DNA of 64,000 nucleotides from an uncultured Spirochaetota bacterium (GCA_963835575.1 CAWIGG010000004.1:352001-416000); one strand, 5' to 3'. Shown: positions 1-64,000, numbered from the stretch's first letter. The notes: generated by a model not told the origin, from the letters alone. Translations and numbers: made by a program.

Positions 1-2272
1 TTTGGAACTCCAGAAAAAATACCCTTCCGAAATAATAACTGGAGTTGAAGCCACAGCTTATTTCCCGGAAGACGGATGTAAAGTCCATATTCTGGTCTTT
101 GATATTAACAAAAGCCAATTCCAGATAATAAATAATATCAGAGAAAATATATATTTACTAAGGGATTACATCAAAAAAGAAAACCTTGCCTATTCCGTAG
201 CGCATGCCAGCTATTCCATCGACGGAAAATTAAAAACGGAACACCTGGAAAAGCTGATACTTTTATTCGACATATTCGAAGCACAAAACGGCTCAAGGAA
301 CAGGCGCCTGAATTTGGATTGGACTTCGCTTTTGTCCTCCCTGACCCCGCATGATATAGACAAATTGTATCAGAAACATAAAATAGAGCCTTACAGTTCA
401 AACCCCTGGATTAAAGGCTTTACCGGAGGGTCCGATGATCATGCCGGCATCTTTATCGGGAAAACCTATACCTGTGCGGAAACGGAAACAAAAGAAGGGT
501 TTTTGGAACTCCTCAAATCTAAAAAGACCCTTGCTTCAGGAAGGCATAATCATTTTCATGGACTTGCCTTCGCGATCTACAAAATCGCTTATGAGTTTTC
601 CAGAACAAAAAGTAAGGTACTATCGGACCATTTCTTCAGCAGGCTGACAGAATTGATCTTCAATCAAAAAGAACTCAATTTAAAGAGCAAATTGGTCTTA
701 AAAAGCCTTAAAGTTAAAAAGAAATCGATGAAACCTTATCAGATGATCGCCGATCTGATTGAAAACCTGCGCAATAGCAACTTCAGCAACATAGACGATA
801 CGCTGTCGGCTGTTTATGATAAAATAGCCATGATCTCCGATTATTTTATAAAACATTTTATTGAATCGATCAGAAAAGACCTGGAAAAAGGAAATATTAT
901 ATCTATTTTTAAAGATATTTCAATTTCGCTTCCCGGGATATTCCTGTCCCTCCCGTTCCTGACCGCTTTCCGGCATCTTTTTAATAACCGCTATCTGGTT
1001 TCTGAACTGTCGGCAGGTCTCAACATGTCATCACTCCACAATCCTGATAAGAAAATCCTCTGGTTCACCGATACGCTGACGGACCTGAACGGCGTATCGG
1101 TTGTTTTAAAAAAAATTGCCGGACAGAGCTCACTCAACAATAAAAATTTAAAAATTCTCACAAGCCTGAATAAAAATGAGATCGTTGAAGAACTGCCGCC
1201 GAATATAATGGTTTTTGAGCCTGTTTATTCATTCAAGATACCTTACTATGAAAATCTCAGTATTAACATTCCTTCCCTGTTGAAGGTCCTGAAGGAAATA
1301 TATCAATATGATCCCGATGAAATTTATATATCAACCCCCGGTATTATCGGTTTGATCGGACTTTTCGTCTCCAGGCTGATGAATATAAAGGCCGTAAGCG
1401 TTTATCATACGGATTTTATGCTGCAGGCCGAGAAACTGGCCGGGAATGAATCCATAACCTCCATGGTGGAAAATTATATCCGCTGGTTTTATAACTTTTC
1501 AGACGAAATAAAAATTCCTACAGCGGGCTACATGGAAATTCTCGAAAAGCGAGGGTATCTCCCGGAAAAGATGAGCCTTTTCAGAAGAGGCTATGATGTT
1601 GAGACATTCAAGCCCAGAATGAAAAAAAGCATGTATTTCAAAAACCGGTTTGATTTGAAAAAGGGAATTAATCTTCTCTATGCCGGCAGGATTTCAAAAG
1701 ATAAAAATCTTGACCTGCTCATTGAAGCGTTTTTGAAAGCTTCCAGGGAAGGAAATAATATCAACCTTATTCTCGCAGGGGACGGACCTTACCTGACCGA
1801 ATTGAAAAACAAAATAAAAAATGAAAAAAGAATACTGCTGACTGGAAGGCTTCCTCATGAGGAAATGCCTGAAATCTATTCCGACGCCGATATATTCGTT
1901 TTCCCCAGCACGACAGACACATTCGGAATGGCTGTTCTTGAAGCCCAGGCCTGCGGCGTACCGGCGGTTGTCACCGATGTCGGCGGCCCCAAGGAAATCA
2001 TTCAGGACGGTATTACCGGCTTAGTGGCAAAGTCCGGCGATATCAATGACTGGGTAGAAAAGATAGAATTTCTCTGCCGCTTAATAAAATATAAACCCAG
2101 ACGCTACGGTGAGATGTGCCTGGCATCATGGCTAAGGATGATGGAAAACTACAGCTGGGAAAATCTTTTTAATGATATATATGAGAAAAAACCGGACAGG
2201 AAGAAATTAAATATTAAATACCGGCCAAAAAAAAGAAATCTTACAACAGAGCTCATTGCGAGTCTGGAATAA
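1..2272 (+). CDS. PHP-domain / GT4 glycosyltransferase fusion, 5'-truncated by the window edge
   Basis: N-terminal PHP motifs (GVE, HILV, AHA, FEAQNG, GGSDDHAG); C-terminal GT-B motifs (YAGRISKDKNL, FVFPSTTDTFGMAVLEAQACGVP). Confidence 0.85.
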   Translation, partial: LELQKKYPSEIITGVEATAYFPEDGCKVHILVFDINKSQFQIINNIRENIYLLRDYIKKENLAYSVAHASYSIDGKLKTEHLEKLILLFDIFEAQNGSRNRRLNLDWTSLLSSLTPHDIDKLYQKHKIEPYSSNPWIKGFTGGSDDHAGIFIGKTYTCAETETKEGFLELLKSKKTLASGRHNHFHGLAFAIYKIAYEFSRTKSKVLSDHFFSRLTELIFNQKELNLKSKLVLKSLKVKKKSMKPYQMIADLIENLRNSNFSNIDDTLSAVYDKIAMISDYFIKHFIESIRKDLEKGNIISIFKDISISLPGIFLSLPFLTAFRHLFNNRYLVSELSAGLNMSSLHNPDKKILWFTDTLTDLNGVSVVLKKIAGQSSLNNKNLKILTSLNKNEIVEELPPNIMVFEPVYSFKIPYYENLSINIPSLLKVLKEIYQYDPDEIYISTPGIIGLIGLFVSRLMNIKAVSVYHTDFMLQAEKLAGNESITSMVENYIRWFYNFSDEIKIPTAGYMEILEKRGYLPEKMSLFRRGYDVETFKPRMKKSMYFKNRFDLKKGINLLYAGRISKDKNLDLLIEAFLKASREGNNINLILAGDGPYLTELKNKIKNEKRILLTGRLPHEEMPEIYSDADIFVFPSTTDTFGMAVLEAQACGVPAVVTDVGGPKEIIQDGITGLVAKSGDINDWVEKIEFLCRLIKYKPRRYGEMCLASWLRMMENYSWENLFNDIYEKKPDRKKLNIKYRPKKRNLTTELIASLE

Positions 2273-2276
2273 AATC

Positions 2277-3512
2277 ATGAAAAAGGAATTGATTGTTTTT
2301 GAAACTGAAAATAAAAAGCCGGGAAATAGACCTCTGGAGTCCATCGAAAAATTGAATGCCTACAAAATCCTTAAATCGGTCCAAAATCCGCCTCTCATCA
2401 GGGAAACGATCGGGAAAATCGTCAGCAGTCTCTATTTTGTTTATGATGATGAAAAAGTGACGGACCTGGCGCAGGACCTGGATAAAAATAAAGAAATCCA
2501 GGCGCTCGGCGTCATTGACAGGCAGGGACAGATAAAGGGAATCATTGTCCGGAATGAACTTTTCAGTCTCCTGGGCAAACCCTACGGATACGATATTGTC
2601 AGGCATAAGACAATAAGCAAATTTATCAAAACAGCGGTCATGTTCAGTTATGAGAACAGTATACTGACTGTGGCAGAGGAAATGAAACAAGCGCTGAACA
2701 GTAAGGATACGGAATATTATATTCTATTCAGGGAAGGCAAAAAGTACGCGGGCGTGTTCAGCTCGATCGATATGATGATCTATTTATCCTTTATGACGCA
2801 AAGGGACATTCAGCTTGCCAGGACCCTGCAGCAGAAAATCGTCAAAGAGGATTATTTTATCAAAAACGAATATTTTCAATTCTGCGGCGCTTCCCGCATG
2901 GCAAAAGACATCGGCGGGGATTATTACCATATGATCAATTATGATGAAGGGAAATGGCTTATCACAATCTGCGATGTCTGCGGCAAAGGGGTGGCGGCCT
3001 CGCTCGTTTCGACCAGCATATCCGGAATGCTGTCGGTTTATAATTTCAAGAACGGTTTTGACGCTTTCATTTCAAAATTCAATCAGTATATTTTAAATAC
3101 TTTTGAATTTGTCACGGCGGTTTTTATAGATTTTAACAAAAAAGACGGCAGCTTGAAGCTGTATGATATGGGACATTCCTATATTTATCTGTTTAAAACG
3201 GGCAAGCTTTACCGGCTGAAGTCCGGAAGTGATAACCTGCCCCTTGGGGTCAGGGCGGAAATATCCCCCAGGGCCGATTCGCTCAAGCTTTCAAAGGGAG
3301 ATATGCTCATCATGATCACAGACGGTATTATCGAAGAGATTAACGAAAGCGGGGAAGAATTCGGGGAAAAACGGCTTTATCAAATTATCAAGAATTATCA
3401 AAGCACGGATATTACAAAAATAAAAGAAATCCTTCTTCAGACCGTTTCTTCCTACCGGGGTCATCTCCCGCAGCATGACGATCTGACCATACTCCTCCTC
3501 AACTATAAGTAA
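2277..3512 (+). CDS. SpoIIE/RsbU-family PP2C phosphatase with N-terminal CBS-like region
   Basis: IGGDYY, ICDVCGKGVAASL, MITDGIIE and HDDLT motifs; ATG at 2277 chosen as start. Confidence 0.85.
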   Translation: MKKELIVFETENKKPGNRPLESIEKLNAYKILKSVQNPPLIRETIGKIVSSLYFVYDDEKVTDLAQDLDKNKEIQALGVIDRQGQIKGIIVRNELFSLLGKPYGYDIVRHKTISKFIKTAVMFSYENSILTVAEEMKQALNSKDTEYYILFREGKKYAGVFSSIDMMIYLSFMTQRDIQLARTLQQKIVKEDYFIKNEYFQFCGASRMAKDIGGDYYHMINYDEGKWLITICDVCGKGVAASLVSTSISGMLSVYNFKNGFDAFISKFNQYILNTFEFVTAVFIDFNKKDGSLKLYDMGHSYIYLFKTGKLYRLKSGSDNLPLGVRAEISPRADSLKLSKGDMLIMITDGIIEEINESGEEFGEKRLYQIIKNYQSTDITKIKEILLQTVSSYRGHLPQHDDLTILLLNYK

Positions 3513-4039
3513 AATTCCCCGACTTCCTCATAATAGGGTTCCCTGTTTTTAAAAGGAAATTTCAGGCCGTCATCGAGAGAACATGATTGAATATACCTGC
3601 CGGTAAATGATTCATCAATATCGATTTCTATCAATGAAGGCTTCTTAAAATAGAACGCGATATTTTTATTGCCGATCAGTTCCCCGGCGATATTGGAAAG
3701 ATCCGGACAATGGCCTACTAAAACAGCTGTTTGTACTGAAGACTGCATATTTTTTATCAATATCTGGAAATTAGGAAAATCAAATCCCGGATTCAGGGTT
3801 TTATTGATTTCGTATTTTCTGGGCTTCAATTCGTTCTTGAGATATTCCGCTGTCTCCAGGGCCTTTGTAAAATCCGATGTGATCAGGCAGTCGATATCAT
3901 GATGGTATAAATTGACCAGCTTCCTGGCAAAAATCCCGGCCCTGAAGTGACCCGCTTTTGAGAGAGGCCTTAAATCCGCTTCGCCCTGCCAGAGTTCCTT
4001 TTCCACAGGCTTTGAATGCCGGACCAGTAAAATTTTCAT
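3503..4039 (-). CDS. sixA: SixA-type phosphohistidine phosphatase
   Basis: LLVRH, RPLSKAG, ALETA and LVGHCP motifs. Confidence 0.7.
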   Translation of the reverse strand: MKILLVRHSKPVEKELWQGEADLRPLSKAGHFRAGIFARKLVNLYHHDIDCLITSDFTKALETAEYLKNELKPRKYEINKTLNPGFDFPNFQILIKNMQSSVQTAVLVGHCPDLSNIAGELIGNKNIAFYFKKPSLIEIDIDESFTGRYIQSCSLDDGLKFPFKNREPYYEEVGEFYL

Positions 4040-4187
4040 CTGTTTTCTCCTTAAATGTTTTGTTTTGAAAACATTCCCTTCTATTTTAACAAGGGATTAT
4101 TAAGAAAATATGAATTTCATATCTGTTTTTTCTAAAGATTCAATTCCTCCGGCGGGAAACAAACCATTCCTTATCCTTAAAAAACAG

Positions 4188-4206
4188 AAAATTAACCGGA
4201 AATTAA
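4188..4206 (+). promoter_or_regulatory. Putative Pho-box-like site (TTAAC-N6-TTAAT) upstream of phoB
   Basis: AAAATTAACCGGAAATTAA, identical to 7485-7503; 11-bp direct-repeat period. Confidence 0.6.
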
Positions 4207-4286
4207 TATTCTTTCCTTAAAATCATAATGAGATTATATTTTTGAAAAAAAGAAGTATGCGTTCTATACTATTAAAAGGAGGCATA

Positions 4287-4973
4287 ATGAATGAAGTAAT
4301 TGCCGTTGTGGACGACGAGGAAGATATCCTGAACCTGGTCGCCATTCATCTGGAAAAAGAAAAATTCCGGCCTGTGAAATTTTCAAGCGCTTTTCCATTC
4401 AAGGCATGGCTTCATGAAAATAAAACCACCCCGGACCTGATCATTCTGGACCTGATGCTGCCCGACCAGAGCGGGCTGGATATCTGCCGGGAACTGAAAT
4501 CAAGCGAGCTTTATTCCGGCATACCGGTGATTATGCTGACTGCCAGGGGCGAGGAAACGGATAAAATAGTGGGCCTGGAGCTGGGCGCGGATGATTATGT
4601 CACCAAGCCTTTCTCGCCGAAAGAACTGATAGCCCGGATAAAAGCGGTGCTGAGGCGGACCCGCCCTTCGGCAAAGACAGGCGAAAAAAAACGCAGCATT
4701 CATAATATAGAGATCGATTTCAACACTCATGAAGTGAGGGTCGAGGGAGAAAAAGTCGAGCTGACCTCGACCGAATTCAAGATCCTGGAAATCCTTTCCG
4801 CAAGAAGGGGCTGGGTGTTCAACCGCGATCAGCTTTTGGAACGGCTCTGGGGGCATGAAAAATATCCCACGGAACGTTCCATCGATGTGCATATCAATAA
4901 CCTCCGGAAAAAACTGGGGAAGGCCGGGGAAAGGATATTGAACCTGCGTGGCGTGGGCTATAAGATGGAGTAA
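4287..4973 (+). CDS. phoB: OmpR/PhoB-family response regulator
   Basis: Receiver domain (VVDD, LIILDLMLP, GADDYVTKPF) plus winged helix (RSIDVHINNLRKK); GGAGG RBS before ATG 4287; pst context. Confidence 0.85.
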   Translation: MNEVIAVVDDEEDILNLVAIHLEKEKFRPVKFSSAFPFKAWLHENKTTPDLIILDLMLPDQSGLDICRELKSSELYSGIPVIMLTARGEETDKIVGLELGADDYVTKPFSPKELIARIKAVLRRTRPSAKTGEKKRSIHNIEIDFNTHEVRVEGEKVELTSTEFKILEILSARRGWVFNRDQLLERLWGHEKYPTERSIDVHINNLRKKLGKAGERILNLRGVGYKME

Positions 4974-4986
4974 GGATTTGCTGCTG

Positions 4987-5036
4987 ATCCGATGTTTCAC
5001 ACGGATGACGCGGATTGAACGGATTTGCACGGATCA
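4987..5036 (+). repeat. Left arm, locus A (ACGGAT core, 9-bp period)
   Basis: ATCCGATGTTTCACACGGATGACGCGGATTGAACGGATTTGCACGGATCA; 40/50 identical to the reverse complement of 5683-5732. Confidence 0.9.
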
Positions 5037-5107
5037 GTTGATTGCTTCAAATATTATATGAAAATATATATATTTAAAAAAACGAAATGCTTTTATATGG
5101 AGTTGTA

Positions 5108-5638
5108 ATGAAGATAGCTTGTATTGGATGGGGATCACTTATTTGGAATCCTAGAAGACTTAAAACTCAAAATAAATGGTTTGAAGATGGGCCATTCTTG
5201 CCAATTGAATTCACGAGAATATCAAGAGACGATAGAGTAACCTTAATTATTGATGAGAAATCTAAACCTGTGCGGACTTTATGGACATTAATGACAACAG
5301 AATCTTTGGATGAAGGATTAAAGTCTTTAAAAGACCGAGAAGGATGTAAAAAAGAAGAAGATATTCATCATGTTACATCTTATGACGAACCAAAGGGTAA
5401 CATTCAAGAGACAATTAAGAAATGGATATTAGAAAAAAATTTAGATGCCGCTGTTTGGACAGGATTGTCATATAATAAGGAGAGACCGGATATTGATAGA
5501 ATTATTGAACACCTTGACAAACTCGAACGAAAGATTCAAATTTTGGCTGAAGAATACATAAGGAAAGCCCCCAAACAGATTGACACAGAATATAGACGAA
5601 GAATTGAAAAAGAGTTTGGATGGACTCTGATTGAATAA
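5108..5638 (+). CDS. AT-rich hypothetical protein, possibly gamma-glutamylcyclotransferase/ChaC-like fold
   Basis: N-terminal IGWGSLIW resembles the GGCT YGSL motif; L..REG motif; GGAG RBS. Confidence 0.55.
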   Translation: MKIACIGWGSLIWNPRRLKTQNKWFEDGPFLPIEFTRISRDDRVTLIIDEKSKPVRTLWTLMTTESLDEGLKSLKDREGCKKEEDIHHVTSYDEPKGNIQETIKKWILEKNLDAAVWTGLSYNKERPDIDRIIEHLDKLERKIQILAEEYIRKAPKQIDTEYRRRIEKEFGWTLIE

Positions 5639-5682
5639 TTTGCATGAATACACAAAAAGTATTTAACCAATAATTTTCTTTA

Positions 5683-5732
5683 TAATCCGTGAAAATCAGT
5701 GTCATCCGTGTTATCCGTGTGAATAATCGGAT
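5683..5732 (-). repeat. Right arm, locus A (inverted)
   Basis: Reverse complement reads ATCCGATTATTCACACGGATAACACGGATGACACTGATTTTCACGGATTA. Confidence 0.9.
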
Positions 5733-5760
5733 ATTACAAAAAAGCTTGAGGTATAAAAAC

Positions 5761-7503
5761 ATGAAAAGAAGCTTGTTTTTAAAAATCTGGATGGGTTTTC
5801 TGGCTTTAATAATACTGTTCGCTGTTTTTTTCAATCTGTTTATTTACAGGATGATACGGGAATTTTATATTAACGGCCTTTCCGATCATTACCGGAGTAT
5901 CGGCGTTTATATGTCCGAACAGTTGAAGCCTTTACTGCTGAAGGGAAAGATCCCGGAATTAAACGAAAGGATCCGTTCCGACACGAAATTCCTGAATGCC
6001 CGCATTACCGTGATCCGGACAAACGGGGTAGTGCTGGCCGATTCCGAAGCGGAAGCGGCTTCCATGGCCAACCATCTGGACCGGCCCGAAGTTCAGGATG
6101 TGCTTTCCGGCGGCACGGGTTTTTCGCTTAGGTACAGCGCTACCGTCCACAAAAGAATGCTTTACTCGGCCGTGCCCGTGATGGACGCGGGAAAAATGAT
6201 AGGAATAGTAAGGCTCAGCCTCTTTTTCGATAAGGAAGAGGCATTCATCGGCATCATCCGTGGAAGAATATTGTTGATCGGGTTTTTGATTTTAACGGCA
6301 TCCTTCATTCTGGCGGCCCTTTTCTCCGGATGGATCACGCGGCCCATACAGGCGCTGATCCGTCTTTCCGAGGAATTCGCCGGCGGGAATTTCAAGGCGC
6401 GCCTTTACCTTAAACAAAGCGGGGAGTTCAGGGTCCTTTCCGAACGGTTTAACCTGATGACGGAAAAAATCGAGGAATTGTTCGGAACGGTCACCAAGCA
6501 GAACGAGGAGTCACGGGTCCTGATGAACGCCATCCCCGAAGGCATATTATTTCTGGATAAAAAAGGGGTCATCCTGCAATGGAACAAAGGCATGGAACCG
6601 ATGATTTCCATACCGGACCCGCGGAACAGGCATTACTGGGAGATCATCCGGGAATCCTCACTAATGGATTTTGTGGACGCGCTTAAGAAAACAAGCGGGC
6701 CCCTGTCTCAGGAAATCGGCATGGGCGGAAAACAATATCTGGCAAGCGGCGCCGTTCTGGAAAAGCAGGAAAGGATCATTCTTCTTTTTCATGATATTAC
6801 CGGTTTAAAGGACCTGGAAGTCATGAAGAAAGACCTGATCGCCAACGCTTCCCATGAGCTGAGGACCCCTCTAACCGCTATCAAGGGATTTCTGGAAACA
6901 CTTGAAATGGAACCGACCAAGGAAAGCCTGAAGAAATATCTTCCCGTTCTGCAGAGGCACACCGAAAGGCTGATCGCCATTGTGGAAGATCTGTTGAAGC
7001 TGTCAAAGATGGAGAGCCCGGAATTCCGCATCAATATCACCCGGATCAATGTCAAGGACCTGATCGATGTCTCAACGAAAATATTTATAAAAAAAATCGA
7101 GGACAAAAAGCTTTACCTGCGGACCGAATTGTTTGATTCTCCTCTGCAGATCGAGGGGGATGAGCTTCTCCTGCAGGACATGCTGATCAACCTTATCGAT
7201 AACGCCGTAAAATACACCGATGCCGGGGAGATCAGGGTACAGGTCGATCAGTCCGGCGGGGAAATTCTTTTCAAAATTACCGATACGGGTATCGGGATCC
7301 CGAATGAAAGCCTTTCCCGGATTTTCGAACGGTTTTACGTGGCGGATAAGTCCCGCTCGCGCCAGTCCGGCGGCACAGGTCTGGGACTTGCAATCGTCAA
7401 GCATATCGTACTTCTGCACCGGGGTTCAATCACGGTGGACAGCATTCCCGGCAAGGGTACAACTTTTACTGTAAGGATTCCTGTAAAATTAACCGGAAAT
7501 TAA
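5761..7503 (+). CDS. phoR: PhoR-type sensor histidine kinase (TM-HAMP-PAS-HisKA-HATPase)
   Basis: SHELRTPLTAIKG H-box, NLIDNAVKY, DTGIGI, FERFY and GTGLGLAIVKH; two TM segments. Confidence 0.9.
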   Translation: MKRSLFLKIWMGFLALIILFAVFFNLFIYRMIREFYINGLSDHYRSIGVYMSEQLKPLLLKGKIPELNERIRSDTKFLNARITVIRTNGVVLADSEAEAASMANHLDRPEVQDVLSGGTGFSLRYSATVHKRMLYSAVPVMDAGKMIGIVRLSLFFDKEEAFIGIIRGRILLIGFLILTASFILAALFSGWITRPIQALIRLSEEFAGGNFKARLYLKQSGEFRVLSERFNLMTEKIEELFGTVTKQNEESRVLMNAIPEGILFLDKKGVILQWNKGMEPMISIPDPRNRHYWEIIRESSLMDFVDALKKTSGPLSQEIGMGGKQYLASGAVLEKQERIILLFHDITGLKDLEVMKKDLIANASHELRTPLTAIKGFLETLEMEPTKESLKKYLPVLQRHTERLIAIVEDLLKLSKMESPEFRINITRINVKDLIDVSTKIFIKKIEDKKLYLRTELFDSPLQIEGDELLLQDMLINLIDNAVKYTDAGEIRVQVDQSGGEILFKITDTGIGIPNESLSRIFERFYVADKSRSRQSGGTGLGLAIVKHIVLLHRGSITVDSIPGKGTTFTVRIPVKLTGN

Positions 7504-7526
7504 CAATCTTCTGACGGATTATTAAT
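7485..7526 (+). promoter_or_regulatory. Putative Pho-box array upstream of the porin-pst operon
   Basis: TTAAC (7489), TTAAC (7500), CTGAC (7511), TTAAT (7522): exact 11-bp period. Confidence 0.65.
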
Positions 7527-7584
7527 CCGCATCTTCTAAAATATTCCTGCCTTAAATTTTAAAACCAAATAAGGAGGATATTTT

Positions 7585-8727
7585 ATGAAGAAGATTTTAG
7601 GCGCAATAACGCTGGTAATGATCCTTTCAACGGCGGCATTCGCGGAACTCAAAGTGGAATCCCTTACCTGGCTGGATATTGAGGAAACCATCGACACCAA
7701 CCCAAGCCCGAAAGTTGACGGAGGCGGCCAGTTCTACATCGGAAGGGAATATCTCACACTGTCCGGCGACATCGGCAAGGACTGGTTCGGAGACTCCATC
7801 AAAGGAAGAGTAACGTTTGATGCTACAAAAGCCGCTACGCCGATCAAGTACGCTTATTTTGACTGGACCATTCTGAAGACTTCCTACAGCTTCGTTCATG
7901 GCGAAGATACGAACACCGTCAGCCTGGCCAGTCTTGTATTATCAGGCGGTCTTCTCAAGAGCTATTTCGGCAACCTGGCATTCTGGGAATACCCCATTCC
8001 GGTAAAGGACGCAACAGAAAATTATTCCTCTACCAGTCAATATCTTAAACCCGCCGTTTCGGCCGATTTCGGCCTGATGCTTTCCGGAAAATTGCTCCCG
8101 GTCGAAGGCCTGACATCATCCCTTTTCTCTTATTACATCCAGGTCCTTAACGGCGAAAAGGGATACGAATCCGTTTATTCAGGATCTTTCCTGGGGACCA
8201 ACGCCGATTCATTCGTCGGCCAGTATTCGGCATTTATTTCACCTCTGGACGGTATTCTGATCGGCGGTACTTACCGTTACCAGGATTATAACCTTGTCAC
8301 AGGCAATAACGAGACATCCTATGCCCTGGTGGCGACGGCAAAAGACGTTATGGGAATACCTGTCGATTTCGTCGCGCAGTACATTATGATGAACTCGACT
8401 AATTTTTATGGGAAAGCCGTTAACGGCACAACCAATAATTACTTTAACGGCGTTGTATACACGGTTTCCCTGGGCTACGGTTTATTTGACGGCGCTTTTA
8501 CACCTTATGTCAGGTATGATTTCTACGACCAGAACACCGCCTCCAATAAAACCAACGATTCAGGCTCTCTTCTCTACATCGGCGCAAATATCAAGCTGGA
8601 CAAAAACAATATGGCCATCAAACCTATGTATACCATGTACCTGACTGAAAAAGACCAGCCGACAGGCGGCAAATTCAATATCAAGCTTGAATTCGAGTAC
8701 AAGCTGAACTTCAGCATCTGGCAGTAA
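7585..8727 (+). CDS. Putative outer-membrane beta-barrel (phosphate-porin-like)
   Basis: Signal peptide ending AFA; alternating aromatic beta-strands; KYAYFDW and PYVRYDFYD; first gene of the pst operon. Confidence 0.6.
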   Translation: MKKILGAITLVMILSTAAFAELKVESLTWLDIEETIDTNPSPKVDGGGQFYIGREYLTLSGDIGKDWFGDSIKGRVTFDATKAATPIKYAYFDWTILKTSYSFVHGEDTNTVSLASLVLSGGLLKSYFGNLAFWEYPIPVKDATENYSSTSQYLKPAVSADFGLMLSGKLLPVEGLTSSLFSYYIQVLNGEKGYESVYSGSFLGTNADSFVGQYSAFISPLDGILIGGTYRYQDYNLVTGNNETSYALVATAKDVMGIPVDFVAQYIMMNSTNFYGKAVNGTTNNYFNGVVYTVSLGYGLFDGAFTPYVRYDFYDQNTASNKTNDSGSLLYIGANIKLDKNNMAIKPMYTMYLTEKDQPTGGKFNIKLEFEYKLNFSIWQ

Positions 8728-8763
8728 CTTTTTGTCTAAATAACGAATAATAGTTATAATAAT

Positions 8764-8796
8764 AGGGTAGACTGGAAACAGTTTCCGGTCTGCCCT
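8764..8796 (+). terminator. Intergenic stem-loop between the porin gene and pstS
   Basis: AGGGTAGACTGGAAAC-A-GTTTCCGGTCTGCCCT (stem includes G.U pairs); weak U tail. Confidence 0.45.
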
Positions 8797-8822
8797 TAAT
8801 TCTAAAAAAAGGAGGAAATAAG

Positions 8823-9866
8823 ATGAAGAAAGTATTATTGACGATTTTAACCATATCCGTTTTCTGCATGGCGGGATTATACGGGGCTGATAAGATTGAC
8901 AGTCTCCTGGGGGCCGGGGCGACATTCCCATATCCCCTTTATTCCAAAATGTTTGACGTTTATAATCAGTCCATGAAAATCATGGTTAATTATCAGGCCA
9001 TCGGCTCAGGCGGCGGCATCCAGCAGCTGATCAGCAAAACCGTCGATTTCGGCGGCACGGACGCGCCTTTGAGCGACAATGAAAAAAAGGCCGCGAAAGG
9101 CGATGTGATACATATCCCGACCTGCCTTGGAGCTGTTGTGCTGACATACAACCTGCCCGGCGCCCCGGTCCTGAATTTCACTCCGGAAGTCATCGCGGGA
9201 ATATTCCTGGGCGCCATCACAAAATGGAACGACCCGAAGATCGCTGAGATCAACAAGGATGCCAAACTGCCCGACCTGGCTATCACCGTTGTCCACCGTT
9301 CAGACGGAAGCGGCACGACTTATACATTCAGCGACTATCTCACAACTGTCAGCCCCGAATGGAAAACCAAGGTGGGAACAGGAAAATCCCTTAACTGGCC
9401 CGCCGGTATCGGCGGAAAGGGAAATCCCGGCGTGACCGCCTATATCAAACAGCTTCCCGGCGCCATCGGCTATGTGGAAGAGGCATATGCCAGTCAAAAT
9501 AAAATGCCTATGGGCAAAATCAGGAACAAAAGCGGGAATTTTATCGAAGCCAATTTAAAATCCGTTATGAATGCGGCAAACATTGAAATACCTGCTCACA
9601 CTCAGGTTTCCATAGTAGACACGCCGGCCAAGGACGGCTATCCCATCTGTACTTTCACCTGGATCATTCTTTACAAGGAACAGTCTTACGGCGGCAGGCC
9701 TCTTAACAGGGCTAAAGAAGTCGTCAAGCTCATCCGGTGGATGGTCCATGACGGCCAGCAGTACAATGAAACGCTGGAATACGGAAAGCTTCCGGAAAAA
9801 GTGGTAAAACTCGCGGACGATTTATTGGATTCGGTGGTTTATGCAGGCAAAAAAGTTGCTAAATAA
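8823..9866 (+). CDS. pstS: Phosphate ABC transporter substrate-binding protein
   Basis: GAGATFPYPLY, YQAIGSGGG and RSDGSGTT motifs. Confidence 0.95.
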   Translation: MKKVLLTILTISVFCMAGLYGADKIDSLLGAGATFPYPLYSKMFDVYNQSMKIMVNYQAIGSGGGIQQLISKTVDFGGTDAPLSDNEKKAAKGDVIHIPTCLGAVVLTYNLPGAPVLNFTPEVIAGIFLGAITKWNDPKIAEINKDAKLPDLAITVVHRSDGSGTTYTFSDYLTTVSPEWKTKVGTGKSLNWPAGIGGKGNPGVTAYIKQLPGAIGYVEEAYASQNKMPMGKIRNKSGNFIEANLKSVMNAANIEIPAHTQVSIVDTPAKDGYPICTFTWIILYKEQSYGGRPLNRAKEVVKLIRWMVHDGQQYNETLEYGKLPEKVVKLADDLLDSVVYAGKKVAK

Positions 9867-10785
9867 TACAGCGCTCAAGAAAAGCGGGGGCAAGACCATT
9901 GCCCCCCCGTCTTATTTATTTTTTAATCAATCGTTCAAAACGGTACTGCTTTTCTGCACGGCAGCCGTCTGCGCGCTCCTCCTGGCCATGTTTATCAGCC
10001 TGATGATTTCGGCCTGGCCGTCCATACAAAAATTCGGCATGAGTTTTTTTGTAACAACAACCTGGGACCCGCTTTCCGGACAATTCGGCGCCCTTCCCTT
10101 CGCGCTGGGAACTTTATTGACATCCATCATAGCCTTAATAATATGCGTTCCCTTCGCATTAGCCGTAGCTTTGATACTGGGCGAATATTTCCCCGACGGG
10201 AAAATAGCGGCGGCGCTCAATTCGGCAATGGAACTTCTGGCCGGCATTCCATCCATCATTTTCGGGATGTGGGGGCTTTTCGCCCTTGTTCCTATAATCA
10301 GAATACTTGAAAGCAGGATCGGGGTCATTCCGCTCGGGGTCGGTATCTTCGCGGCCGCGCTTCTCCTGTCGATCATGATAATCCCCTACGCGGCGTCCAT
10401 ATCGCGCGAGGTGATCGGTATGGTGCCGGAAGACTTAAAGGAAGCCGCCTATTCTCTCGGGGCGACGCGCTTTGAAGTGATAAAAAAAGTGGTCCTTCCG
10501 CATGCCGGTTCCGGCATCATCGCCGGAATCCTCCTCTCTTTCGGCAGGGCGCTTGGAGAGACAATGGCCGTCACAATGGTCATCGGCAATTCCTATTTTA
10601 TGCCGTCGAATATATTCGGACCAGGCCATACGATCTCAAGCATCATCGCGAACGAATTTACTGAGGCGACCGACCCGGTTTACGTTTCCGCCCTCATCGA
10701 AATGGGCCTGGTGCTTTTTATCATAACAATTATATTCGGCATACTGGGAAGATATATAATCACAAAAATGAGTATCAAGGATTAA
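9841..10785 (+). CDS. pstC: Phosphate ABC transporter permease (start uncertain)
   Basis: ELLAGIPSIIFGMWG and GRALGETMAVTMVIGN. Confidence 0.93.
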   Translation: MQAKKLLNNTALKKSGGKTIAPPSYLFFNQSFKTVLLFCTAAVCALLLAMFISLMISAWPSIQKFGMSFFVTTTWDPLSGQFGALPFALGTLLTSIIALIICVPFALAVALILGEYFPDGKIAAALNSAMELLAGIPSIIFGMWGLFALVPIIRILESRIGVIPLGVGIFAAALLLSIMIIPYAASISREVIGMVPEDLKEAAYSLGATRFEVIKKVVLPHAGSGIIAGILLSFGRALGETMAVTMVIGNSYFMPSNIFGPGHTISSIIANEFTEATDPVYVSALIEMGLVLFIITIIFGILGRYIITKMSIKD

Positions 10786-10788
10786 ACC

Positions 10789-11652
10789 ATGGACAAAAAA
10801 GATAAAAAGGTAAAATCCGTCAGGATGAATAATTTCAAGGACAGGCTGTTTTTTTCCATAATTATTATTCTGTCAATTTTAACAATTGTCCCGCTGGTCT
10901 GGATCCTCGGCTATATAACAATCAACGGAATTTCTTTTATCAATTATGAGTTATTTACACAGCTGCCGAAACCGCCCGGGGAAAGCGGAGGCGGTATTAT
11001 TAACGCGATCATCGGTACTTTTATTATCGTTATTATCGCTTCGGCAGTCGCCATACCGATCGGGGTTTTCTCGGGGATCTATCTCGCGGAAAATAAGCAG
11101 GGGAAAATCGCTCAATTCGCCAGGATTGCCGTCGATGTCCTGCAGGGCGTGCCGTCGATAGTCATCGGGATCATCGCTTATGTCTGGATCGTGCTTCCCT
11201 CAAGAAGCTTTTCCGCCGTTTCGGGAAGCGCCGCCCTGGCCATTATGATGCTTCCCGTCATCATCAAAAACACGGAAGAAACATTAAAGCTGATCCCCTA
11301 TTCCATCAAGGAAGCGGCTTATTCCCTGGGCGTCCCGTATTACAGGGTAGTTTTAAGAATTGTTCTGCCGGCAGGCCTCAGCGGCATATTGACCGGGATA
11401 CTGGTCGGCGTCGCGAGGGTAACAGGCGAAACGGCGCCGCTCCTCTTTACGGCTTTCGGAAACCCTTTTAATGAGTTCAATCCGCTCAAACCGATGGAAA
11501 CAATCCCCCATATTATATTTAAATACGCGACAAGCCCCTATACAGATTGGCAGAACATTGCCTGGGGCGCGTCTTTTATCCTGGTGGCTTTTGTTTTATT
11601 CATGAATCTTATTGCGAAGGCGGTGGCAAACAAATGGAAGGTAAAATTTTGA
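10789..11652 (+). CDS. pstA: Phosphate ABC transporter permease
   Basis: GVPSIVIG and [14 protein letters not shown]. Confidence 0.93.
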
Positions 11653-12404
11653 ACACACTATTAGAGGTCGAAAATCTCAATGTGTTTTACGGCGACCAGC
11701 AGGCGCTGAAAGACGTCGCGTTGAATTTCTATGACCATACGGTGCATGCCGTCATGGGACCCTCCGGATGCGGCAAATCGACGCTGATCCGCTGTTTTAA
11801 CCGGATGCATGAACTCACGCCGGGCGCGCGCGTGGAAGGAAAAATCCTTCTAAATGGAGAAGACCTGCTTCTGCTTGATCCGATCCTTGTCAGGCGCAGG
11901 ATCGGGATGGTTTTCCAGCGGCCGAACCCTTTTCCCACAATGACGATCTACGATAACGTCATAGCCGGTTATAAACTGAACGCCATTCACCTGAAAAAGC
12001 AGGAATCCGATAAGATAGTCGAGGAATCGCTCGCAAAAGCGGCGCTCTGGAAAGAAGTGAAAGACAAGCTTTTCAAACGGGGGACTTTTCTTTCCGGCGG
12101 CCAGCAGCAGCGTCTCTGCATAGCCCGGGCCCTGGCCATGAACCCCGATGTCCTGCTCCTGGACGAGCCGACGTCGGCGCTCGATCCGAAGGCCACTTCC
12201 CATATAGAGGAATTGATGGTCGAGCTCAAAAATACCGTGGCCATCATCCTGGTCACGCATAATATCGCGCAGGCCGGCCGCGTTTCGGAATACACCGCCT
12301 TTATGTACCTCGGCGAGCTGATAGAATACGGAACGACCGAAAAGCTCTTTACCGTTCCTCAGGACCACAGAACAGAAGAATACCTGAGCGGAAAATTTGG
12401 ATAG
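11634..12404 (+). CDS. pstB: Phosphate ABC transporter ATPase
   Basis: [25 protein letters not shown] and C-terminal YLSGKFG. Confidence 0.95.
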
Positions 12405-12414
12405 GAGAAAAAGT

Positions 12415-13110
12415 ATGCTGGAACAGCAAATTAACGTTTTAAAAGAAAAAATCACAAAGGTGTCCGCCATCGTCCGTGAAATGATCGACCATTCCGTTAA
12501 AGCCCTCATAGACAGGAATGCTTCAATGGCAAAAAGGGTCATTACCGAACTGGAGCCGCTGGTCAACCGGTCTGAGATCGAAATAGACGAGGACTGCATT
12601 AGCCTGATCGCCCGCTACCAGCCGGAAGCCAAGCTTCTCCGCTTTGTCATGATGATATCGAAAATGGTGTCGGACCTGGAAAGGATGGGCGATCATGCCG
12701 TCAATATAGCCGAAAGCACCATCTTTCTCATAGACCGCCCGCCTGTCAAGCCTCTTCTCGACCTTCCCCAGATGTGTATCGAGACCATAAAAATGATGGA
12801 TGACAGTATTTCTTCCTTTCTGAATGAAGACGCAAAACTCGCATATGAAGTTTTGCCCCGCGACGATATCGTCGACGATTATCGCGACCAGATCCTCCGC
12901 GAGCTTATCACTTATATGGTTTCAAACGCCGCTCTCATAGAACCGTCAATCCAGCTTATCCGTATCACTGAAAACCTTGAAAAAATTGCGGATATTACTT
13001 CCAACATCTGCGAGGAAGTGATTTATATAAAGGAAGGAAAAATTGTCATGCATTCCAAACAGGAAAATAAATGGGTCAATAAGGTTGAGGCATGGCATAA
13101 GGAAGGTTAA
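12415..13110 (+). CDS. phoU: Phosphate signalling protein PhoU
   Basis: [21 protein letters not shown] and LEKIAD..NICE. Confidence 0.93.
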
Positions 13111-13111
13111 C

Positions 13112-13573
13112 ATGGAAAAAATAAAAGTATTATTTGTCTGCATCCATAATTCGGCGCGGAGCCAGATGGCCGAAGCTTTTATGAATAAATTGGGCGATGA
13201 TCGATTCACGGCCGAAAGCGCGGGCCTGGAACCCGGAAAGCTCAATCCGCTTGCCGTGGAAGTCATGAAGGAAACAGGGATCGATATTTCCGGAAATAAA
13301 ACCAAAAGCGTTTTTAATTTTCTGAAGCAGGGGGAAACCTATGATTATGTCGTCACAGTCTGCGACGAAGCCTCAGGAGAACGGTGCCCCTTTTTCCCCG
13401 GAAAAACTGTCCGTCTTCACTGGTCTATTGATGATCCCGCCGCGTTCGAGGGAACAGATAAAGAAAAACTGGAAAAAACAAGGGTCGTCAGAGACTTGAT
13501 AAAGGAAAAAATCAAGGATTTTATAGCAAACTATCAGGATGGGACAAAATTGAAGCCTTCTATATCTCTGTAA
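13112..13573 (+). CDS. arsC: Thioredoxin-dependent arsenate reductase (LMW-PTP fold)
   Basis: [17 protein letters not shown]...CP and HW..DDP. Confidence 0.88.
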
Positions 13574-13580
13574 TAGGGCC

Positions 13581-13723
13581 GTCATTGCGAGCGCCCGGTT
13601 TTCTCCATTGCCTGTTAGTTTGATGCGAAGCAATCTGTCAATTCATTAAGCTATCTTTTTTGCAGACAGATTGCTTCGCGCTGCTGTCAGTACCGAAATA
13701 CAATGCAGGATGCTCGCAATGAC
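13581..13723. repeat. Nested palindromic REP/RPE-like element
   Basis: Outer IR GTCATTGCGAGC / GCTCGCAATGAC; inner IR GCGAAGCAATCTGTC (13625-13639) / GACAGATTGCTTCGC (13665-13679). Confidence 0.8.
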
Positions 13724-14004
13724 TGCCTTTGTCCTGAATTCTCTTCACTTTCAGCATGCCTTAATAGAGAGTAAATTATCAGTGTAATTCTGTGAAACTT
13801 GTGGTGAGCCCGCCGAATCCATTCCGCGGCTAAATTGGAATTAAATAAAATCAGAATTCCTCCTGATTCCAAGGATTTCCATGAAATTACCATAAAAAAG
13901 TACCGGTTTTATTTCAGGCATAAAATCCCCGATATAGAAAAGAGTGATTTATCCGGAATATTCCCTGATAATTACCGGAATACTTGATAAAAAAGGTACT
14001 CTGA

Positions 14005-15495
14005 ATGGATACAATACTCATTATCCTTTCAATCCTGCTTTTTTTCAGCATTATGGGGAGCCTTGCTTCAGACAAGCTTGGAGTGCCTTCGCTTGTTCTA
14101 TTTCTCATAATCGGAGTTCTCGCCGGGCCTGAGGGATTTATAAAAATAAAACTGACCAGCCCTGAAATAGCCCAGCAGATCGGCGTTATCGCCCTGTCGT
14201 TTATCATTTTTTCAGGCGGCTTCGGCACACAGTTCCGCATCATAAAGCCGATACTGCTTCCCGGGATCCTATTATCATCGGCGGGAGTGATTATTTCATG
14301 CCTTGTCATGGGACTTTTTCTCCATTACATTCTGGGCTTTTCATTACTGACCGGTTTTCTCATCGGCGCGATTGTCTCATCCACAGACGCGGCATCCGTT
14401 TTTTCAGTCTTGAATTCCAAGAATGTACTGTTGAAAGGCGGCCTGAAGCCCATTCTCGAATTCGAGTCGGCCAGTAACGACCCGATGTCGGTTTCGTTAA
14501 CACTCGCTTTTATTATGCTTATAAACAAGCCGGGGACTGATATGCCGGGAATGATTATTTTCATGCTCAAGCAGTTTCTTATCGGCGGGGCGGCCGGCAT
14601 TCTCATTTCAATGATATCTGTTTATCTTCTGAAAAGGTTCATTAAACTGGATTATGAAGGCGTCTATTCCGTACTGACAATCGGACTGGTTTTATTCACC
14701 TACGGAATTGTGAACACTCTGGGCGGCAGCCCTTTCCTTGCCGTCTATATACTCGGCCTTTACCTGGGCAACAGCGATATCCTTTATAAAAGAAACCTGC
14801 TCCGCTATCATGATAATATTTCATGGCTTTCTCAGATTGTCATGTTTCTCTGCCTCGGCCTTCTCATCTATCCTTCGCAGATCATCCCCGCATCCTTTAA
14901 AGGCGTTCTGGCCACCGTTTTCCTGATTCTTATCGCCAGGCCGGCGAGCGTGTTTATCAGCCTTGCTTTTACCAGGAAATTTAAATTCCGAGAAAAGCTT
15001 CTTCTCTCATGGGTCGGCCTGAGAGGGGCCGCTCCTATTATATTATCGACATTCCCTCTTCTGGCCGGAATTCCCGAGGCAAACAGCCTTTTTTATATAG
15101 TCTTTTTTATTGTTATAACTTCTGTGCTCCTGCAGGGCACTTCCATACCTTTTCTGGCTAAAATACTAAAGCTTTATGACAGGGGAAAGTCAAACATTAA
15201 ATATCCCATTGAATTTGATAAAAGCGATAAGATAGAGGGCGAGTTGAATGAGATAGAAATCCCGGAAAATTCCATTGTCGTCAATACGGCCGTCAGGGAC
15301 CTCGGTCTGCCGGAAAATGTCATGGTCATCCTTATTTACCGTAACGGGCGTTTTTTCCCCGTCAACGGTAAAACAATTCTCTATCCAAAAGACAGGCTGC
15401 TCGTCCTTGCCACAATATCGGAATTCATAAAATTTACCATGCAGGTCCTTCTTGAAAAAGAGAACCCGGAAGAAGCTAAAAACAGCGAAGCATAA
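14005..15495 (+). CDS. cvrA: K+/H+ antiporter, CvrA/NhaP2 family, with C-terminal RCK_C domain
   Basis: SSTDAASVF, LEFESASNDPM and SWVGLRGAAPII. Confidence 0.85.
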   Translation: MDTILIILSILLFFSIMGSLASDKLGVPSLVLFLIIGVLAGPEGFIKIKLTSPEIAQQIGVIALSFIIFSGGFGTQFRIIKPILLPGILLSSAGVIISCLVMGLFLHYILGFSLLTGFLIGAIVSSTDAASVFSVLNSKNVLLKGGLKPILEFESASNDPMSVSLTLAFIMLINKPGTDMPGMIIFMLKQFLIGGAAGILISMISVYLLKRFIKLDYEGVYSVLTIGLVLFTYGIVNTLGGSPFLAVYILGLYLGNSDILYKRNLLRYHDNISWLSQIVMFLCLGLLIYPSQIIPASFKGVLATVFLILIARPASVFISLAFTRKFKFREKLLLSWVGLRGAAPIILSTFPLLAGIPEANSLFYIVFFIVITSVLLQGTSIPFLAKILKLYDRGKSNIKYPIEFDKSDKIEGELNEIEIPENSIVVNTAVRDLGLPENVMVILIYRNGRFFPVNGKTILYPKDRLLVLATISEFIKFTMQVLLEKENPEEAKNSEA

Positions 15496-15691
15496 CCATG
15501 TATAATTAAAAAAATCCTTTTTTAACTACCCTCATCAAAATCCAGCCATTTTTCATTTATTTTTTTAAGTCAAGTCCACTTAAAATTCTTTACAAATCGG
15601 AATAAATTGGATAAAATACCACTGTTTCATATTAGCGCGGCATGCATAACAGGATTATAAAGCCGGCTTTTTTGAATGGAGAGGAGAGTTT

Positions 15692-17731
15692 ATGGCTTTA
15701 TCTAAAGGCACTTCCGATCAGGATGGAGGGCCTTCGCTTTTTTCAAAACTTCGGTCATTCATCATCGGCAAACCGAGAAATCCGCAGGATAGAACAATTT
15801 TTCATAAAATATCCCTGATCGCCATTTTTGCCTGGGTGGGTCTGGGCGCGGACGCCCTTTCCTCATCATCATACGGCCCAGAACAGGCTTTCCGTGTTGT
15901 CGTCAATTATCCCTTTCTCGGCCTTTTTGTCGGTCTGGCGACAGCCATCACAATTCTTATCATCAGCGCCAGTTATTCGCAGATCATCGAGCTTTTCCCC
16001 GGCGGCGGGGGAGGATACATTGTCGGCAGCAAGCTTCTTTCTCCGACAACAGGCATGGTTTCCGGCTGCGCGCTGATGGTGGACTATATCCTGACCATCG
16101 CCGTTTCCATAGCCAGCGGCGCGGACGCCATATTCAGCTTTTTTCCCATTCATTTCCTTAAATATAAAATCTATTTTTCCATCTTCTGCATCATAATCCT
16201 GATATTAATGAACCTCAGGGGTGTAAAAGAATCCGTTTCAATTCTCGCGCCGATTTTCGCCATTTTTATACTGACGCATGTTTTTCTTCTTCTCTACGGG
16301 ACTTTCTTTCATGTATCCAATTTTTCAGGCGTTATCCAGTCATCTTACCAGGATTTTAATAAGGTTAAATTAAATCTCGGGTTGATCGGGGCCCTTGCCC
16401 TTTGTGTCAAGGCTTATGGAATGGGGGCCGGCACATATACCGGTATAGAATCCGTTTCTAACGCCATGACGATCCTCCGGGAGCCGCGCGTTCAGACGGC
16501 AAAAAAGACAATGGTCTATATGGCCGTATCGCTGACAATTATGGCCTTCGGAATTATGATTATCTATCTCCTGTATAATGTCCATCCCGAAACCGGCAAG
16601 ACCCTGAATTCCGTAGCATTTGAAAAAATGATGTCCGACTGGCCGCCTTTTGTAAAAAACATTTTATTGTTTTTAACCCTCTTATCCGAGGCGGCGCTTC
16701 TTTTTGTCGCGGCTCAGGGCGGTTTTCTGGCCGGCCCGAGGGTTCTATCCAACATGGCCATCGACAAATGGATGCCGTCCCGTTATTCACAGCTCTCAAA
16801 CAGGCTGGTCACAGAAAACGGCGTTCTGGTTATGGGCGTCACGTCCCTGTTGGTCCTGATCATAACAGGCGGGTCTTTAGATGTTCTGATCATCCTGTAC
16901 AGCATCAATGTGTTCATCACTTTCAGCATTTCCCAGCTGGGCATGGTCAGGCACTGGTGGATCAGCAGAAAGAGCGAAAAGAAATGGGGCCGGAAATTGA
17001 TAATCAACGGGATCGGCCTCCTCCTCAGCGTTTCGATCCTGATCTCATTCCTTGTCACCAAGCTGAACGAAGGCGGATGGGTCACTTTAGTCATCACGGG
17101 TATTTTGGTGGCGTTTTCATTCTGGGTAAAAAACCAGTATTCCAAAGTGGAGAAGCAACTTAACCGCCTGAACTCACTACTGGAAGCAGTGGAAAATTCC
17201 GAGCATATATCAAAACTTTCCTTCGAGGATTACAAAGATTTTAAAGGAAAAATCGACAAAAACGGTAAAACGGCTGTTTTATTAGTCAACGGTTATAACG
17301 GGACAGGGCTTCATATTTTATTCGGCATACAGAAACTACTGGGTTTCAGCACCTTTAAAAATTATGTCTTTATCCAGGTCGGCGTTGTTGACGCGGGCAA
17401 CTTTAAAAGTGTGGAAGAAGTTGACCACCTGAAGCAGGACATTCAAAAGAGCGTCGATACATACGCGGTCCTGATGCGGAAGACAGGATTTTATACTGAA
17501 ACATTCACATCGCTGGGCACAGACGCTGAAGAAGAGATCATGGCGCTCACTCCGGAAATCCTCAAGCAATTCCCCAATTCCATCTTTTTCGGCGGACAGC
17601 TTGTCTTTTCAGAAGCAGGCCTCTTTACAAAATTCACGACGAACCTCCTCCATAATAACCTTATCTTCAGCCTGCACGAAAAGCTTTATTACAAAGGGGT
17701 CCCTTTTGTTCTTCTGCCGATCAGGATTTAA
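15692..17731 (+). CDS. APC-superfamily KimA/YdaO-like K+ transporter
   Basis: GADALSSSSYGPE, PGGGGGY, DYILTIAVS and TGIESVSN. Confidence 0.75.
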   Translation: MALSKGTSDQDGGPSLFSKLRSFIIGKPRNPQDRTIFHKISLIAIFAWVGLGADALSSSSYGPEQAFRVVVNYPFLGLFVGLATAITILIISASYSQIIELFPGGGGGYIVGSKLLSPTTGMVSGCALMVDYILTIAVSIASGADAIFSFFPIHFLKYKIYFSIFCIIILILMNLRGVKESVSILAPIFAIFILTHVFLLLYGTFFHVSNFSGVIQSSYQDFNKVKLNLGLIGALALCVKAYGMGAGTYTGIESVSNAMTILREPRVQTAKKTMVYMAVSLTIMAFGIMIIYLLYNVHPETGKTLNSVAFEKMMSDWPPFVKNILLFLTLLSEAALLFVAAQGGFLAGPRVLSNMAIDKWMPSRYSQLSNRLVTENGVLVMGVTSLLVLIITGGSLDVLIILYSINVFITFSISQLGMVRHWWISRKSEKKWGRKLIINGIGLLLSVSILISFLVTKLNEGGWVTLVITGILVAFSFWVKNQYSKVEKQLNRLNSLLEAVENSEHISKLSFEDYKDFKGKIDKNGKTAVLLVNGYNGTGLHILFGIQKLLGFSTFKNYVFIQVGVVDAGNFKSVEEVDHLKQDIQKSVDTYAVLMRKTGFYTETFTSLGTDAEEEIMALTPEILKQFPNSIFFGGQLVFSEAGLFTKFTTNLLHNNLIFSLHEKLYYKGVPFVLLPIRI

Positions 17732-17758
17732 AGGCAGATATTGTATTTTATTTTTTTT

Positions 17759-17863
17759 GCCACTGAATTTCACAGAAGAGCACGGAAAAAACATTAAACA
17801 GTCAAAAGAGTTATTTGGTTTTCATCAATAATAATTCCGTGTTTTTCTGTGTCATTCTGTGGC
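17759..17863. repeat. Locus B: empty inverted pair of 10-bp-period arms
   Basis: GCCACTGAATTTCACAGAAGAGCACGGAA (17759-17787) vs reverse complement of 17835-17863, GCCACAGAATGACACAGAAAAACACGGAA; 24/29 identical. Confidence 0.85.
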
Positions 17864-17913
17864 TGATCCTGTAATATTCCCATATTGATATTCACTTTAT
17901 AGTTTATCCTGGA

Positions 17914-17942
17914 TTGACTAAGAAAGGGCGTTGTATTAAACT
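17914..17942 (+). promoter_or_regulatory. Putative sigma70 promoter of purE
   Basis: TTGACT-N17-TAAACT. Confidence 0.5.
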
Positions 17943-17984
17943 ATAATCCATTGAAAAGTTAATCCAGTAGATAAGGAGCCTCTC

Positions 17985-18485
17985 ATGTCTTTAAAAAAAG
18001 TCGGTATTATCATGGGAAGCGATTCCGATCTTCCCATAATGCAGGAAACCGCGGATATGCTTAAAAAATTCAATATTCCCTTCGAAATGACCGTTATATC
18101 GGCCCACCGGACACCTGAAAAGGCCTTTGAATACGCCCGGACAGCCGAGGAAAGAGGTTTGAGTGTCATCATTGCCGGCGCGGGAGGCGCGGCGCACCTG
18201 CCCGGCGTGATCGCCGCTTTAACACCTCTTCCGGTGATCGGCGTGCCGATCCTTTCCAAAAGCCTCTCCGGAATGGACTCGCTTTTTTCTATCGTACAGA
18301 TGCCGAAAGGCATACCTGTCGCAGCAGTCGCAGTCAACGGCGCCGCCAACGCGGCCATACTGGCCGTGCAGATGCTGGGCATCGGTGATGAAAAAATAAG
18401 ACAAGCTGTAAAAGAATACAAGGAAAAATTGAAGGAAGAAGTGGCGGAAAAGGCGAAGAAGGTAGAGGAAACTTCAAAAAATTAA
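17985..18485 (+). CDS. purE: N5-carboxyaminoimidazole ribonucleotide mutase
   Basis: [25 protein letters not shown] and SIVQMP. Confidence 0.96.
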
Positions 18486-18632
18486 CCACCAAGATCACAA
18501 AGAGCACGAAGGACCACCAACGGGGATTAACGGCACTTCATTTTCTAACAAAAGATTTTAATTAACTATTCTCTATAATAATATCCGATTGTTCACACGG
18601 ATCAGACGGATTGGGCGGATTTGCGCGGATTC
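18484..18632 (+). repeat. Left composite arm, locus C (CACCAAG/CACAAAG/CACGAAG array, linker, then CGGAT array)
   Basis: Imperfect inverted match to 19906-20056; inner part 18583-18632 closely resembles the locus A left arm. Confidence 0.85.
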
Positions 18633-18858
18633 GGGGGGACGAATTCAACCACAGATTTCACAGACGCCGTGGTGAGCAAAGTCGAACCATTACACTGAAG
18701 GGAAAATAAATATGATGGGCAGTATCTAGCTAATATGATTTTATTATTTGCAAATGAGGTGAGTAAAGGAGTATAATTTTAACGGATAATGAGTTATATT
18801 TGTATATTTTGAGTTGGGCTAAAGCGGTGCACAATCATTAATATTTCTGGAGTAATTT

Positions 18859-19806
18859 ATGATTAAACCAAAAATATTTATCAGTTGTGGACAAGATAAA
18901 TCATCTGATGAATATAAAATAGCTGAAATAATTAAAAACAAAATTGATGATACTGATAAATATATTGGTTATGTTGCAACACTTGAACAATCAAACAAAG
19001 GTTTATTAAATAATATACTATATGAACTTGAAACTGCCGAATATTTTATATTTATTGATTTTATAAGAGAAAAATTACTTGATAAAAATGATAATTTTAT
19101 TGGTTATAGAGGTTCATTATTTACAAATCAAGAATTAAGTATAGCTTCATATTTTGGAATTGAAACAATTGCATTTCAAGAAAAAGGAATCAAATCTTAT
19201 GACGGAATGATTGGAGCCATGCAATTAAATGTTCAAAAACATCATGTTTTTGAACCAAATGAAAGAAATATTTTACCTGATAAGGTGATTGATGAAATTC
19301 AAAATAGATTTACACCATTATGGAAAAATAAAATTAACTTATCAGATATCAAAATTGTAAATAATGTTAAAAAATATAGGATCATTAATTTTTCTCAAAA
19401 AGAAGATTTTTTTGCTAATCATTATCAAATTAAAGTTGAAAACCTTCATAAGGATAAAATTGCCTTAAATTGTTACGCATTTATTGAATCAATATTAGAT
19501 TTAGAAAATAATACACCTATTCAAACTCAAACAGTAGAATTAAAATGGGCAGGTGTTATTAATATTCCTAATGTTTCAATAATTAATCAGTCACATAGAA
19601 TGCTTGATGCCTTCTTTTATGATGTCGCCTACCCAAAGAAAATATATTTTTGCAGTTATAGTGATTCAGATGAAAATCTTCCTCCTTTAGAATCTTCCAA
19701 TAAATATAAAATTTGCTATATGATTGTTTCTTCTAATTTTAGAATTGAAAAAAGGAATTATATAATTGAATTTATTAATAATATATGGCAGATGAATCCC
19801 GAATAA
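18859..19806 (+). CDS. AT-rich hypothetical protein with N-terminal TIR-like/nucleotide-binding domain
   Basis: KIFISCGQ start and SLFTNQELSIA helix with Glu, typical of TIR/DUF4062/NDT-like domains; own promoter-like TTGCAA-N18-TATAAT at 18748-18777. Confidence 0.5.
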   Translation: MIKPKIFISCGQDKSSDEYKIAEIIKNKIDDTDKYIGYVATLEQSNKGLLNNILYELETAEYFIFIDFIREKLLDKNDNFIGYRGSLFTNQELSIASYFGIETIAFQEKGIKSYDGMIGAMQLNVQKHHVFEPNERNILPDKVIDEIQNRFTPLWKNKINLSDIKIVNNVKKYRIINFSQKEDFFANHYQIKVENLHKDKIALNCYAFIESILDLENNTPIQTQTVELKWAGVINIPNVSIINQSHRMLDAFFYDVAYPKKIYFCSYSDSDENLPPLESSNKYKICYMIVSSNFRIEKRNYIIEFINNIWQMNPE

Positions 19807-19905
19807 TACGTGAAAAGTGGTATTCACCTAAACACCATTCTCCTGAATCTATCTTGTCTCACAAAAGCACCAAATACTACCAAAAAAGGCGGCTTTAAGA
19901 AAATT

Positions 19906-20056
19906 AAATCCTATAAAATCTGTATCAATCAGTGAAAATCTGTGTAAACAATCGGGGTAACTAGAAAGAAAGATTGATTAATAATCATTGTTTTACAATA
20001 AAGTGTGTTTAATCCCCAGTTGGTGTTACTTGGTGTTCTTTGTGTCTTAGTGGTGA
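19906..20056 (-). repeat. Right composite arm, locus C (inverted)
   Basis: Reverse complement reads CACCACTAAGACACAAAGAACACCAAGTAACACCAACTGGGGATTAA...CCGATTGTTTACACAGATTTTCACTGATTGATACAGATTTTATAGGATT. Confidence 0.85.
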
Positions 20057-20066
20057 AAAAAAAAAG

Positions 20067-21008
20067 CTACTGCGCCGATTTAATCTCTTTCTCGAAATAC
20101 TCAATCGTCTTTTTCAAGCCTTCCCTGAGCGGGACTGCCGGTTCCCAGCCGAGCTTTTCTTTGGCCAGCGAGATATCGGGCTTTCTCTGTTTGGGATCGT
20201 CGGAGGGGATATCTTTATAGACAATCTTTGACTTTGAGTTTGTCATCTCAATAATGATTTTCGCCAGTTCAATAATCTTGTATTCGTCCGGATTTCCCAG
20301 GTTTACAGGCCCTATAAAATTTTCCGATTTCATCATCTTTATAAATCCGCCGATCAAATCGTCGACATAACAAAAACTCCGCGTCTGCTCTCCTTTGCCG
20401 TAAACCGTGATATCCTCGTTTCTCAGAGCCTGAGAAATAAAATTCGACACAACGCGGCCGTCGTTTTGAAGCATCCTGGGCCCGTATGTGTTGAAAATCC
20501 TCACGATTTTTATATCGACATGGTTCAGCCGGTAATAATCCATAAATAGGGTTTCAGCTATTCTTTTTCCTTCGTCATAACAGCTCCGGACCCCTATCGG
20601 ATTGACATGCCCCCAGTAAGATTCCGTTTGAGGATGGACCGCCGGATCGCCGTAAACCTCGCTTGTCGAGGCCTGAAGGACCCTCGCCTTCAGCCTCTTG
20701 GCCAATCCCAGCATATTGAAAGCCCCCATAAAACTTGTTTTAATTGTTTTAATGGAATTGGCCTGATAATGGACAGGCGAAGCCGGGCAGGCCAGATTAA
20801 ATATCCAGTCCACTTCCAGCAAAAGCGGCTCTACGATATCATGGCGGATCACCTCAAAATTCATATTGTCCATCAGGCGGATGATGTTTTTATTTCTGCC
20901 GGTAAAGAAATTATCCACACAGATAACCGTATTTCCCTCTTCCAGAAGCCGTTCGCAGAGAAAACTGCCGAGAAAGCCGGCGCCGCCTGTTACCAGAACG
21001 CTTTTCAT
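20067..21008 (-). CDS. UDP-glucuronate decarboxylase (UXS-type SDR)
   Basis: [28 protein letters not shown] and YDEGKR. Confidence 0.88.
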
Positions 21009-21021
21009 TTTTCACTCTCCA

Positions 21022-21678
21022 TTAATATCTTTTGTCAAAACGGATGGCCGTGACAATTCCATCAACGGGATTCATAAAATTATATCCGAAAACCGGGGAT
21101 TTCGTGTTTTCCCAGTGAAACGAGTTCTTTTTGCCTTCAACCCAGGTGTCATAAAAAACTGTTGCGAGAGGGATCTTCTGATCGTCAGAACCGAATAAAA
21201 ATGTGTTAAAAATATCAATATTGCCTTTGTATTCAAAAAAACCGGCGCTGTTCAGATTGGTATAAATTTTATATTGGACCGGGACAAACAGATAGTTATT
21301 ATCGCCTTTTTCCCGGGCTTCCCAGCGGATGATCTCAATCTTCGCGATATCATAGAGAGAAATACTTCGGATTGAAAGCGTATTTTTCACCCTGTTTGTC
21401 ATTGTTAATCTTAAAGTATTGCTGACATAAAGCATTCCGCTTTCCTCGCTGCCGCCTGCCAGTGTAACCATGGCTTTTACGAGGAACAGATATGAAGTTT
21501 TATTTGCCTTAAAACTATCATTTATATGAATATCTGTCATAAGAGAATCGTCAACAACCGGCTCATCCGGTACTTCAGGGTCTTTAATTGAAGGCTCTTG
21601 AAGAGAATAAAGCGGCTGGAGGGCAATAAAGAACATCAGGAGCAGAATTTGAGCGGCAGTCTTCAAAAAGCTATGCAT
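21022..21678 (-). CDS. Hypothetical exported protein
   Basis: 218-aa ORF with signal-peptide-like N-terminus and AAGGA RBS. Confidence 0.65.
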   Translation of the reverse strand: MHSFLKTAAQILLLMFFIALQPLYSLQEPSIKDPEVPDEPVVDDSLMTDIHINDSFKANKTSYLFLVKAMVTLAGGSEESGMLYVSNTLRLTMTNRVKNTLSIRSISLYDIAKIEIIRWEAREKGDNNYLFVPVQYKIYTNLNSAGFFEYKGNIDIFNTFLFGSDDQKIPLATVFYDTWVEGKKNSFHWENTKSPVFGYNFMNPVDGIVTAIRFDKRY

Positions 21679-21829
21679 GGCATCTTCCTTAATAAAAATT
21701 GGTTACTTAGGATATTGTTCCTTATCGGCAGTTGATTTTACAAAATAAAATCTGGTTCTTATATCAAGCGGGCAATTTATTCATAATTCATAAATTTGAT
21801 AAACCGTCAAGACTCAGAATTACCAATCT

Positions 21830-22034
21830 TCCGCTAAGCCACGCGAAGTCACGCCAAGTGAAAATCTACTATACAAGTATTTTTGATTTTATCTTGTCTT
21901 TATTATTTACATTAGATTACCCGGTTAAATCCGTTTTATTCGTGGTTTTCCTTTCCCGGTTTCCTTTCGCGTCTATTCGCGTGTATTAGCGGATTATCCA
22001 GTTTTCCCTAAGACACGCGAAGTCATGTCAAATG
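21830..22034. repeat. Locus D: empty inverted pair of 10-bp-period arms plus a third, direct copy
   Basis: TCCGCTAAGCCACGCGAAGTCACGCCAAGTGAAA (21830-21863) vs reverse complement of 21960-21993, 26/34 identical; extra copy at 22006-22034. Confidence 0.8.
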
Positions 22035-22164
22035 ATAATACATTTAATAAATTAAAAAACTCAGATCCTGCAATAATTATTTCTTTTGATTTGTTTATAT
22101 TTTTTGTATTCATCCGATATTCTTAATGGCAAACCGCAACGGAAAATGAAGAACGCCGGGTTTG

Positions 22165-22200
22165 TTTCAACAAGGATGTTGAAAAAATAACCAAGGAGGG
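22165..22200 (+). promoter_or_regulatory. Putative CsrA-binding sites in the flgN leader
   Basis: TTTCAACA-AGGA-TGTTGAAA hairpin (contains ACAAGGATGT) plus a second AAGGA in the SD. Confidence 0.65.
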
Positions 22201-22205
22201 TTAAT

Positions 22206-22718
22206 ATGGAACTGGGAATGGATTACCTCAAATCGTTTAAGGAGCTGCTGAAGCTTGAAGCCGGATATCTTTCGGAGCTGGTAGCGCTGGAAGAAGAAAA
22301 GTATGACGCTCTCAAGCAGGTTGATATTACGCTTCTCATGAAAGTGAACACTAATGAAGAGGATATTCTTCAGCATCTCGCTTCCATAGAAAGAAAAAGG
22401 AAGGATCTGATATTGAACCTTTCTAAAATTTATCATTTTAATCCGAATCTGTCGCTTACGGAGCTGTTTTCCTACATTATGGATGAAAACAGCCAAAGCT
22501 TGAAAAATGAACTGATTGAGCTCCGGACAAAAATTAAAAACGAGATCGGCAAGCTTCAGATTTCAATGCATGAAAATTCGCAGATCATCCAGGCCAACCT
22601 GGAAATCATTAATCTGACAATGAATTTCGCGAACCGCAACGCGCAGAAGGAAACGTACGATTATAGAAGTAAAAAAGAAAGCAAGGAAAGCATCTATCTG
22701 GTAAATCAGATAGCGTAG
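22206..22718 (+). CDS. flgN: Flagellar export chaperone FlgN
   Basis: Helical protein directly before flgK with a C-terminal TY motif. Confidence 0.75.
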   Translation: MELGMDYLKSFKELLKLEAGYLSELVALEEEKYDALKQVDITLLMKVNTNEEDILQHLASIERKRKDLILNLSKIYHFNPNLSLTELFSYIMDENSQSLKNELIELRTKIKNEIGKLQISMHENSQIIQANLEIINLTMNFANRNAQKETYDYRSKKESKESIYLVNQIA

Positions 22719-22727
22719 GAGAAGAAT

Positions 22728-24629
22728 ATGCTGTCAACATTTAATGGAATTGAGGTCGGGAAAAAGGGATTGATGGCCAACAATGCCGGCCTGCAGATCA
22801 CGGGCCATAATCTTTCGAACGTGGAAACGGAAGGCTACAGCCGGCAGAAGGTCAACCTCACGACATTTATCCCGATTTACGATCCCAGCGCGAACCGGGT
22901 GGAGACTCCCGGCCAGTACGGTACAGGCGTCGTCGTTGAGGACATCCAGAGGGTCAGGGACCAGGCCATCGACGACCGCATTAATTATGAAAAAGGCGGC
23001 CTCGGGTTCTGGGAAATGAAACAGCAGTATCTCCATCTGATAGAAATGATCCATAATGAACCGAATAAGCCGAACCTCCGCACGGTCCTGGACGAATACT
23101 GGGAAAGCTGGCAGAAAGTCGCCGCCGACCCGACGGAAAGGGCATCGCGCGAGGAATTGATCCAGAGAACGAAAGTCCTGGCTGAGACGTTCAAGCACAA
23201 CTATGAGTCCTTGACCGATCTGCGGAAAAACGCCAATAATCTCGTTGACCAGAGAATAAACGAGATCAATCATATGGCTTCGGAAATTGCTTCGCTCAAT
23301 GTCCAGATCGTCAAATCGGAATCGATGGGCGATAATCCCAATGATCTTTACGATAAAAGGGACCTTCTCATAGAAAAGCTTTCAAAATACGTGGATATCC
23401 GCGTTGAAAGAAATAATAAACATGAGACGATCGTTTACATCGGTGCGGAAAACCTGGTCCAGGGCGAGCTGGCCAATAAGATCAACGCGGTAGGAAACCC
23501 GGATAATGAAGGTTATACAGACGCGCTCTGGGAAGACGGGCGGAAGGTGAAGCTCGGCTTGGGTGAACTGGCCGGCCTCGTCTCCGCGCGCGACGACGAT
23601 CTGAAATCTTCCATCCAGAACCTCGATTCTCTGGCGATCAACCTGACGGACGCGACCAATGAAATACACCGCGACGGTTTCGGCCTCAATCTGACAACCA
23701 ATAATAATTTCTTTAAAGAGCTGCCGATCACGCCTTACGCGAACGGCAATTACGATTTCACCAACGACGGCGTTGTAGACGGCACGGCCCTTTTTAAAAT
23801 CAGCGGAACAGAAAAAATAGACGAAAACACTCTAATAGGCAGCGGCGGAACATTGAACTTCGGCCCTGCGGCGCCCGCCGGCCCCAATATCGTGATCAAT
23901 TACAACGCAAGCGATAAAATAAAAGATATTATCGCCCGTATTAACCAGTCGGACGCGGGCGTTGTCGCTTACCTTAACCATAAAAGCGAGCTGTCATTTA
24001 AATCCAAATTCCCGTCCGACCAGAATTATCCCGATTTTGTCATCCGCCATGTCGAGGACAGCGGGAACTTACTTGTCGGCATCACCGGCATGCTCGGCGC
24101 GTCGGGCCCGCAGGGGGCTTTTGACTACAAGAATGTCGGCGATATCGTTAAATTCAGTGTGCCTTCATTTAATATATCATTTACGCCGGAAAAGCACCCT
24201 TCAGGCTGGCTGAATATAGATGATAAGATTGTAGCCAACCCCGACACGATAGCCGCCTCGGCGGGCATGGACACGACCGGAAGCGGCAAACCCGACAAAA
24301 TGAACGGCATCAGCGATAATAGGAACGCCCTGGCCATAGCCGACCTCAGGCAGAAGGACCTTATGTTCGAAAGCCAGTCCACGATGGGGGATTTTATTAA
24401 AACAATGGTCGGCGATATCGGCACGCGCTCAGAATCGGCAAAGATAAATATGGATAAAAACAGCGCCGTTGTGGACAGCCTCGTTAATCTGCGGCAGGAA
24501 ATCAGCGGCGTGAATATAGACGAGGAAATGACAAAGATGCTGATGTTCCAGCATGGCTACAACGCTTCGGCAAGGCTCGTCAGCACCGTCGACCGGATGA
24601 TCGAAACGATCATCAGAATGGGAGCGTAA
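22728..24629 (+). CDS. flgK: Flagellar hook-associated protein 1
   Basis: GHNLSNVETEGYSRQ, PNDLYDKRD and SGVNIDEEM..FQHGYNASAR. Confidence 0.95.
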   Translation: MLSTFNGIEVGKKGLMANNAGLQITGHNLSNVETEGYSRQKVNLTTFIPIYDPSANRVETPGQYGTGVVVEDIQRVRDQAIDDRINYEKGGLGFWEMKQQYLHLIEMIHNEPNKPNLRTVLDEYWESWQKVAADPTERASREELIQRTKVLAETFKHNYESLTDLRKNANNLVDQRINEINHMASEIASLNVQIVKSESMGDNPNDLYDKRDLLIEKLSKYVDIRVERNNKHETIVYIGAENLVQGELANKINAVGNPDNEGYTDALWEDGRKVKLGLGELAGLVSARDDDLKSSIQNLDSLAINLTDATNEIHRDGFGLNLTTNNNFFKELPITPYANGNYDFTNDGVVDGTALFKISGTEKIDENTLIGSGGTLNFGPAAPAGPNIVINYNASDKIKDIIARINQSDAGVVAYLNHKSELSFKSKFPSDQNYPDFVIRHVEDSGNLLVGITGMLGASGPQGAFDYKNVGDIVKFSVPSFNISFTPEKHPSGWLNIDDKIVANPDTIAASAGMDTTGSGKPDKMNGISDNRNALAIADLRQKDLMFESQSTMGDFIKTMVGDIGTRSESAKINMDKNSAVVDSLVNLRQEISGVNIDEEMTKMLMFQHGYNASARLVSTVDRMIETIIRMGA

Positions 24630-24631
24630 AC

Positions 24632-24670
24632 TAGCTGTTAGCTTCTAGCTGTTAGCTGTTAGCTATTAGC
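24632..24670 (+). repeat. Tandem 7-bp array (TAGCTGT, about 5.5 units) between flgK and flgL
   Basis: TAGCTGT TAGCTTC TAGCTGT TAGCTGT TAGCTAT TAGC. Confidence 0.85.
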
Positions 24671-24687
24671 AGATCAAGGAGGATTTT

Positions 24688-25938
24688 ATGATAGGACGCG
24701 TTACACAGGGATATATGGTGAGCGATTTTAACAACAACCTGCATACCCGCCAGGAAGACCTTCAAAAGACGCAGAACGAGCTTTCCAGCGGCTACAGGGT
24801 CAATCTTCCCAGCGACGATCCGGTCGCCACAATCAATTTTATGGATTATGACAGCCGTTTAAAAGAGATAAATACATACAAGTCCATTATTGACAACGCT
24901 AAAAGCAAGCTCAATATGGTGGATTCCTCGCTGAACAGCGTCACAACACTTGTTCAGAGGCTCAGGGAACTGGCGGTCCAGGGAGCGAACGGGGTTTATT
25001 CCAAGGATGAAAGGCAGAATATGGCCGTTGAAGTAGATCAATTGACCCGCGAAATCCTTCAGCAGGCCAATACTTATTATAAAGACAACGCCCTATTCGG
25101 CGGCACAATGACGGATGAGGAGCCTTTCAAGCCCGTTTACAGGGCCGATCCCGATACAGGCATAGAATATCTTCAGGAAGTGCGTTATACAGGGAACAAC
25201 CAGAGCCAGCTTATTGAAGCGGAAAGAGGCGAGAAAATAGAAGTGAACCAGCCCGGCAACCAGGTCTTCTGGGCCGACAATATGGACATTTATTCCACGA
25301 TTTCCGTTTCGGGCTATACGGCCGCAAAAGACTCGAAGGTCATTGTCGACGGTAATGAAGTGGAGATCAAATCGGGAGACAACCTTGAAGTCATCGCCAA
25401 TAAAATCAATAATTCCGGGGCCGCAGTCAAGGCTTCCATACAGACAAAGGACGGCCAGAGCTATTTTACCCTGGAAACAACCTCTCCGCACCAGATTTCC
25501 CTGATGGACAGCGACGGCGGTTCGGTCCTCCAGGACCTGGGCGTTATAGAACATGGGATGTACCCGCCCTACAACTACTCCCCGTCGGCAAGGGTCTATA
25601 CGGGAAGTATTTTTGACGCGATGATCAATTTCCGTAAAGCCCTGCAGGGAGACAATATTTTCCAGGTCGGCGGTACGGCGCTCGCCCAGATCGACAGTTC
25701 TCTCGCGAATGTGCTTAAATTCCGGGCCCATATGGGCGCGGTTTCACAGAGGCTGGACGCCATCACAGACAGATATATGAATGATGAAGTTTACATAACG
25801 GACGCAAAAGATAAATCGACCGGCACCGATATATCGAAAGCCATGATGGAGATGAAAATGCTGGAATTTTCTCATGATGTCGCGCTGAATATCGGGGCCA
25901 GGATTTTACCGAAAACACTGCTGGACTTTTTAAGGTAA
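24688..25938 (+). CDS. flgL: Flagellar hook-associated protein 3
   Basis: LSSGYRVNLPSDDPVA, RLRELAVQGANG and C-terminal TLLDFLR. Confidence 0.93.
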   Translation: MIGRVTQGYMVSDFNNNLHTRQEDLQKTQNELSSGYRVNLPSDDPVATINFMDYDSRLKEINTYKSIIDNAKSKLNMVDSSLNSVTTLVQRLRELAVQGANGVYSKDERQNMAVEVDQLTREILQQANTYYKDNALFGGTMTDEEPFKPVYRADPDTGIEYLQEVRYTGNNQSQLIEAERGEKIEVNQPGNQVFWADNMDIYSTISVSGYTAAKDSKVIVDGNEVEIKSGDNLEVIANKINNSGAAVKASIQTKDGQSYFTLETTSPHQISLMDSDGGSVLQDLGVIEHGMYPPYNYSPSARVYTGSIFDAMINFRKALQGDNIFQVGGTALAQIDSSLANVLKFRAHMGAVSQRLDAITDRYMNDEVYITDAKDKSTGTDISKAMMEMKMLEFSHDVALNIGARILPKTLLDFLR

Positions 25939-26021
25939 TTTTCAGCGGTAATTATATAACTAAATATTTGAAAATTTTCAGCAAAGATACTACAGTATAT
26001 AAGCGAAAAATGGAGGCTATC

Positions 26022-26504
26022 GTGGAAACTATTAAAACTAAGGCTTACGGCGAGATCCAGGTGGAAGAAGACACGGTCATTCATTTTAAACGCGAAATCC
26101 TTGGTTTTGAAAACAATCATGATTATTATCTCATCGAAATGGGGGACCTGCCGAATTTCTACTGGCTCCAATCCAAGGAAGAACCCGGTCTGGCCTTTAT
26201 TGTGGTCAACCCCAGGCTTTTTAAACAGGATTATAAACTGGACATTGATGATATAGACAGAGGCCTTCTGGAAATTGAGGACGGGAATGAAATGATCGAT
26301 TTTGTCATCGTGAACATTCCCGAGGACATTAACAAAATGACGATGAACCTCCTCGGGCCCATTGTCATCAATGTCAACAAACGGATCGCCATACAGGGCA
26401 TCTCGCTCAATAACGACTACGGAACAAAAGTATTCATATTCAATCCGGGTGAAGAGGAAATCCCGCAGGACCAGACAAAACAGGAAGCGGCTGAAAATTT
26501 ATAA
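26022..26504 (+). CDS. fliW: Flagellar assembly factor FliW
   Basis: ILGFE, FYWLQS and TMNLLGPIVIN; GTG start after GGAGG. Confidence 0.9.
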   Translation: METIKTKAYGEIQVEEDTVIHFKREILGFENNHDYYLIEMGDLPNFYWLQSKEEPGLAFIVVNPRLFKQDYKLDIDDIDRGLLEIEDGNEMIDFVIVNIPEDINKMTMNLLGPIVINVNKRIAIQGISLNNDYGTKVFIFNPGEEEIPQDQTKQEAAENL

Positions 26505-26519
26505 CGAGGGGAAAAGGAA

Positions 26520-26768
26520 GTGCTGGTTTTATCAAGACGCGAAGATGAGTCCATCATCATAAACGATGATATAGAAATTAAAGTGATCGGCGTCAAACAG
26601 GATCAGGTTAAAATCGGTATTGTCGCGCCGAAGTCAGTAAAAATATTCAGAAAGGAAATCTATGATGAAATACAGAGCGCTAATATAGCAGCCGCCGCGA
26701 GCGCTGCCGGCAAAGTAGGAGACCTCAAAGAAGCATTATCACAGAAAGAAAAAAAGGGGGAGGTATGA
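26520..26768 (+). CDS. csrA: Carbon storage regulator CsrA
   Basis: MLVLSRR..ESIII, VKIGIVAPK.V.IFRKEIY. Confidence 0.95.
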   Translation: MLVLSRREDESIIINDDIEIKVIGVKQDQVKIGIVAPKSVKIFRKEIYDEIQSANIAAAASAAGKVGDLKEALSQKEKKGEV

Positions 26769-26986
26769 TCAGCAAAGAAAAGCTGGAAATGCTTAAATAT
26801 TACAATAAAGGGCTGGAATTATACAGACAGAGGCAATTCAAGGAATCAAAGGAATATTTTAAAAAAAGCCTGGAAATCGTTCCGGGCGACGGGCCTTCCC
26901 GGATATATATTGAAAGGTGCGATGCTTTTATTCAAAACCCGCCCCCGCCGGATTGGGACGGCGTATTTGTTATGACCACAAAATAA
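26765..26986 (+). CDS. Small TPR-like protein
   Basis: GLELYRQRQF..A/S..YF, DGPS..YIERC and PPPDWDGVF. Confidence 0.65.
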   Translation: MISKEKLEMLKYYNKGLELYRQRQFKESKEYFKKSLEIVPGDGPSRIYIERCDAFIQNPPPPDWDGVFVMTTK

Positions 26987-27000
26987 GGAGGGATTAGAAA

Positions 27001-27351
27001 ATGCCCCAGAATATTGATCCATACAGGGATTATCCGACAACAACAACTCTCAGCAATACATCTCTCTTCAACGGAGTGATTAGTTTCAAAAATTCTCTGC
27101 GGATTGACGGTGAATATACCGGCAAAATAGACGCCGACGGCCTTCTCGTTGTCGGGCCGCAGGCCAAAATCAAAGGCGACGTTGTCTGCGAAGAAGTCAT
27201 CCTCGGCGGCGAGATCCGCGGAAATATCTTTGCCAAAAAGCGCCTGGAGCTTCTCGAAAGCGCGAAACTTTACGGGGATATCAAAACAGCCAAGTTAAAA
27301 ATCGCGGACGGCGTTATTTTCGAAGGAAAATGCGAGATGACGCAGAAATAA
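27001..27351 (+). CDS. Bactofilin (polymer-forming cytoskeletal protein)
   Basis: LRIDG, GDV, GEIRGNI, GDIKT and FEGKC beta-helix pattern. Confidence 0.88.
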   Translation: MPQNIDPYRDYPTTTTLSNTSLFNGVISFKNSLRIDGEYTGKIDADGLLVVGPQAKIKGDVVCEEVILGGEIRGNIFAKKRLELLESAKLYGDIKTAKLKIADGVIFEGKCEMTQK

Positions 27352-27360
27352 AAAATCCTG

Positions 27361-27389
27361 TTGACATAATTTATCTTTGAACGTACAAT
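27361..27389 (+). promoter_or_regulatory. Putative sigma70 promoter
   Basis: TTGACA-N17-TACAAT. Confidence 0.65.
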
Positions 27390-27443
27390 GTATCTCATGA
27401 AAAGCTGGCGTGTGCGGTCCTGCCTTTCTTCAGGAGGTGTGAA

Positions 27444-27779
27444 ATGGTGAATGTAGAGAAAAAAGGCGAAGTCGTTGTTTTAAAAGTATCCGGAAGGCTT
27501 GAAATCAATCAGGCCCTTGAATTGGAAGAGATAATCAATACCCATATAAATAACGGCAGCAAGTTTTTTATTTTTGATCTGGGCGATGTCCATTATCTTT
27601 CCTCAAGCGGGATCCGCGTCTGCATCGCCACTCTCAGGCAGTTAAAAGACATTAAGGGAAGAATGATCCTTTCCAACCTCAGCTCGAACGTCATCAAAAC
27701 GCTTAAAATCGTCGAGCTGGACGGCCTTTTTGAGATCATCAACTCGACGGACAAAGCGGTCAAAGCATTATCGAAATAA
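27444..27779 (+). CDS. STAS-domain anti-sigma-factor antagonist
   Basis: GRLE and DLGDVHYLSSSGIRV. Confidence 0.85.
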   Translation: MVNVEKKGEVVVLKVSGRLEINQALELEEIINTHINNGSKFFIFDLGDVHYLSSSGIRVCIATLRQLKDIKGRMILSNLSSNVIKTLKIVELDGLFEIINSTDKAVKALSK

Positions 27780-28195
27780 TGAGCTTCCGCTTTTTACTCG
27801 CCCTTGCCGGTTTTATACTTATTGTCGGTAGCGGTTCGGCCTGGCTCTTTTATAATATTATAAAAAAGAAAAATCTTCTAAGGGATCTCCTCAATCTTCC
27901 CAAGGAAAGAAGGCTTTTCTGGTATAAGCTCCGCGAGGCGGGTTTTACAATCATATCACACAATACCATCAAAGAAATAGAACTTATCATAGACGGTATG
28001 GATAAAAGCTATTCATTAAAAGCGGATTTTATCGTCAAAAAAAAGAACAGGAAATATGTCTCTCTTTTCGCCCCTCACTTCGAGGAAAAAGAATACCTTA
28101 AACAGCTTTTTGCCTACAGCATCGCTTTCAACGCCGACGGGGTGATTTATTATAATGAAAGCGAAAAGAATTTTACCGTCTGGGAAATGAAGTAA
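27779..28195 (+). CDS. Membrane-anchored hypothetical protein
   Basis: N-terminal TM segment; ADFIVKK and QLFAY weakly suggest a degenerate PD-(D/E)XK fold. Confidence 0.55.
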   Translation: MSFRFLLALAGFILIVGSGSAWLFYNIIKKKNLLRDLLNLPKERRLFWYKLREAGFTIISHNTIKEIELIIDGMDKSYSLKADFIVKKKNRKYVSLFAPHFEEKEYLKQLFAYSIAFNADGVIYYNESEKNFTVWEMK

Positions 28196-28212
28196 ACTTA
28201 CCTTTTTTTGCC

Positions 28213-28420
28213 GACCCCAATTCGGCAGGATGAGTGTTATTCTACAGGAAGGCACGAAGGCGCGAAGGGCTACGCCTGTAAAATAAAAGATTGATAAATC
28301 AAAATCCCTTCATATTTAATTAAGATTTTTAAATCGACCCCAATAGAACAGGATCAGCAGGATGTAACAGGATTTGCAGGATGGGTATTAATGTTACAGG
28401 AAGGCACAAAGGCGGTAAGG
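28213..28420 (+). repeat. Left arms, locus E (two tandem copies: GACCCCAAT, CAGGAT array, CACGAAG array)
   Basis: Copies at 28213-28268 and 28336-28420; the second matches the reverse complement of 33118-33205. Confidence 0.85.
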
Positions 28421-28494
28421 TATTATTACAATCAATCCGGGAACGATTGAAAAGTAATAGAGTGGCCTAAATATGAGGTAAAAAAGGGGGTAAT

Positions 28495-28836
28495 ATGAAA
28501 CTCAAAGATTTTATTTCTGAAACTTTGAAAGAAATAATTGATGGTGTAAGCGATGCACAAAAATATTATAGTGAGAAAGGTGGATTAATCAATCCAGTTT
28601 TAGATTTCACAGGAGCTGATAAAGCAGTAGTTTATTATGCTCGAGATACTCAACAAATTCCTCAATTCATAGATTTTGATGTTGCGATAACTGCTTCAGA
28701 GGAATCTGGAACAAAAGGTGGAATAGGAGTTTGGGTTGGGCCAGTAGGAGCAGGTATTAAAGGAAAGTCTGATACTTCAAATACTTCAACTAATCGAATT
28801 AAATTTTCAATACCGGTTATTTTACCTAAGGGATAA
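28495..28836 (+). CDS. AT-rich hypothetical protein, Trypco2-like
   Basis: MKLKDFISETL..I..GV..AQ, IDFDVAIT, Gly-rich segment and RIKFSIPV pattern. Confidence 0.55.
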   Translation: MKLKDFISETLKEIIDGVSDAQKYYSEKGGLINPVLDFTGADKAVVYYARDTQQIPQFIDFDVAITASEESGTKGGIGVWVGPVGAGIKGKSDTSNTSTNRIKFSIPVILPKG

Positions 28837-28864
28837 ATAAGATTGTAATAAATTGGAGGTTATT

Positions 28865-29080
28865 ATGCCTAATGAAACAATTAAAAGAGAAAGAGAACTA
28901 AGTAGGAAGGATACAATTCCCCCTAAAACTACTTATGATCTTAAAGTTATTAAGAATACGGGTACTTATGGATTTGAAAAGGATAGTAACGAATTACTAA
29001 ACAATGGTTATGAACTCAAATTTGCTTCTACTATTGCTCCTAATGAATTAGTGGGTTTTTTTATTAAAAAGAACCATTAA
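28865..29080 (+). CDS. Small hypothetical protein
   Basis: GGAGG RBS before ATG 28865; 71 aa. Confidence 0.55.
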   Translation: MPNETIKRERELSRKDTIPPKTTYDLKVIKNTGTYGFEKDSNELLNNGYELKFASTIAPNELVGFFIKKNH

Positions 29081-29125
29081 TTTCTATTTTTAAGGCCCTC
29101 AATTAAATTTTCTATACCAGTAGCT

Positions 29126-30521
29126 GAGTTATAATAGAAAGTTGTGTATAGGAATAAATATTATAAAAAAGATGGCGTACCCTCTATAATTTATTTACGA
29201 CAATAAACAAAAGGAGGAATACGCCATATGCCGAAGCACAACGAAGATTTTAAGCTCTTACAGGCTTTTAATCAAGATGAAACAGTAGAATTTTTATGTC
29301 TTGAAGAATTGGCAAGGATCGGGGCCAGGGAAATAATCAAGAAGGCTCTGGAAGATGAAATTAATGGGTTTCTTCAGGAGAGAGAGCATTTAACTATCGA
29401 AGACGGGAGAAAGGCAATAGTAAGAAATGGGTATCATAAAGCCCGTCAGATTCTCATTGGTGGAGGGGCTATTGATGTATGTATTCCGAGAACAAGGAAC
29501 CGACTCGGAGGCGACAATTTTCAAAGCCTAATAGTACCGCCGTATATGAGAAAAAGCCTGAGAATTGAGGAAGCCATTCCATTGTTGTATCTCTATGGAG
29601 TCTCAGAGATGGATATGGAGAATGCCTTGAGAGGATTGCTTGGTGAAGAAGCGAAAGGATTATCAGCCTCAAGTATAAGCAGAATGAAACAAGGATGGGG
29701 TAAAGAATATGATGAGTGGCGGACATCCGATTTAAGCGATAAAAAGTATTGCTATATATGGGTTGACGGCATTTACTTCAATGTACAGGGCAGCGAAGAC
29801 CGTTTATGCACTCTTGTAATGATCGGAGCCAATGAGAATGGTGAAAAGGAGATTATTCTTGTTGAAGAAGGTTACAGAGAGAATTCCGAGACTTGGTTAG
29901 GGATATTAAGAAACCTAAAAGAAAAAGGTTTGAAAGGTCCTATTCTTTTTATCGGAGACGGAAGCCTTGGATTCTGGAAAGCAGCCAAAGAAGTATATCC
30001 TGAATCCAGATGGCAGAGATGCTGGGTTCATAAGATAAAGAACATTCTAAACAAGCTGCCCAAAGTATTACAGTCAAAGGCAAAAGAGATGCTTCATGAG
30101 ATATGCAATGCTCCTGATAAGGATAATGCTATCAAAGCTTTTGAATTATTCCAGGCGGTTTTTAATCCTAAATATCCAGCAGCTGTCGAATGTTTAGAAA
30201 AGGATTGGGAGCTTATGATCGAATTTTATAACTGTCCGGCGGAACATTGGGTACATATCCGTACGACAAACGTAATAGAATCTACCTTCTCTACAGTTCG
30301 ATTAAGAACTAAAAAGATGAGAGGCTGCGGAACCAGGGAAACGATTCTAATAATGGTCTATAAATTACTGGATAAGGCATCCAGGCGATGGAGAAAATTA
30401 AGAGGTTATGAAAAGATTAGCCTTGTATTGGAAGGCGCTGTTTTTGAGAACGGAGAGCTTGTAAAAAAGGCAGCATAAAAAAATGAGAGGGTATGTCATA
30501 CACAACATTTGACAAAAACTC
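29126..30521 (+). mobile_element. IS256-family insertion sequence, copy 1 (1396 bp)
   Basis: Imperfect terminal IRs GAGTTATAATAGAAAGTTGTGTAT / ATACACAACATTTGACAAAAACTC; 8-bp target duplication CAGTAGCT. Confidence 0.95.
29228..30478 (+). CDS. IS256-family transposase
   Basis: RNGY, WVDGIY, IGDG..GFW, WQRCWVHK and RTTNVIES. Confidence 0.95.
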   Translation: MPKHNEDFKLLQAFNQDETVEFLCLEELARIGAREIIKKALEDEINGFLQEREHLTIEDGRKAIVRNGYHKARQILIGGGAIDVCIPRTRNRLGGDNFQSLIVPPYMRKSLRIEEAIPLLYLYGVSEMDMENALRGLLGEEAKGLSASSISRMKQGWGKEYDEWRTSDLSDKKYCYIWVDGIYFNVQGSEDRLCTLVMIGANENGEKEIILVEEGYRENSETWLGILRNLKEKGLKGPILFIGDGSLGFWKAAKEVYPESRWQRCWVHKIKNILNKLPKVLQSKAKEMLHEICNAPDKDNAIKAFELFQAVFNPKYPAAVECLEKDWELMIEFYNCPAEHWVHIRTTNVIESTFSTVRLRTKKMRGCGTRETILIMVYKLLDKASRRWRKLRGYEKISLVLEGAVFENGELVKKAA

Positions 30522-30624
30522 CAGTAGCTTTATTTACAAGATAACCGATAATAATTTACTCTTCAGACAATTGACTTTATAATAACAGTAATAATAAACT
30601 ATTTATGTGAAATAAGGAGTTATT

Positions 30625-30960
30625 ATGGAAAAGGATATACCTGAAATAACAGTTAATTACAAAAAATCAGATTCTTATAGGTCATATCATGCTGATGGTT
30701 TTTTTGGGGGACTTACTCCAAGAGGTTATTTATATATGGAACCCTTTATTGATAGGAGAGTTACCCCCAAAACAATGGTTCATAAAATTATTGATGGAAG
30801 TATTGACTCTGGAACTGTAAAAGAATCTTTAGAGGGTACAATAAGAGAAATTGAATGTGGTATAATAATGGATTTTGAAACTGCTCGAACATTAAGAGAC
30901 TGGCTTGAAGGTAAAATTAAAGAATATGATGGAATAAAACTTATAAAAAAGGGGAAATAA
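30625..30960 (+). CDS. Hypothetical protein (possibly DUF3467-like) upstream of the TA pair
   Basis: AAGGAG RBS; HADGFFGG.TPRG and REIE.GIIMD motifs; stop abuts the next ATG. Confidence 0.6.
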   Translation: MEKDIPEITVNYKKSDSYRSYHADGFFGGLTPRGYLYMEPFIDRRVTPKTMVHKIIDGSIDSGTVKESLEGTIREIECGIIMDFETARTLRDWLEGKIKEYDGIKLIKKGK

Positions 30961-31248
30961 ATGAATAATTACCTATATGATTTAGATTTAATGTCTCAAG
31001 ATTCTTCTTACGGATGTTTTATTATAGGATTTAAAATAGGCAAATATGCTACAAAAGATGTGTATTCAATGATAGGAGCCCAGGCAATGTCAACATCATC
31101 ACTTGTTAAGCTATCTAAGGTATCAGGAATTCAAGTCGAACAAAAAATTCAGTTTAATGCTGGGTTTAGTTCTATGCTTGCAAGTGAAGAATCTTTAAAG
31201 AAAGAATGGTTGTTGCCTGAGGAGGATGAAGCTTGGAAAGATTTGTGA
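30961..31248 (+). CDS. Putative antitoxin (DUF2281-like C-terminus)
   Basis: LASEESLKKEWLLPEEDEAWKDL; overlaps the toxin start. Confidence 0.7.
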   Translation: MNNYLYDLDLMSQDSSYGCFIIGFKIGKYATKDVYSMIGAQAMSTSSLVKLSKVSGIQVEQKIQFNAGFSSMLASEESLKKEWLLPEEDEAWKDL

Positions 31249-31416
31249 AAGGGGAAGTTGTTGTTTTAGATTTCCCATTTTCAGATAGATCAAGGGTAAA
31301 AAGAAGGCCTGCTGTTGTACTTTCTGAGATTGAACAAAGTGGCGCGGTAGTAATAACTAATTTAGATGGAGAAGATATAATATTATGTCAAGTTACATCG
31401 GTAAATTATAAGGATG

Positions 31417-32812
31417 GAGTTTTTGTCAAATGTTGTGTATGACATACCCTCTCATTTTTTTATGCTGCCTTTTTTACAAGCTCTCCGTTCTCAAAAACAG
31501 CGCCTTCCAATACAAGGCTAATCTTTTCATAACCTCTTAATTTTCTCCATCGCCTGGATGCCTTATCCAGTAATTTATAGACCATTATTAGAATCGTTTC
31601 CCTGGTTCCGCAGCCTCTCATCTTTTTAGTTCTTAATCGAACTGTAGAGAAGGTAGATTCTATTACGTTTGTCGTACGGATATGTACCCAATGTTCCGCC
31701 GGACAGTTATAAAATTCGATCATAAGCTCCCAATCCTTTTCTAAACATTCGACAGCTGCTGGATATTTAGGATTAAAAACCGCCTGGAATAATTCAAAAG
31801 CTTTGATAGCATTATCCTTATCAGGAGCATTGCATATCTCATGAAGCATCTCTTTTGCCTTTGACTGTAATACTTTGGGCAGCTTGTTTAGAATGTTCTT
31901 TATCTTATGAACCCAGCATCTCTGCCATCTGGATTCAGGATATACTTCTTTGGCTGCTTTCCAGAATCCAAGGCTTCCGTCTCCGATAAAAAGAATAGGA
32001 CCTTTCAAACCTTTTTCTTTTAGGTTTCTTAATATCCCTAACCAAGTCTCGGAATTCTCTCTGTAACCTTCTTCAACAAGAATAATCTCCTTTTCACCAT
32101 TCTCATTGGCTCCGATCATTACAAGAGTGCATAAACGGTCTTCGCTGCCCTGTACATTGAAGTAAATGCCGTCAACCCATATATAGCAATACTTTTTATC
32201 GCTTAAATCGGATGTCCGCCACTCATCATATTCTTTACCCCATCCTTGTTTCATTCTGCTTATACTTGAGGCTGATAATCCTTTCGCTTCTTCACCAAGC
32301 AATCCTCTCAAGGCATTCTCCATATCCATCTCTGAGACTCCATAGAGATACAACAATGGAATGGCTTCCTCAATTCTCAGGCTTTTTCTCATATACGGCG
32401 GTACTATTAGGCTTTGAAAATTGTCGCCTCCGAGTCGGTTCCTTGTTCTCGGAATACATACATCAATAGCCCCTCCACCAATGAGAATCTGACGGGCTTT
32501 ATGATACCCATTTCTTACTATTGCCTTTCTCCCGTCTTCGATAGTTAAATGCTCTCTCTCCTGAAGAAACCCATTAATTTCATCTTCCAGAGCCTTCTTG
32601 ATTATTTCCCTGGCCCCGATCCTTGCCAATTCTTCAAGACATAAAAATTCTACTGTTTCATCTTGATTAAAAGCCTGTAAGAGCTTAAAATCTTCGTTGT
32701 GCTTCGGCATATGGCGTATTCCTCCTTTTGTTTATTGTCGTAAATAAATTATAGAGGGTACGCCATCTTTTTTATAATATTTATTCCTATACACAACTTT
32801 CTATTATAACTC
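31417..32812 (-). mobile_element. IS256-family insertion sequence, copy 2 (1396 bp)
   Basis: Same IRs as copy 1, inverted; 8-bp target duplication TAAGGATG. Confidence 0.95.
31460..32710 (-). CDS. IS256-family transposase
   Basis: Protein identical to 29228..30478. Confidence 0.95.
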   Translation of the reverse strand: MPKHNEDFKLLQAFNQDETVEFLCLEELARIGAREIIKKALEDEINGFLQEREHLTIEDGRKAIVRNGYHKARQILIGGGAIDVCIPRTRNRLGGDNFQSLIVPPYMRKSLRIEEAIPLLYLYGVSEMDMENALRGLLGEEAKGLSASSISRMKQGWGKEYDEWRTSDLSDKKYCYIWVDGIYFNVQGSEDRLCTLVMIGANENGEKEIILVEEGYRENSETWLGILRNLKEKGLKGPILFIGDGSLGFWKAAKEVYPESRWQRCWVHKIKNILNKLPKVLQSKAKEMLHEICNAPDKDNAIKAFELFQAVFNPKYPAAVECLEKDWELMIEFYNCPAEHWVHIRTTNVIESTFSTVRLRTKKMRGCGTRETILIMVYKLLDKASRRWRKLRGYEKISLVLEGAVFENGELVKKAA

Positions 32813-33117
32813 TAAGGATGCCATTGAAATTGATAATAAAGATTTTCAAGTTTTTAATCAAAATAAAAAATTAGATCACTTAAGTCATGTTAGACCAGAC
32901 AAATTATTTACTTTTTCAAAAAATGATATTAAATATAGTATAGGAAAATTAAATCAAAAAACAATAACTACTATTATTGATAAATTAATTGAAATAATAA
33001 AAAGATAATTGTTAAAGTTGATTATGTAATATTCACTTTTAATTATTCTACCAATTAAGGATCAGTCTGTACTTATAACCCCATCTAAAATCTGCATTAT
33101 AAGCAATGAACTTTATA

Positions 33118-33205
33118 CTTCGAAACTTCGTGTCTTCGTGTCTTTCTGTTAATTCCAAATCTTGATAATCCCGCATTATCCTGAAAATCCTGCTCTATTG
33201 GGGTC
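33118..33205 (-). repeat. Right arm, locus E (inverted)
   Basis: Reverse complement reads GACCCCAATAGAGCAGGATTTTCAGGATAATGCGGGATTATCAAGAT...ACAGAAAGACACGAAGACACGAAG. Confidence 0.85.
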
Positions 33206-33212
33206 CACAAAG

Positions 33213-34439
33213 TTATTTAATCTTTGTATAAAGCTCATGCTCGAACGGGAACGGCTCCAATGCCCTTGGAAGAAGCCCGTTCACATAAGCCAGGAACAGC
33301 CCGTAATTGACGGCATAAATGCCGTTCTGCTTTAAAAGATCCAGCTGACGCATGAGCGCATTCCTTGCCGCCATGCATCCGCCGCATGCGATGACCATAT
33401 AATAATCCTTGAGCTTCGATTCATCCGGCAGTGCATGGACCAGCTCGAATTCCGCCCGAGGCTGAATAAGCTGTCTGAAAAGGCGCGGGATTTTGACCGA
33501 CCCGATATCGTCCGCCTGCCTGTGATGGGAGCAGGCCTCAAAGATAATCACCTTGATATCCGGCGGCGCGCTTTTTAACGCGGCCAGGCTTTTGACAAAA
33601 TACGCCAGGTCCCATTTCTTCCGGGCAAAGAGGATCGAAAAAGACGTCATCGGCTGGTCGGGAGGGATATCCGCCGCCACTTTGTTGAAAACCTGGCTGT
33701 CCGTTATCACGAGCCTCGGCCTTTTCTTCAGGCCGTCGTAAAAATACTTCAGCTCCCTTTCCTTGACAACGAGCGCCGCGCAGTCCTTGTCCAGAAGATC
33801 GCGGATCGTTTCTACCTGCGGCAGGATCAGCCGCCCCTTCGGCGCCGCCAGGTCTATCGGTGTTACCAGGATAACAAGGTTGTTTTCCTCGACCAGCCCT
33901 TCCGCCGGCGTCATTTCCGGCTCCAGAAGCTTAGCGTATTGAATCAGCATCTGCTTGAGTTCAGGAACGCCCTTTTTTTTGATATTGTCTATCAGCACAT
34001 AGGAAGAATTTATCTTTTCCAGCCACTCTTTTTTCTGCGGCAGCATTTTTTTATCCGAGAACGTTACGGCCAGGACCCAATTTTTCCGCCGGGCGTTCAG
34101 TTTATCGGATATCTCTTCCTCTTCAACGGCGGGCAATGCGTTCGCCCGGGTGATCAGCACCGGGATATCCGCCCCGGCCAGGCTTTCAAGACTGCGGTCA
34201 ATCCTCAGTTTTCCCAGATCGCCTGTATCATCCAGCCCCGCCGTATCCGTCACGGCAACGGGACCGAGCCCGGAAAGTTCCATGCTTTTAGTTACCGGAT
34301 CGGTTGTCGTCCCGGGAACTTCCGATATGATTGAAACCTGTCTTTCAAAAAGATTATTCATCAATGACGATTTGCCGGAATTCCTGACGCCGAAGAGGAC
34401 GATCCTGAATTGCTCCGAAAGCGGGGTACTGTCTTTCAT
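33213..34439 (-). CDS. hydF: [FeFe]-hydrogenase maturation GTPase HydF
   Basis: GVRNSGKSS, GTTTDPV, DTAG, APKGRLILPQV, TDSQ, TSFSILFAR, CSHH and CGGC. Confidence 0.9.
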   Translation of the reverse strand: MKDSTPLSEQFRIVLFGVRNSGKSSLMNNLFERQVSIISEVPGTTTDPVTKSMELSGLGPVAVTDTAGLDDTGDLGKLRIDRSLESLAGADIPVLITRANALPAVEEEEISDKLNARRKNWVLAVTFSDKKMLPQKKEWLEKINSSYVLIDNIKKKGVPELKQMLIQYAKLLEPEMTPAEGLVEENNLVILVTPIDLAAPKGRLILPQVETIRDLLDKDCAALVVKERELKYFYDGLKKRPRLVITDSQVFNKVAADIPPDQPMTSFSILFARKKWDLAYFVKSLAALKSAPPDIKVIIFEACSHHRQADDIGSVKIPRLFRQLIQPRAEFELVHALPDESKLKDYYMVIACGGCMAARNALMRQLDLLKQNGIYAVNYGLFLAYVNGLLPRALEPFPFEHELYTKIK

Positions 34440-34609
34440 GAGTTCTCCTTAAGCTTTATTTTAAATCACGGGATATATTTTGACAATAAAAAGAAACACT
34501 TGTTAATAACAATAAAATTAATTAATCAAAATTTTATAAAAATATATTTTTACAGCTATAATATACTATGTTTTATAAAGTATAAAAACTTCATTATAAG
34601 GATATAAAT

Positions 34610-34816
34610 ATGAAAAGCGGAAAATGCCCGAAATGCGGCGGCGCGGATATAATTGAAATTCCGGGGTTAGCCGGCGCGTATGGAAATAATGTTCCTATTG
34701 GGATAACTTTTTTTTCCAGCGTAAAAGTAACCCGGTATTTATGCTCTCATTGCGGTTTTTCCGAGGAATGGATAATCAATAGCGGGGATATTGAAAAAAT
34801 TAAAAAAATATCATAA
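34610..34816 (+). CDS. Small zinc-ribbon protein
   Basis: CPKCG and CSHCGFSEEW. Confidence 0.7.
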   Translation: MKSGKCPKCGGADIIEIPGLAGAYGNNVPIGITFFSSVKVTRYLCSHCGFSEEWIINSGDIEKIKKIS

Positions 34817-34919
34817 AGAATGTGTGCCTTTTTCTCAGACAGGGCCATTTAAATATATTATTTGAATATTTTGTTGTTTACACAGGCGGCGGCAAGCCAT
34901 TTTACTTAAAGGAAAATAT

Positions 34920-35528
34920 ATGTATATTTATTTTATAAGGCATGGCGAAAGTTCTACAAATAAATTGCATATAATTTATAATCGCGGAAGTCTGCATGGT
35001 TTGACACAAAAAGGCAGACAACAAATGTTTCAATTATCAAAGGAATTAAAATCATTAAAATTTGATAAAATTATTTCAAGCCCTTTATTAAGGGCAATAG
35101 AAAGTTCTAATATACTGGCCGGTGAACTGAATTTGAAAATTGAACTATCCGAATCATTAAGGGAATATGATGTCGGCTTATATGATAATACCGGTTCAAC
35201 TGAAACATTTGATAGAGATACTGAAATATTGAAAGAATGGCTGATTAATAAAAATTGGGACATTTCATTTGAACAGGGTGAATCATATAAAAATATCGCC
35301 GATAGATTCATGAAATTAATGAATCCTATTGAAAAAGAAACAGATTTGAATTATATATTCATGAGTCATGGCGGATTGATCCAATGTATGCTGCCGTATT
35401 TGTGCAAAAATATAAGCTATGAATACAGTTTTGATAAATTTCTAAATAATGGAGAATATTCAATCATTCAATATGTAAATAATGAATTTTTATGTTTAAA
35501 ACACGGTAAAAATGATTTAAACAGTTGA
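34920..35528 (+). CDS. Histidine phosphatase family protein
   Basis: RHGES, SSPLLRA, LREYDVG and SHGG. Confidence 0.85.
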   Translation: MYIYFIRHGESSTNKLHIIYNRGSLHGLTQKGRQQMFQLSKELKSLKFDKIISSPLLRAIESSNILAGELNLKIELSESLREYDVGLYDNTGSTETFDRDTEILKEWLINKNWDISFEQGESYKNIADRFMKLMNPIEKETDLNYIFMSHGGLIQCMLPYLCKNISYEYSFDKFLNNGEYSIIQYVNNEFLCLKHGKNDLNS

Positions 35529-35658
35529 AACACCATTTATAGTTCTGTGTTTGCTTGCGGCAGGCAATGCAGTGAGTGGAGAAGCTTTATGGTTTTAAGG
35601 TTTCGTGAAAGCCGGCTATTGTACAAAATAACTGACAAAAGAAAAGAGGTTATAAATT

Positions 35659-36447
35659 ATGAATCATCTTAGATTATTACTTATTTTACTTTTCTGCTTT
35701 ATATTAAATAGTGCTCACTCTGAAACTCTTGATGAAAATTTATCAATCAATGAAATAAAGCCAAATTTATACATAGTCACGCATGCATATCCCTGGCCCG
35801 CAAATTCATTAGTATCAATCATGGAAAACGGGAATATTTTAATAATTGACACACCTTATACTCCGAAAGCGATGAAGTCAGTGTTAAATTGGATTTATAA
35901 AAAATTTGGAAAGAGAAATATTAAAGCTGTAAATACCCACTTTCATATAGATAGGCTGGGCGGCAATGAGGCATTAGTAAAAGCCGGGATTCCAATATAT
36001 AGTTCCGAATTAACCGCAAATTCTATTATGACAAGAGGCCGAAAATCAATCGATCTATTGAAGAGCCGGATAAAAGATGAAAAAATAAAATCATATTATT
36101 TGAATTTTAAATATACGCCTCCGACAGATATTTTTGATTCAAAAAAAGGGCTGACTCTGACATTCGGGAAAGAGAAGGCGGAAATAAAATATTATGGGCC
36201 CGGCCATTCAATTGATAACCTGGCAGTCTTTTTACCGGATAAAAAAACCATATTCGGCGGCTGTATGATTTTATCTTTAGATGCTGAAAACGCGGGTAAT
36301 GTCAGCGATGGGGATATAAATGAATGGAAAAGGACTATAAAAAAAATAGACACAAATAATTATGATCTGGTTATTCCAGGGCATGGCAGGGCCGGCGGTC
36401 TGGAATTAATTACACACACGGAAGAAATCTTAGAAACAAGCAAATAA
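35659..36447 (+). CDS. Subclass B1-like metallo-beta-lactamase
   Basis: Signal peptide; NTHFHIDRLGG, GPGHSIDN, FGGCMI, AGNVSD and IPGHG. Confidence 0.82.
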   Translation: MNHLRLLLILLFCFILNSAHSETLDENLSINEIKPNLYIVTHAYPWPANSLVSIMENGNILIIDTPYTPKAMKSVLNWIYKKFGKRNIKAVNTHFHIDRLGGNEALVKAGIPIYSSELTANSIMTRGRKSIDLLKSRIKDEKIKSYYLNFKYTPPTDIFDSKKGLTLTFGKEKAEIKYYGPGHSIDNLAVFLPDKKTIFGGCMILSLDAENAGNVSDGDINEWKRTIKKIDTNNYDLVIPGHGRAGGLELITHTEEILETSK

Positions 36448-36527
36448 TTGGATTTTAGACTTCCGATGCATCGGATGTCATAAAACACTTGCCGCCAGGG
36501 TCAATATCATATTCGGGATAAAAAATC

Positions 36528-37277
36528 ATGAAACTGACAGATCATTGTTTCGCCGTTACAGGATTATATTATATTCCTCCCTGGAGCGTAAACGCCGGCT
36601 TTATTATCGGGGAGAAAAAAACGCTCATTATCGATTCGGGAAGTAATTACATATCGGCGCAGACTATTTACGGATACGCAAAAACAGCAAAGCCGGATAA
36701 TGAGCTGCTGCTGATCAACACGGAAAGACATCTGGACCATATCGGCGGGAATAGTTATTTTTTTGAAAAAGGAATCAGTATTTACGGTCATTTCCTGATA
36801 AACAGAAATCAGAATGAATTAACATCGATGATTGATGATTTGAATCAATCTATTCCTCAAAGAATGAGAAAAGAGGCCAACGAAGGACTGATCGCGTTCG
36901 GCAATACTAGAATCGTTAATCCTGATCATAAAATAATGAATAACACGTCCATTGATCTGGGAGAAATTTCAGTCCGGGTTATATTAACACCCGGTCATAC
37001 TAAAACAAATCTTTCTGTTTTTCATGAAAAAGATAAAGTCATTTTCTGCGGGGACTGCATTTTACCGGAATTTATCCCGAACCTGGAAGAAGGCAATAGA
37101 CCGGAATGGAAAATATGGATTGAATCATTGGAAATTATTAAAAACCTGAATGGCGATATTCTTGTTCCCGGACATGGGAATGTTATTACCGGTAAAAGTA
37201 ATATTTTAAAAGAGATAGACCGGACAAAAGATGTGTTATTGAATGCGGTTGAACTTAATAAGGCTCCAATCGCATAA
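36528..37277 (+). CDS. MBL-fold hydrolase
   Basis: NTERHLDHIGGN, TPGHT, GD and PGHG. Confidence 0.8.
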   Translation: MKLTDHCFAVTGLYYIPPWSVNAGFIIGEKKTLIIDSGSNYISAQTIYGYAKTAKPDNELLLINTERHLDHIGGNSYFFEKGISIYGHFLINRNQNELTSMIDDLNQSIPQRMRKEANEGLIAFGNTRIVNPDHKIMNNTSIDLGEISVRVILTPGHTKTNLSVFHEKDKVIFCGDCILPEFIPNLEEGNRPEWKIWIESLEIIKNLNGDILVPGHGNVITGKSNILKEIDRTKDVLLNAVELNKAPIA

Positions 37278-37396
37278 TCTTTAGCCAACAAGGCTCCCCG
37301 GCCCTTCCGGCATATTTTGCTTTTAACATATCATTATCATTATATTCATCACTTAATAATCCCTGAATTTCAGTCCGGATTAATTTATATCTCCTC

Positions 37397-37446
37397 TTGA
37401 CAAATATTCTAACAATATGTTATAATATTAGAAAGTTAGAATATTT
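37397..37446 (+). promoter_or_regulatory. Promoter and palindromic operator of the TetR operon
   Basis: TTGACA-N18-TATAAT; 12-bp IR AAATATTCTAAC (37402) / GTTAGAATATTT (37435). Confidence 0.65.
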
Positions 37447-37458
37447 TGGAGGATTCCA

Positions 37459-38061
37459 ATGGCCTCTGATAAAAAGAATGAAATATTAGCGGCCGCGGGA
37501 AAATGCTTTGTCAGGTTCGGCTATGATAAAACAACCCTGGATGATATCGGCGAAATGGTCGGGATGAACAAGGTTTCGTTATATTATTACTTTAAGAATA
37601 AGGATGCCATATTTACCGAAGTCATAACCAGGGAAGCCGATGAATACAGCGAGGCCATGAAAAAGAATGTGGAAACCCTCAGCGGCTGCCGGGAAAAGAT
37701 CCTGGCCTGGATTGAAGAAGGCTTTAAGTACAATCAGGGCAACAGCATTTTACGCCAGCTGTCTTTTGAGACTTTAAAAAGCCTCCGTCCTCAATTGGAA
37801 GAATTAAAGGAATACGCCAAGAAAAAAGGAACGGAATATCTTGCGTCCATTCTGAAAGACTGCAAAACTCGCGGCGAGATCACGGACTGTGATGTCAATA
37901 TGGCCGCGGAAGCCATTCATAACGTTATATATGCCTTGAAAGACAACGCTTATATGCGGTCAAAATCAAATCTGAATAACGAGGCCGACTTTTCCGGGAT
38001 GGTAAAGGAAATCCTCTTTACCGTTTCCTTGATACTTGACGGTATAATCATAAAAAAATAA
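37459..38061 (+). CDS. TetR/AcrR-family regulator
   Basis: ILAAA..F...GY..TT..DI....G.....LYYYFKNK HTH. Confidence 0.9.
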   Translation: MASDKKNEILAAAGKCFVRFGYDKTTLDDIGEMVGMNKVSLYYYFKNKDAIFTEVITREADEYSEAMKKNVETLSGCREKILAWIEEGFKYNQGNSILRQLSFETLKSLRPQLEELKEYAKKKGTEYLASILKDCKTRGEITDCDVNMAAEAIHNVIYALKDNAYMRSKSNLNNEADFSGMVKEILFTVSLILDGIIIKK

Positions 38062-38076
38062 AAAGGAGGGCTATCT

Positions 38077-38511
38077 ATGCCTGGAATAAAGGAAGAAGTT
38101 TTTTTAAATTGCCAGCCCGAAACAGCTTTTAGAGAATATTCGGATGTGAATTTTATTTCAAAAATCGGTGCGGCTATCGGAATTACAGAAAACGAAATAA
38201 TTTTCCTGAATGACCGGCTGGTAAAGTTTGATACCAAAATCAAATATAACAATAATATTCTGTCATTATCATCCGAGAGAATCCTTATTCCTGAAAACCT
38301 TACCATCGTGACCCGAAGAACCAACGTTCCGATGCTCAAGTACAATGTGATAATCAACACTTTTAAAAAACATGAAGCGGGAACAATTATGATGCATATC
38401 GATGAATTTGAAACTGAAGCCCCCAACCCTGAAGCGGACGGTCAATCCCTGTCACGCTTGAAAATGACCACCAAACAGCTGATGGACAAGGTAACGGCAT
38501 ATTTTAAGTAA
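38077..38511 (+). CDS. Hypothetical protein, possibly SRPBCC/polyketide-cyclase-like
   Basis: 144 aa, AGGAGG RBS, beta-rich with a C-terminal helix. Confidence 0.45.
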   Translation: MPGIKEEVFLNCQPETAFREYSDVNFISKIGAAIGITENEIIFLNDRLVKFDTKIKYNNNILSLSSERILIPENLTIVTRRTNVPMLKYNVIINTFKKHEAGTIMMHIDEFETEAPNPEADGQSLSRLKMTTKQLMDKVTAYFK

Positions 38512-38533
38512 TTTCGATTATGGGGAGGTTATT

Positions 38534-39379
38534 ATGACCGATATGAAAGGTAAGATCTGCCTGATAACCGGCGCGACAGGCGGGATCGGTAAAGCGGCGG
38601 CGAAGACGCTTGCCGATACGGGCGCATCAATTGTCATTGTCGGACGAAACAAGGAAAAAACTGCCCGGATTGCCGGTGAGATCAGGTCATCCGGTAATCA
38701 AAACATCGATTATTTAACTGCGGACTTATTATCGCAGTCAGACATCCGGAAACTTGCGGATGAGTTCAAGAAAAAATATAATAAACTTGATGTCCTCATC
38801 AACAATGCCGGAGCGATATTCAAGGAACGGAAGCTGACTGTTGACGGCATCGAAAGGACCTTCGCCCTCAATGTACTGGCCCCATTCCTTTTGACAAATC
38901 TGCTCCTGGATACTATAAAGGCCGGTTCCCCGGCGCGAATTATCAATGTATCATCCGCCGCTCATACATCAGGTAAAATAGAATTTGACAATCTGCAGAG
39001 CGAAAAATCCTGGAATTTCAGGGCTTACGGAAGCTCAAAACTGGCATTGCTTTTATTTACAGCCGAACTGGCTCGCCGGCTTCAAGGCACAGGCATTACA
39101 GTGAACGCCCTTCATCCGGGTTTTGTCAATACAAACTTCGGCAGTGAATTTAAAGGTTTTATAGCCGTACTGTTCAATATAGGCAAGAGATTATTAAGTA
39201 TTTCCCCGGAAAAAGGTGCCGAAACAATTGTTTACCTGGCGTCTTCACCGGAAGTCCGGGATATTACCGGGAAATATTACGCAAAATCCAGACAGGCCGA
39301 AGCTGCACTGGAAGCTTCAGATAGGAATTCGGCCGGAAGATTATGGGACATTTGCACTGGATTGACGCATCTGGTCTAA
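38534..39379 (+). CDS. SDR oxidoreductase (retinol-dehydrogenase-like)
   Basis: TGATGGIG, NNAG, NVSS, YGSSK and LHPGFV. Confidence 0.9.
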   Translation: MTDMKGKICLITGATGGIGKAAAKTLADTGASIVIVGRNKEKTARIAGEIRSSGNQNIDYLTADLLSQSDIRKLADEFKKKYNKLDVLINNAGAIFKERKLTVDGIERTFALNVLAPFLLTNLLLDTIKAGSPARIINVSSAAHTSGKIEFDNLQSEKSWNFRAYGSSKLALLLFTAELARRLQGTGITVNALHPGFVNTNFGSEFKGFIAVLFNIGKRLLSISPEKGAETIVYLASSPEVRDITGKYYAKSRQAEAALEASDRNSAGRLWDICTGLTHLV

Positions 39380-39429
39380 ACAGACTGTCCGGCAAAAAGC
39401 AAAAATAAGGAATGAATAGGAGATTTAAT

Positions 39430-39801
39430 ATGGATATTTTCAAAGCGGTTAAAATGGGCGACTTAAACGCCGTGGAAGATTATATAAAAGAAGGAGGCAA
39501 TGTCAATGCTAGGGATTTTTATTATATGACCCCGCTTATCGCGGCGGCTGATGAAGAGCGCGCAGACATTGTCAAGCTCCTTATTAAATCAAAAGCCGAT
39601 ATCAACGCAAAAGATAAATTGGGACAGACAGCTCTATATTTAGCAGCGGGTAGAAATGATTTGGAAATCGCAAAACTCCTGATCGAAGCAAAAGCCGATC
39701 TCAATGTAAAAGCTTTAAACGATTTGACAGCATATCAGACCGCGGCTGAAAATGGACTGGATAAAGTCGCCGAACTGCTTAAAAAATCCGGCGCGAGATA
39801 A
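39430..39801 (+). CDS. Ankyrin-repeat protein
   Basis: TPLIAAA, ADINAKD and TALYLAA repeats. Confidence 0.9.
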   Translation: MDIFKAVKMGDLNAVEDYIKEGGNVNARDFYYMTPLIAAADEERADIVKLLIKSKADINAKDKLGQTALYLAAGRNDLEIAKLLIEAKADLNVKALNDLTAYQTAAENGLDKVAELLKKSGAR

Positions 39802-39828
39802 GAAATTAATTCAATAGGATTAATTGAA

Positions 39829-40611
39829 ATGGACGATTCTATCTATAAAAAATCGGTTGAATGCTTAAAGAAGGACTTATTAAAGCATCACCCGACTTTA
39901 AAATATCTTTCCTTATATCATGACAATGCCGATGTCAATTTAATCGAGGACGACACGGATTGGGCCGTACTATCTGCCATGCCGGCCGGCATCCTTTCCT
40001 ATGATACCGCCCATTATCCACAGGCTGAAACAGCCATTTTCATTAACGGGACCTCCGACAGACTGAAATACAAATTATTAGACACGCTGACAAAACGAAA
40101 TTATATACTCAGATTAAACGAGAATCTGGATTTATCCCCTTATAACGACCGGTTTAAAATTACAAATGGAAATTCGTTTTCATTCTATACCTGTCCGGCA
40201 TCCGATAATATCCACATAGACGGTAATATAGACGGAAATTCCGTAATCACGGATGAAGCGGCCGGAATGATCATGAGAAACGGCTATAATGAAGAAGATA
40301 TAAAAAAATACTTCCAAACCGGCGCCGTATGGTTCGGCCTCAAAAAAAACGGCAAAATCATAAGCATCTGTTTTATCTATCAAAACTACGGTGATATCTG
40401 GGAAATCGCGGGCGTTCACACACTGGAAGAGGAAAGGAATAAAGGATACGCCCGTATTGTTGTTTCTTCAGCCCTCAAATACATTTTGGAAAGAAATCTT
40501 ATCCCTGTATATGTGCCCGATGCCCTGAATGTCAATTCAATAAAACTCGCCTTAAGCCTCGGAATGAATAAATTCCTGCTTCTGGAGCATTTTTTATTAA
40601 GCCCGTTGTGA
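39829..40611 (+). CDS. GNAT acetyltransferase (C-terminal domain)
   Basis: VHTLEEERNKGYA and N..SIKLA..LG. Confidence 0.8.
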   Translation: MDDSIYKKSVECLKKDLLKHHPTLKYLSLYHDNADVNLIEDDTDWAVLSAMPAGILSYDTAHYPQAETAIFINGTSDRLKYKLLDTLTKRNYILRLNENLDLSPYNDRFKITNGNSFSFYTCPASDNIHIDGNIDGNSVITDEAAGMIMRNGYNEEDIKKYFQTGAVWFGLKKNGKIISICFIYQNYGDIWEIAGVHTLEEERNKGYARIVVSSALKYILERNLIPVYVPDALNVNSIKLALSLGMNKFLLLEHFLLSPL

Positions 40612-41364
40612 TTGAAAATGTTTCATAAACCAGCCGTTAACCAGACCGATTAAAGCGTCATAATACCCGATAAAGCTGTGCCCGGCGCCGTCTATTATTT
40701 CAAGCCTTGAGCCGGCCGGAAGCAGCCTTAACGCCTTTTCAGAATTAAGAGCGAGCAGCCTTTCTTCCTCATCGCCATCGCCATGAATCATCAAAACAGG
40801 GCAGGCAATATTTTTGAATAATTCCTTTTGATCGATGGCTTCAATATCTTGAAAAACCTGTTTATCAATGATGACTTTTTTTCTTTGTCCCTCTGTTTTA
40901 ATTTCCGTAATACAGCCATTCAATTCAAGCTCTCTCAGCTGATCTTCAGAGTAATACTCGCTTAAATTATACTTCATCGGGCCGGTCAGCGCACCCGATA
41001 CAGCTATGGCCGCGATTCCGGGTTTGAAGCATTTCAGGCAGATCAGGCCGCCCAGGCTGTGTCCGTACAGAGCTATTTTATCATAGCTCTTAGATTTTAT
41101 AAATTCGACGGCCGAATATAAATTGTCCGTTTCCTTATCGATTGTAATGCTGTCGTCACCGCTTTCGCCGCAGCCGCTGAAATCAAAAGTCAGGGCGCCG
41201 AAACCGGATTGATTAAAGACCTGTACCAGGGCCTGTGACCTTCCTCTGGATATTTGATCGGAAGCCAGTCCATGGCATAATATGATGACATTCCCGGAGT
41301 CAGAGGGATAGAGATTGCCGGCTAATAGCTTATTCCTGGAATTGGGAAAAAATACGCGTTCCAT
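40597..41364 (-). CDS. Alpha/beta hydrolase
   Basis: CHG, FDFSGCGES, GHSLGG, HGDGD and GAGH. Confidence 0.88.
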   Translation of the reverse strand: MERVFFPNSRNKLLAGNLYPSDSGNVIILCHGLASDQISRGRSQALVQVFNQSGFGALTFDFSGCGESGDDSITIDKETDNLYSAVEFIKSKSYDKIALYGHSLGGLICLKCFKPGIAAIAVSGALTGPMKYNLSEYYSEDQLRELELNGCITEIKTEGQRKKVIIDKQVFQDIEAIDQKELFKNIACPVLMIHGDGDEEERLLALNSEKALRLLPAGSRLEIIDGAGHSFIGYYDALIGLVNGWFMKHFQSQRA

Positions 41365-41373
41365 AAAAAAACC

Positions 41374-41796
41374 TTAAACATTCCGCTTTTGAACAAACCA
41401 CTCAAACGCTGATATCAATGTCAGATTATTATTTGAATCGTAAATTTCTACATTCACTGTCAGTATCGAGCGGCCTTTGCCGGTCATGTCATTTCTGACT
41501 TTTGCTATTTCCTTTTCATCCATAAAGGCTTTTGAATAAATCTTTCCTTCGGCCGGCTTTTTATACTTCAATTCGGCTTTTCTCACTACAGGAATGATAT
41601 TATCGGTATATTCACTGAATGTCCTTAGAAGGAATTCGCCGCTCGAGGCTTCCGCCAGCGCGAATTGGGCGCTCGCATGGATTGTTCCGATATGATTCAG
41701 ATATTGACCGGACCGGTCCAATTCCAATAACCGGCCTTCCTCTTGAGAGTGTTTTATTCCAATAAAAGAATTAAATGGTATCAAGACAACATCCAT
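41374..41796 (-). CDS. Hot-dog-fold thioesterase-like protein (PaaI/YiiD-like)
   Basis: NHIGTIHASAQFALAE and YKKPA. Confidence 0.75.
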   Translation of the reverse strand: MDVVLIPFNSFIGIKHSQEEGRLLELDRSGQYLNHIGTIHASAQFALAEASSGEFLLRTFSEYTDNIIPVVRKAELKYKKPAEGKIYSKAFMDEKEIAKVRNDMTGKGRSILTVNVEIYDSNNNLTLISAFEWFVQKRNV

Positions 41797-42211
41797 TAAA
41801 AATCTCCCTGATTTTTTATTTTTCCGGACAGAATTCGAACAGTTCAAAAAACCACAGTTTTTACCACTGCAATTGCGGCGCAGAATCATGCGGCTGATCT
41901 CATTAATTATTATTTTCTCTTTTTCTTTTCACTTTATTTCACCTCAGCGGTCTGCTTTTTTTATGATTGCCCTGTTTTTTAATAACCGGTTTTTCTTTTA
42001 TTTCTTCCTTTTTTATTTTTCTGTTTTATTATTCACCACATAATTTATAATGTCAAAGCTTTTTTTCCAAATAAAAGATAATGACACTGCGTTTAAATTT
42101 CAAGATATCGCCGGTTCAAAAACACCGGCTTTTATGGCTGCCCTTTCTATCCGAAATGCTGGTTTAAAGTCTGCATAAATACAACTTAAACCGGCCTTGA
42201 GCCTGTTTTCC

Positions 42212-42240
42212 TTGACTTTCAAGGGATTCTTTCTTATGAT
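42212..42240 (+). promoter_or_regulatory. Putative sigma70 promoter just left of the IS
   Basis: TTGACT-N17-TATGAT. Confidence 0.55.
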
Positions 42241-42256
42241 TTTATGAATTATATAT

Positions 42257-44022
42257 GGCCCTACTGCAAAAACAATCCTACCGATTCATGTACAAAAGTT
42301 GCATAACTCGTTATAATATATGCACATGAATCAGAGAGAGGTCAAAATGTTCAAGCTGAATCAGAGACATATAGAACAGGATTTATATCCGGTAAGATAT
42401 GAAATGAACCAGGAAATGAGAGAAAGTTTAAATGAAAGCTGGGCCGGGCTTTTTTACCAGAAAGTTTTCTCAAAAATAAATGAGCGGAAGTTTGCTCCAC
42501 TATATGACCCAAAACTTGGTAGGAGTAATTTCCCGGTCAACATATTAGCCGGGCTGGAAATCATGAAAGAGCTATTCTCTCTGACCGATGAACAGTTGTT
42601 TGAGCGGTATCGATATGATTTATCGTTTCGATACGCGCTGGGATTGGAAGACATCAACGCGCAGCAGATGTCGATCAGGACGTTATACTATTTTCGTGCC
42701 GCTGTGGCGGAGAATCAGGACGGGCTTTTTGACGTTATATTTGATGAGTTTCGGGATCTTTTAATTGGAGAGGTCGGGATCAAAACCGGACTGCAGAGGA
42801 CAGATTCTGTAATGATTGGGGCCAATATCAAGCGGCTGAATCGGGTTATGCTGTTTCATAAAGTGTTGTCCAATATGGCGGAAGATGTTTCCAATGCTGG
42901 ATTTTCCTTAAGTGAAAGATGTAAGGATTTTCTAAAACAAAATGAGGACGGATTCAGTTATCGACTGAAAAAGGAGAATTACGAATCGAAAACGGTGGAA
43001 ATTGGCGAGGAAATATTCGGGCTGATTACAGAGAACGTGTTTCACAATAAAGTCAGGAAACAAAAGAGTTTCCGGCAGGCAATGAGACTTTTGCGGGAAC
43101 AATGCCGGATAGAAAAAGAAGGCAAGGTGACGCTGAAGCTGCCGCGGGAAATCAAAGCCTCATCGATGCAGTCGCCGGTGGACGAAGACGCGACCTACCG
43201 GGAGAAGCGGGGAAAACAGTATGTCGGGTATAAGGTGAACGCGGTTGAAACCTGTGACCCTCAAAATCCGATGCAGGTGATTACCAGCATAGAAACCGCA
43301 TCAAATAATGCTGACGATGGGGATTTATTCCGCAGGCAACTATCTAATTTAAAAAAGGAAACGAATATTGAAACAGCGATAAGCGATGGCGGTTATAATT
43401 CTGAAGACCTTCGGAATGAGAGCGGCGAAGACGTTCAACTGGTAATGAGCGCGATACGCGGCGTCGATCTGGAAGGGATAAAAAACAAAGCGAAACTTTC
43501 TGAGTATACAGACCCAAAAACCGGCAAATATGGGATGTGTCCGGCGGGAGAAATCCCGAATAGCATTATTGAAAATGAAGATGGTTCCGTGGTATTGAAT
43601 TTTGATGTAAAAAAATGTGCCGCCTGCGATAAGAAAGAAAATTGTCTGGCCTGTGTCGGCAAGAAGCAAAGTCGGCTGGTAATAGACGCCAAAAGGGAAT
43701 GGATGGATGAATTTTTGGAATTGATATGTATGGATGCAGGAAAATTTCTGATGGGACTACGCCCTGCCGTAGAAGGATTGATGAGTTTATTGAAACCAAA
43801 GTATTTGAGCGGCAGGATTTTGTTCCGTGGTCTGGTAAAAGTCAAAACCCGCATGCTTTTAAGGGGAATCGGGATTAATTTCAAGAGATATCGGGGCTAT
43901 TTGGCTGATAAATCGAAGGCTGCCGCCGACATGGCCTTTGATTTCTTAATCTTTTTCCTTGTGCGGTTGAAAATTTGCCGGAATATCCCCTATGCTTGTG
44001 TTTGAATTTTTTCAGCAGGGCC
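42257..44022 (+). mobile_element. IS1182-like insertion sequence
   Basis: Terminal IRs GGCCCTACTGCAAAAA / TTTTTTCAGCAGGGCC; no unambiguous TSD. Confidence 0.8.
42347..44005 (+). CDS. DDE transposase (IS1182/IS5-like)
   Basis: GR..FP, RTDS, DEDATYR.K, GYK, DGGY, CPAG..C..C..C and RPAVEG. Confidence 0.85.
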   Translation: MFKLNQRHIEQDLYPVRYEMNQEMRESLNESWAGLFYQKVFSKINERKFAPLYDPKLGRSNFPVNILAGLEIMKELFSLTDEQLFERYRYDLSFRYALGLEDINAQQMSIRTLYYFRAAVAENQDGLFDVIFDEFRDLLIGEVGIKTGLQRTDSVMIGANIKRLNRVMLFHKVLSNMAEDVSNAGFSLSERCKDFLKQNEDGFSYRLKKENYESKTVEIGEEIFGLITENVFHNKVRKQKSFRQAMRLLREQCRIEKEGKVTLKLPREIKASSMQSPVDEDATYREKRGKQYVGYKVNAVETCDPQNPMQVITSIETASNNADDGDLFRRQLSNLKKETNIETAISDGGYNSEDLRNESGEDVQLVMSAIRGVDLEGIKNKAKLSEYTDPKTGKYGMCPAGEIPNSIIENEDGSVVLNFDVKKCAACDKKENCLACVGKKQSRLVIDAKREWMDEFLELICMDAGKFLMGLRPAVEGLMSLLKPKYLSGRILFRGLVKVKTRMLLRGIGINFKRYRGYLADKSKAAADMAFDFLIFFLVRLKICRNIPYACV

Positions 44023-44639
44023 ATTTATTAAAATATCTGCCTTTATTTTTTCTTCTCTTAATGTCCTGCACAACTTCTGCGAAAAATTCAAATGAGCGGA
44101 CTATATACAAAAATGAAGAATTCGGAATTGTGGGAAAAAACGCAGGGCTTCCGGATGATATAAGGAAAATCTATATCTCTTATTTTACGGATTTTATTTC
44201 CAATGACCAGGTTATTACAGAATTTGATAAAAAACTCAGGTTTTATATTGAGCAGAATAACAAAGAAGTTGTAAAAAAGATCAAATTCAGCCAGGCGGTT
44301 ATACTGGGAAGCATAGACTCTTTCAAAATATCTCCCGGCGGAAAGATTACAAACATTGATTCCCTGTATTATTTACTGATCCTTCATTATTCGGTCTTAA
44401 ACAATGAGAGAAAATATTATCAGAAAGATAGAATGATAAGGGAAGAAATACTGGTGATGGATACAAATAAATATCTATACAGGGATGCTCTATCGGCGCT
44501 TGTCGATAATGCGGCCAAACATACGGCGGAAGCAGTCCTTTTCGGCTGGCAGCTTGAATATTCACGGACTGAAAAAACCATCTATACTTTGGGAGAAAAT
44601 CAATATGAAACCAATAATAGCACTAACCGGTCCAGGTGA
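43992..44639 (+). CDS. LptE-like lipoprotein; current 5' end lies inside the IS end
   Basis: Hydrophobic stretch with lipobox LMSC; IRKIYISYF motif; directly upstream of holA. Confidence 0.55.
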   Translation: MLVFEFFQQGHLLKYLPLFFLLLMSCTTSAKNSNERTIYKNEEFGIVGKNAGLPDDIRKIYISYFTDFISNDQVITEFDKKLRFYIEQNNKEVVKKIKFSQAVILGSIDSFKISPGGKITNIDSLYYLLILHYSVLNNERKYYQKDRMIREEILVMDTNKYLYRDALSALVDNAAKHTAEAVLFGWQLEYSRTEKTIYTLGENQYETNNSTNRSR

Positions 44640-45531
44640 GATAACTAAAAAGGAAGAACTCAATAATATTTTAAAAGATATCAATAAAAAAGATATTTCT
44701 ATCTACTATGCCGATGAAACAGAATTTGGTTTTATATTTTCAGAATGCCTGCAGAATTCCCTTTTCAGTACCCGGAATGTCATAGTGGTAAAAAATATAG
44801 ACGCTTTAAAGGATAGTGAAAAGAAAAAAATGGAAGATGCTTTAGTAAATTATATGGATTCAATTAATCCCAATACAATTTTAATCCTTGTATCGGAAGA
44901 ATTTTCGCAGAGGGTTGCAAAAAAGATACAGGAAACAGGTGAATTAATTGAATGTAAAAAGATGTACAAAAATGACCTTCTGAGGCATATTAATATTCAG
45001 TTCAAAGAAAAAGGCATAAAATATGAACAGGAACTTCCTGATTTTATATTATATTTAAGTAATGATGATGAATGGGAATCCGAGAATATGCTCCAGAGTT
45101 TACTGGCTTTTGCAGAGAAGGGAAAGGTCATCAGCATTGAAGAAGCAAAAGCGCTTTTATTCCGTTCGGGTAATTTAACTATCTTTGATTTGATTGACGG
45201 GATTTTTGAAAAAAATATGAAAAAAGCGATTTTAGCCCTTTCTGATTTGAAGAAAGGGGATGAACCGGTAACCCATATTATTTATATGATAATGAGAAGC
45301 GCAAAACTATTATGGTCGTATCTTTCTTTAAAAGAAAAAAATGATACTGCAGATCAGATGCGCATAAAACCTTATGAGTTAAAACGAATCAGGGAGTATG
45401 CAAGGACATCAGATTTAAAATTTCTCAGCAGAATTTTTGAATTTTTAAGCAGTCTTGAAATAAAGGCCAAGTCAATGCAAAGCGATTTTTCATATCTGGA
45501 GATTGAAAATCTCACCTATACTTTAAATTAA
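44605..45531 (+). CDS. holA: DNA polymerase III delta subunit
   Basis: SLFSTRNVIVVK and TIFDLIDGI; length and context fit. Confidence 0.75.
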   Translation: MKPIIALTGPGEITKKEELNNILKDINKKDISIYYADETEFGFIFSECLQNSLFSTRNVIVVKNIDALKDSEKKKMEDALVNYMDSINPNTILILVSEEFSQRVAKKIQETGELIECKKMYKNDLLRHINIQFKEKGIKYEQELPDFILYLSNDDEWESENMLQSLLAFAEKGKVISIEEAKALLFRSGNLTIFDLIDGIFEKNMKKAILALSDLKKGDEPVTHIIYMIMRSAKLLWSYLSLKEKNDTADQMRIKPYELKRIREYARTSDLKFLSRIFEFLSSLEIKAKSMQSDFSYLEIENLTYTLN

Positions 45532-45562
45532 GAAAGTCTTTTTAAATCAGTCATAAAAGATC

Positions 45563-45596
45563 GATGGACGGACTCCTTTGCGGAAATCCGTCCATC
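45563..45596. terminator. Stem-loop between convergent holA and tRNA-Lys
   Basis: GATGGACGGA-N14-TCCGTCCATC. Confidence 0.6.
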
Positions 45597-45692
45597 AGCG
45601 GAGGTGCGATAATCTTTTAAGATTACGTATAAAAACCATGGTTTTTTAGTATTAAAATGTCAAGAATTTTATTTTTTAAGATATAAAGGATT

Positions 45693-45765
45693 TGAGCCGC
45701 CTGGGGATCGAACCCAGGGCCCTCACATTAAAAGTGTGATGCTCTACCAACTGAGCTAGCGGCCC
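45693..45765 (-). tRNA. tRNA-Lys(TTT), CCA not encoded
   Basis: GGGCCGCTAGCTCAGTTGGTAGAGCATCACACTTTTAATGTGAGGGCCCTGGGTTCGATCCCCAGGCGGCTCA folds as a cloverleaf. Confidence 0.95.
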
Positions 45766-45797
45766 AAACTATTCTTTATAATTTACGAAGGGTGAAT

Positions 45798-45826
45798 ATT
45801 ATAACAAATTCTCTTTGTACCGTCAA
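45798..45826 (-). promoter_or_regulatory. Putative sigma70 promoter of tRNA-Lys
   Basis: TTGACG-N17-TATAAT on the minus strand. Confidence 0.65.
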
Positions 45827-46830
45827 GATTTTACAGCGCTGCGCTGGCTTGCTTTAGACCCTTTTAGATTTTTATCAAAAGTCTGCCTGAGCATGAATGT
45901 TATTGGTGCGGCTATGAAAATAGAGGAATATGTTCCATCTATGATTCCAATCAGCAGAAGCAGTGCGAAATTCTTCAGTACTATTCCGCCCCAGATAAAT
46001 ACTGCTAGAACTACTAAGAATACAGTTAATGATGTAATAATAGTCCTGCTGAGGGTTTGTGTAATACTTCTGTCCATAATATTCTCATAATCGCCGTCTT
46101 TATTTAAGCCATGCAGTTCCCTGATTCTGTCAAAAACCACTATAGTATCATTAACAGAATAACCTAAAATTGTGAGTAGTGCCGCTATAATTGTAATATC
46201 AATCGGGATGTTCAAAAACAGGGTAAAAGAAAGCATGACCAGGACGTCATGAAAGAGAGCACCGACAGCCCCGGCGCCATAGAAGAAGTCAAATCGAAAG
46301 ATGATGTATAAGAGGATCAAACCAGCGGTGATGAGTATGAGGTAAAAAGATTTAAGACCGAAATCAAGCCCTATCCTTGCATCAACCTTTTCTGAGCCTT
46401 TTACTGTAACATTATCTGTTCCAAAATTTTTACCAAGAAAACCGGTGATCATTTCTACTTCATTGGATGAACTTGCATTGACAATAAGCGGTAATGTAAT
46501 CATGAAATGTTTTTCGGAAGGATTCCCAACAGTATTGATATCAGCTTCCAGTTTTTGGTCTGTAAATACTTTTCTGACATCATTTATTGTTAAATCACTT
46601 TTATTGATCTGGACTTCAACTTTAATACCGCCTTTGAAATCGATACCGAGGGAAAAGCCTCCTCTCATAACATAAAGGACGATACCGACAATAATTATAA
46701 CTAATGATAAGCTGAATGAAAACCATCTCATGGTAATAAACGGAATGACTGTAGTAATATTTATACCGAATATTCTCGTTTGATGATCATCTTTTACCGA
46801 AAGTGCAGTATCTTTATTTTGAGTGTTCAT
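45823..46830 (-). CDS. secF: Protein translocase subunit SecF
   Basis: LGIDFKGG, FHDV, GYSVNDTIVVFDRIRE and QTLSRTIITS. Confidence 0.95.
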   Translation of the reverse strand: MNTQNKDTALSVKDDHQTRIFGINITTVIPFITMRWFSFSLSLVIIIVGIVLYVMRGGFSLGIDFKGGIKVEVQINKSDLTINDVRKVFTDQKLEADINTVGNPSEKHFMITLPLIVNASSSNEVEMITGFLGKNFGTDNVTVKGSEKVDARIGLDFGLKSFYLILITAGLILLYIIFRFDFFYGAGAVGALFHDVLVMLSFTLFLNIPIDITIIAALLTILGYSVNDTIVVFDRIRELHGLNKDGDYENIMDRSITQTLSRTIITSLTVFLVVLAVFIWGGIVLKNFALLLLIGIIDGTYSSIFIAAPITFMLRQTFDKNLKGSKASQRSAVKS

Positions 46831-46841
46831 CTTTATACTCC

Positions 46842-48383
46842 TCAGACGCTGATTTTTTCCATCTTAAATGTATCTAATACCCAGTCAAATACAAGACGGG
46901 TTATAAAAAGAGCCGCATAGACATTGCTGAGAATTCCGAATGTAAATGTGATTCCGAAACCTTTTATGGATCCGGTACCGAAAATATAAAGCGCTAATCC
47001 GGCCATTAGTGTGGTAAAATTGGAATCCCAGATGGTTGCGCTGGCGTGATGGAAACCATTTTCCAGGGCATGCCTGTAATTTCGCGAACAACGCAGTTCC
47101 TCTCTAATACGCTCGTAGATGATGACATTCGCATCAACAGCGATGCCGACAGTAATTGCAAAGCCGACGATTCCGGACAACGTCAGGGTTGCTCTCATTC
47201 CGGCCAAAAGCGCGACAACAAACAGCAAATGAAAAGAGAGCGCTACAATGGAGATGACTCCCGATCCTTTGTAATATAGGATAATGAAAAGCACTACAAT
47301 TGCGGCGCCGATTATAGCGGCTAAAGAACTTTCTTTTATCGAATCATCACCCAGGCTGGACCCGATTACCCTTTCCTGAACGATATCCATTTTTACAGGG
47401 AGTGAACCGGCTTTTAATACATTGGCCAGAAAAACAGCTTCTTCTGTTGTAAAGTCGCCGGTAATTTGTCCGCTTCCGCCCGATATTTCACTCTGTATTG
47501 TCGGGGCGCTTTTTACTTTTTCATCCAGTACTATAGCGAGCCTGTTTTGAATATTTTGACCGGTCACTTCGCCGAATATATCAGCGCCTTCCGGTGAAAG
47601 CTCAAATGATACAAGGTTTCTTCCATACTGATCATGATCTGCGCGGGCATTTTTTATCATTGTCCCGTCTAATTCCACTTTTTTAAATAATACATACCAG
47701 CCTTTCAGTTTTGGAATACCGAATTCATCATTTTCCCAATAAGAATACCAGTCTGATTCTGGGGGTAATTGAAAATTAACCGGTACATCCTGACGGGAAT
47801 TAAGATATCCCTTACTTGAAAAAGGAACATTAAGTGCCTGCAGCTGCTTCATTGTCTTTTCATCAACAATCCTGAATTCAAGCCTTCCAACTTTACTTAA
47901 AGCTTCTCTTATCAGCTGGGGATTGCTTAAGCCCGGAAGCTCAATGGATATCCTTCCTTCAAATGTTTTCCGGATCAGAGGTTCGGCCACGCCGAACTGG
48001 TCCATTCTATTTTTCAGGACTTCAAGCGCCCGTTCAGCCGCATTCGCGTATTCTGCTTTATAGTCTGCTTCAACTTTGCCTTTATCAAAATCATTTTTCT
48101 CAAGCAGTTGATTTGTCAGGTTTTCATCATTGATCTGAAGGATAAGACTGACGCCGCCCTGAAGGTCCAGTCCAAGGTTCAGAGCGCCTTTCCTGATATT
48201 TTTTATCTGTATCACCCTTTTTCTTATTTCAACACTCTGAGTATCAAGCTGGTCCTGTGTTAATTTAAGAAGATCTTTATCTTTTTGCGGGAGAAAAAAA
48301 TACCATTGAACTGAAGGCGTCAATAACCATATTGATATACCAACTGTAATGAGCAGAATTATGAATCGCGTTAATTTATTCAT
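46842..48383 (-). CDS. secD: Protein translocase subunit SecD
   Basis: LGLDLQGG, FGVAEP, AIVLD and AVDANVIIYERIREE. Confidence 0.95.
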   Translation of the reverse strand: MNKLTRFIILLITVGISIWLLTPSVQWYFFLPQKDKDLLKLTQDQLDTQSVEIRKRVIQIKNIRKGALNLGLDLQGGVSLILQINDENLTNQLLEKNDFDKGKVEADYKAEYANAAERALEVLKNRMDQFGVAEPLIRKTFEGRISIELPGLSNPQLIREALSKVGRLEFRIVDEKTMKQLQALNVPFSSKGYLNSRQDVPVNFQLPPESDWYSYWENDEFGIPKLKGWYVLFKKVELDGTMIKNARADHDQYGRNLVSFELSPEGADIFGEVTGQNIQNRLAIVLDEKVKSAPTIQSEISGGSGQITGDFTTEEAVFLANVLKAGSLPVKMDIVQERVIGSSLGDDSIKESSLAAIIGAAIVVLFIILYYKGSGVISIVALSFHLLFVVALLAGMRATLTLSGIVGFAITVGIAVDANVIIYERIREELRCSRNYRHALENGFHHASATIWDSNFTTLMAGLALYIFGTGSIKGFGITFTFGILSNVYAALFITRLVFDWVLDTFKMEKISV

Positions 48384-48416
48384 GAACAAACCTCCAATAG
48401 AAACAGATCGGGAAAT

Positions 48417-48737
48417 TTATTGATTTTTAATGATCGCCGCGATCGATTCTTTGGCGATCTCCAGTTTCGAGTCCAAGCTTTTGATATAGACCGTTTTTTC
48501 GGAAATAAAATCAATTGTGCCGTAGATCCCGCTGTTTGTCAGTATTTTATCCCCCATTTTCATCTGGCTGATCTGCTGTTTCAATTTTTTTACCCTGTTT
48601 CTTTCCGGCAGGAATAAAACGAGATATATGATAACAAACATTCCTATGATCACAACAATCTGACCAACTCCGGAGCCGAGAAGCTGTCCCGGGTTCGGAA
48701 CTGGCGCTGTCTGCGCGAATAATCCTAAATTTAACAT
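48417..48737 (-). CDS. yajC: Preprotein translocase subunit YajC
   Basis: TM segment plus GDKILTNSGIYGTI; upstream of secD. Confidence 0.9.
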   Translation of the reverse strand: MLNLGLFAQTAPVPNPGQLLGSGVGQIVVIIGMFVIIYLVLFLPERNRVKKLKQQISQMKMGDKILTNSGIYGTIDFISEKTVYIKSLDSKLEIAKESIAAIIKNQ

Positions 48738-48785
48738 TGTATCCTCCCCTTTTGCAGTACCCTGCATAAATTAAAATTAGGAAAT

Positions 48786-48814
48786 ATTATAGATGAAAAA
48801 TTAAAAACCGTCAA
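48786..48814 (-). promoter_or_regulatory. Putative sigma70 promoter of yajC-secDF
   Basis: TTGACG-N17-TATAAT on the minus strand. Confidence 0.6.
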
Positions 48815-49060
48815 TTGAATGAATAGATTTAATAAGCGCAGAAAAGAGAAATCCTTTACCTGAATGCATAATTTTTCATTAAACAAATCGATTTATTTTA
48901 ATATTATAATCATTATTTATCAGTTTTTATTAATTAAACAGCATAAAAAATTAATAATATAATGTGAATAAATCGTTTAATTTATGTGATGACAAACATT
49001 TGATATTTTGAGCAAAAATGTTTATAATTAAGCCGTTAATTTATAGAGCGGGGTACACAT

Positions 49061-50773
49061 ATGAATACCGGTAACGAAAAGAGAATGATGGTTATTTTTC
49101 TTCTTTCTCTGACGCTTATGATAGTTTCTCTTTATTTTATGCCGAAGAACAATCAGCTTCCAAATACAACTCAGGTTGTTGAGACAAATCAGGTTGTGAC
49201 AAATCAAGCGAAAGTTCAAAAGACTGAATTGACTAATTGGGGCTTTAATTGGGAAAAGGGAGGCAGGGCAACTAATTTTTTAATTTCATATAACAATGAA
49301 ATAAAAGCAAAAATCGATACATCAGGCGGCAGGCTTTCAGAACTTTCCATTAACGGAAGCTGGAACAGGAAAAAGCAGGATGTCGCGCTGGTCAATACAA
49401 ATCTAACCTTTAAATTGGGGGATTTTGCATTCGGCAGTCTTGAAAATATAACAAATTATCCGGAAAGACCGGTTTTTAAGGTTATTGAACAAACAAGTAA
49501 TTCGATAAAATTAACGGCATCGCTCCGGTATAAAAACAATTCAATTGAGGTAACCAAATCTTTTACAGTCAGCAATAATTATCAAATCTTTGAGGAAATA
49601 CAATTTCGCAATTTATCCCGGAATAAATTATCCTTAAACTTTAACGGGGTTTCTGTGTCATTGCCGGATAGCGCCGCTTTTGTCAGCAGAGAATTGGCAA
49701 ATCCCGGCAATCCGTTAAAGGAGCAGTATTTTGACGGAAACAAATTGCAGAATGTCTTTTCGATGGGATTTCTGGGATTTTTCGGAGGAACAAAAACAAA
49801 CATCCTCTCAGTTTCGAATTCGCAATGGATATGTTTATACGATAATTATTTTGTATCGATTATGAAACCGGAGGCAGGATATTTACCAAAAGATTATACT
49901 GCAAAATACATTATTTTAAAACAGGAAAAAGTTTATAAAGAGGACGCTTTCGGTATTGAACTGCCGCCGCTTGTTCTTGAAGCAAATGAACTGAAAGCGT
50001 TCAGGGTTTCTTATTATATAGGGCCGAAGAAAGAAGATATAATGGTCAAAGTTGATAAAACTTATGACAGGTTCTTTACCTGGCCGGCGATATTCAACTG
50101 GTTTATGAAACCGATTGAGTGGGTACTCGTTAAATTGATGTATGTCATATCCCTGGTTGTACCTAATTGGGGGCTCATTATCATTCTTCTGGCTGTCATA
50201 ATCAAACTGGCGCTTTCGCCCCTTTCCATTCAGGCGGCAAAATCGATTAAAAAGTCCAATCTTCTGCAGCCCAAGCTGAAGGCCCTTCAGGAAAAGTTTA
50301 AAGATGACCAGCAGACCCTTAATCAGAAGGTAGCCGAGCTGTATAAAAAAGAAAAAGTGAATCCCCTCGGCGGATGCCTGCCGATGCTTTTCCAGATCCC
50401 GGTATTTTTTGCGCTGCTCCGGGTTCTTTCAAACTCTGTTGAACTGAAAGGAGCAAGCTTTCTCTGGATTTCAGACCTGACGCAGCCGGACACCTTATTC
50501 AAGATGAGTATTCCTTTCCTTCCCAATACTTTTAATCTACTGCCTATCATCATGACGGTGTTTCAGATTATACAGATGCGTCTTCAAGCAATGAAAACAG
50601 TGGGGACACAGCAGCAGCAGAGCGCGCTGAATACTTACCTGCTTCCGGTTGTCTTTTTATTCCTGTTCTGGTCGATGCCTTCCGGCCTGGTGCTTTACTG
50701 GACTATCCAGAATATTTACATCATTATTGAGCAGGAGATTATCAATCTGGATAGGCATATTCAGCTGAAATAA
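49061..50773 (+). CDS. yidC: Membrane protein insertase YidC
   Basis: NWGLIII, LQPK, NPLGGCLP.L.QIPVF and PSGLVLYW. Confidence 0.95.
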   Translation: MNTGNEKRMMVIFLLSLTLMIVSLYFMPKNNQLPNTTQVVETNQVVTNQAKVQKTELTNWGFNWEKGGRATNFLISYNNEIKAKIDTSGGRLSELSINGSWNRKKQDVALVNTNLTFKLGDFAFGSLENITNYPERPVFKVIEQTSNSIKLTASLRYKNNSIEVTKSFTVSNNYQIFEEIQFRNLSRNKLSLNFNGVSVSLPDSAAFVSRELANPGNPLKEQYFDGNKLQNVFSMGFLGFFGGTKTNILSVSNSQWICLYDNYFVSIMKPEAGYLPKDYTAKYIILKQEKVYKEDAFGIELPPLVLEANELKAFRVSYYIGPKKEDIMVKVDKTYDRFFTWPAIFNWFMKPIEWVLVKLMYVISLVVPNWGLIIILLAVIIKLALSPLSIQAAKSIKKSNLLQPKLKALQEKFKDDQQTLNQKVAELYKKEKVNPLGGCLPMLFQIPVFFALLRVLSNSVELKGASFLWISDLTQPDTLFKMSIPFLPNTFNLLPIIMTVFQIIQMRLQAMKTVGTQQQQSALNTYLLPVVFLFLFWSMPSGLVLYWTIQNIYIIIEQEIINLDRHIQLK

Positions 50774-50795
50774 CTTAATGCGGGATTAAATATTA

Positions 50796-52160
50796 ATGAA
50801 TGATACGATTATCGCCGCGGCAACGCCGATTGGAGAAAGCGCCCTGGGGCTTATCCGGTTAAGCGGAAGGGAAGCGCGTCATTATGCCATTAAGCTTATT
50901 CAATTTCAGCGTGGCGGACATATTAAAAACCATACCGTCAAACTGGGCAAATTGTATTCACCGGACGGCTCGCTGATTGATGAAGTTTTGGCGGCTTTTT
51001 ATAAAGGGCCTCATTCTTATACGGGTGAGGATTTGATAGAAATTTCCTGCCATGGCAGTCCTTTTATCATTCAGGAAGTTCTTCAGGCTTTTCAAAAGAT
51101 CGGAGCGAGGCCGGCCCGTCCGGGCGAATTCACTCAAAGGGCTTATTTAAACGGCAGGATGGACTTGACTCAGGCTGAAGCGGTTAATGATATAATCAGG
51201 TCCCATACTCAGTATTCAAAAGCCGCGGCGCTCAATCAACTGGAAGGAAAATTTAATAAAGAGATCGAAAAGATACATTCCGGAATTATGGATCTCCTGG
51301 CTGAACTCGAAGCGGCCATTGACCACAGCGATCTGGAAGAAGTATTTTTATCTTATGAAGAAATTGATAAGAAAATAAATATTATTATTAAAGAGACTGA
51401 AAGCCTCTTAAAAACAGCGCCGGCAGGCAAAATGGCGCATAGCGGCATTCAGGCGGCTGTCATAGGCGCGCCCAACACTGGGAAATCGAGCATGATGAAC
51501 TGCCTGCTCCGGGATGACAGGGTGATTGTGTCAGATATACCTGGAACGACAAGAGATATAGTACAGGAAGAGTTGAATATCAGGGGTATTTCAGTCAGGA
51601 TCGCGGATACGGCCGGCATCAGGAAATCTAAAGATATCCTGGAAAAAAAAGGAATAGAACGTTCGTTAAAAAAGATTGAGCAGAGTGATCTTAGAATTGT
51701 AATGCTGGACAGTTCACGATCCATCAATGAGGAAGATAAAAAAATAATGAATTCAGTTGCCCATTTAAAGAACATCTATATTCTTAATAAAATTGACCTG
51801 AAGCAGATTACAAAGGCGGATGATATAAAAAAGATTTTTAATGTTGATGTAATTCCTGTTTCAGCGTTGAAGAATAAAGGCCTGGATTCAGTAGAAAAGG
51901 CTATATATGATTTTTATTTTTCTTTCGGTTATGACCCGGAAAAGGATATAATGATTACTAACATTAGACAGGAAAGCCTGTTAAGGGAAACACAAAAATA
52001 TCTGAAAAAAAGTCTTATGACTCTAAAAGACGGTTTGCCTGAAGAATTCATAGCCAGCGGTATCCGGCAGGCGAAAATACCGGTCGAGGAAATTACCGGA
52101 AAAACGACAGATGAAGATCTGCTTGGTAAAATATTTTCTCAATTCTGTGTAGGGAAATAA
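50796..52160 (+). CDS. mnmE: tRNA modification GTPase MnmE
   Basis: DTIIAAATP, SYTGED, GEFTQRA, GAPNTGKSS, GTTRD and FSQFCVGK. Confidence 0.96.
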   Translation: MNDTIIAAATPIGESALGLIRLSGREARHYAIKLIQFQRGGHIKNHTVKLGKLYSPDGSLIDEVLAAFYKGPHSYTGEDLIEISCHGSPFIIQEVLQAFQKIGARPARPGEFTQRAYLNGRMDLTQAEAVNDIIRSHTQYSKAAALNQLEGKFNKEIEKIHSGIMDLLAELEAAIDHSDLEEVFLSYEEIDKKINIIIKETESLLKTAPAGKMAHSGIQAAVIGAPNTGKSSMMNCLLRDDRVIVSDIPGTTRDIVQEELNIRGISVRIADTAGIRKSKDILEKKGIERSLKKIEQSDLRIVMLDSSRSINEEDKKIMNSVAHLKNIYILNKIDLKQITKADDIKKIFNVDVIPVSALKNKGLDSVEKAIYDFYFSFGYDPEKDIMITNIRQESLLRETQKYLKKSLMTLKDGLPEEFIASGIRQAKIPVEEITGKTTDEDLLGKIFSQFCVGK

Positions 52161-52172
52161 AGCGGGGATTTT

Positions 52173-52910
52173 GTGATAAAAAAAGAAGTGAAAGTAATTT
52201 TTAGAAAGATTTTAAGGATAGTTTATTTTTGCCATATAGTTCTGGTTCTTATTATTTTGTTATTTTGCGGGTTTTATGCCCTGTTTAACCCGAAAATCGG
52301 GACACTGATGATATACCGCAAGTATAATAACCATTTTGAGGTAAAACCCGTCCATTTTGTACCCCTGAGCAAAATACCAAAGCCGGTCATTACAATGGTC
52401 CTGGCGGCTGAAGACCATAATTTTTATGGCCACTGGGGCATTGATACGGAAGCGATCCAGGAAGCCCTGGCCAAGAAAAACAATCTGAAAAAGAAATATT
52501 ACGGGGGCAGCACGATTACCCAGCAGCTGGCCCGGACGCTTTTTCTTATTCCTGAAAAAACATATGTCAGAAAATACTTTGAAATCATAATCGCCGTTGA
52601 GATGGATATGCTGATGCAGAAAGACAGGATTTTAGAGCTTTACCTCAATTCAATAGAATGGGGAAAAGGGATTTTCGGTATTCAGAACGCTTCTTATTAT
52701 TATTTTAATAAAAACCTGGATGAGCTTTCACTGGATGAAATGATCAAGCTTATTACCATTATGCCCAGTCCCGTAAAATACAATCCGGATAATTTTAATG
52801 ATCTGAAAGCCCTGTCGGTCAGATATGAGTTCCTGAACCAGGTGATGGGATTGACGAACGCGTCCCTTCCGACATCGTTTTTATCTGATCATCCCGTGGA
52901 TGTGTTATAA
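52173..52910 (+). CDS. mtgA: Monofunctional peptidoglycan transglycosylase
   Basis: AEDHNFYGHWGID, GGSTITQQLAR, RK..E and KDRILELYLN. Confidence 0.85.
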   Translation: MIKKEVKVIFRKILRIVYFCHIVLVLIILLFCGFYALFNPKIGTLMIYRKYNNHFEVKPVHFVPLSKIPKPVITMVLAAEDHNFYGHWGIDTEAIQEALAKKNNLKKKYYGGSTITQQLARTLFLIPEKTYVRKYFEIIIAVEMDMLMQKDRILELYLNSIEWGKGIFGIQNASYYYFNKNLDELSLDEMIKLITIMPSPVKYNPDNFNDLKALSVRYEFLNQVMGLTNASLPTSFLSDHPVDVL

Positions 52911-52922
52911 GCGGCTATAATT

Positions 52923-53360
52923 TTATCTTCTAATACCTGTACTGCCGAAACCGCCTTCACCCCTTTCTGTTTCAGAGAGTTCTTCCGCGAATTGAAAATC
53001 GGCTTTTTCCGTTTTCTGTATGATCAGCTGCGCGATACGGTCGTGATTTTGTATTTTGAAATCGTCTTTCCCTAAATTCATTAATATGACCTTGATTTCC
53101 CCTCTGTAATCAGCGTCGATTGTGCCGGGTGAATTCGGCAGGATAAGTCCCTGCGCGGCAAGGCCGCTTCGGGGGCGAACCTGCGCTTCATAACCTTCCG
53201 GTATTTCAATAATAATGCCCGTGGGGACTAAAAATATTTCCATCGGCTTGATGTTGATTGAAGTTTCAAGACAGGCATATAAATCGGCGCCCGCGCTGTG
53301 AAGCGTCTTATATTCCGGCAGAACAGCCGAATCCTTAATTATTTTTACGTTTATTTTCAT
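52923..53360 (-). CDS. dut: dUTPase
   Basis: AGADL, RPRSGLA, GTIDADYRGE and RGEGGFGSTG. Confidence 0.96.
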   Translation of the reverse strand: MKINVKIIKDSAVLPEYKTLHSAGADLYACLETSINIKPMEIFLVPTGIIIEIPEGYEAQVRPRSGLAAQGLILPNSPGTIDADYRGEIKVILMNLGKDDFKIQNHDRIAQLIIQKTEKADFQFAEELSETERGEGGFGSTGIRR

Positions 53361-53384
53361 TTTTATTCCTTCAAATTGATGAAA

Positions 53385-53957
53385 TTATATATCTAAAACA
53401 ATTTCCTTCAGTACTCTTTTCGGCACATGGTGAATGTTGTTATGGTCCCGCCAATATTTGACATTGCCTTCCTGCATTGTTTCTAGTTCAACTTTTTCAA
53501 CCGGCTTTCCCAGCGCGATGACGACAAGAATCTCAAACCGGTCCGGAATATTGAACCTGTCAAGCAATAATTCCTTATTAACCGTTCCAATAATGCATCC
53601 TCCCAGGCCTTTTTCAACAGCGCCCAGCAAAATAGTCTGCGCCGCAATTCCGATATCGATATTGTATGTAGTGGTTATATCCCGGTCGCCCAGAATAATG
53701 ATGTAAGCGGATGGCCTTTCTTTTTCTTCAATATCTATTCCGCCGTCTTTTAAATAACCTGCCCACTTTAGAGCGGAAAAGATTTGGGTATTCCTTTCGG
53801 GATTATTTGATATCATATACTTCAGGGGCTGCAGGTTTCTCGCCGAAGGCGTCATTCTTGCCAGATCAATCAGTTCGAGCAATTCTTCTTTTTTTATCAC
53901 ATGGCTGTTATTATAGCGCCTGTAACTTCTGTTTTTTAATACTAGTTGTCTCAGCAT
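53385..53957 (-). CDS. Nitroreductase family protein
   Basis: NRSYRRY, PSARNLQP, DIGIAAQ and HHVPKR. Confidence 0.88.
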   Translation of the reverse strand: MLRQLVLKNRSYRRYNNSHVIKKEELLELIDLARMTPSARNLQPLKYMISNNPERNTQIFSALKWAGYLKDGGIDIEEKERPSAYIIILGDRDITTTYNIDIGIAAQTILLGAVEKGLGGCIIGTVNKELLLDRFNIPDRFEILVVIALGKPVEKVELETMQEGNVKYWRDHNNIHHVPKRVLKEIVLDI

Positions 53958-53979
53958 AAACAACCTCCGGAAACATTAT

Positions 53980-54831
53980 TTATTTAATTTTAACCAGTAA
54001 ATTATCAATAAGCCTGGTAGAACCGATGAAAACGGCAAGCGCGATAAGAACATTACCGTTTATTTTATCAGCATCTTTCAGATTTTCAGGATCAGTTATG
54101 GATATATAATCAATTTTTGCTTTGGGGATTTCTTTCATTATAAAATCCCGCATTGATTTAATAATTGGGCTGGATTTAGTTCCGCCGTCTAAAACAAGCT
54201 TTTTTCCGAGCTGAAGTGATTTATTGAGAGCTGATGCCTGTCTTTTCTCGTCATCAGATAAGTATTTATTTCTGGAACTCATGGCCAGGCCGTTTTTTTC
54301 ACGGACAATGGGTATCACTTTTATTTTTATCGGAAAATTAAGGTCTTCGGTCATTCTTTTGATAATCCGGGCCTGCTGGAAATCTTTCTGTCCGAAATAG
54401 CTAATATCAGGCATAACTATATTGAACAATTTTGCCACAACAGTCGCAACACCCTGAAAATGACCGGGGCGTTTTAAGCCGCAGAGATGGCAGGGCAGAT
54501 TTTTTAAATCAATAAAAGTTTCGAAATGATCGCCGTACATATCTTTAACTGAAGGGAAAAATAGAAAATCCGTTTTTTCATTTTTTAACAGCCTGCAGTC
54601 GTTTTCAAATGTCCTGGGGTACTTGCCAAGGTCTTCATTCGGGCCGAATTGGATGGGATTTACAAAAATACTGACAACAACAATATCATTTTCTTTCCTG
54701 GCCGCTTTAACCAAGCTGATATGGCCGTCATGAAGAGCGCCCATTGTCGGGACAAACCCAATCTTTTTGCCGGCAGCCCTGCTATGAAGGGAATATTTCT
54801 GCATATGAGCGGGTTTATTGATAATTTTCAT
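53980..54831 (-). CDS. panC: Pantoate-beta-alanine ligase
   Basis: VPTMGALHDGH, RPGHF.GV, FGQKDFQQ, GLAMSSRN and RLIDN. Confidence 0.96.
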   Translation of the reverse strand: MKIINKPAHMQKYSLHSRAAGKKIGFVPTMGALHDGHISLVKAARKENDIVVVSIFVNPIQFGPNEDLGKYPRTFENDCRLLKNEKTDFLFFPSVKDMYGDHFETFIDLKNLPCHLCGLKRPGHFQGVATVVAKLFNIVMPDISYFGQKDFQQARIIKRMTEDLNFPIKIKVIPIVREKNGLAMSSRNKYLSDDEKRQASALNKSLQLGKKLVLDGGTKSSPIIKSMRDFIMKEIPKAKIDYISITDPENLKDADKINGNVLIALAVFIGSTRLIDNLLVKIK

Positions 54832-54846
54832 GAAGAAGAGGGCCTC

Positions 54847-56673
54847 TTATTTATTATCTCTTTTACTGTTTTTGTTTTTTATGGCAGCGGCGATAAATGA
54901 AGTAAAAATAGGATGAGGTTCAATCGGTGAAGATTTAAATTCGGGATGGAATTGCCCGCCCAAAAACCAGGGATGGCCAGGCAGTTCTGACATTTCCACC
55001 AGTCCAGACTCCGCATAAGCGCTGAAACAGAGGCCGTTTTTTTCCAGCACTTCTATATATTCAGGATTGACTTCATAACGGTGGCGGTGCCTTTCTTCGA
55101 TTTCCTCATTCTGATATACTTCAAAAGCGAGAGTTCCCTTTTTTATCTTTGATTTTGCGGCGCCTTTCCTCATAGTGCCGCCCATATATGTGATCCCTTT
55201 TAAGTTTGCCAGAAGCTCTATGACCGGGTCTTCCGTTGTCGGATCAAACTCGCGGGAGTGCGCATTGGTAATGCCGCAGACATTACGGGCAAATTCTATG
55301 ACCATACACTGCATGCCGAGGCAAATGCCTAAAAACGGGACTTTATTTTCCCTGGCATAAGTAATTGCCTTGATTTTTCCTTCAATTCCCCTGTTGCCGA
55401 ATCCTCCGGGTATTAAAATACCATCAACATCATTGGCGATAAAACTGTGATAATCGATAAATTTTAGTATATTTTTGACTCTTTTTTTTTCTTCATCTGT
55501 TATATCATCAAAAAGCTCAAAAAAATTCGTCGTTGAATCTTTTTGGTAAACACTGCACATAAATTCCCTGTCCGCCTCGTTTGGGATCCGGCAGAGTATG
55601 GAATTATCGAATTGGTCGACAAGGGCTCTTTTTAGAAGACCGTCCTCAAATATTTCGCCTTCATAATTTTCCGAATCTATTTTCTTTACGTTGACTCGTA
55701 CTTTATTCGCGATGCCGCCATGAGTCAAAGCGGCGTCAACGCTCTTATATGTGTCTTCCAGGTTGACATATTTCCCGACAAGGGCGATGGTAACGGATTC
55801 CACGGCATTATTGCAGATGTCGACCATCTTTTTCCATTTTGCCAAGTCCGGTTTCCTGTAAGGAAGGCCCAGTTTTTCCAGTATCATTTTATCCGCGCCC
55901 TGCTGATTAAAGATCAGCGGGACTTCGTGGACTGTGCCTTTGACATCAACTGCGGAAAATATGCAGTCTTCGTCTATATTACAGAAAAGGGCCATTTTTG
56001 TTTTTACTCCGGCGGGGAGCATTTCCTCAGATCGGCAGAAAATGAAATCCGGCTGGATCCCCATTGACATGAGCTCCTTAACTGAATGCTGAGTGGGTTT
56101 TGTTTTAAATTCACCGGAGCCTTTGATTGTCGGGACCAGTGTCAGATGGGCGAATTTAACATTCCCCTTCCCTTCTTCAATTGTAAATTGACGCACGGCT
56201 TCAATAAAAGGCAGGCCTTCAATATCTCCGACTGTACCGCCCAGTTCAACGATAATGATGTCTGAGTTTTTACCTTCGTCCAGCATTCTGATTCTTCTTT
56301 TTATTTCGTCGGTGATATGAGGAATAACCTGCACAGTCTGGCCCAGGTAATCCCCTCTTCTTTCCGCATCAATCACATTTTGATAGACCTGACCTGTTGT
56401 CAGGCTGGAGAGTTTTGATGTTTCCACTCTGACATACCGCTCGTAATTACCAAGATCGAGGTCAGTTTCAGCGCCGTCGTTGGTCACATAAACTTCGCCA
56501 TGCTGATAGGGGCTCATGGTGCCGGCATCGACATTGAGATAGGGATCTATTTTCATCATATTAATCTTGTAGCCTGCGGCTTTTAATAGAACCCCTATGG
56601 ATGCTGCCGTGATACCTTTTCCCAATGAAGAACATACTCCGCCTGTCACGAAAATATATTTTTTAATCCCCAT
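54847..56673 (-). CDS. pyrG: CTP synthase with an internal insertion
   Basis: GGVCSSLGKG, KTKPTQHSV, PGGFG, GICLGMQ, RHRHRYE and QFHPE. Confidence 0.96.
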   Translation of the reverse strand: MGIKKYIFVTGGVCSSLGKGITAASIGVLLKAAGYKINMMKIDPYLNVDAGTMSPYQHGEVYVTNDGAETDLDLGNYERYVRVETSKLSSLTTGQVYQNVIDAERRGDYLGQTVQVIPHITDEIKRRIRMLDEGKNSDIIIVELGGTVGDIEGLPFIEAVRQFTIEEGKGNVKFAHLTLVPTIKGSGEFKTKPTQHSVKELMSMGIQPDFIFCRSEEMLPAGVKTKMALFCNIDEDCIFSAVDVKGTVHEVPLIFNQQGADKMILEKLGLPYRKPDLAKWKKMVDICNNAVESVTIALVGKYVNLEDTYKSVDAALTHGGIANKVRVNVKKIDSENYEGEIFEDGLLKRALVDQFDNSILCRIPNEADREFMCSVYQKDSTTNFFELFDDITDEEKKRVKNILKFIDYHSFIANDVDGILIPGGFGNRGIEGKIKAITYARENKVPFLGICLGMQCMVIEFARNVCGITNAHSREFDPTTEDPVIELLANLKGITYMGGTMRKGAAKSKIKKGTLAFEVYQNEEIEERHRHRYEVNPEYIEVLEKNGLCFSAYAESGLVEMSELPGHPWFLGGQFHPEFKSSPIEPHPIFTSFIAAAIKNKNSKRDNK

Positions 56674-56896
56674 ATCTTCTCCTAAAACACAATAATAATA
56701 TTATCTTAATTTTTTAGAAAAAGCAAAACATTTGTCGATACTATGATCAAGTGCGGATTTATTATTTTCTCATTCAAAAAAAACAATAGTTATATTCACA
56801 AAAATATAAAATACCGAAATATTTTCATAATTAATTAAATTTATTTATAATAATATATATTGACAATTGAATTCTGCATCTCAAAAAGGAAGGCTT

Positions 56897-57316
56897 ATGA
56901 TCTTTAAGTTCACTATATCCGGGAAAGAAGAGGAAGTTGTTCAATTTGAGAAAGAACTTCTGGATATTTTAATAAAAATAGCAGGAAGAGAAGGAATGAC
57001 AGCTCATGAAATTCATTTTTGCGTTCATGAGGCTATATTAAATGTCATACAGCATACATATAAGTGGAATCTCGATCAGCCAATTGAAATCCGTATTGAT
57101 GTTACAAAAGTTGATTCTTCTCAGCAAATCCTGGAGATCTTCATTAAGGATTTCGGCCCGCCAATTGATAAACCAATTACTCCACCGAAGCATATCGGAC
57201 AATTTCAACTCAGAAAGAGGGGTCTCTATATGATCAGTAAAATAATGGACGAATTCATTGTTGAACCTCAGGAAAAGGGCGGTAATGTTACTTATATGAA
57301 AAAAATAATGGCATAA
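56897..57316 (+). CDS. RsbW-like anti-sigma factor / Ser kinase (HATPase_c)
   Basis: EAILNVIQH, IKDFG and RGLYMISKIMDE. Confidence 0.8.
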   Translation: MIFKFTISGKEEEVVQFEKELLDILIKIAGREGMTAHEIHFCVHEAILNVIQHTYKWNLDQPIEIRIDVTKVDSSQQILEIFIKDFGPPIDKPITPPKHIGQFQLRKRGLYMISKIMDEFIVEPQEKGGNVTYMKKIMA

Positions 57317-57344
57317 CAGAATTAAAAAACCGGGGTGTATAAAA

Positions 57345-57740
57345 TTGGATGGTAAATTAACTATTAAAGTATCTTTTTATAATGATATTATTGCTATAGT
57401 TAATATGTGCGGAGAATTAACGGTTTTTGTCCAGGAATATGATTTACTGTTTAAAGAACTGCTGGCATATATTAAAATGGGCATCTATCGTTATATTCTT
57501 GATTTGAACGGGCTTTCATATATAGATTCTTCAGGAATCGGTGTTATTATGAGACTGGCTACAAGTGCTTCAAAACATGCATCGGTTATCTGCATGATAT
57601 GTGAACAGCCTCAAATTCTTAAAATATTATCAATTTCAAACGTTGACAAAATAGTTCATTTTGTTAAAACTGTAGAAGAAGGCATTTCTTATTATAAAAC
57701 CCGCGATCATCTGGATGAAAGAAAGGGACAACCTGCCTAA
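57345..57740 (+). CDS. STAS-domain anti-sigma-factor antagonist
   Basis: DLNGLSYIDSSGIG. Confidence 0.82.
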   Translation: MDGKLTIKVSFYNDIIAIVNMCGELTVFVQEYDLLFKELLAYIKMGIYRYILDLNGLSYIDSSGIGVIMRLATSASKHASVICMICEQPQILKILSISNVDKIVHFVKTVEEGISYYKTRDHLDERKGQPA

Positions 57741-57800
57741 AAAAAATCAAAATTTATCCGAAAATATAGAGACGGCCCGCTTGTCTGGAGGTTGTTTATT

Positions 57801-59342
57801 ATGAGAATGTTTTTTTCTCTCATTTTCTTTATTCTAACAGCTTGTTTTTCGTCACTTTATTCTTTAAAACCGTTTACGACCCTCCAATCAATGATTCTTG
57901 AAAGTCAGGATATACAGATTTACCAGAAAGAAAATATCAGTTTGAGAAAAATTAATCAGAAATATGCTTTTCAGATTGATGAAAATATTAATCCAAACAT
58001 CAGTTCTTTTGATCTGTATCTTGATTTTGACAGTCCTTTGAATAATTTATTGAATTATAAAATAATTTACTCGAAATTTGAACTGAATAAATATCAAAAT
58101 ATAAACGGTGATTTTTCCGGAAAATTTTATTTCTCAGATAATTACATTTCTCTCCTGCCGATGCCCGGCTCTATTTTTGCTCCCGGCAATATAACAGGCA
58201 GTTTTTCTGTGGATTTCTGGCTTTATGTTTATAAAAACTATGATAATCAATATATTCTTAAATATATTGGAAATAATCTTTCTAATGAAAAAGATAAAAA
58301 TATATACGGGTTTTCAATTTATATTAAAAACAGCAGAATTAAATATGAATTTGATAATTTTTTCTTTACAGAAAATAATGAATCTGTTTCTTTAGATTTA
58401 AATGAAGAAGAAAAAATAGTCTTAAATAAATGGGAGCATCATGCACTGACATTTGACATTAAAAATGGTAAAATTGCGGTTTATAAAAATGGGATTGAAC
58501 AAGATGTAAAATGGGTAACTGAAAAGAGAGAGCCTTTATCAGCGGTTTTGACCCCGCGGATTAAGGAAGAACTGAGTGCCCCGATATTAATAGGAAAAGA
58601 CGCCTTGTTTTCCATTGACAACCTTAAAATATCAAAGGGAGTTTCTTCCGGCTTTGATCTGAAAAAATTTAACAGTAAAAACGCCTTTATTATTACAGAT
58701 GTTTATAAATATTCAGAAAATAAAGCGGCCTTAAAAAAGATTTCTTTCCAGTCTGAGACGCCTGATTATTCCTATATTAAATATGCGTACCGTATATCAG
58801 ACAGTTATTTCCTGCCCGGAAATACGAGCCTGAAATGGGTTTATCTGCAGAATGGCGCAGAGGCCTTTCCATCAGGGTTTGATAGCGGGAAATATATTCA
58901 ATTTAAAATTATGGTTTATCCATATGAAGACCTGGATAAGGAGATTGATGTTTATTCAATAAAGTTTGATTATTCTATTGATAATTCCCCTGACCAGCCG
59001 CTTATTGTAAACACTGTACCGCTTGATCAAAAAGTACAGATTACATGGATTCCCTCTCCGGAGGATGACATTGCCGGTTATGAAATTTATTACGGAAACA
59101 GAATGGGGGATTACATCTGCGATGATGCCCTTGAAGGAAAATCGCCGGTTTATGTCAGTGCCAATGAACCGGGAAAGATCAATCCGATGAATTTCAGTCT
59201 CAATGGCCTGGTAAATGAGAAACCTTATTTTATTTCTATTCGTTCTATTGATAAAAACGGGCACCGGAGCGCTTATTCAAAAGAAGTATACGCAAGGCCA
59301 AGCTCCGTATACAACAGCGATAAATACAGTATTGACAGATAA
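57801..59342 (+). CDS. Exported protein with LamG-like and C-terminal FN3 domains
   Basis: Signal peptide; FSVDFWLY, KWEHHALTFD, IDNLKI; W......DIAGYEIYYG...L.N...Y. Confidence 0.7.
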   Translation: MRMFFSLIFFILTACFSSLYSLKPFTTLQSMILESQDIQIYQKENISLRKINQKYAFQIDENINPNISSFDLYLDFDSPLNNLLNYKIIYSKFELNKYQNINGDFSGKFYFSDNYISLLPMPGSIFAPGNITGSFSVDFWLYVYKNYDNQYILKYIGNNLSNEKDKNIYGFSIYIKNSRIKYEFDNFFFTENNESVSLDLNEEEKIVLNKWEHHALTFDIKNGKIAVYKNGIEQDVKWVTEKREPLSAVLTPRIKEELSAPILIGKDALFSIDNLKISKGVSSGFDLKKFNSKNAFIITDVYKYSENKAALKKISFQSETPDYSYIKYAYRISDSYFLPGNTSLKWVYLQNGAEAFPSGFDSGKYIQFKIMVYPYEDLDKEIDVYSIKFDYSIDNSPDQPLIVNTVPLDQKVQITWIPSPEDDIAGYEIYYGNRMGDYICDDALEGKSPVYVSANEPGKINPMNFSLNGLVNEKPYFISIRSIDKNGHRSAYSKEVYARPSSVYNSDKYSIDR

Positions 59343-59344
59343 TT

Positions 59345-60217
59345 TTATTTAAAAACTATTTCCGTTCCGATTCCGGCGTCGGTAAGAAGTTCCAGGATCA
59401 GCGAATGCTCGATTGTTCCGTCGATGATATGAACTTTATCTACGCCGCTTTTCACGGCATTTACAGCCGAGTCGACCTTTGGAAGCATCCCTTTATTGAT
59501 AAGACCTTCTTTTTTTAATTTATTAATGCCGTTTTCATTTATTGAAGGTATAAAAGTGTTTTCATCTTTTAAATCCCTGTAAATACCTTTGATATCTGTC
59601 ATATAAATGAGTTTTGATGCTTTGACACTGACGGCGATTTCTCCCGCCGCCGTATCCGCGTTGATATTATATGTTTTTCCGTCTAATCCGATGGCAACAG
59701 GCGAAACGACAGGGATATAGCCTTCATTTGTTAAAGTAAAAAGCAGCTCGGGATTTACTTTTGTAATGCTGCCCACCTGGCCGAGGTCAAGCTTTTTATT
59801 TGTATTATCTTCTTTCTTTTTTGCCATGATGAGATTGCTGTCTTTACCCGAAATACCGACGGCTTTGCCTCCGTTTGAGTTTATAAGGGCCACAATTTCT
59901 TTATTAATCAGGCCGCTTAATACCATTTCGGTGATTTCCATGGTTTCCTTGTCCGTTACCCTGTGCCCCTCAATGAATACCGCTTCTTTTCCAAGTTTTT
60001 CCATCAGGGATGTAATATGCGGGCCTCCTCCATGAACGACTATGATATTCAGGCCGATTAACTTTAACAGGATCAGGTCCTGGATGACTTTTTCCTTCAG
60101 GACAGGGTCTTCCATCGCATTCCCGCCGTATTTGATAACGACGGTCTTTTTATAAAATTCTTTGATATAAGGCATGGCTTCAATAATTATACGGGCTTTT
60201 TCGATATACTTCTGCAT
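59345..60217 (-). CDS. argB: Acetylglutamate kinase
   Basis: VIKYGGNAM, VHGGGP, NINADTAA and GMLPK. Confidence 0.95.
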   Translation of the reverse strand: MQKYIEKARIIIEAMPYIKEFYKKTVVIKYGGNAMEDPVLKEKVIQDLILLKLIGLNIIVVHGGGPHITSLMEKLGKEAVFIEGHRVTDKETMEITEMVLSGLINKEIVALINSNGGKAVGISGKDSNLIMAKKKEDNTNKKLDLGQVGSITKVNPELLFTLTNEGYIPVVSPVAIGLDGKTYNINADTAAGEIAVSVKASKLIYMTDIKGIYRDLKDENTFIPSINENGINKLKKEGLINKGMLPKVDSAVNAVKSGVDKVHIIDGTIEHSLILELLTDAGIGTEIVFK

Positions 60218-60235
60218 ACTTTAACTCCCTTTTCT

Positions 60236-60263
60236 AAAAAAAGGACACGGAAATTCCGTGTCC
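60236..60263 (-). terminator. Rho-independent terminator after tRNA-Pro
   Basis: GGACACGGAA/TTCCGTGTCC stem followed by a T run on the minus strand. Confidence 0.75.
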
Positions 60264-60271
60264 AGCAAAAT

Positions 60272-60347
60272 TCGGGGTGGTGAGATTCGAACTCACGGCC
60301 CCTACCACCCCAAGGTAGTGCGCTAAACCAAACTGCGCTACACCCCG
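60272..60347 (-). tRNA. tRNA-Pro(GGG), CCA not encoded
   Basis: CGGGGTGTAGCGCAGTTTGGTTTAGCGCACTACCTTGGGGTGGTAGGGGCCGTGAGTTCGAATCTCACCACCCCGA; upstream TTGACT-N17-TAGAAT at 60408-60436. Confidence 0.93.
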
Positions 60348-60594
60348 ATAAAAAGTATAATTGTTTTTCATGTTATTTCAAACAAACATCAAGAAATCCA
60401 ACAGAATATTCTAATTTTTATACCATCAAAAGTCAAGTAAATGTCGAGCCTTATTGAAGGTGTGGTCAAAAATTCGATAATAGTATAATTTGTTTTTACA
60501 AGCAGTTGATATAATAATCATTGCTTTTTACGTATATGATTTCAGTGTTAAATATAGAAGCCGTCCCTGATTATCCTGATAACTAAGGAAATCC

Positions 60595-61341
60595 TTATTT
60601 ATCCCGGAGTTCGGCCTGGATTTCCGCTTCGCTTTTTCTGAGATAAACGGGAAGGATGGAATTAATTTCAAATGAATGTCTCTTTTCAGATTGAATACAT
60701 GCCAGATTACAGATTGTAAAACCCGAGATAACTTTATCTATAATTAAATAGCACTTCTTGCCTGATATTTTATCAAACATTGAAGAGTACCTGGCAAGAC
60801 CATCGCCTGTAAACACTATATCTTTTTCTTTACGTTTTTTGATAATCTCCAGAAGAGTTTCCGGCTCAATATCATAATCTTCTGATATTCTCTTTTCCCT
60901 GCTGAAAAGCGCCGAAAAAACCTTGTTCATTCTCGCGTCGATAAGAGGCACTATAAGCGAGGATTCGTTTAAGAGCGGTAAAGGCAGTGAATGAACCAGT
61001 AATTCCAGGGAAGATAATCCGATAATTTTCTTTTTTAATGTCCAGGCGATTGATTTGGCGGTCGCAATACCGATCCTCAGGCCTGTAAATGAACCAGGAC
61101 CTATTCCTACGGCAATCAGATCGATTTCCGCTATATTTCGTTTCAATATTTCAAATCCGGAATGGATTGCATGGAGCAGTTTTTCTTCCTGGCTGAATGG
61201 GGCTTTCAAATGCATTTCCAGCTGATAATCCTGAGGCTTGTTATTTTTAGAATCGGTTTCATTTAAATGATCAGGCCCGGAAAAGCTTATTCCGATTGAT
61301 GTATCAGATAAAAAAGAAGTATCAATACCTAGAATATGCAT
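60595..61341 (-). CDS. tsaB: tRNA t6A biosynthesis protein TsaB
   Basis: ILGIDTS, GPGSFTGLRIG, IDAR and PVYLR. Confidence 0.92.
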   Translation of the reverse strand: MHILGIDTSFLSDTSIGISFSGPDHLNETDSKNNKPQDYQLEMHLKAPFSQEEKLLHAIHSGFEILKRNIAEIDLIAVGIGPGSFTGLRIGIATAKSIAWTLKKKIIGLSSLELLVHSLPLPLLNESSLIVPLIDARMNKVFSALFSREKRISEDYDIEPETLLEIIKKRKEKDIVFTGDGLARYSSMFDKISGKKCYLIIDKVISGFTICNLACIQSEKRHSFEINSILPVYLRKSEAEIQAELRDK

Positions 61342-61346
61342 AATTT

Positions 61347-61901
61347 TTATCCCGGTTTCTTTTTTGAAAAAATTGATAGAGTTGTATCTCCGTAATGCTT
61401 TTCAGTAACAAAAAACGGATATTGAGAAAAATTATTTTTATTGGCATGCTCCAGTATAAACAGGCCGTTTTTCTTTAAATATAAAAAGCATATAGAGTGC
61501 AATTCTTCAAAATGATTTTCAATGTCCCTGTAAAAAGGATCCGCAAAGATGATGTCAAAAGGTTCAACAGCCGTTTCTTTAAAAAGCTCATCCAGCTGAA
61601 GGACATTGTGTTTGATTGTCCGGTATTTCAGCTTATCATTAACAATATTGTCCACGTTTTTCTTCAGGAACATATAGTTTTTAGAAGCGTCTTCCACAAA
61701 ACAGGCAAAGGCCGCTCCGTTACTGAGGGCTTCTATGCCGATAGCGCCGCTTCCGCAGTAAAGATCGAGGAATCGCGCATCATGAACAATGTTTTGAATG
61801 ATATTCATTACCGCCAGCCTGACTTTATCCGTAGTCGGTTTAATGCCGGATTTTGGAATGAGGAGCGGCTGTCCTTTAAAGATACCTGAAGATATTTTCA
61901 T
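61347..61901 (-). CDS. rsmD: 16S rRNA m2G966 methyltransferase
   Basis: PTTDKVR, LDLYCGSGAIGIEALS, DPFY and YGDT. Confidence 0.85.
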   Translation of the reverse strand: MKISSGIFKGQPLLIPKSGIKPTTDKVRLAVMNIIQNIVHDARFLDLYCGSGAIGIEALSNGAAFACFVEDASKNYMFLKKNVDNIVNDKLKYRTIKHNVLQLDELFKETAVEPFDIIFADPFYRDIENHFEELHSICFLYLKKNGLFILEHANKNNFSQYPFFVTEKHYGDTTLSIFSKKKPG

Positions 61902-61904
61902 CAG

Positions 61905-62612
61905 CTATACTTCCTGTATGATCGTACCGACCTTTTTGCCCAGGATCGCGTTTTTAATGTTTCCTTCGTCAAAAATATTCAGGACCATAATTGGGAGATG
62001 ATTGTCCATACAGAGCGTGATTGCGGTAGAATCCATGATTTTAAGCTGTTTATCAAGAACTTCCTGATAGGTGATTTTTTCATAACGAACGGCGTCCGCA
62101 TGCTTTTTTGGGTCCTTCGAATAAACCCCGTCGACTTTTGTGGCTTTCATCATAATTTCGGCATTGATCTCTATTGCCCTGAGAACAGCGGCCGTATCGG
62201 TTGAAAAATAGGGATTACCGGTGCCTCCGGCAAAAATAACGATCCGGCTTTTCTCAAGATGGCGGATTGCCCTGCGTCGGATGAATGATTCGGCGACAGA
62301 TGTGACATTGATGGCGGATTGGACGCGTGTCTGAAGATGGAATTTTTCTTCTAAAACCGACTGCAGCGCCAGCGAATTGATGACAGTAGCCAGCATTCCC
62401 ATATAATCGGCAGTGGTCCTGAGGACGCCGAATTTATCCGCCTCAGTACCCCGGATGATATTGCCTCCGCCGACAACAACGCCGATGGCGGTTTTCAGGC
62501 TTGAGGCGTCGGCAATCTGCTTGGCTACTTCGCTGATAGCGACATAATCAAGGCCGCCTTTTGTTCCGCCGAAAACCTCGCCGCTGACTTTTAATAAAAC
62601 TCTTTTATACAT
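61905..62612 (-). CDS. pyrH: UMP kinase
   Basis: LLKVSGE, GGGN, DYMGMLAT and GNPYFSTD. Confidence 0.96.
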   Translation of the reverse strand: MYKRVLLKVSGEVFGGTKGGLDYVAISEVAKQIADASSLKTAIGVVVGGGNIIRGTEADKFGVLRTTADYMGMLATVINSLALQSVLEEKFHLQTRVQSAINVTSVAESFIRRRAIRHLEKSRIVIFAGGTGNPYFSTDTAAVLRAIEINAEIMMKATKVDGVYSKDPKKHADAVRYEKITYQEVLDKQLKIMDSTAITLCMDNHLPIMVLNIFDEGNIKNAILGKKVGTIIQEV

Positions 62613-62642
62613 AAGCCACTCCTTAAAAGAAAGGAATGCAAA

Positions 62643-62671
62643 ATAAAGGCGGGTGTTTAGCCCGCCTTTAT
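62643..62671 (-). terminator. Stem-loop after tsf
   Basis: ATAAAGGCGGG / CCCGCCTTTAT. Confidence 0.65.
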
Positions 62672-62685
62672 CGTAAAATTCATAA

Positions 62686-63516
62686 TTAGAGAGAAACCCT
62701 TACAAAGGAATTGACTTTAAAGGGAACCCCTTTCGCTTTTTCAAAATCATCAAGGACCTGTTTTACTTTCTTTTCTTCATCAAATATATAAAGCTGCTCT
62801 AAAAGGATGCTTTCATTAAAAAACTTTTCCAGCTTTCCTTTTACTATAGTTTCAATTATCTTGTCCGGTTTACCGGTCAGTTTTGCTTCTTCCGTAAAGG
62901 CTTTTTTTAATTCTTCCAATTTATCTTTTGGAACAGAATCCGCGTCTACTGAGATAGGGTTCATCGCGGTTATCTGCATCGCGAAATTCTTCATCATCTG
63001 GTTTGTATCGTCGTCCTTATTACTCACTCCAAAATCAGCTACAACGGCGACTTTTGTTTTAAACATATCCCTGTGTGTATAGGGATATAATTCGCCTTTA
63101 GCGTCGATGAATTTCCAATCGCTGATCAGTATATTTTCGCCGATTTTAGCGATAACGTTCCTGCGGAGCTCTTCGAGATCGGCAGGCAGCTCTTTTGTTA
63201 ACGGGTATTTCTTCTTAAAAATGAGTTCCAGCGCTTCGCTGACAAACTTATTAAAATCGTCTGTTTTTGCCACAAAATCGGTTTCACAGTTGATTTTGAG
63301 CACAAGGCCTTTTTTTCCTTCGATTTTTAAAACAACTATCCCTTCATTGGCGGCGCGGCCCTCTTTTTTATCGGCTTTGCTGAGACCTTTCCTTTTCAAG
63401 ATCTCTACAGCCTTTGCCACATCGCCTTTTGTCTCTATAAGGGTCTGTTTGCAGTCAACTATACCCGCGCCGGTTTTTTCCTTTACTTCTTTTATTAAAC
63501 TTGCGCTGATTTCCAT
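62686..63516 (-). CDS. tsf: Elongation factor Ts
   Basis: TGAG..DCK, NCETDFVA and GKPDKI..IVKGK. Confidence 0.96.
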   Translation of the reverse strand: MEISASLIKEVKEKTGAGIVDCKQTLIETKGDVAKAVEILKRKGLSKADKKEGRAANEGIVVLKIEGKKGLVLKINCETDFVAKTDDFNKFVSEALELIFKKKYPLTKELPADLEELRRNVIAKIGENILISDWKFIDAKGELYPYTHRDMFKTKVAVVADFGVSNKDDDTNQMMKNFAMQITAMNPISVDADSVPKDKLEELKKAFTEEAKLTGKPDKIIETIVKGKLEKFFNESILLEQLYIFDEEKKVKQVLDDFEKAKGVPFKVNSFVRVSL

Positions 63517-63588
63517 ATTAGCTCCTTGGTTGATACAATATTCATTATTAACCTTTAACTCTAGGAATAAGGATAATAAGCAGTAATT

Positions 63589-64000
63589 TTATATCTTTTT
63601 GATAAGATCGTCTTCGATTTCTTCAACTTCTTCGTCTAATTCCGCGGCGGCAGGCTGGTCTGTCGCGGCCGCTTCTTCAATTTCTGTTTCAACATCTTTC
63701 TTGGCGGCATAAGTTGATCCTTCAATAACAGCGTCGGCCATTATGGAAGTAAGAAGTTTTACTGAACGGATTGCGTCGTCGTTACCCGGCACGATATAAT
63801 CAAGCAGATCGGGATCACAGTTGGTATCGGCAATACCGAAAACCTTTACGCCCAGAGCTTTCGCTTCGAGCACGGCATTGATTTCCCTTTTAACATCCAC
63901 AATCCACATGGCGTTAGGGATCTTTTTCATATCGCGGAGCCCTTCATAAAAAGACTTCATCTTGGTGATTTCCCTTTCGATTTCAAGGGCTTCCCTCTTG
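63589..64000 (-). CDS. rpsB: 30S ribosomal protein S2, 5' part outside the window
   Basis: DTNCDPD and PGNDDAIRS; upstream of tsf. Confidence 0.95.
   Translation of the reverse strand, partial: KREALEIEREITKMKSFYEGLRDMKKIPNAMWIVDVKREINAVLEAKALGVKVFGIADTNCDPDLLDYIVPGNDDAIRSVKLLTSIMADAVIEGSTYAAKKDVETEIEEAAATDQPAAAELDEEVEEIEDDLIKKI

Follow-up and report, generated by a model that had tools for sequence, protein, structure and literature searches.

The window analyzed here, a stretch of 64,000 nt from an uncultured Spirochaetota bacterium, contains five loci, A to E, each of which has inverted arms made up of three to four repeated words, found where the original prediction for this DNA had placed them. 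Their features are as follows; strands are given for the cargo.

4975..5034: left arm of A, with a conserved outer flank (about 12 nt), the lead-in ATCCGAT at 4987 and the word CGGAT in four copies
5087..5638, + strand: cargo gene of A, encoding a protein of 176-183 aa from a widespread family without a name; GC 0.34
5685..5745: right arm of A, ATCCGTG words, ATCGGAT and a conserved flank, ATTACAAAAAAG
17759..17863: locus B, a hairpin without a gene, with CACAGAA/CACGGAA words
18484..18527: outermost left array of C, CACCAAG/CACAAAG/CACGAAG words terminating in ACGGGGAT
18583..18672: inner left arms of C, the ATCCGAT lead-in and four CGGAT words, then a CACAGAT array broken by a short insert
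18859..19806, + strand: cargo gene of C, encoding a 315 aa protein; GC 0.24
19907..20056: right arms of C, a degenerate inner arm (19907-19955) and an outer CTTGGTG/CTTTGTG array (20015-20056)
21830..21993: locus D, a hairpin without a gene, with TCCGCTAAG and CACGCGAAG words
28213..28420: composite left side of E, first GACCCCAAT with a single word, next an xAAG array (28237-28266) and a conserved linker, then GACCCCAAT with four CAGGAT words (28336-28382), and finally a further, inner xAAG array
28495..33007, + strand: cargo of E, with ORFs of 113, 75, 111 and 95 aa and a PemK-like toxin ORF
29126..30523: IS256 copy 1, inside the cargo of E
33120..33205: right side of E, an inner CTTCGTG array, then ATCCTG words terminating in CTATTGGGGTC

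A repeat search returned the arm pairs of A (4987-5034 and 5685-5732; 48 nt, 81% complementary), of outer C (18496-18525 and 20015-20044; 30 nt, 83%), of D (21830-21863 and 21960-21993; 34 nt, 76%) and of E (28336-28382 and 33159-33205; 47 nt, 74%) among its 25 longest pairs. Locus B lies outside those 25, and was recovered as a single DNA hairpin at 17755-17868 (z = -5.0), with none of 200 shuffles folding equally well. Locus D also folds into a hairpin (21840-21985; z = -3.7). The positions of the arms were correctly predicted, but their extents were not: the arms are composite and longer than first described, with conserved sequence continuing 12-100 nt outside the lead-ins, an additional array and a second GACCCCAAT copy (at 28213) on the left side of E, and at least three array layers at C. 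At the border of flank and lead-in, TGTAAT precedes ATCCGAT and TGTAT precedes GACCCCAAT. The left arm of A begins 2 nt past the stop codon of a phoB-like gene, and the right arm stops 17 nt short of the ATG of a phoR-like gene; at the right side of E, 7 nt separate the CTATTGGGGTC end from the stop codon of hydF. An Rfam search of the window found two tRNAs only, with no rRNA and no family matching the arms. In scans at A and at B-D, promoters and terminators were no more frequent than in shuffled sequences; hence, no such role is claimed for the arms.

The enclosed DNA is AT-rich, as was predicted, with a GC content of 0.24-0.35 versus 0.42-0.55 in the flanks. The cargo protein of A may be GGACT/ChaC-like, which should be taken as a lead only. 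For the cargo protein of C, Foldseek with the whole model gave only unspecific matches of low TM (TM ≤ 0.35), and a wider structural search with the model gave an N-terminal TIR/nucleoside-deoxyribosyltransferase (NDT)-like fold and a C-terminal β-sandwich. The 113 aa ORF of E has a weak Trypco2 match, and IS256 copy 2 (31415-32812) interrupts the PemK-like toxin ORF. The two IS256 copies have target duplications of their own, CAGTAGCT at copy 1 and TAAGGA at copy 2, and are independent of the arms, as was originally claimed. Likewise, the five loci indeed encode no recombinase: a scan of the window ORFs revealed no transposase besides IS256, and none of the 22 tyrosine-recombinase (PF00589) matches in the genome lies inside the window. 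Genome-wide, the arm families of A, C and E enclose diverse foreign genes, over up to ~9 kb, many of which are defense-like, i.e., kinases, a Pycsar-like cyclase, restriction-modification genes, toxin-antitoxin pairs and, at C, the gene for the protein with the TIR/NDT-like fold. The suggestion that the cargo consists of defense genes is only partly borne out genome-wide, where 8 of 30 cargo proteins match PADLOC, and none of the 7 encoded in A, C and E does. At 79 loci of other phyla that contain homologues of cargo A, no bracketing inverted repeat was found above control; thus, the arms are not carried along with that gene family, and the idea of a cassette carried together with its arms between phyla was dropped.

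Comparison of orthologous gene junctions, as was recommended with the original prediction, was informative for the three filled loci. The stop codon of the phoB-like gene abuts the start of the phoR-like gene in G015 and G019, and the two genes overlap in G006. The spacer between purE and the epimerase gene is ~25 nt in G003, of the same genus, versus 1.58 kb here, and the junction between a 138-aa ORF and hydF measures roughly 0-100 nt in all four congeners versus 5.0 kb here. All these junctions are bare in the relatives, without arms or hairpin. Judged from this synteny, A, C and E are insertions missing from the relatives. For B (kimA/purE) and D (218-aa ORF/flgN), the relatives fetched do not preserve the surrounding synteny. 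The loci had been proposed to be filled and empty states of capture/excision sites; filled and empty versions of the arm types do exist, but capture and excision found no support: no circle, empty-site junction or exchange of cargo was seen, and the sites in relatives are simply bare.

Similar arrays abound in the genome, where 194 loci contain at least three identical 6-mers at a spacing of 7-13 bp; contig C4 has 49 such loci versus 8 in a Markov-3 simulation. Among 550 5-mer arrays, 102 have a reverse-complementary partner scoring at least 36 within 12 kb, versus 1 in the reversed, non-complemented control, and genome-wide 84 inverted pairs were identified. The 90 arms with a lead-in are polar: GC content is 0.366 on the inward and 0.455 on the outward side, the inward side being lower in 78 of them, and neighbors within 15 kb are convergent in 18 cases versus divergent in 6. 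The arms are amplified in this lineage. The ATCCGAT arm pattern is found 31 times in forward and 31 times in reverse orientation (reversed-pattern control, 0), versus 0-2 times per genome in 34 others of the order, and the GACCCCAAT-CAGGAT arm is present in 17 copies, versus none in the 400 other genomes sampled from the phylum. The latter arm had no match in viral contigs either, and locus A had none in plasmids. In metagenomes, a strict arm pattern gave no matches and a looser one 107, with real arrays in only 3 of 79 loci fetched; the remaining matches are at the chance level for a 15-base pattern. No long target duplications were found around arm pairs in this genome. Direct repeats flanking the 84 pairs did not exceed a shuffled-pairing control, except in three rows at or above its 99th percentile, which represent one mispaired arm pair and an AGCTAA-heptamer locus counted twice; as the exact ends of the elements are undefined, repeats of 2-5 bp are beyond the resolution of this comparison.

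A link to a particular gene family emerged from the genes next to these arrays. All nine genes of the genome for GxxExxY proteins (PF13366, PD-(D/E)xK) adjoin word arrays, and the single gene of the four-helix type known from 23S rRNA intervening sequences (IVS) sits among tandem heptamer-word arrays; both kinds of neighbor had been mentioned, for other genomes, in the original prediction. None of the nine PF13366 matches lies inside the window. However, elsewhere in this genome the arm type of B brackets a GxxExxY gene (G000:C2:377388-377726) and that of D brackets three, and at metagenome locus L149 a PF13366 gene (E = 1.3e-41) is bracketed by A-type arms with the ATCCGAT lead-in and CGGAT words. 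The GxxExxY proteins cluster according to arm word, with identities of 74-81%, 77%, and 69% within types and of 32-54% between types. Of 35 genomes that represent the order, 9 have both arrays and GxxExxY genes, 3 have only arrays, 2 have only the genes and 21 have neither; these counts include related genomes and fragmented assemblies, in which repeats are under-assembled. In same-genus G002, CACAGAT arms also surround non-nuclease ORFs. Since the five loci have the inverted word arrays and lack the PF13366 gene, which arms of type B and D in this genome and of type A at L149 bracket elsewhere, they are derivatives rather than full members of a GxxExxY word-array cassette class. Full-text searches for GxxExxY and PDDEXK_3 yielded no description of such cassettes in those parts of the literature that the searches covered. 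The loci appear to be related to a selfish cassette, apparently undescribed, whose normal content is a tiny nuclease gene, and to be either loaded with passengers or empty; layered arms and non-nuclease cargo are what they add.

The explanation that we prefer, and to which we give an even chance, places all five loci in a single superfamily of word-array elements that was amplified in this lineage. At either end, such an element would have an array of three to four phased, inward-reading copies of a short word, accompanied by a conserved lead-in, the word being of the CAC-N4 type, CACGAAG, CACAGAT, CGGAT/CAGGAT or CGCGAAT. In the autonomous form, a small gene for a GxxExxY PD-(D/E)xK nuclease would be the only gene between the arms. 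B and D would be gene-less, MITE-like copies, and A, C and E non-autonomous ones in which foreign AT-rich passengers occupy the place of the nuclease gene. The words may serve as phased DNA recognition sites for a protein acting in trans, most plausibly a GxxExxY-type nuclease, and the elements would reach gene junctions by spreading in the form of DNA. New DNA, be it another word element, an IS copy or a foreign gene, would land in the center of an element, giving rise to nested layers and passenger load. Several observations count against this model. The inverted pairing expected from the original prediction was seen for the 5-mer arrays, but bracket matching within 20 kb pairs only 44 of the 90 lead-in arms, about half of them having no detectable partner; a partner scoring at least 38 was found on the inward side of only 28 of 79 arms, and on the outward side of 9. 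At metagenome locus L202, a toxin-antitoxin pair lies between two composite arms in direct rather than inverted orientation. Furthermore, arms with ATCCGAT or GACCCCAAT surround none of the nine GxxExxY genes of the genome, so the cognate enzyme for A, C and E would either be missing here or act across word types.

Nested layers of unlike arm types are found both with and without genes, and conserved layer-to-layer junctions recur at 6-8 loci. Copies of IS256, IS5/IS1182, IS481, IS21 and IS110 lie in the AT-rich interiors of elements, IS256 inside five of them. No transposase gene lies directly between a pair of word arms; the transposase genes inside elements are nested guests. Perhaps, the arms are just resident REP/BIME-like hairpins without a role in cargo movement, whose AT-rich loops are preferred targets of anything that inserts, such as IS elements, other small palindromes or foreign DNA, so that the bracketing is accidental. 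The IS copies fit this possibility, as do the many single-layer empties with AT-rich loops of 20-110 nt, the occurrence of the cargo A family elsewhere without arms, and the frequent differences between partner arms in their inner subtypes or modules. However, two separate events per locus would be needed, as three junctions are hairpin-free in relatives, and the recurring layer junctions would require site-specific insertion or the copying of composites. Moreover, GxxExxY genes have diverged together with their arms, each set as a unit. We consider this explanation possible but doubtful.

The relationships between partner arms bear on another alternative, i.e., that the ~50-150 bp arms are homology patches in which RecA-type recombination swaps or spreads content, either after uptake from related strains or between loci. 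Such a mode of exchange resembles the minimal mobile elements of Neisseria. The partner arm was the mutual best match in only 1 of 13 pairs, the closest relative usually being at another locus, which fits arm recombination or independent origin as well as unit transposition. The mixing of inner modules within pairs is in line with such exchange, and between the paralogous copies of a 182-bp arm segment at C2:307049 and C4:940344 (95.6% identical) similarity ends within the word array, as a crossover at that position would produce. Nevertheless, recombination leaves unexplained how such DNA came in the first place to junctions where relatives have nothing inserted, and an arm identity of only ~75-85% is poor for homologous recombination. 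This explanation is unlikely.

As originally stated, mismatches between partner arms concentrate in the linkers: they affect 28 of 387 positions (7%) in word cores and 166 of 566 (29%) in linkers (Fisher p = 3e-18; 29 of 31 hand-picked pairs gave aligned positions, one having no 4-mer present three times and one contributing none). On the cargo sense strand, 44 mismatches are of the G:U type versus 47 of the A:C type, and 137 of 228 (60%) are of neither type and unable to pair. The conservation of words, the drift of linkers, the lack of a G:U excess and the rarity with which a partner is the closest relative make phased DNA recognition sites more likely than an RNA stem under selection. Hence, of the two mechanisms initially proposed, phased sites for a protein acting in trans fit better, also in view of the GxxExxY clades tracking word type, and a long RNA hairpin was not supported. 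In the RNA-based scenario, the arms would form a long transcript stem that is cut by RNase III, insulating the foreign gene and restoring expression of the split operon, like ORF-bearing intervening sequences in 23S rRNA. When 4975-5745 is folded as RNA (z = -2.7), the arms of A, which is located within the phoB-phoR operon, do pair in the MFE as well as in the centroid structure, and the four-helix IVS-type gene of the genome likewise lies between repeat arrays. In addition, the IVS of Coxiella, located in helix 45, is described as selfish and ORF-bearing (PMC4990558). Apart from the mismatch data, the position of C and E between convergent genes, where there is no host transcript to rescue, and the absence of a matching Rfam family argue against an RNA stem, and we consider it very unlikely.

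Several known systems share traits with these elements. Mobile insertion cassettes, such as MIC231 of Bacillus cereus, are bounded by inverted repeats, non-autonomous and loaded with passenger genes, and their ends are those of a known IS, with its target duplication. The present loci resemble them in having passengers between inverted repeats, no transposase of their own, presumably movement in trans, and gene-less miniatures alongside. However, their ends are tandem-word arrays common to no IS, no duplication was found, and the sole associated enzyme gene encodes a PD-(D/E)xK nuclease. Like REP/BIME sequences and the REPIN-RAYT system, the arms are dispersed intergenic hairpin repeats that form mosaics with conserved linkers, are amplified in one lineage and are tied to a single small gene family; two inverted units form an intergenic hairpin, as in the folds of B and D and the 84 pairs genome-wide. 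Unlike REPINs, word arms enclose kilobases of genes. The genome does contain a RAYT-like ORF of 182 aa (G000:C2:500549-501097), but its flanking palindrome, GAGACGC...GCGTCTC, with 29 copies in the genome and none in the window, differs from the arms, which excludes them as REPs of that gene. The arms are not IS ends either: no IS shares them, and IS256 has its own ends and duplications. CRISPR arrays consist of direct repeats of ~24-48 bp with unique spacers of similar length; with words of 5-9 bp at 7-13 bp spacing, three to five per array and in inverted pairs, the arms are no such arrays. The claim that they are neither attC sites, CRISPR nor IS ends was borne out by the tests made here.

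The ORF-bearing IVS of Coxiella and Leptospira (PMC4990558) share with the elements a small selfish ORF between inverted repeats that can form a stem, and four-helix bundle and GxxExxY families occur in both; unlike those IVS, the present loci lie between protein genes and not in rRNA, have diverse cargo and give no sign of selection for RNA pairing. The pdif (dif) modules of Acinetobacter plasmids contain accessory genes, often for toxin-antitoxin systems or resistance (PMC6449649 and PMC13141974). These are likewise discrete gene modules, lying between sites of inverse orientation that serve a host enzyme whose gene is located elsewhere, but those sites are single 28-bp XerC/XerD sites on plasmids, whereas the word arrays are chromosomal, span 50-200 nt and, on reading, show no dif-like 11-6-11 core. 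Integron cassettes likewise are promoter-poor foreign genes with imperfect palindromes in empty and filled states, but the present loci have no adjacent integrase, no tandem array and no conserved core triplets, and their palindrome is split around the gene; attC cassettes were excluded, given the 0 of 22 PF00589 matches in the window, the separate junction insertions and the lack of RYYYAAC...GTTRRRY cores. That the arms are attC-like folded sites of the unusual tyrosine recombinases of this genome is most improbable, since, despite the 22 recombinase matches in the genome and the direct composite-arm copies around the L202 cargo, there is no recombinase in the window, the loci are dispersed singletons rather than co-oriented arrays, half a palindrome lies on each side of the gene instead of one whole site 3' of it, and no GTTRRRY/RYYYAAC cores were read at the arm ends.

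The word-array elements might, in a bolder version that we put forward tentatively, constitute a recombinase-free platform for gene cassettes. A GxxExxY nuclease would recognize the phased words and open the center, which captures foreign genes, including anti-phage genes, and later the bracket as a whole could move or be swapped. Accessory genes would then have a third means of packaging, next to integrons and Xer-dependent dif modules, and one that would occur across many phyla. If the arms are sites for a nuclease acting in trans, the large orphan GxxExxY family gains a testable job, and small defense and toxin-antitoxin genes in many genomes gain a delivery and packaging route, one that escapes the mobile-element finders now in use, since it offers them no recombinase, transposase or target duplication as a handle. 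The arms also provide annotators with a cheap marker of foreign DNA, 78 of 90 facing an AT-rich block, and they can account for split operons, such as phoB-phoR in this bacterium.

All five arm-bounded loci of the original prediction are present as described in the window (C4:352001-416000) of the source genome, G000 (4.39 Mb, 7 contigs), and their neighbors, where named, were assigned by Pfam:

Locus A, 4987-5732: between a phoB-like response regulator gene and a phoR-like kinase gene
Locus B, 17759-17863: gene-less
Locus C, 18484-20056: between purE and an epimerase gene
Locus D, 21830-21993: gene-less
Locus E, 28336-33205: between a 138-aa ORF and hydF

A repeat search of the window recovered the arm pairs of A, C (outer arms), D and E at 74-83% complementarity, and on folding, locus B forms one hairpin (z = -5.0) and locus D another (z = -3.7). 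The cargo is AT-rich, as had been proposed, with a GC content of 0.24-0.35 inside A, C and E vs. 0.42-0.55 in the genes flanking them. Locus E contains two mutually identical, inverted IS256 copies of 1398 nt, the second of which splits a PemK-like ORF. In the sequence, both show a short target duplication of their own, which agrees with their being independent of the arms. Just to the right of locus D, at 22005-22032, lies an extra partial left-arm copy (AAGACACGCGAAGTCATGTCAAATG), for which no partner was found.

Comparison with related genomes shows that A, C and E are insertions. The phoB-like and phoR-like genes are 0-3 nt apart in two genomes of another family of the order (G015 and G019) and overlap in one of the same family (G006); thus, the 788-nt spacer at locus A is extra. 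The distance from purE to the convergent epimerase gene is 1.58 kb at locus C vs. about 25 nt, with no arms, in the same-genus genome G003, while G001 has an unrelated gene of normal GC content at this position. The 138-aa ORF and hydF are separated by 5.0 kb at locus E vs. roughly 0-100 nt in all four congeners; the longest of these spacers, in G002, contains a GC-rich hairpin without words. Insertion is thus shown, with the proposed capture and excision, and any swapping of cargo, putative; neither empty arms nor different cargo was seen at the A, C and E sites in any relative compared.

Word arrays are abundant in the genome. There are 194 loci with at least three identical 6-mers at 7-13 bp spacing, and contig C4 has 49 of them vs. 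8 in a Markov-3 simulation. Their cores are drawn from a few words, i.e., CACGAAG, CACAGAT/CACAGAA, CAGGAT, CGGAT, CGCGAAT, CGCAAAG, CACGGAA, and CGCTAAG. A reverse-complement partner scoring at least 36 within 12 kb was found for 102 of 550 looser (5-mer) arrays, which reduce to 84 pairs, vs. one in a backwards-read control. By inner distance, these pairs fall into an empty class (20-400 bp) and a filled class (about 0.4-10 kb), and filled interiors are mostly GC-poor relative to their flanks. A small number of long pairs enclose DNA of host-like GC content, with mutS or a phosphopantetheinyl transferase gene; these are mispaired neighboring elements. In every proper pair, CAC-type words point inward from both sides. 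Among lead-in arms within 15 kb of each other, 18 neighbors are convergent, 6 divergent and 20 in the same direction, the latter being mostly double-layer arms. Bracket matching paired 44 of 90 arms, and alignment found an inward partner scoring at least 38 for 28 of 79 arms and an outward one for 9. Some partners, such as the inner right arm of C, are too degenerate for the pairing criteria. The pairing of arms is real but incomplete.

The arms of A, C and E belong to two recurrent lead-in types. In one, with 41 strict matches, ATCCGAT-N4-CAC precedes CGGAT words; in the other, with 38, GACCCCAAT precedes CAGGAT words. With at most one mismatch allowed, the source genome has 31 copies of the ATCCGAT pattern in each orientation and none of its reversed control. 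The other 34 genomes of the order, among them two nearly complete assemblies from the same genus, have 0-2 copies each. The GACCCCAAT-CAGGAT pattern was found 17 times in the source genome and in none of 400 other genomes sampled from the phylum. Arm counts in relatives are lower bounds, because many assemblies are fragmented and several arm hits lie at contig ends. In a looser set of 90 arms, the mean GC content at 150-950 nt from the arm is 0.366 inward vs. 0.455 outward, and it is lower inward for 78 arms. Thus, whether or not a partner is detected, arms mark where host-like DNA gives way to AT-rich DNA. In all five cases checked by hand (window 5019-5050 and G000:C4:596658, 599013, 893398, and 912107), arms ending in ...CGGATC(A/G)G-NTGATT-(G/T)C lie 5' of the neighboring cargo gene, and arms ending in AGGATTTAGTTTT are mostly found 3' of the cargo. 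Thus, the two arms of an element may differ functionally.

Outward of the lead-ins, conservation extends over 12 nt in most copies and over 60-110 nt in subsets. In these, a conserved linker makes up the outer part, and a different array type comes before it, either CGCAAAG/CACGAAG ending in ACGGGGAT or an xAAG array with GGCTACGCC after it. Locus C, with its outer and inner arms, and an additional array at 28237-28266, left of E, fit these composites. Gene-less elements with two to four concentric layers also occur, e.g., one of 584 bp at C4:883469-884052. Each layer type is also found alone, and layer order varies between loci, which suggests that elements land in each other's centers or that composites are copied. 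In many arms, the word array is broken by an insert of 22-27 nt with the pattern GATTCGGCAAGCTCACCACAAG (e.g., at window 18660-18690), sometimes in only one arm of a pair. Related sequence also flanks CACGAAG-type empties, and the insert may be an additional, very small layer. Two copies of a 182-bp arm segment, at G000:C2:307049-307230 and C4:940344-940525, share 95.6% identity; the first is a complete empty hairpin, and the second diverges past the second word of its right arm, which suggests a rearrangement breakpoint within a word array.

Word arrays of the CACGAAG, TCCGCTAAG/CACGCGAAG, CACAGAA, CACAGAT or xGGAAG type adjoin all nine GxxExxY (PF13366) nuclease genes of the source genome, in line with an association that had been put forward for other genomes. 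The same association was to include four-helix-bundle genes, and the single 23S-IVS-type gene of this kind, at G000:C6:1988-3860, lies between long tandem heptamer arrays (AGCTAAC/AGCCAGA). These are of another repeat style than the CAC-word arms, with period 7 and many copies. Locus B has arms of the CACAGAA/CACGGAA type and locus D arms of the TCCGCTAAG type, which makes these two loci gene-less relatives. The nucleases cluster by arm word, with identities of 74-81, 77, and 69% within types vs. 32-54% between them; thus, gene and arms duplicate together. Across 35 genomes of the order, in which kin are not independent and repeats are under-assembled, 9 have both CAC-word triple arrays and PF13366 genes, 3 arrays only, 2 genes only, and 21 neither. 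ATCCGAT or GACCCCAAT arms were found on none of the nine nuclease genes of the source genome. In the metagenome contig L149, a PF13366 gene (E = 1.3e-41) is enclosed by an ATCCGAT lead-in with four CGGAT words on one side and the corresponding right arm on the other. Thus, the A-type arm is a nuclease-cassette arm elsewhere and a passenger-cassette arm in the source genome. At L149:3960-5110, two GxxExxY cassettes with A-type arms lie in tandem. A 40-nt copy of the 3' end of the upstream host gene recurs before, between and after them (three copies in total), and the host ORF retains a stop codon, which the flank of the element supplies. These repeats may have arisen as a target duplication of unusual length or through recombination.

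Two mechanisms had been put forward, a hairpin and phased protein-binding sites. Mismatches between partner arms are concentrated in the linkers, as had been noted: 7% of word-core positions differ (28/387) vs. 29% of linker positions (166/566), a contrast that may be flattered as word cores were taken from the commonest 4-mer of the left arm. The arms of A do pair in an RNA fold. However, mismatches on the cargo sense strand show no excess of G:U-compatible changes (44 vs. 47 A:C), and 137 of 228 cannot pair at all. Of 13 pairs, only one has the partner as the best genome match of an arm, and partners rank as low as 43 of 89. Conserved, phased words recognized on DNA fit these results better than does a stem maintained through compensatory changes.

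Cargo A, a protein of 176-183 aa, belongs to a large unnamed family with at least 671 relatives; a GGACT/ChaC-like assignment (score 0.84) is a lead only. At 79 loci of many phyla encoding its homologs, flanking inverted repeats did not exceed the control (median score 24 vs. 25; scores of at least 38 in 2 vs. 0), so the arms belong to the elements of this lineage and not to the gene. Cargo C (315 aa) has 55 relatives, all at most 44% identical. In its confident model (pLDDT 88), residues 1-156 align best with folds of the TIR and nucleoside-deoxyribosyltransferase kinds (Z 13.1, rmsd 2.8 over 126 residues; Z 11.8-12.2) and are followed by a beta-sandwich; such a shared fold does not establish a function. 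Cargo E consists of small ORFs, including one weak Trypco2 match and the PemK-like one. Genome-wide, AT-rich interiors encode:

two Ser/Thr kinases (PD-T4-6/mad6-like)
a Pycsar-like cyclase beside a 604-aa ORF
two Type ISP/IIG restriction enzymes
a Type II methylase with a weak REase match
an HTH-M78 protein with DUF4411
SocA/Panacea; a Gp49/HTH pair; DUF2971
a caspase-like protein; an ankyrin protein

The view that the cargo serves defense holds genome-wide only in part: PADLOC matches 8 of 30 cargo proteins, but none of the seven from A, C and E. In the same-genus G002, CACAGAT arms surround a 117-aa membrane ORF and a methylase-like ORF. IS256 copies (416-aa transposase) lie in the AT-rich interior of five arm-bounded elements (window 29126-30523 and 31415-32812; L020, L021, L027, and L032), and IS5/IS1182, IS481, IS21, and IS110 copies in those of others; element interiors appear to be insertion sinks. 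In the metagenome contig L202 (1-1693), a composite right arm, with ATCCGTG words followed by ATCCTG words, is present in two direct copies that are 82-90% identical and 1158 bp apart. They enclose a 123-aa PIN-like ORF and a small antitoxin-like one, in a layout that is array-like and not an inverted pair.

As to known systems, the arms are not attC sites, with no recombinase nearby, no array and no core triplets, nor are they CRISPR or IS ends, as was originally stated. They match no Rfam family, and no long target duplication was found around the elements. REPs of the RAYT-like gene of the genome were ruled out, as this gene has its own palindrome. Its locus (G000:C2:500549-501097, i.e., L135:1050-1598, minus strand) encodes a 182-aa RAYT/IS200-like Y1 transposase flanked by GAGACGC...GCGTCTC palindromes, of which the genome has 29, one within the ORF; it is a separate REP-RAYT system beside stacked word arrays. 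The best XerC/D-like tyrosine recombinase match of the genome (G000:C2:1245275-1245784) is located some 110 nt upstream of an element of 4.7 kb with GACCCCAAT arms (C2:1245896-1250566), which may be coincidence.

Full-text searches of the literature library used returned nothing on such cassettes. We give about even chances to the reading that the loci are a non-autonomous, passenger-carrying branch of the nuclease word-array cassettes that acts at the DNA level, which would involve a presumed enzyme step and a presumed capture step. What these loci contribute is non-nuclease passengers, private arm families, layered arms, the contrast between words and linkers, and a negative RNA test.
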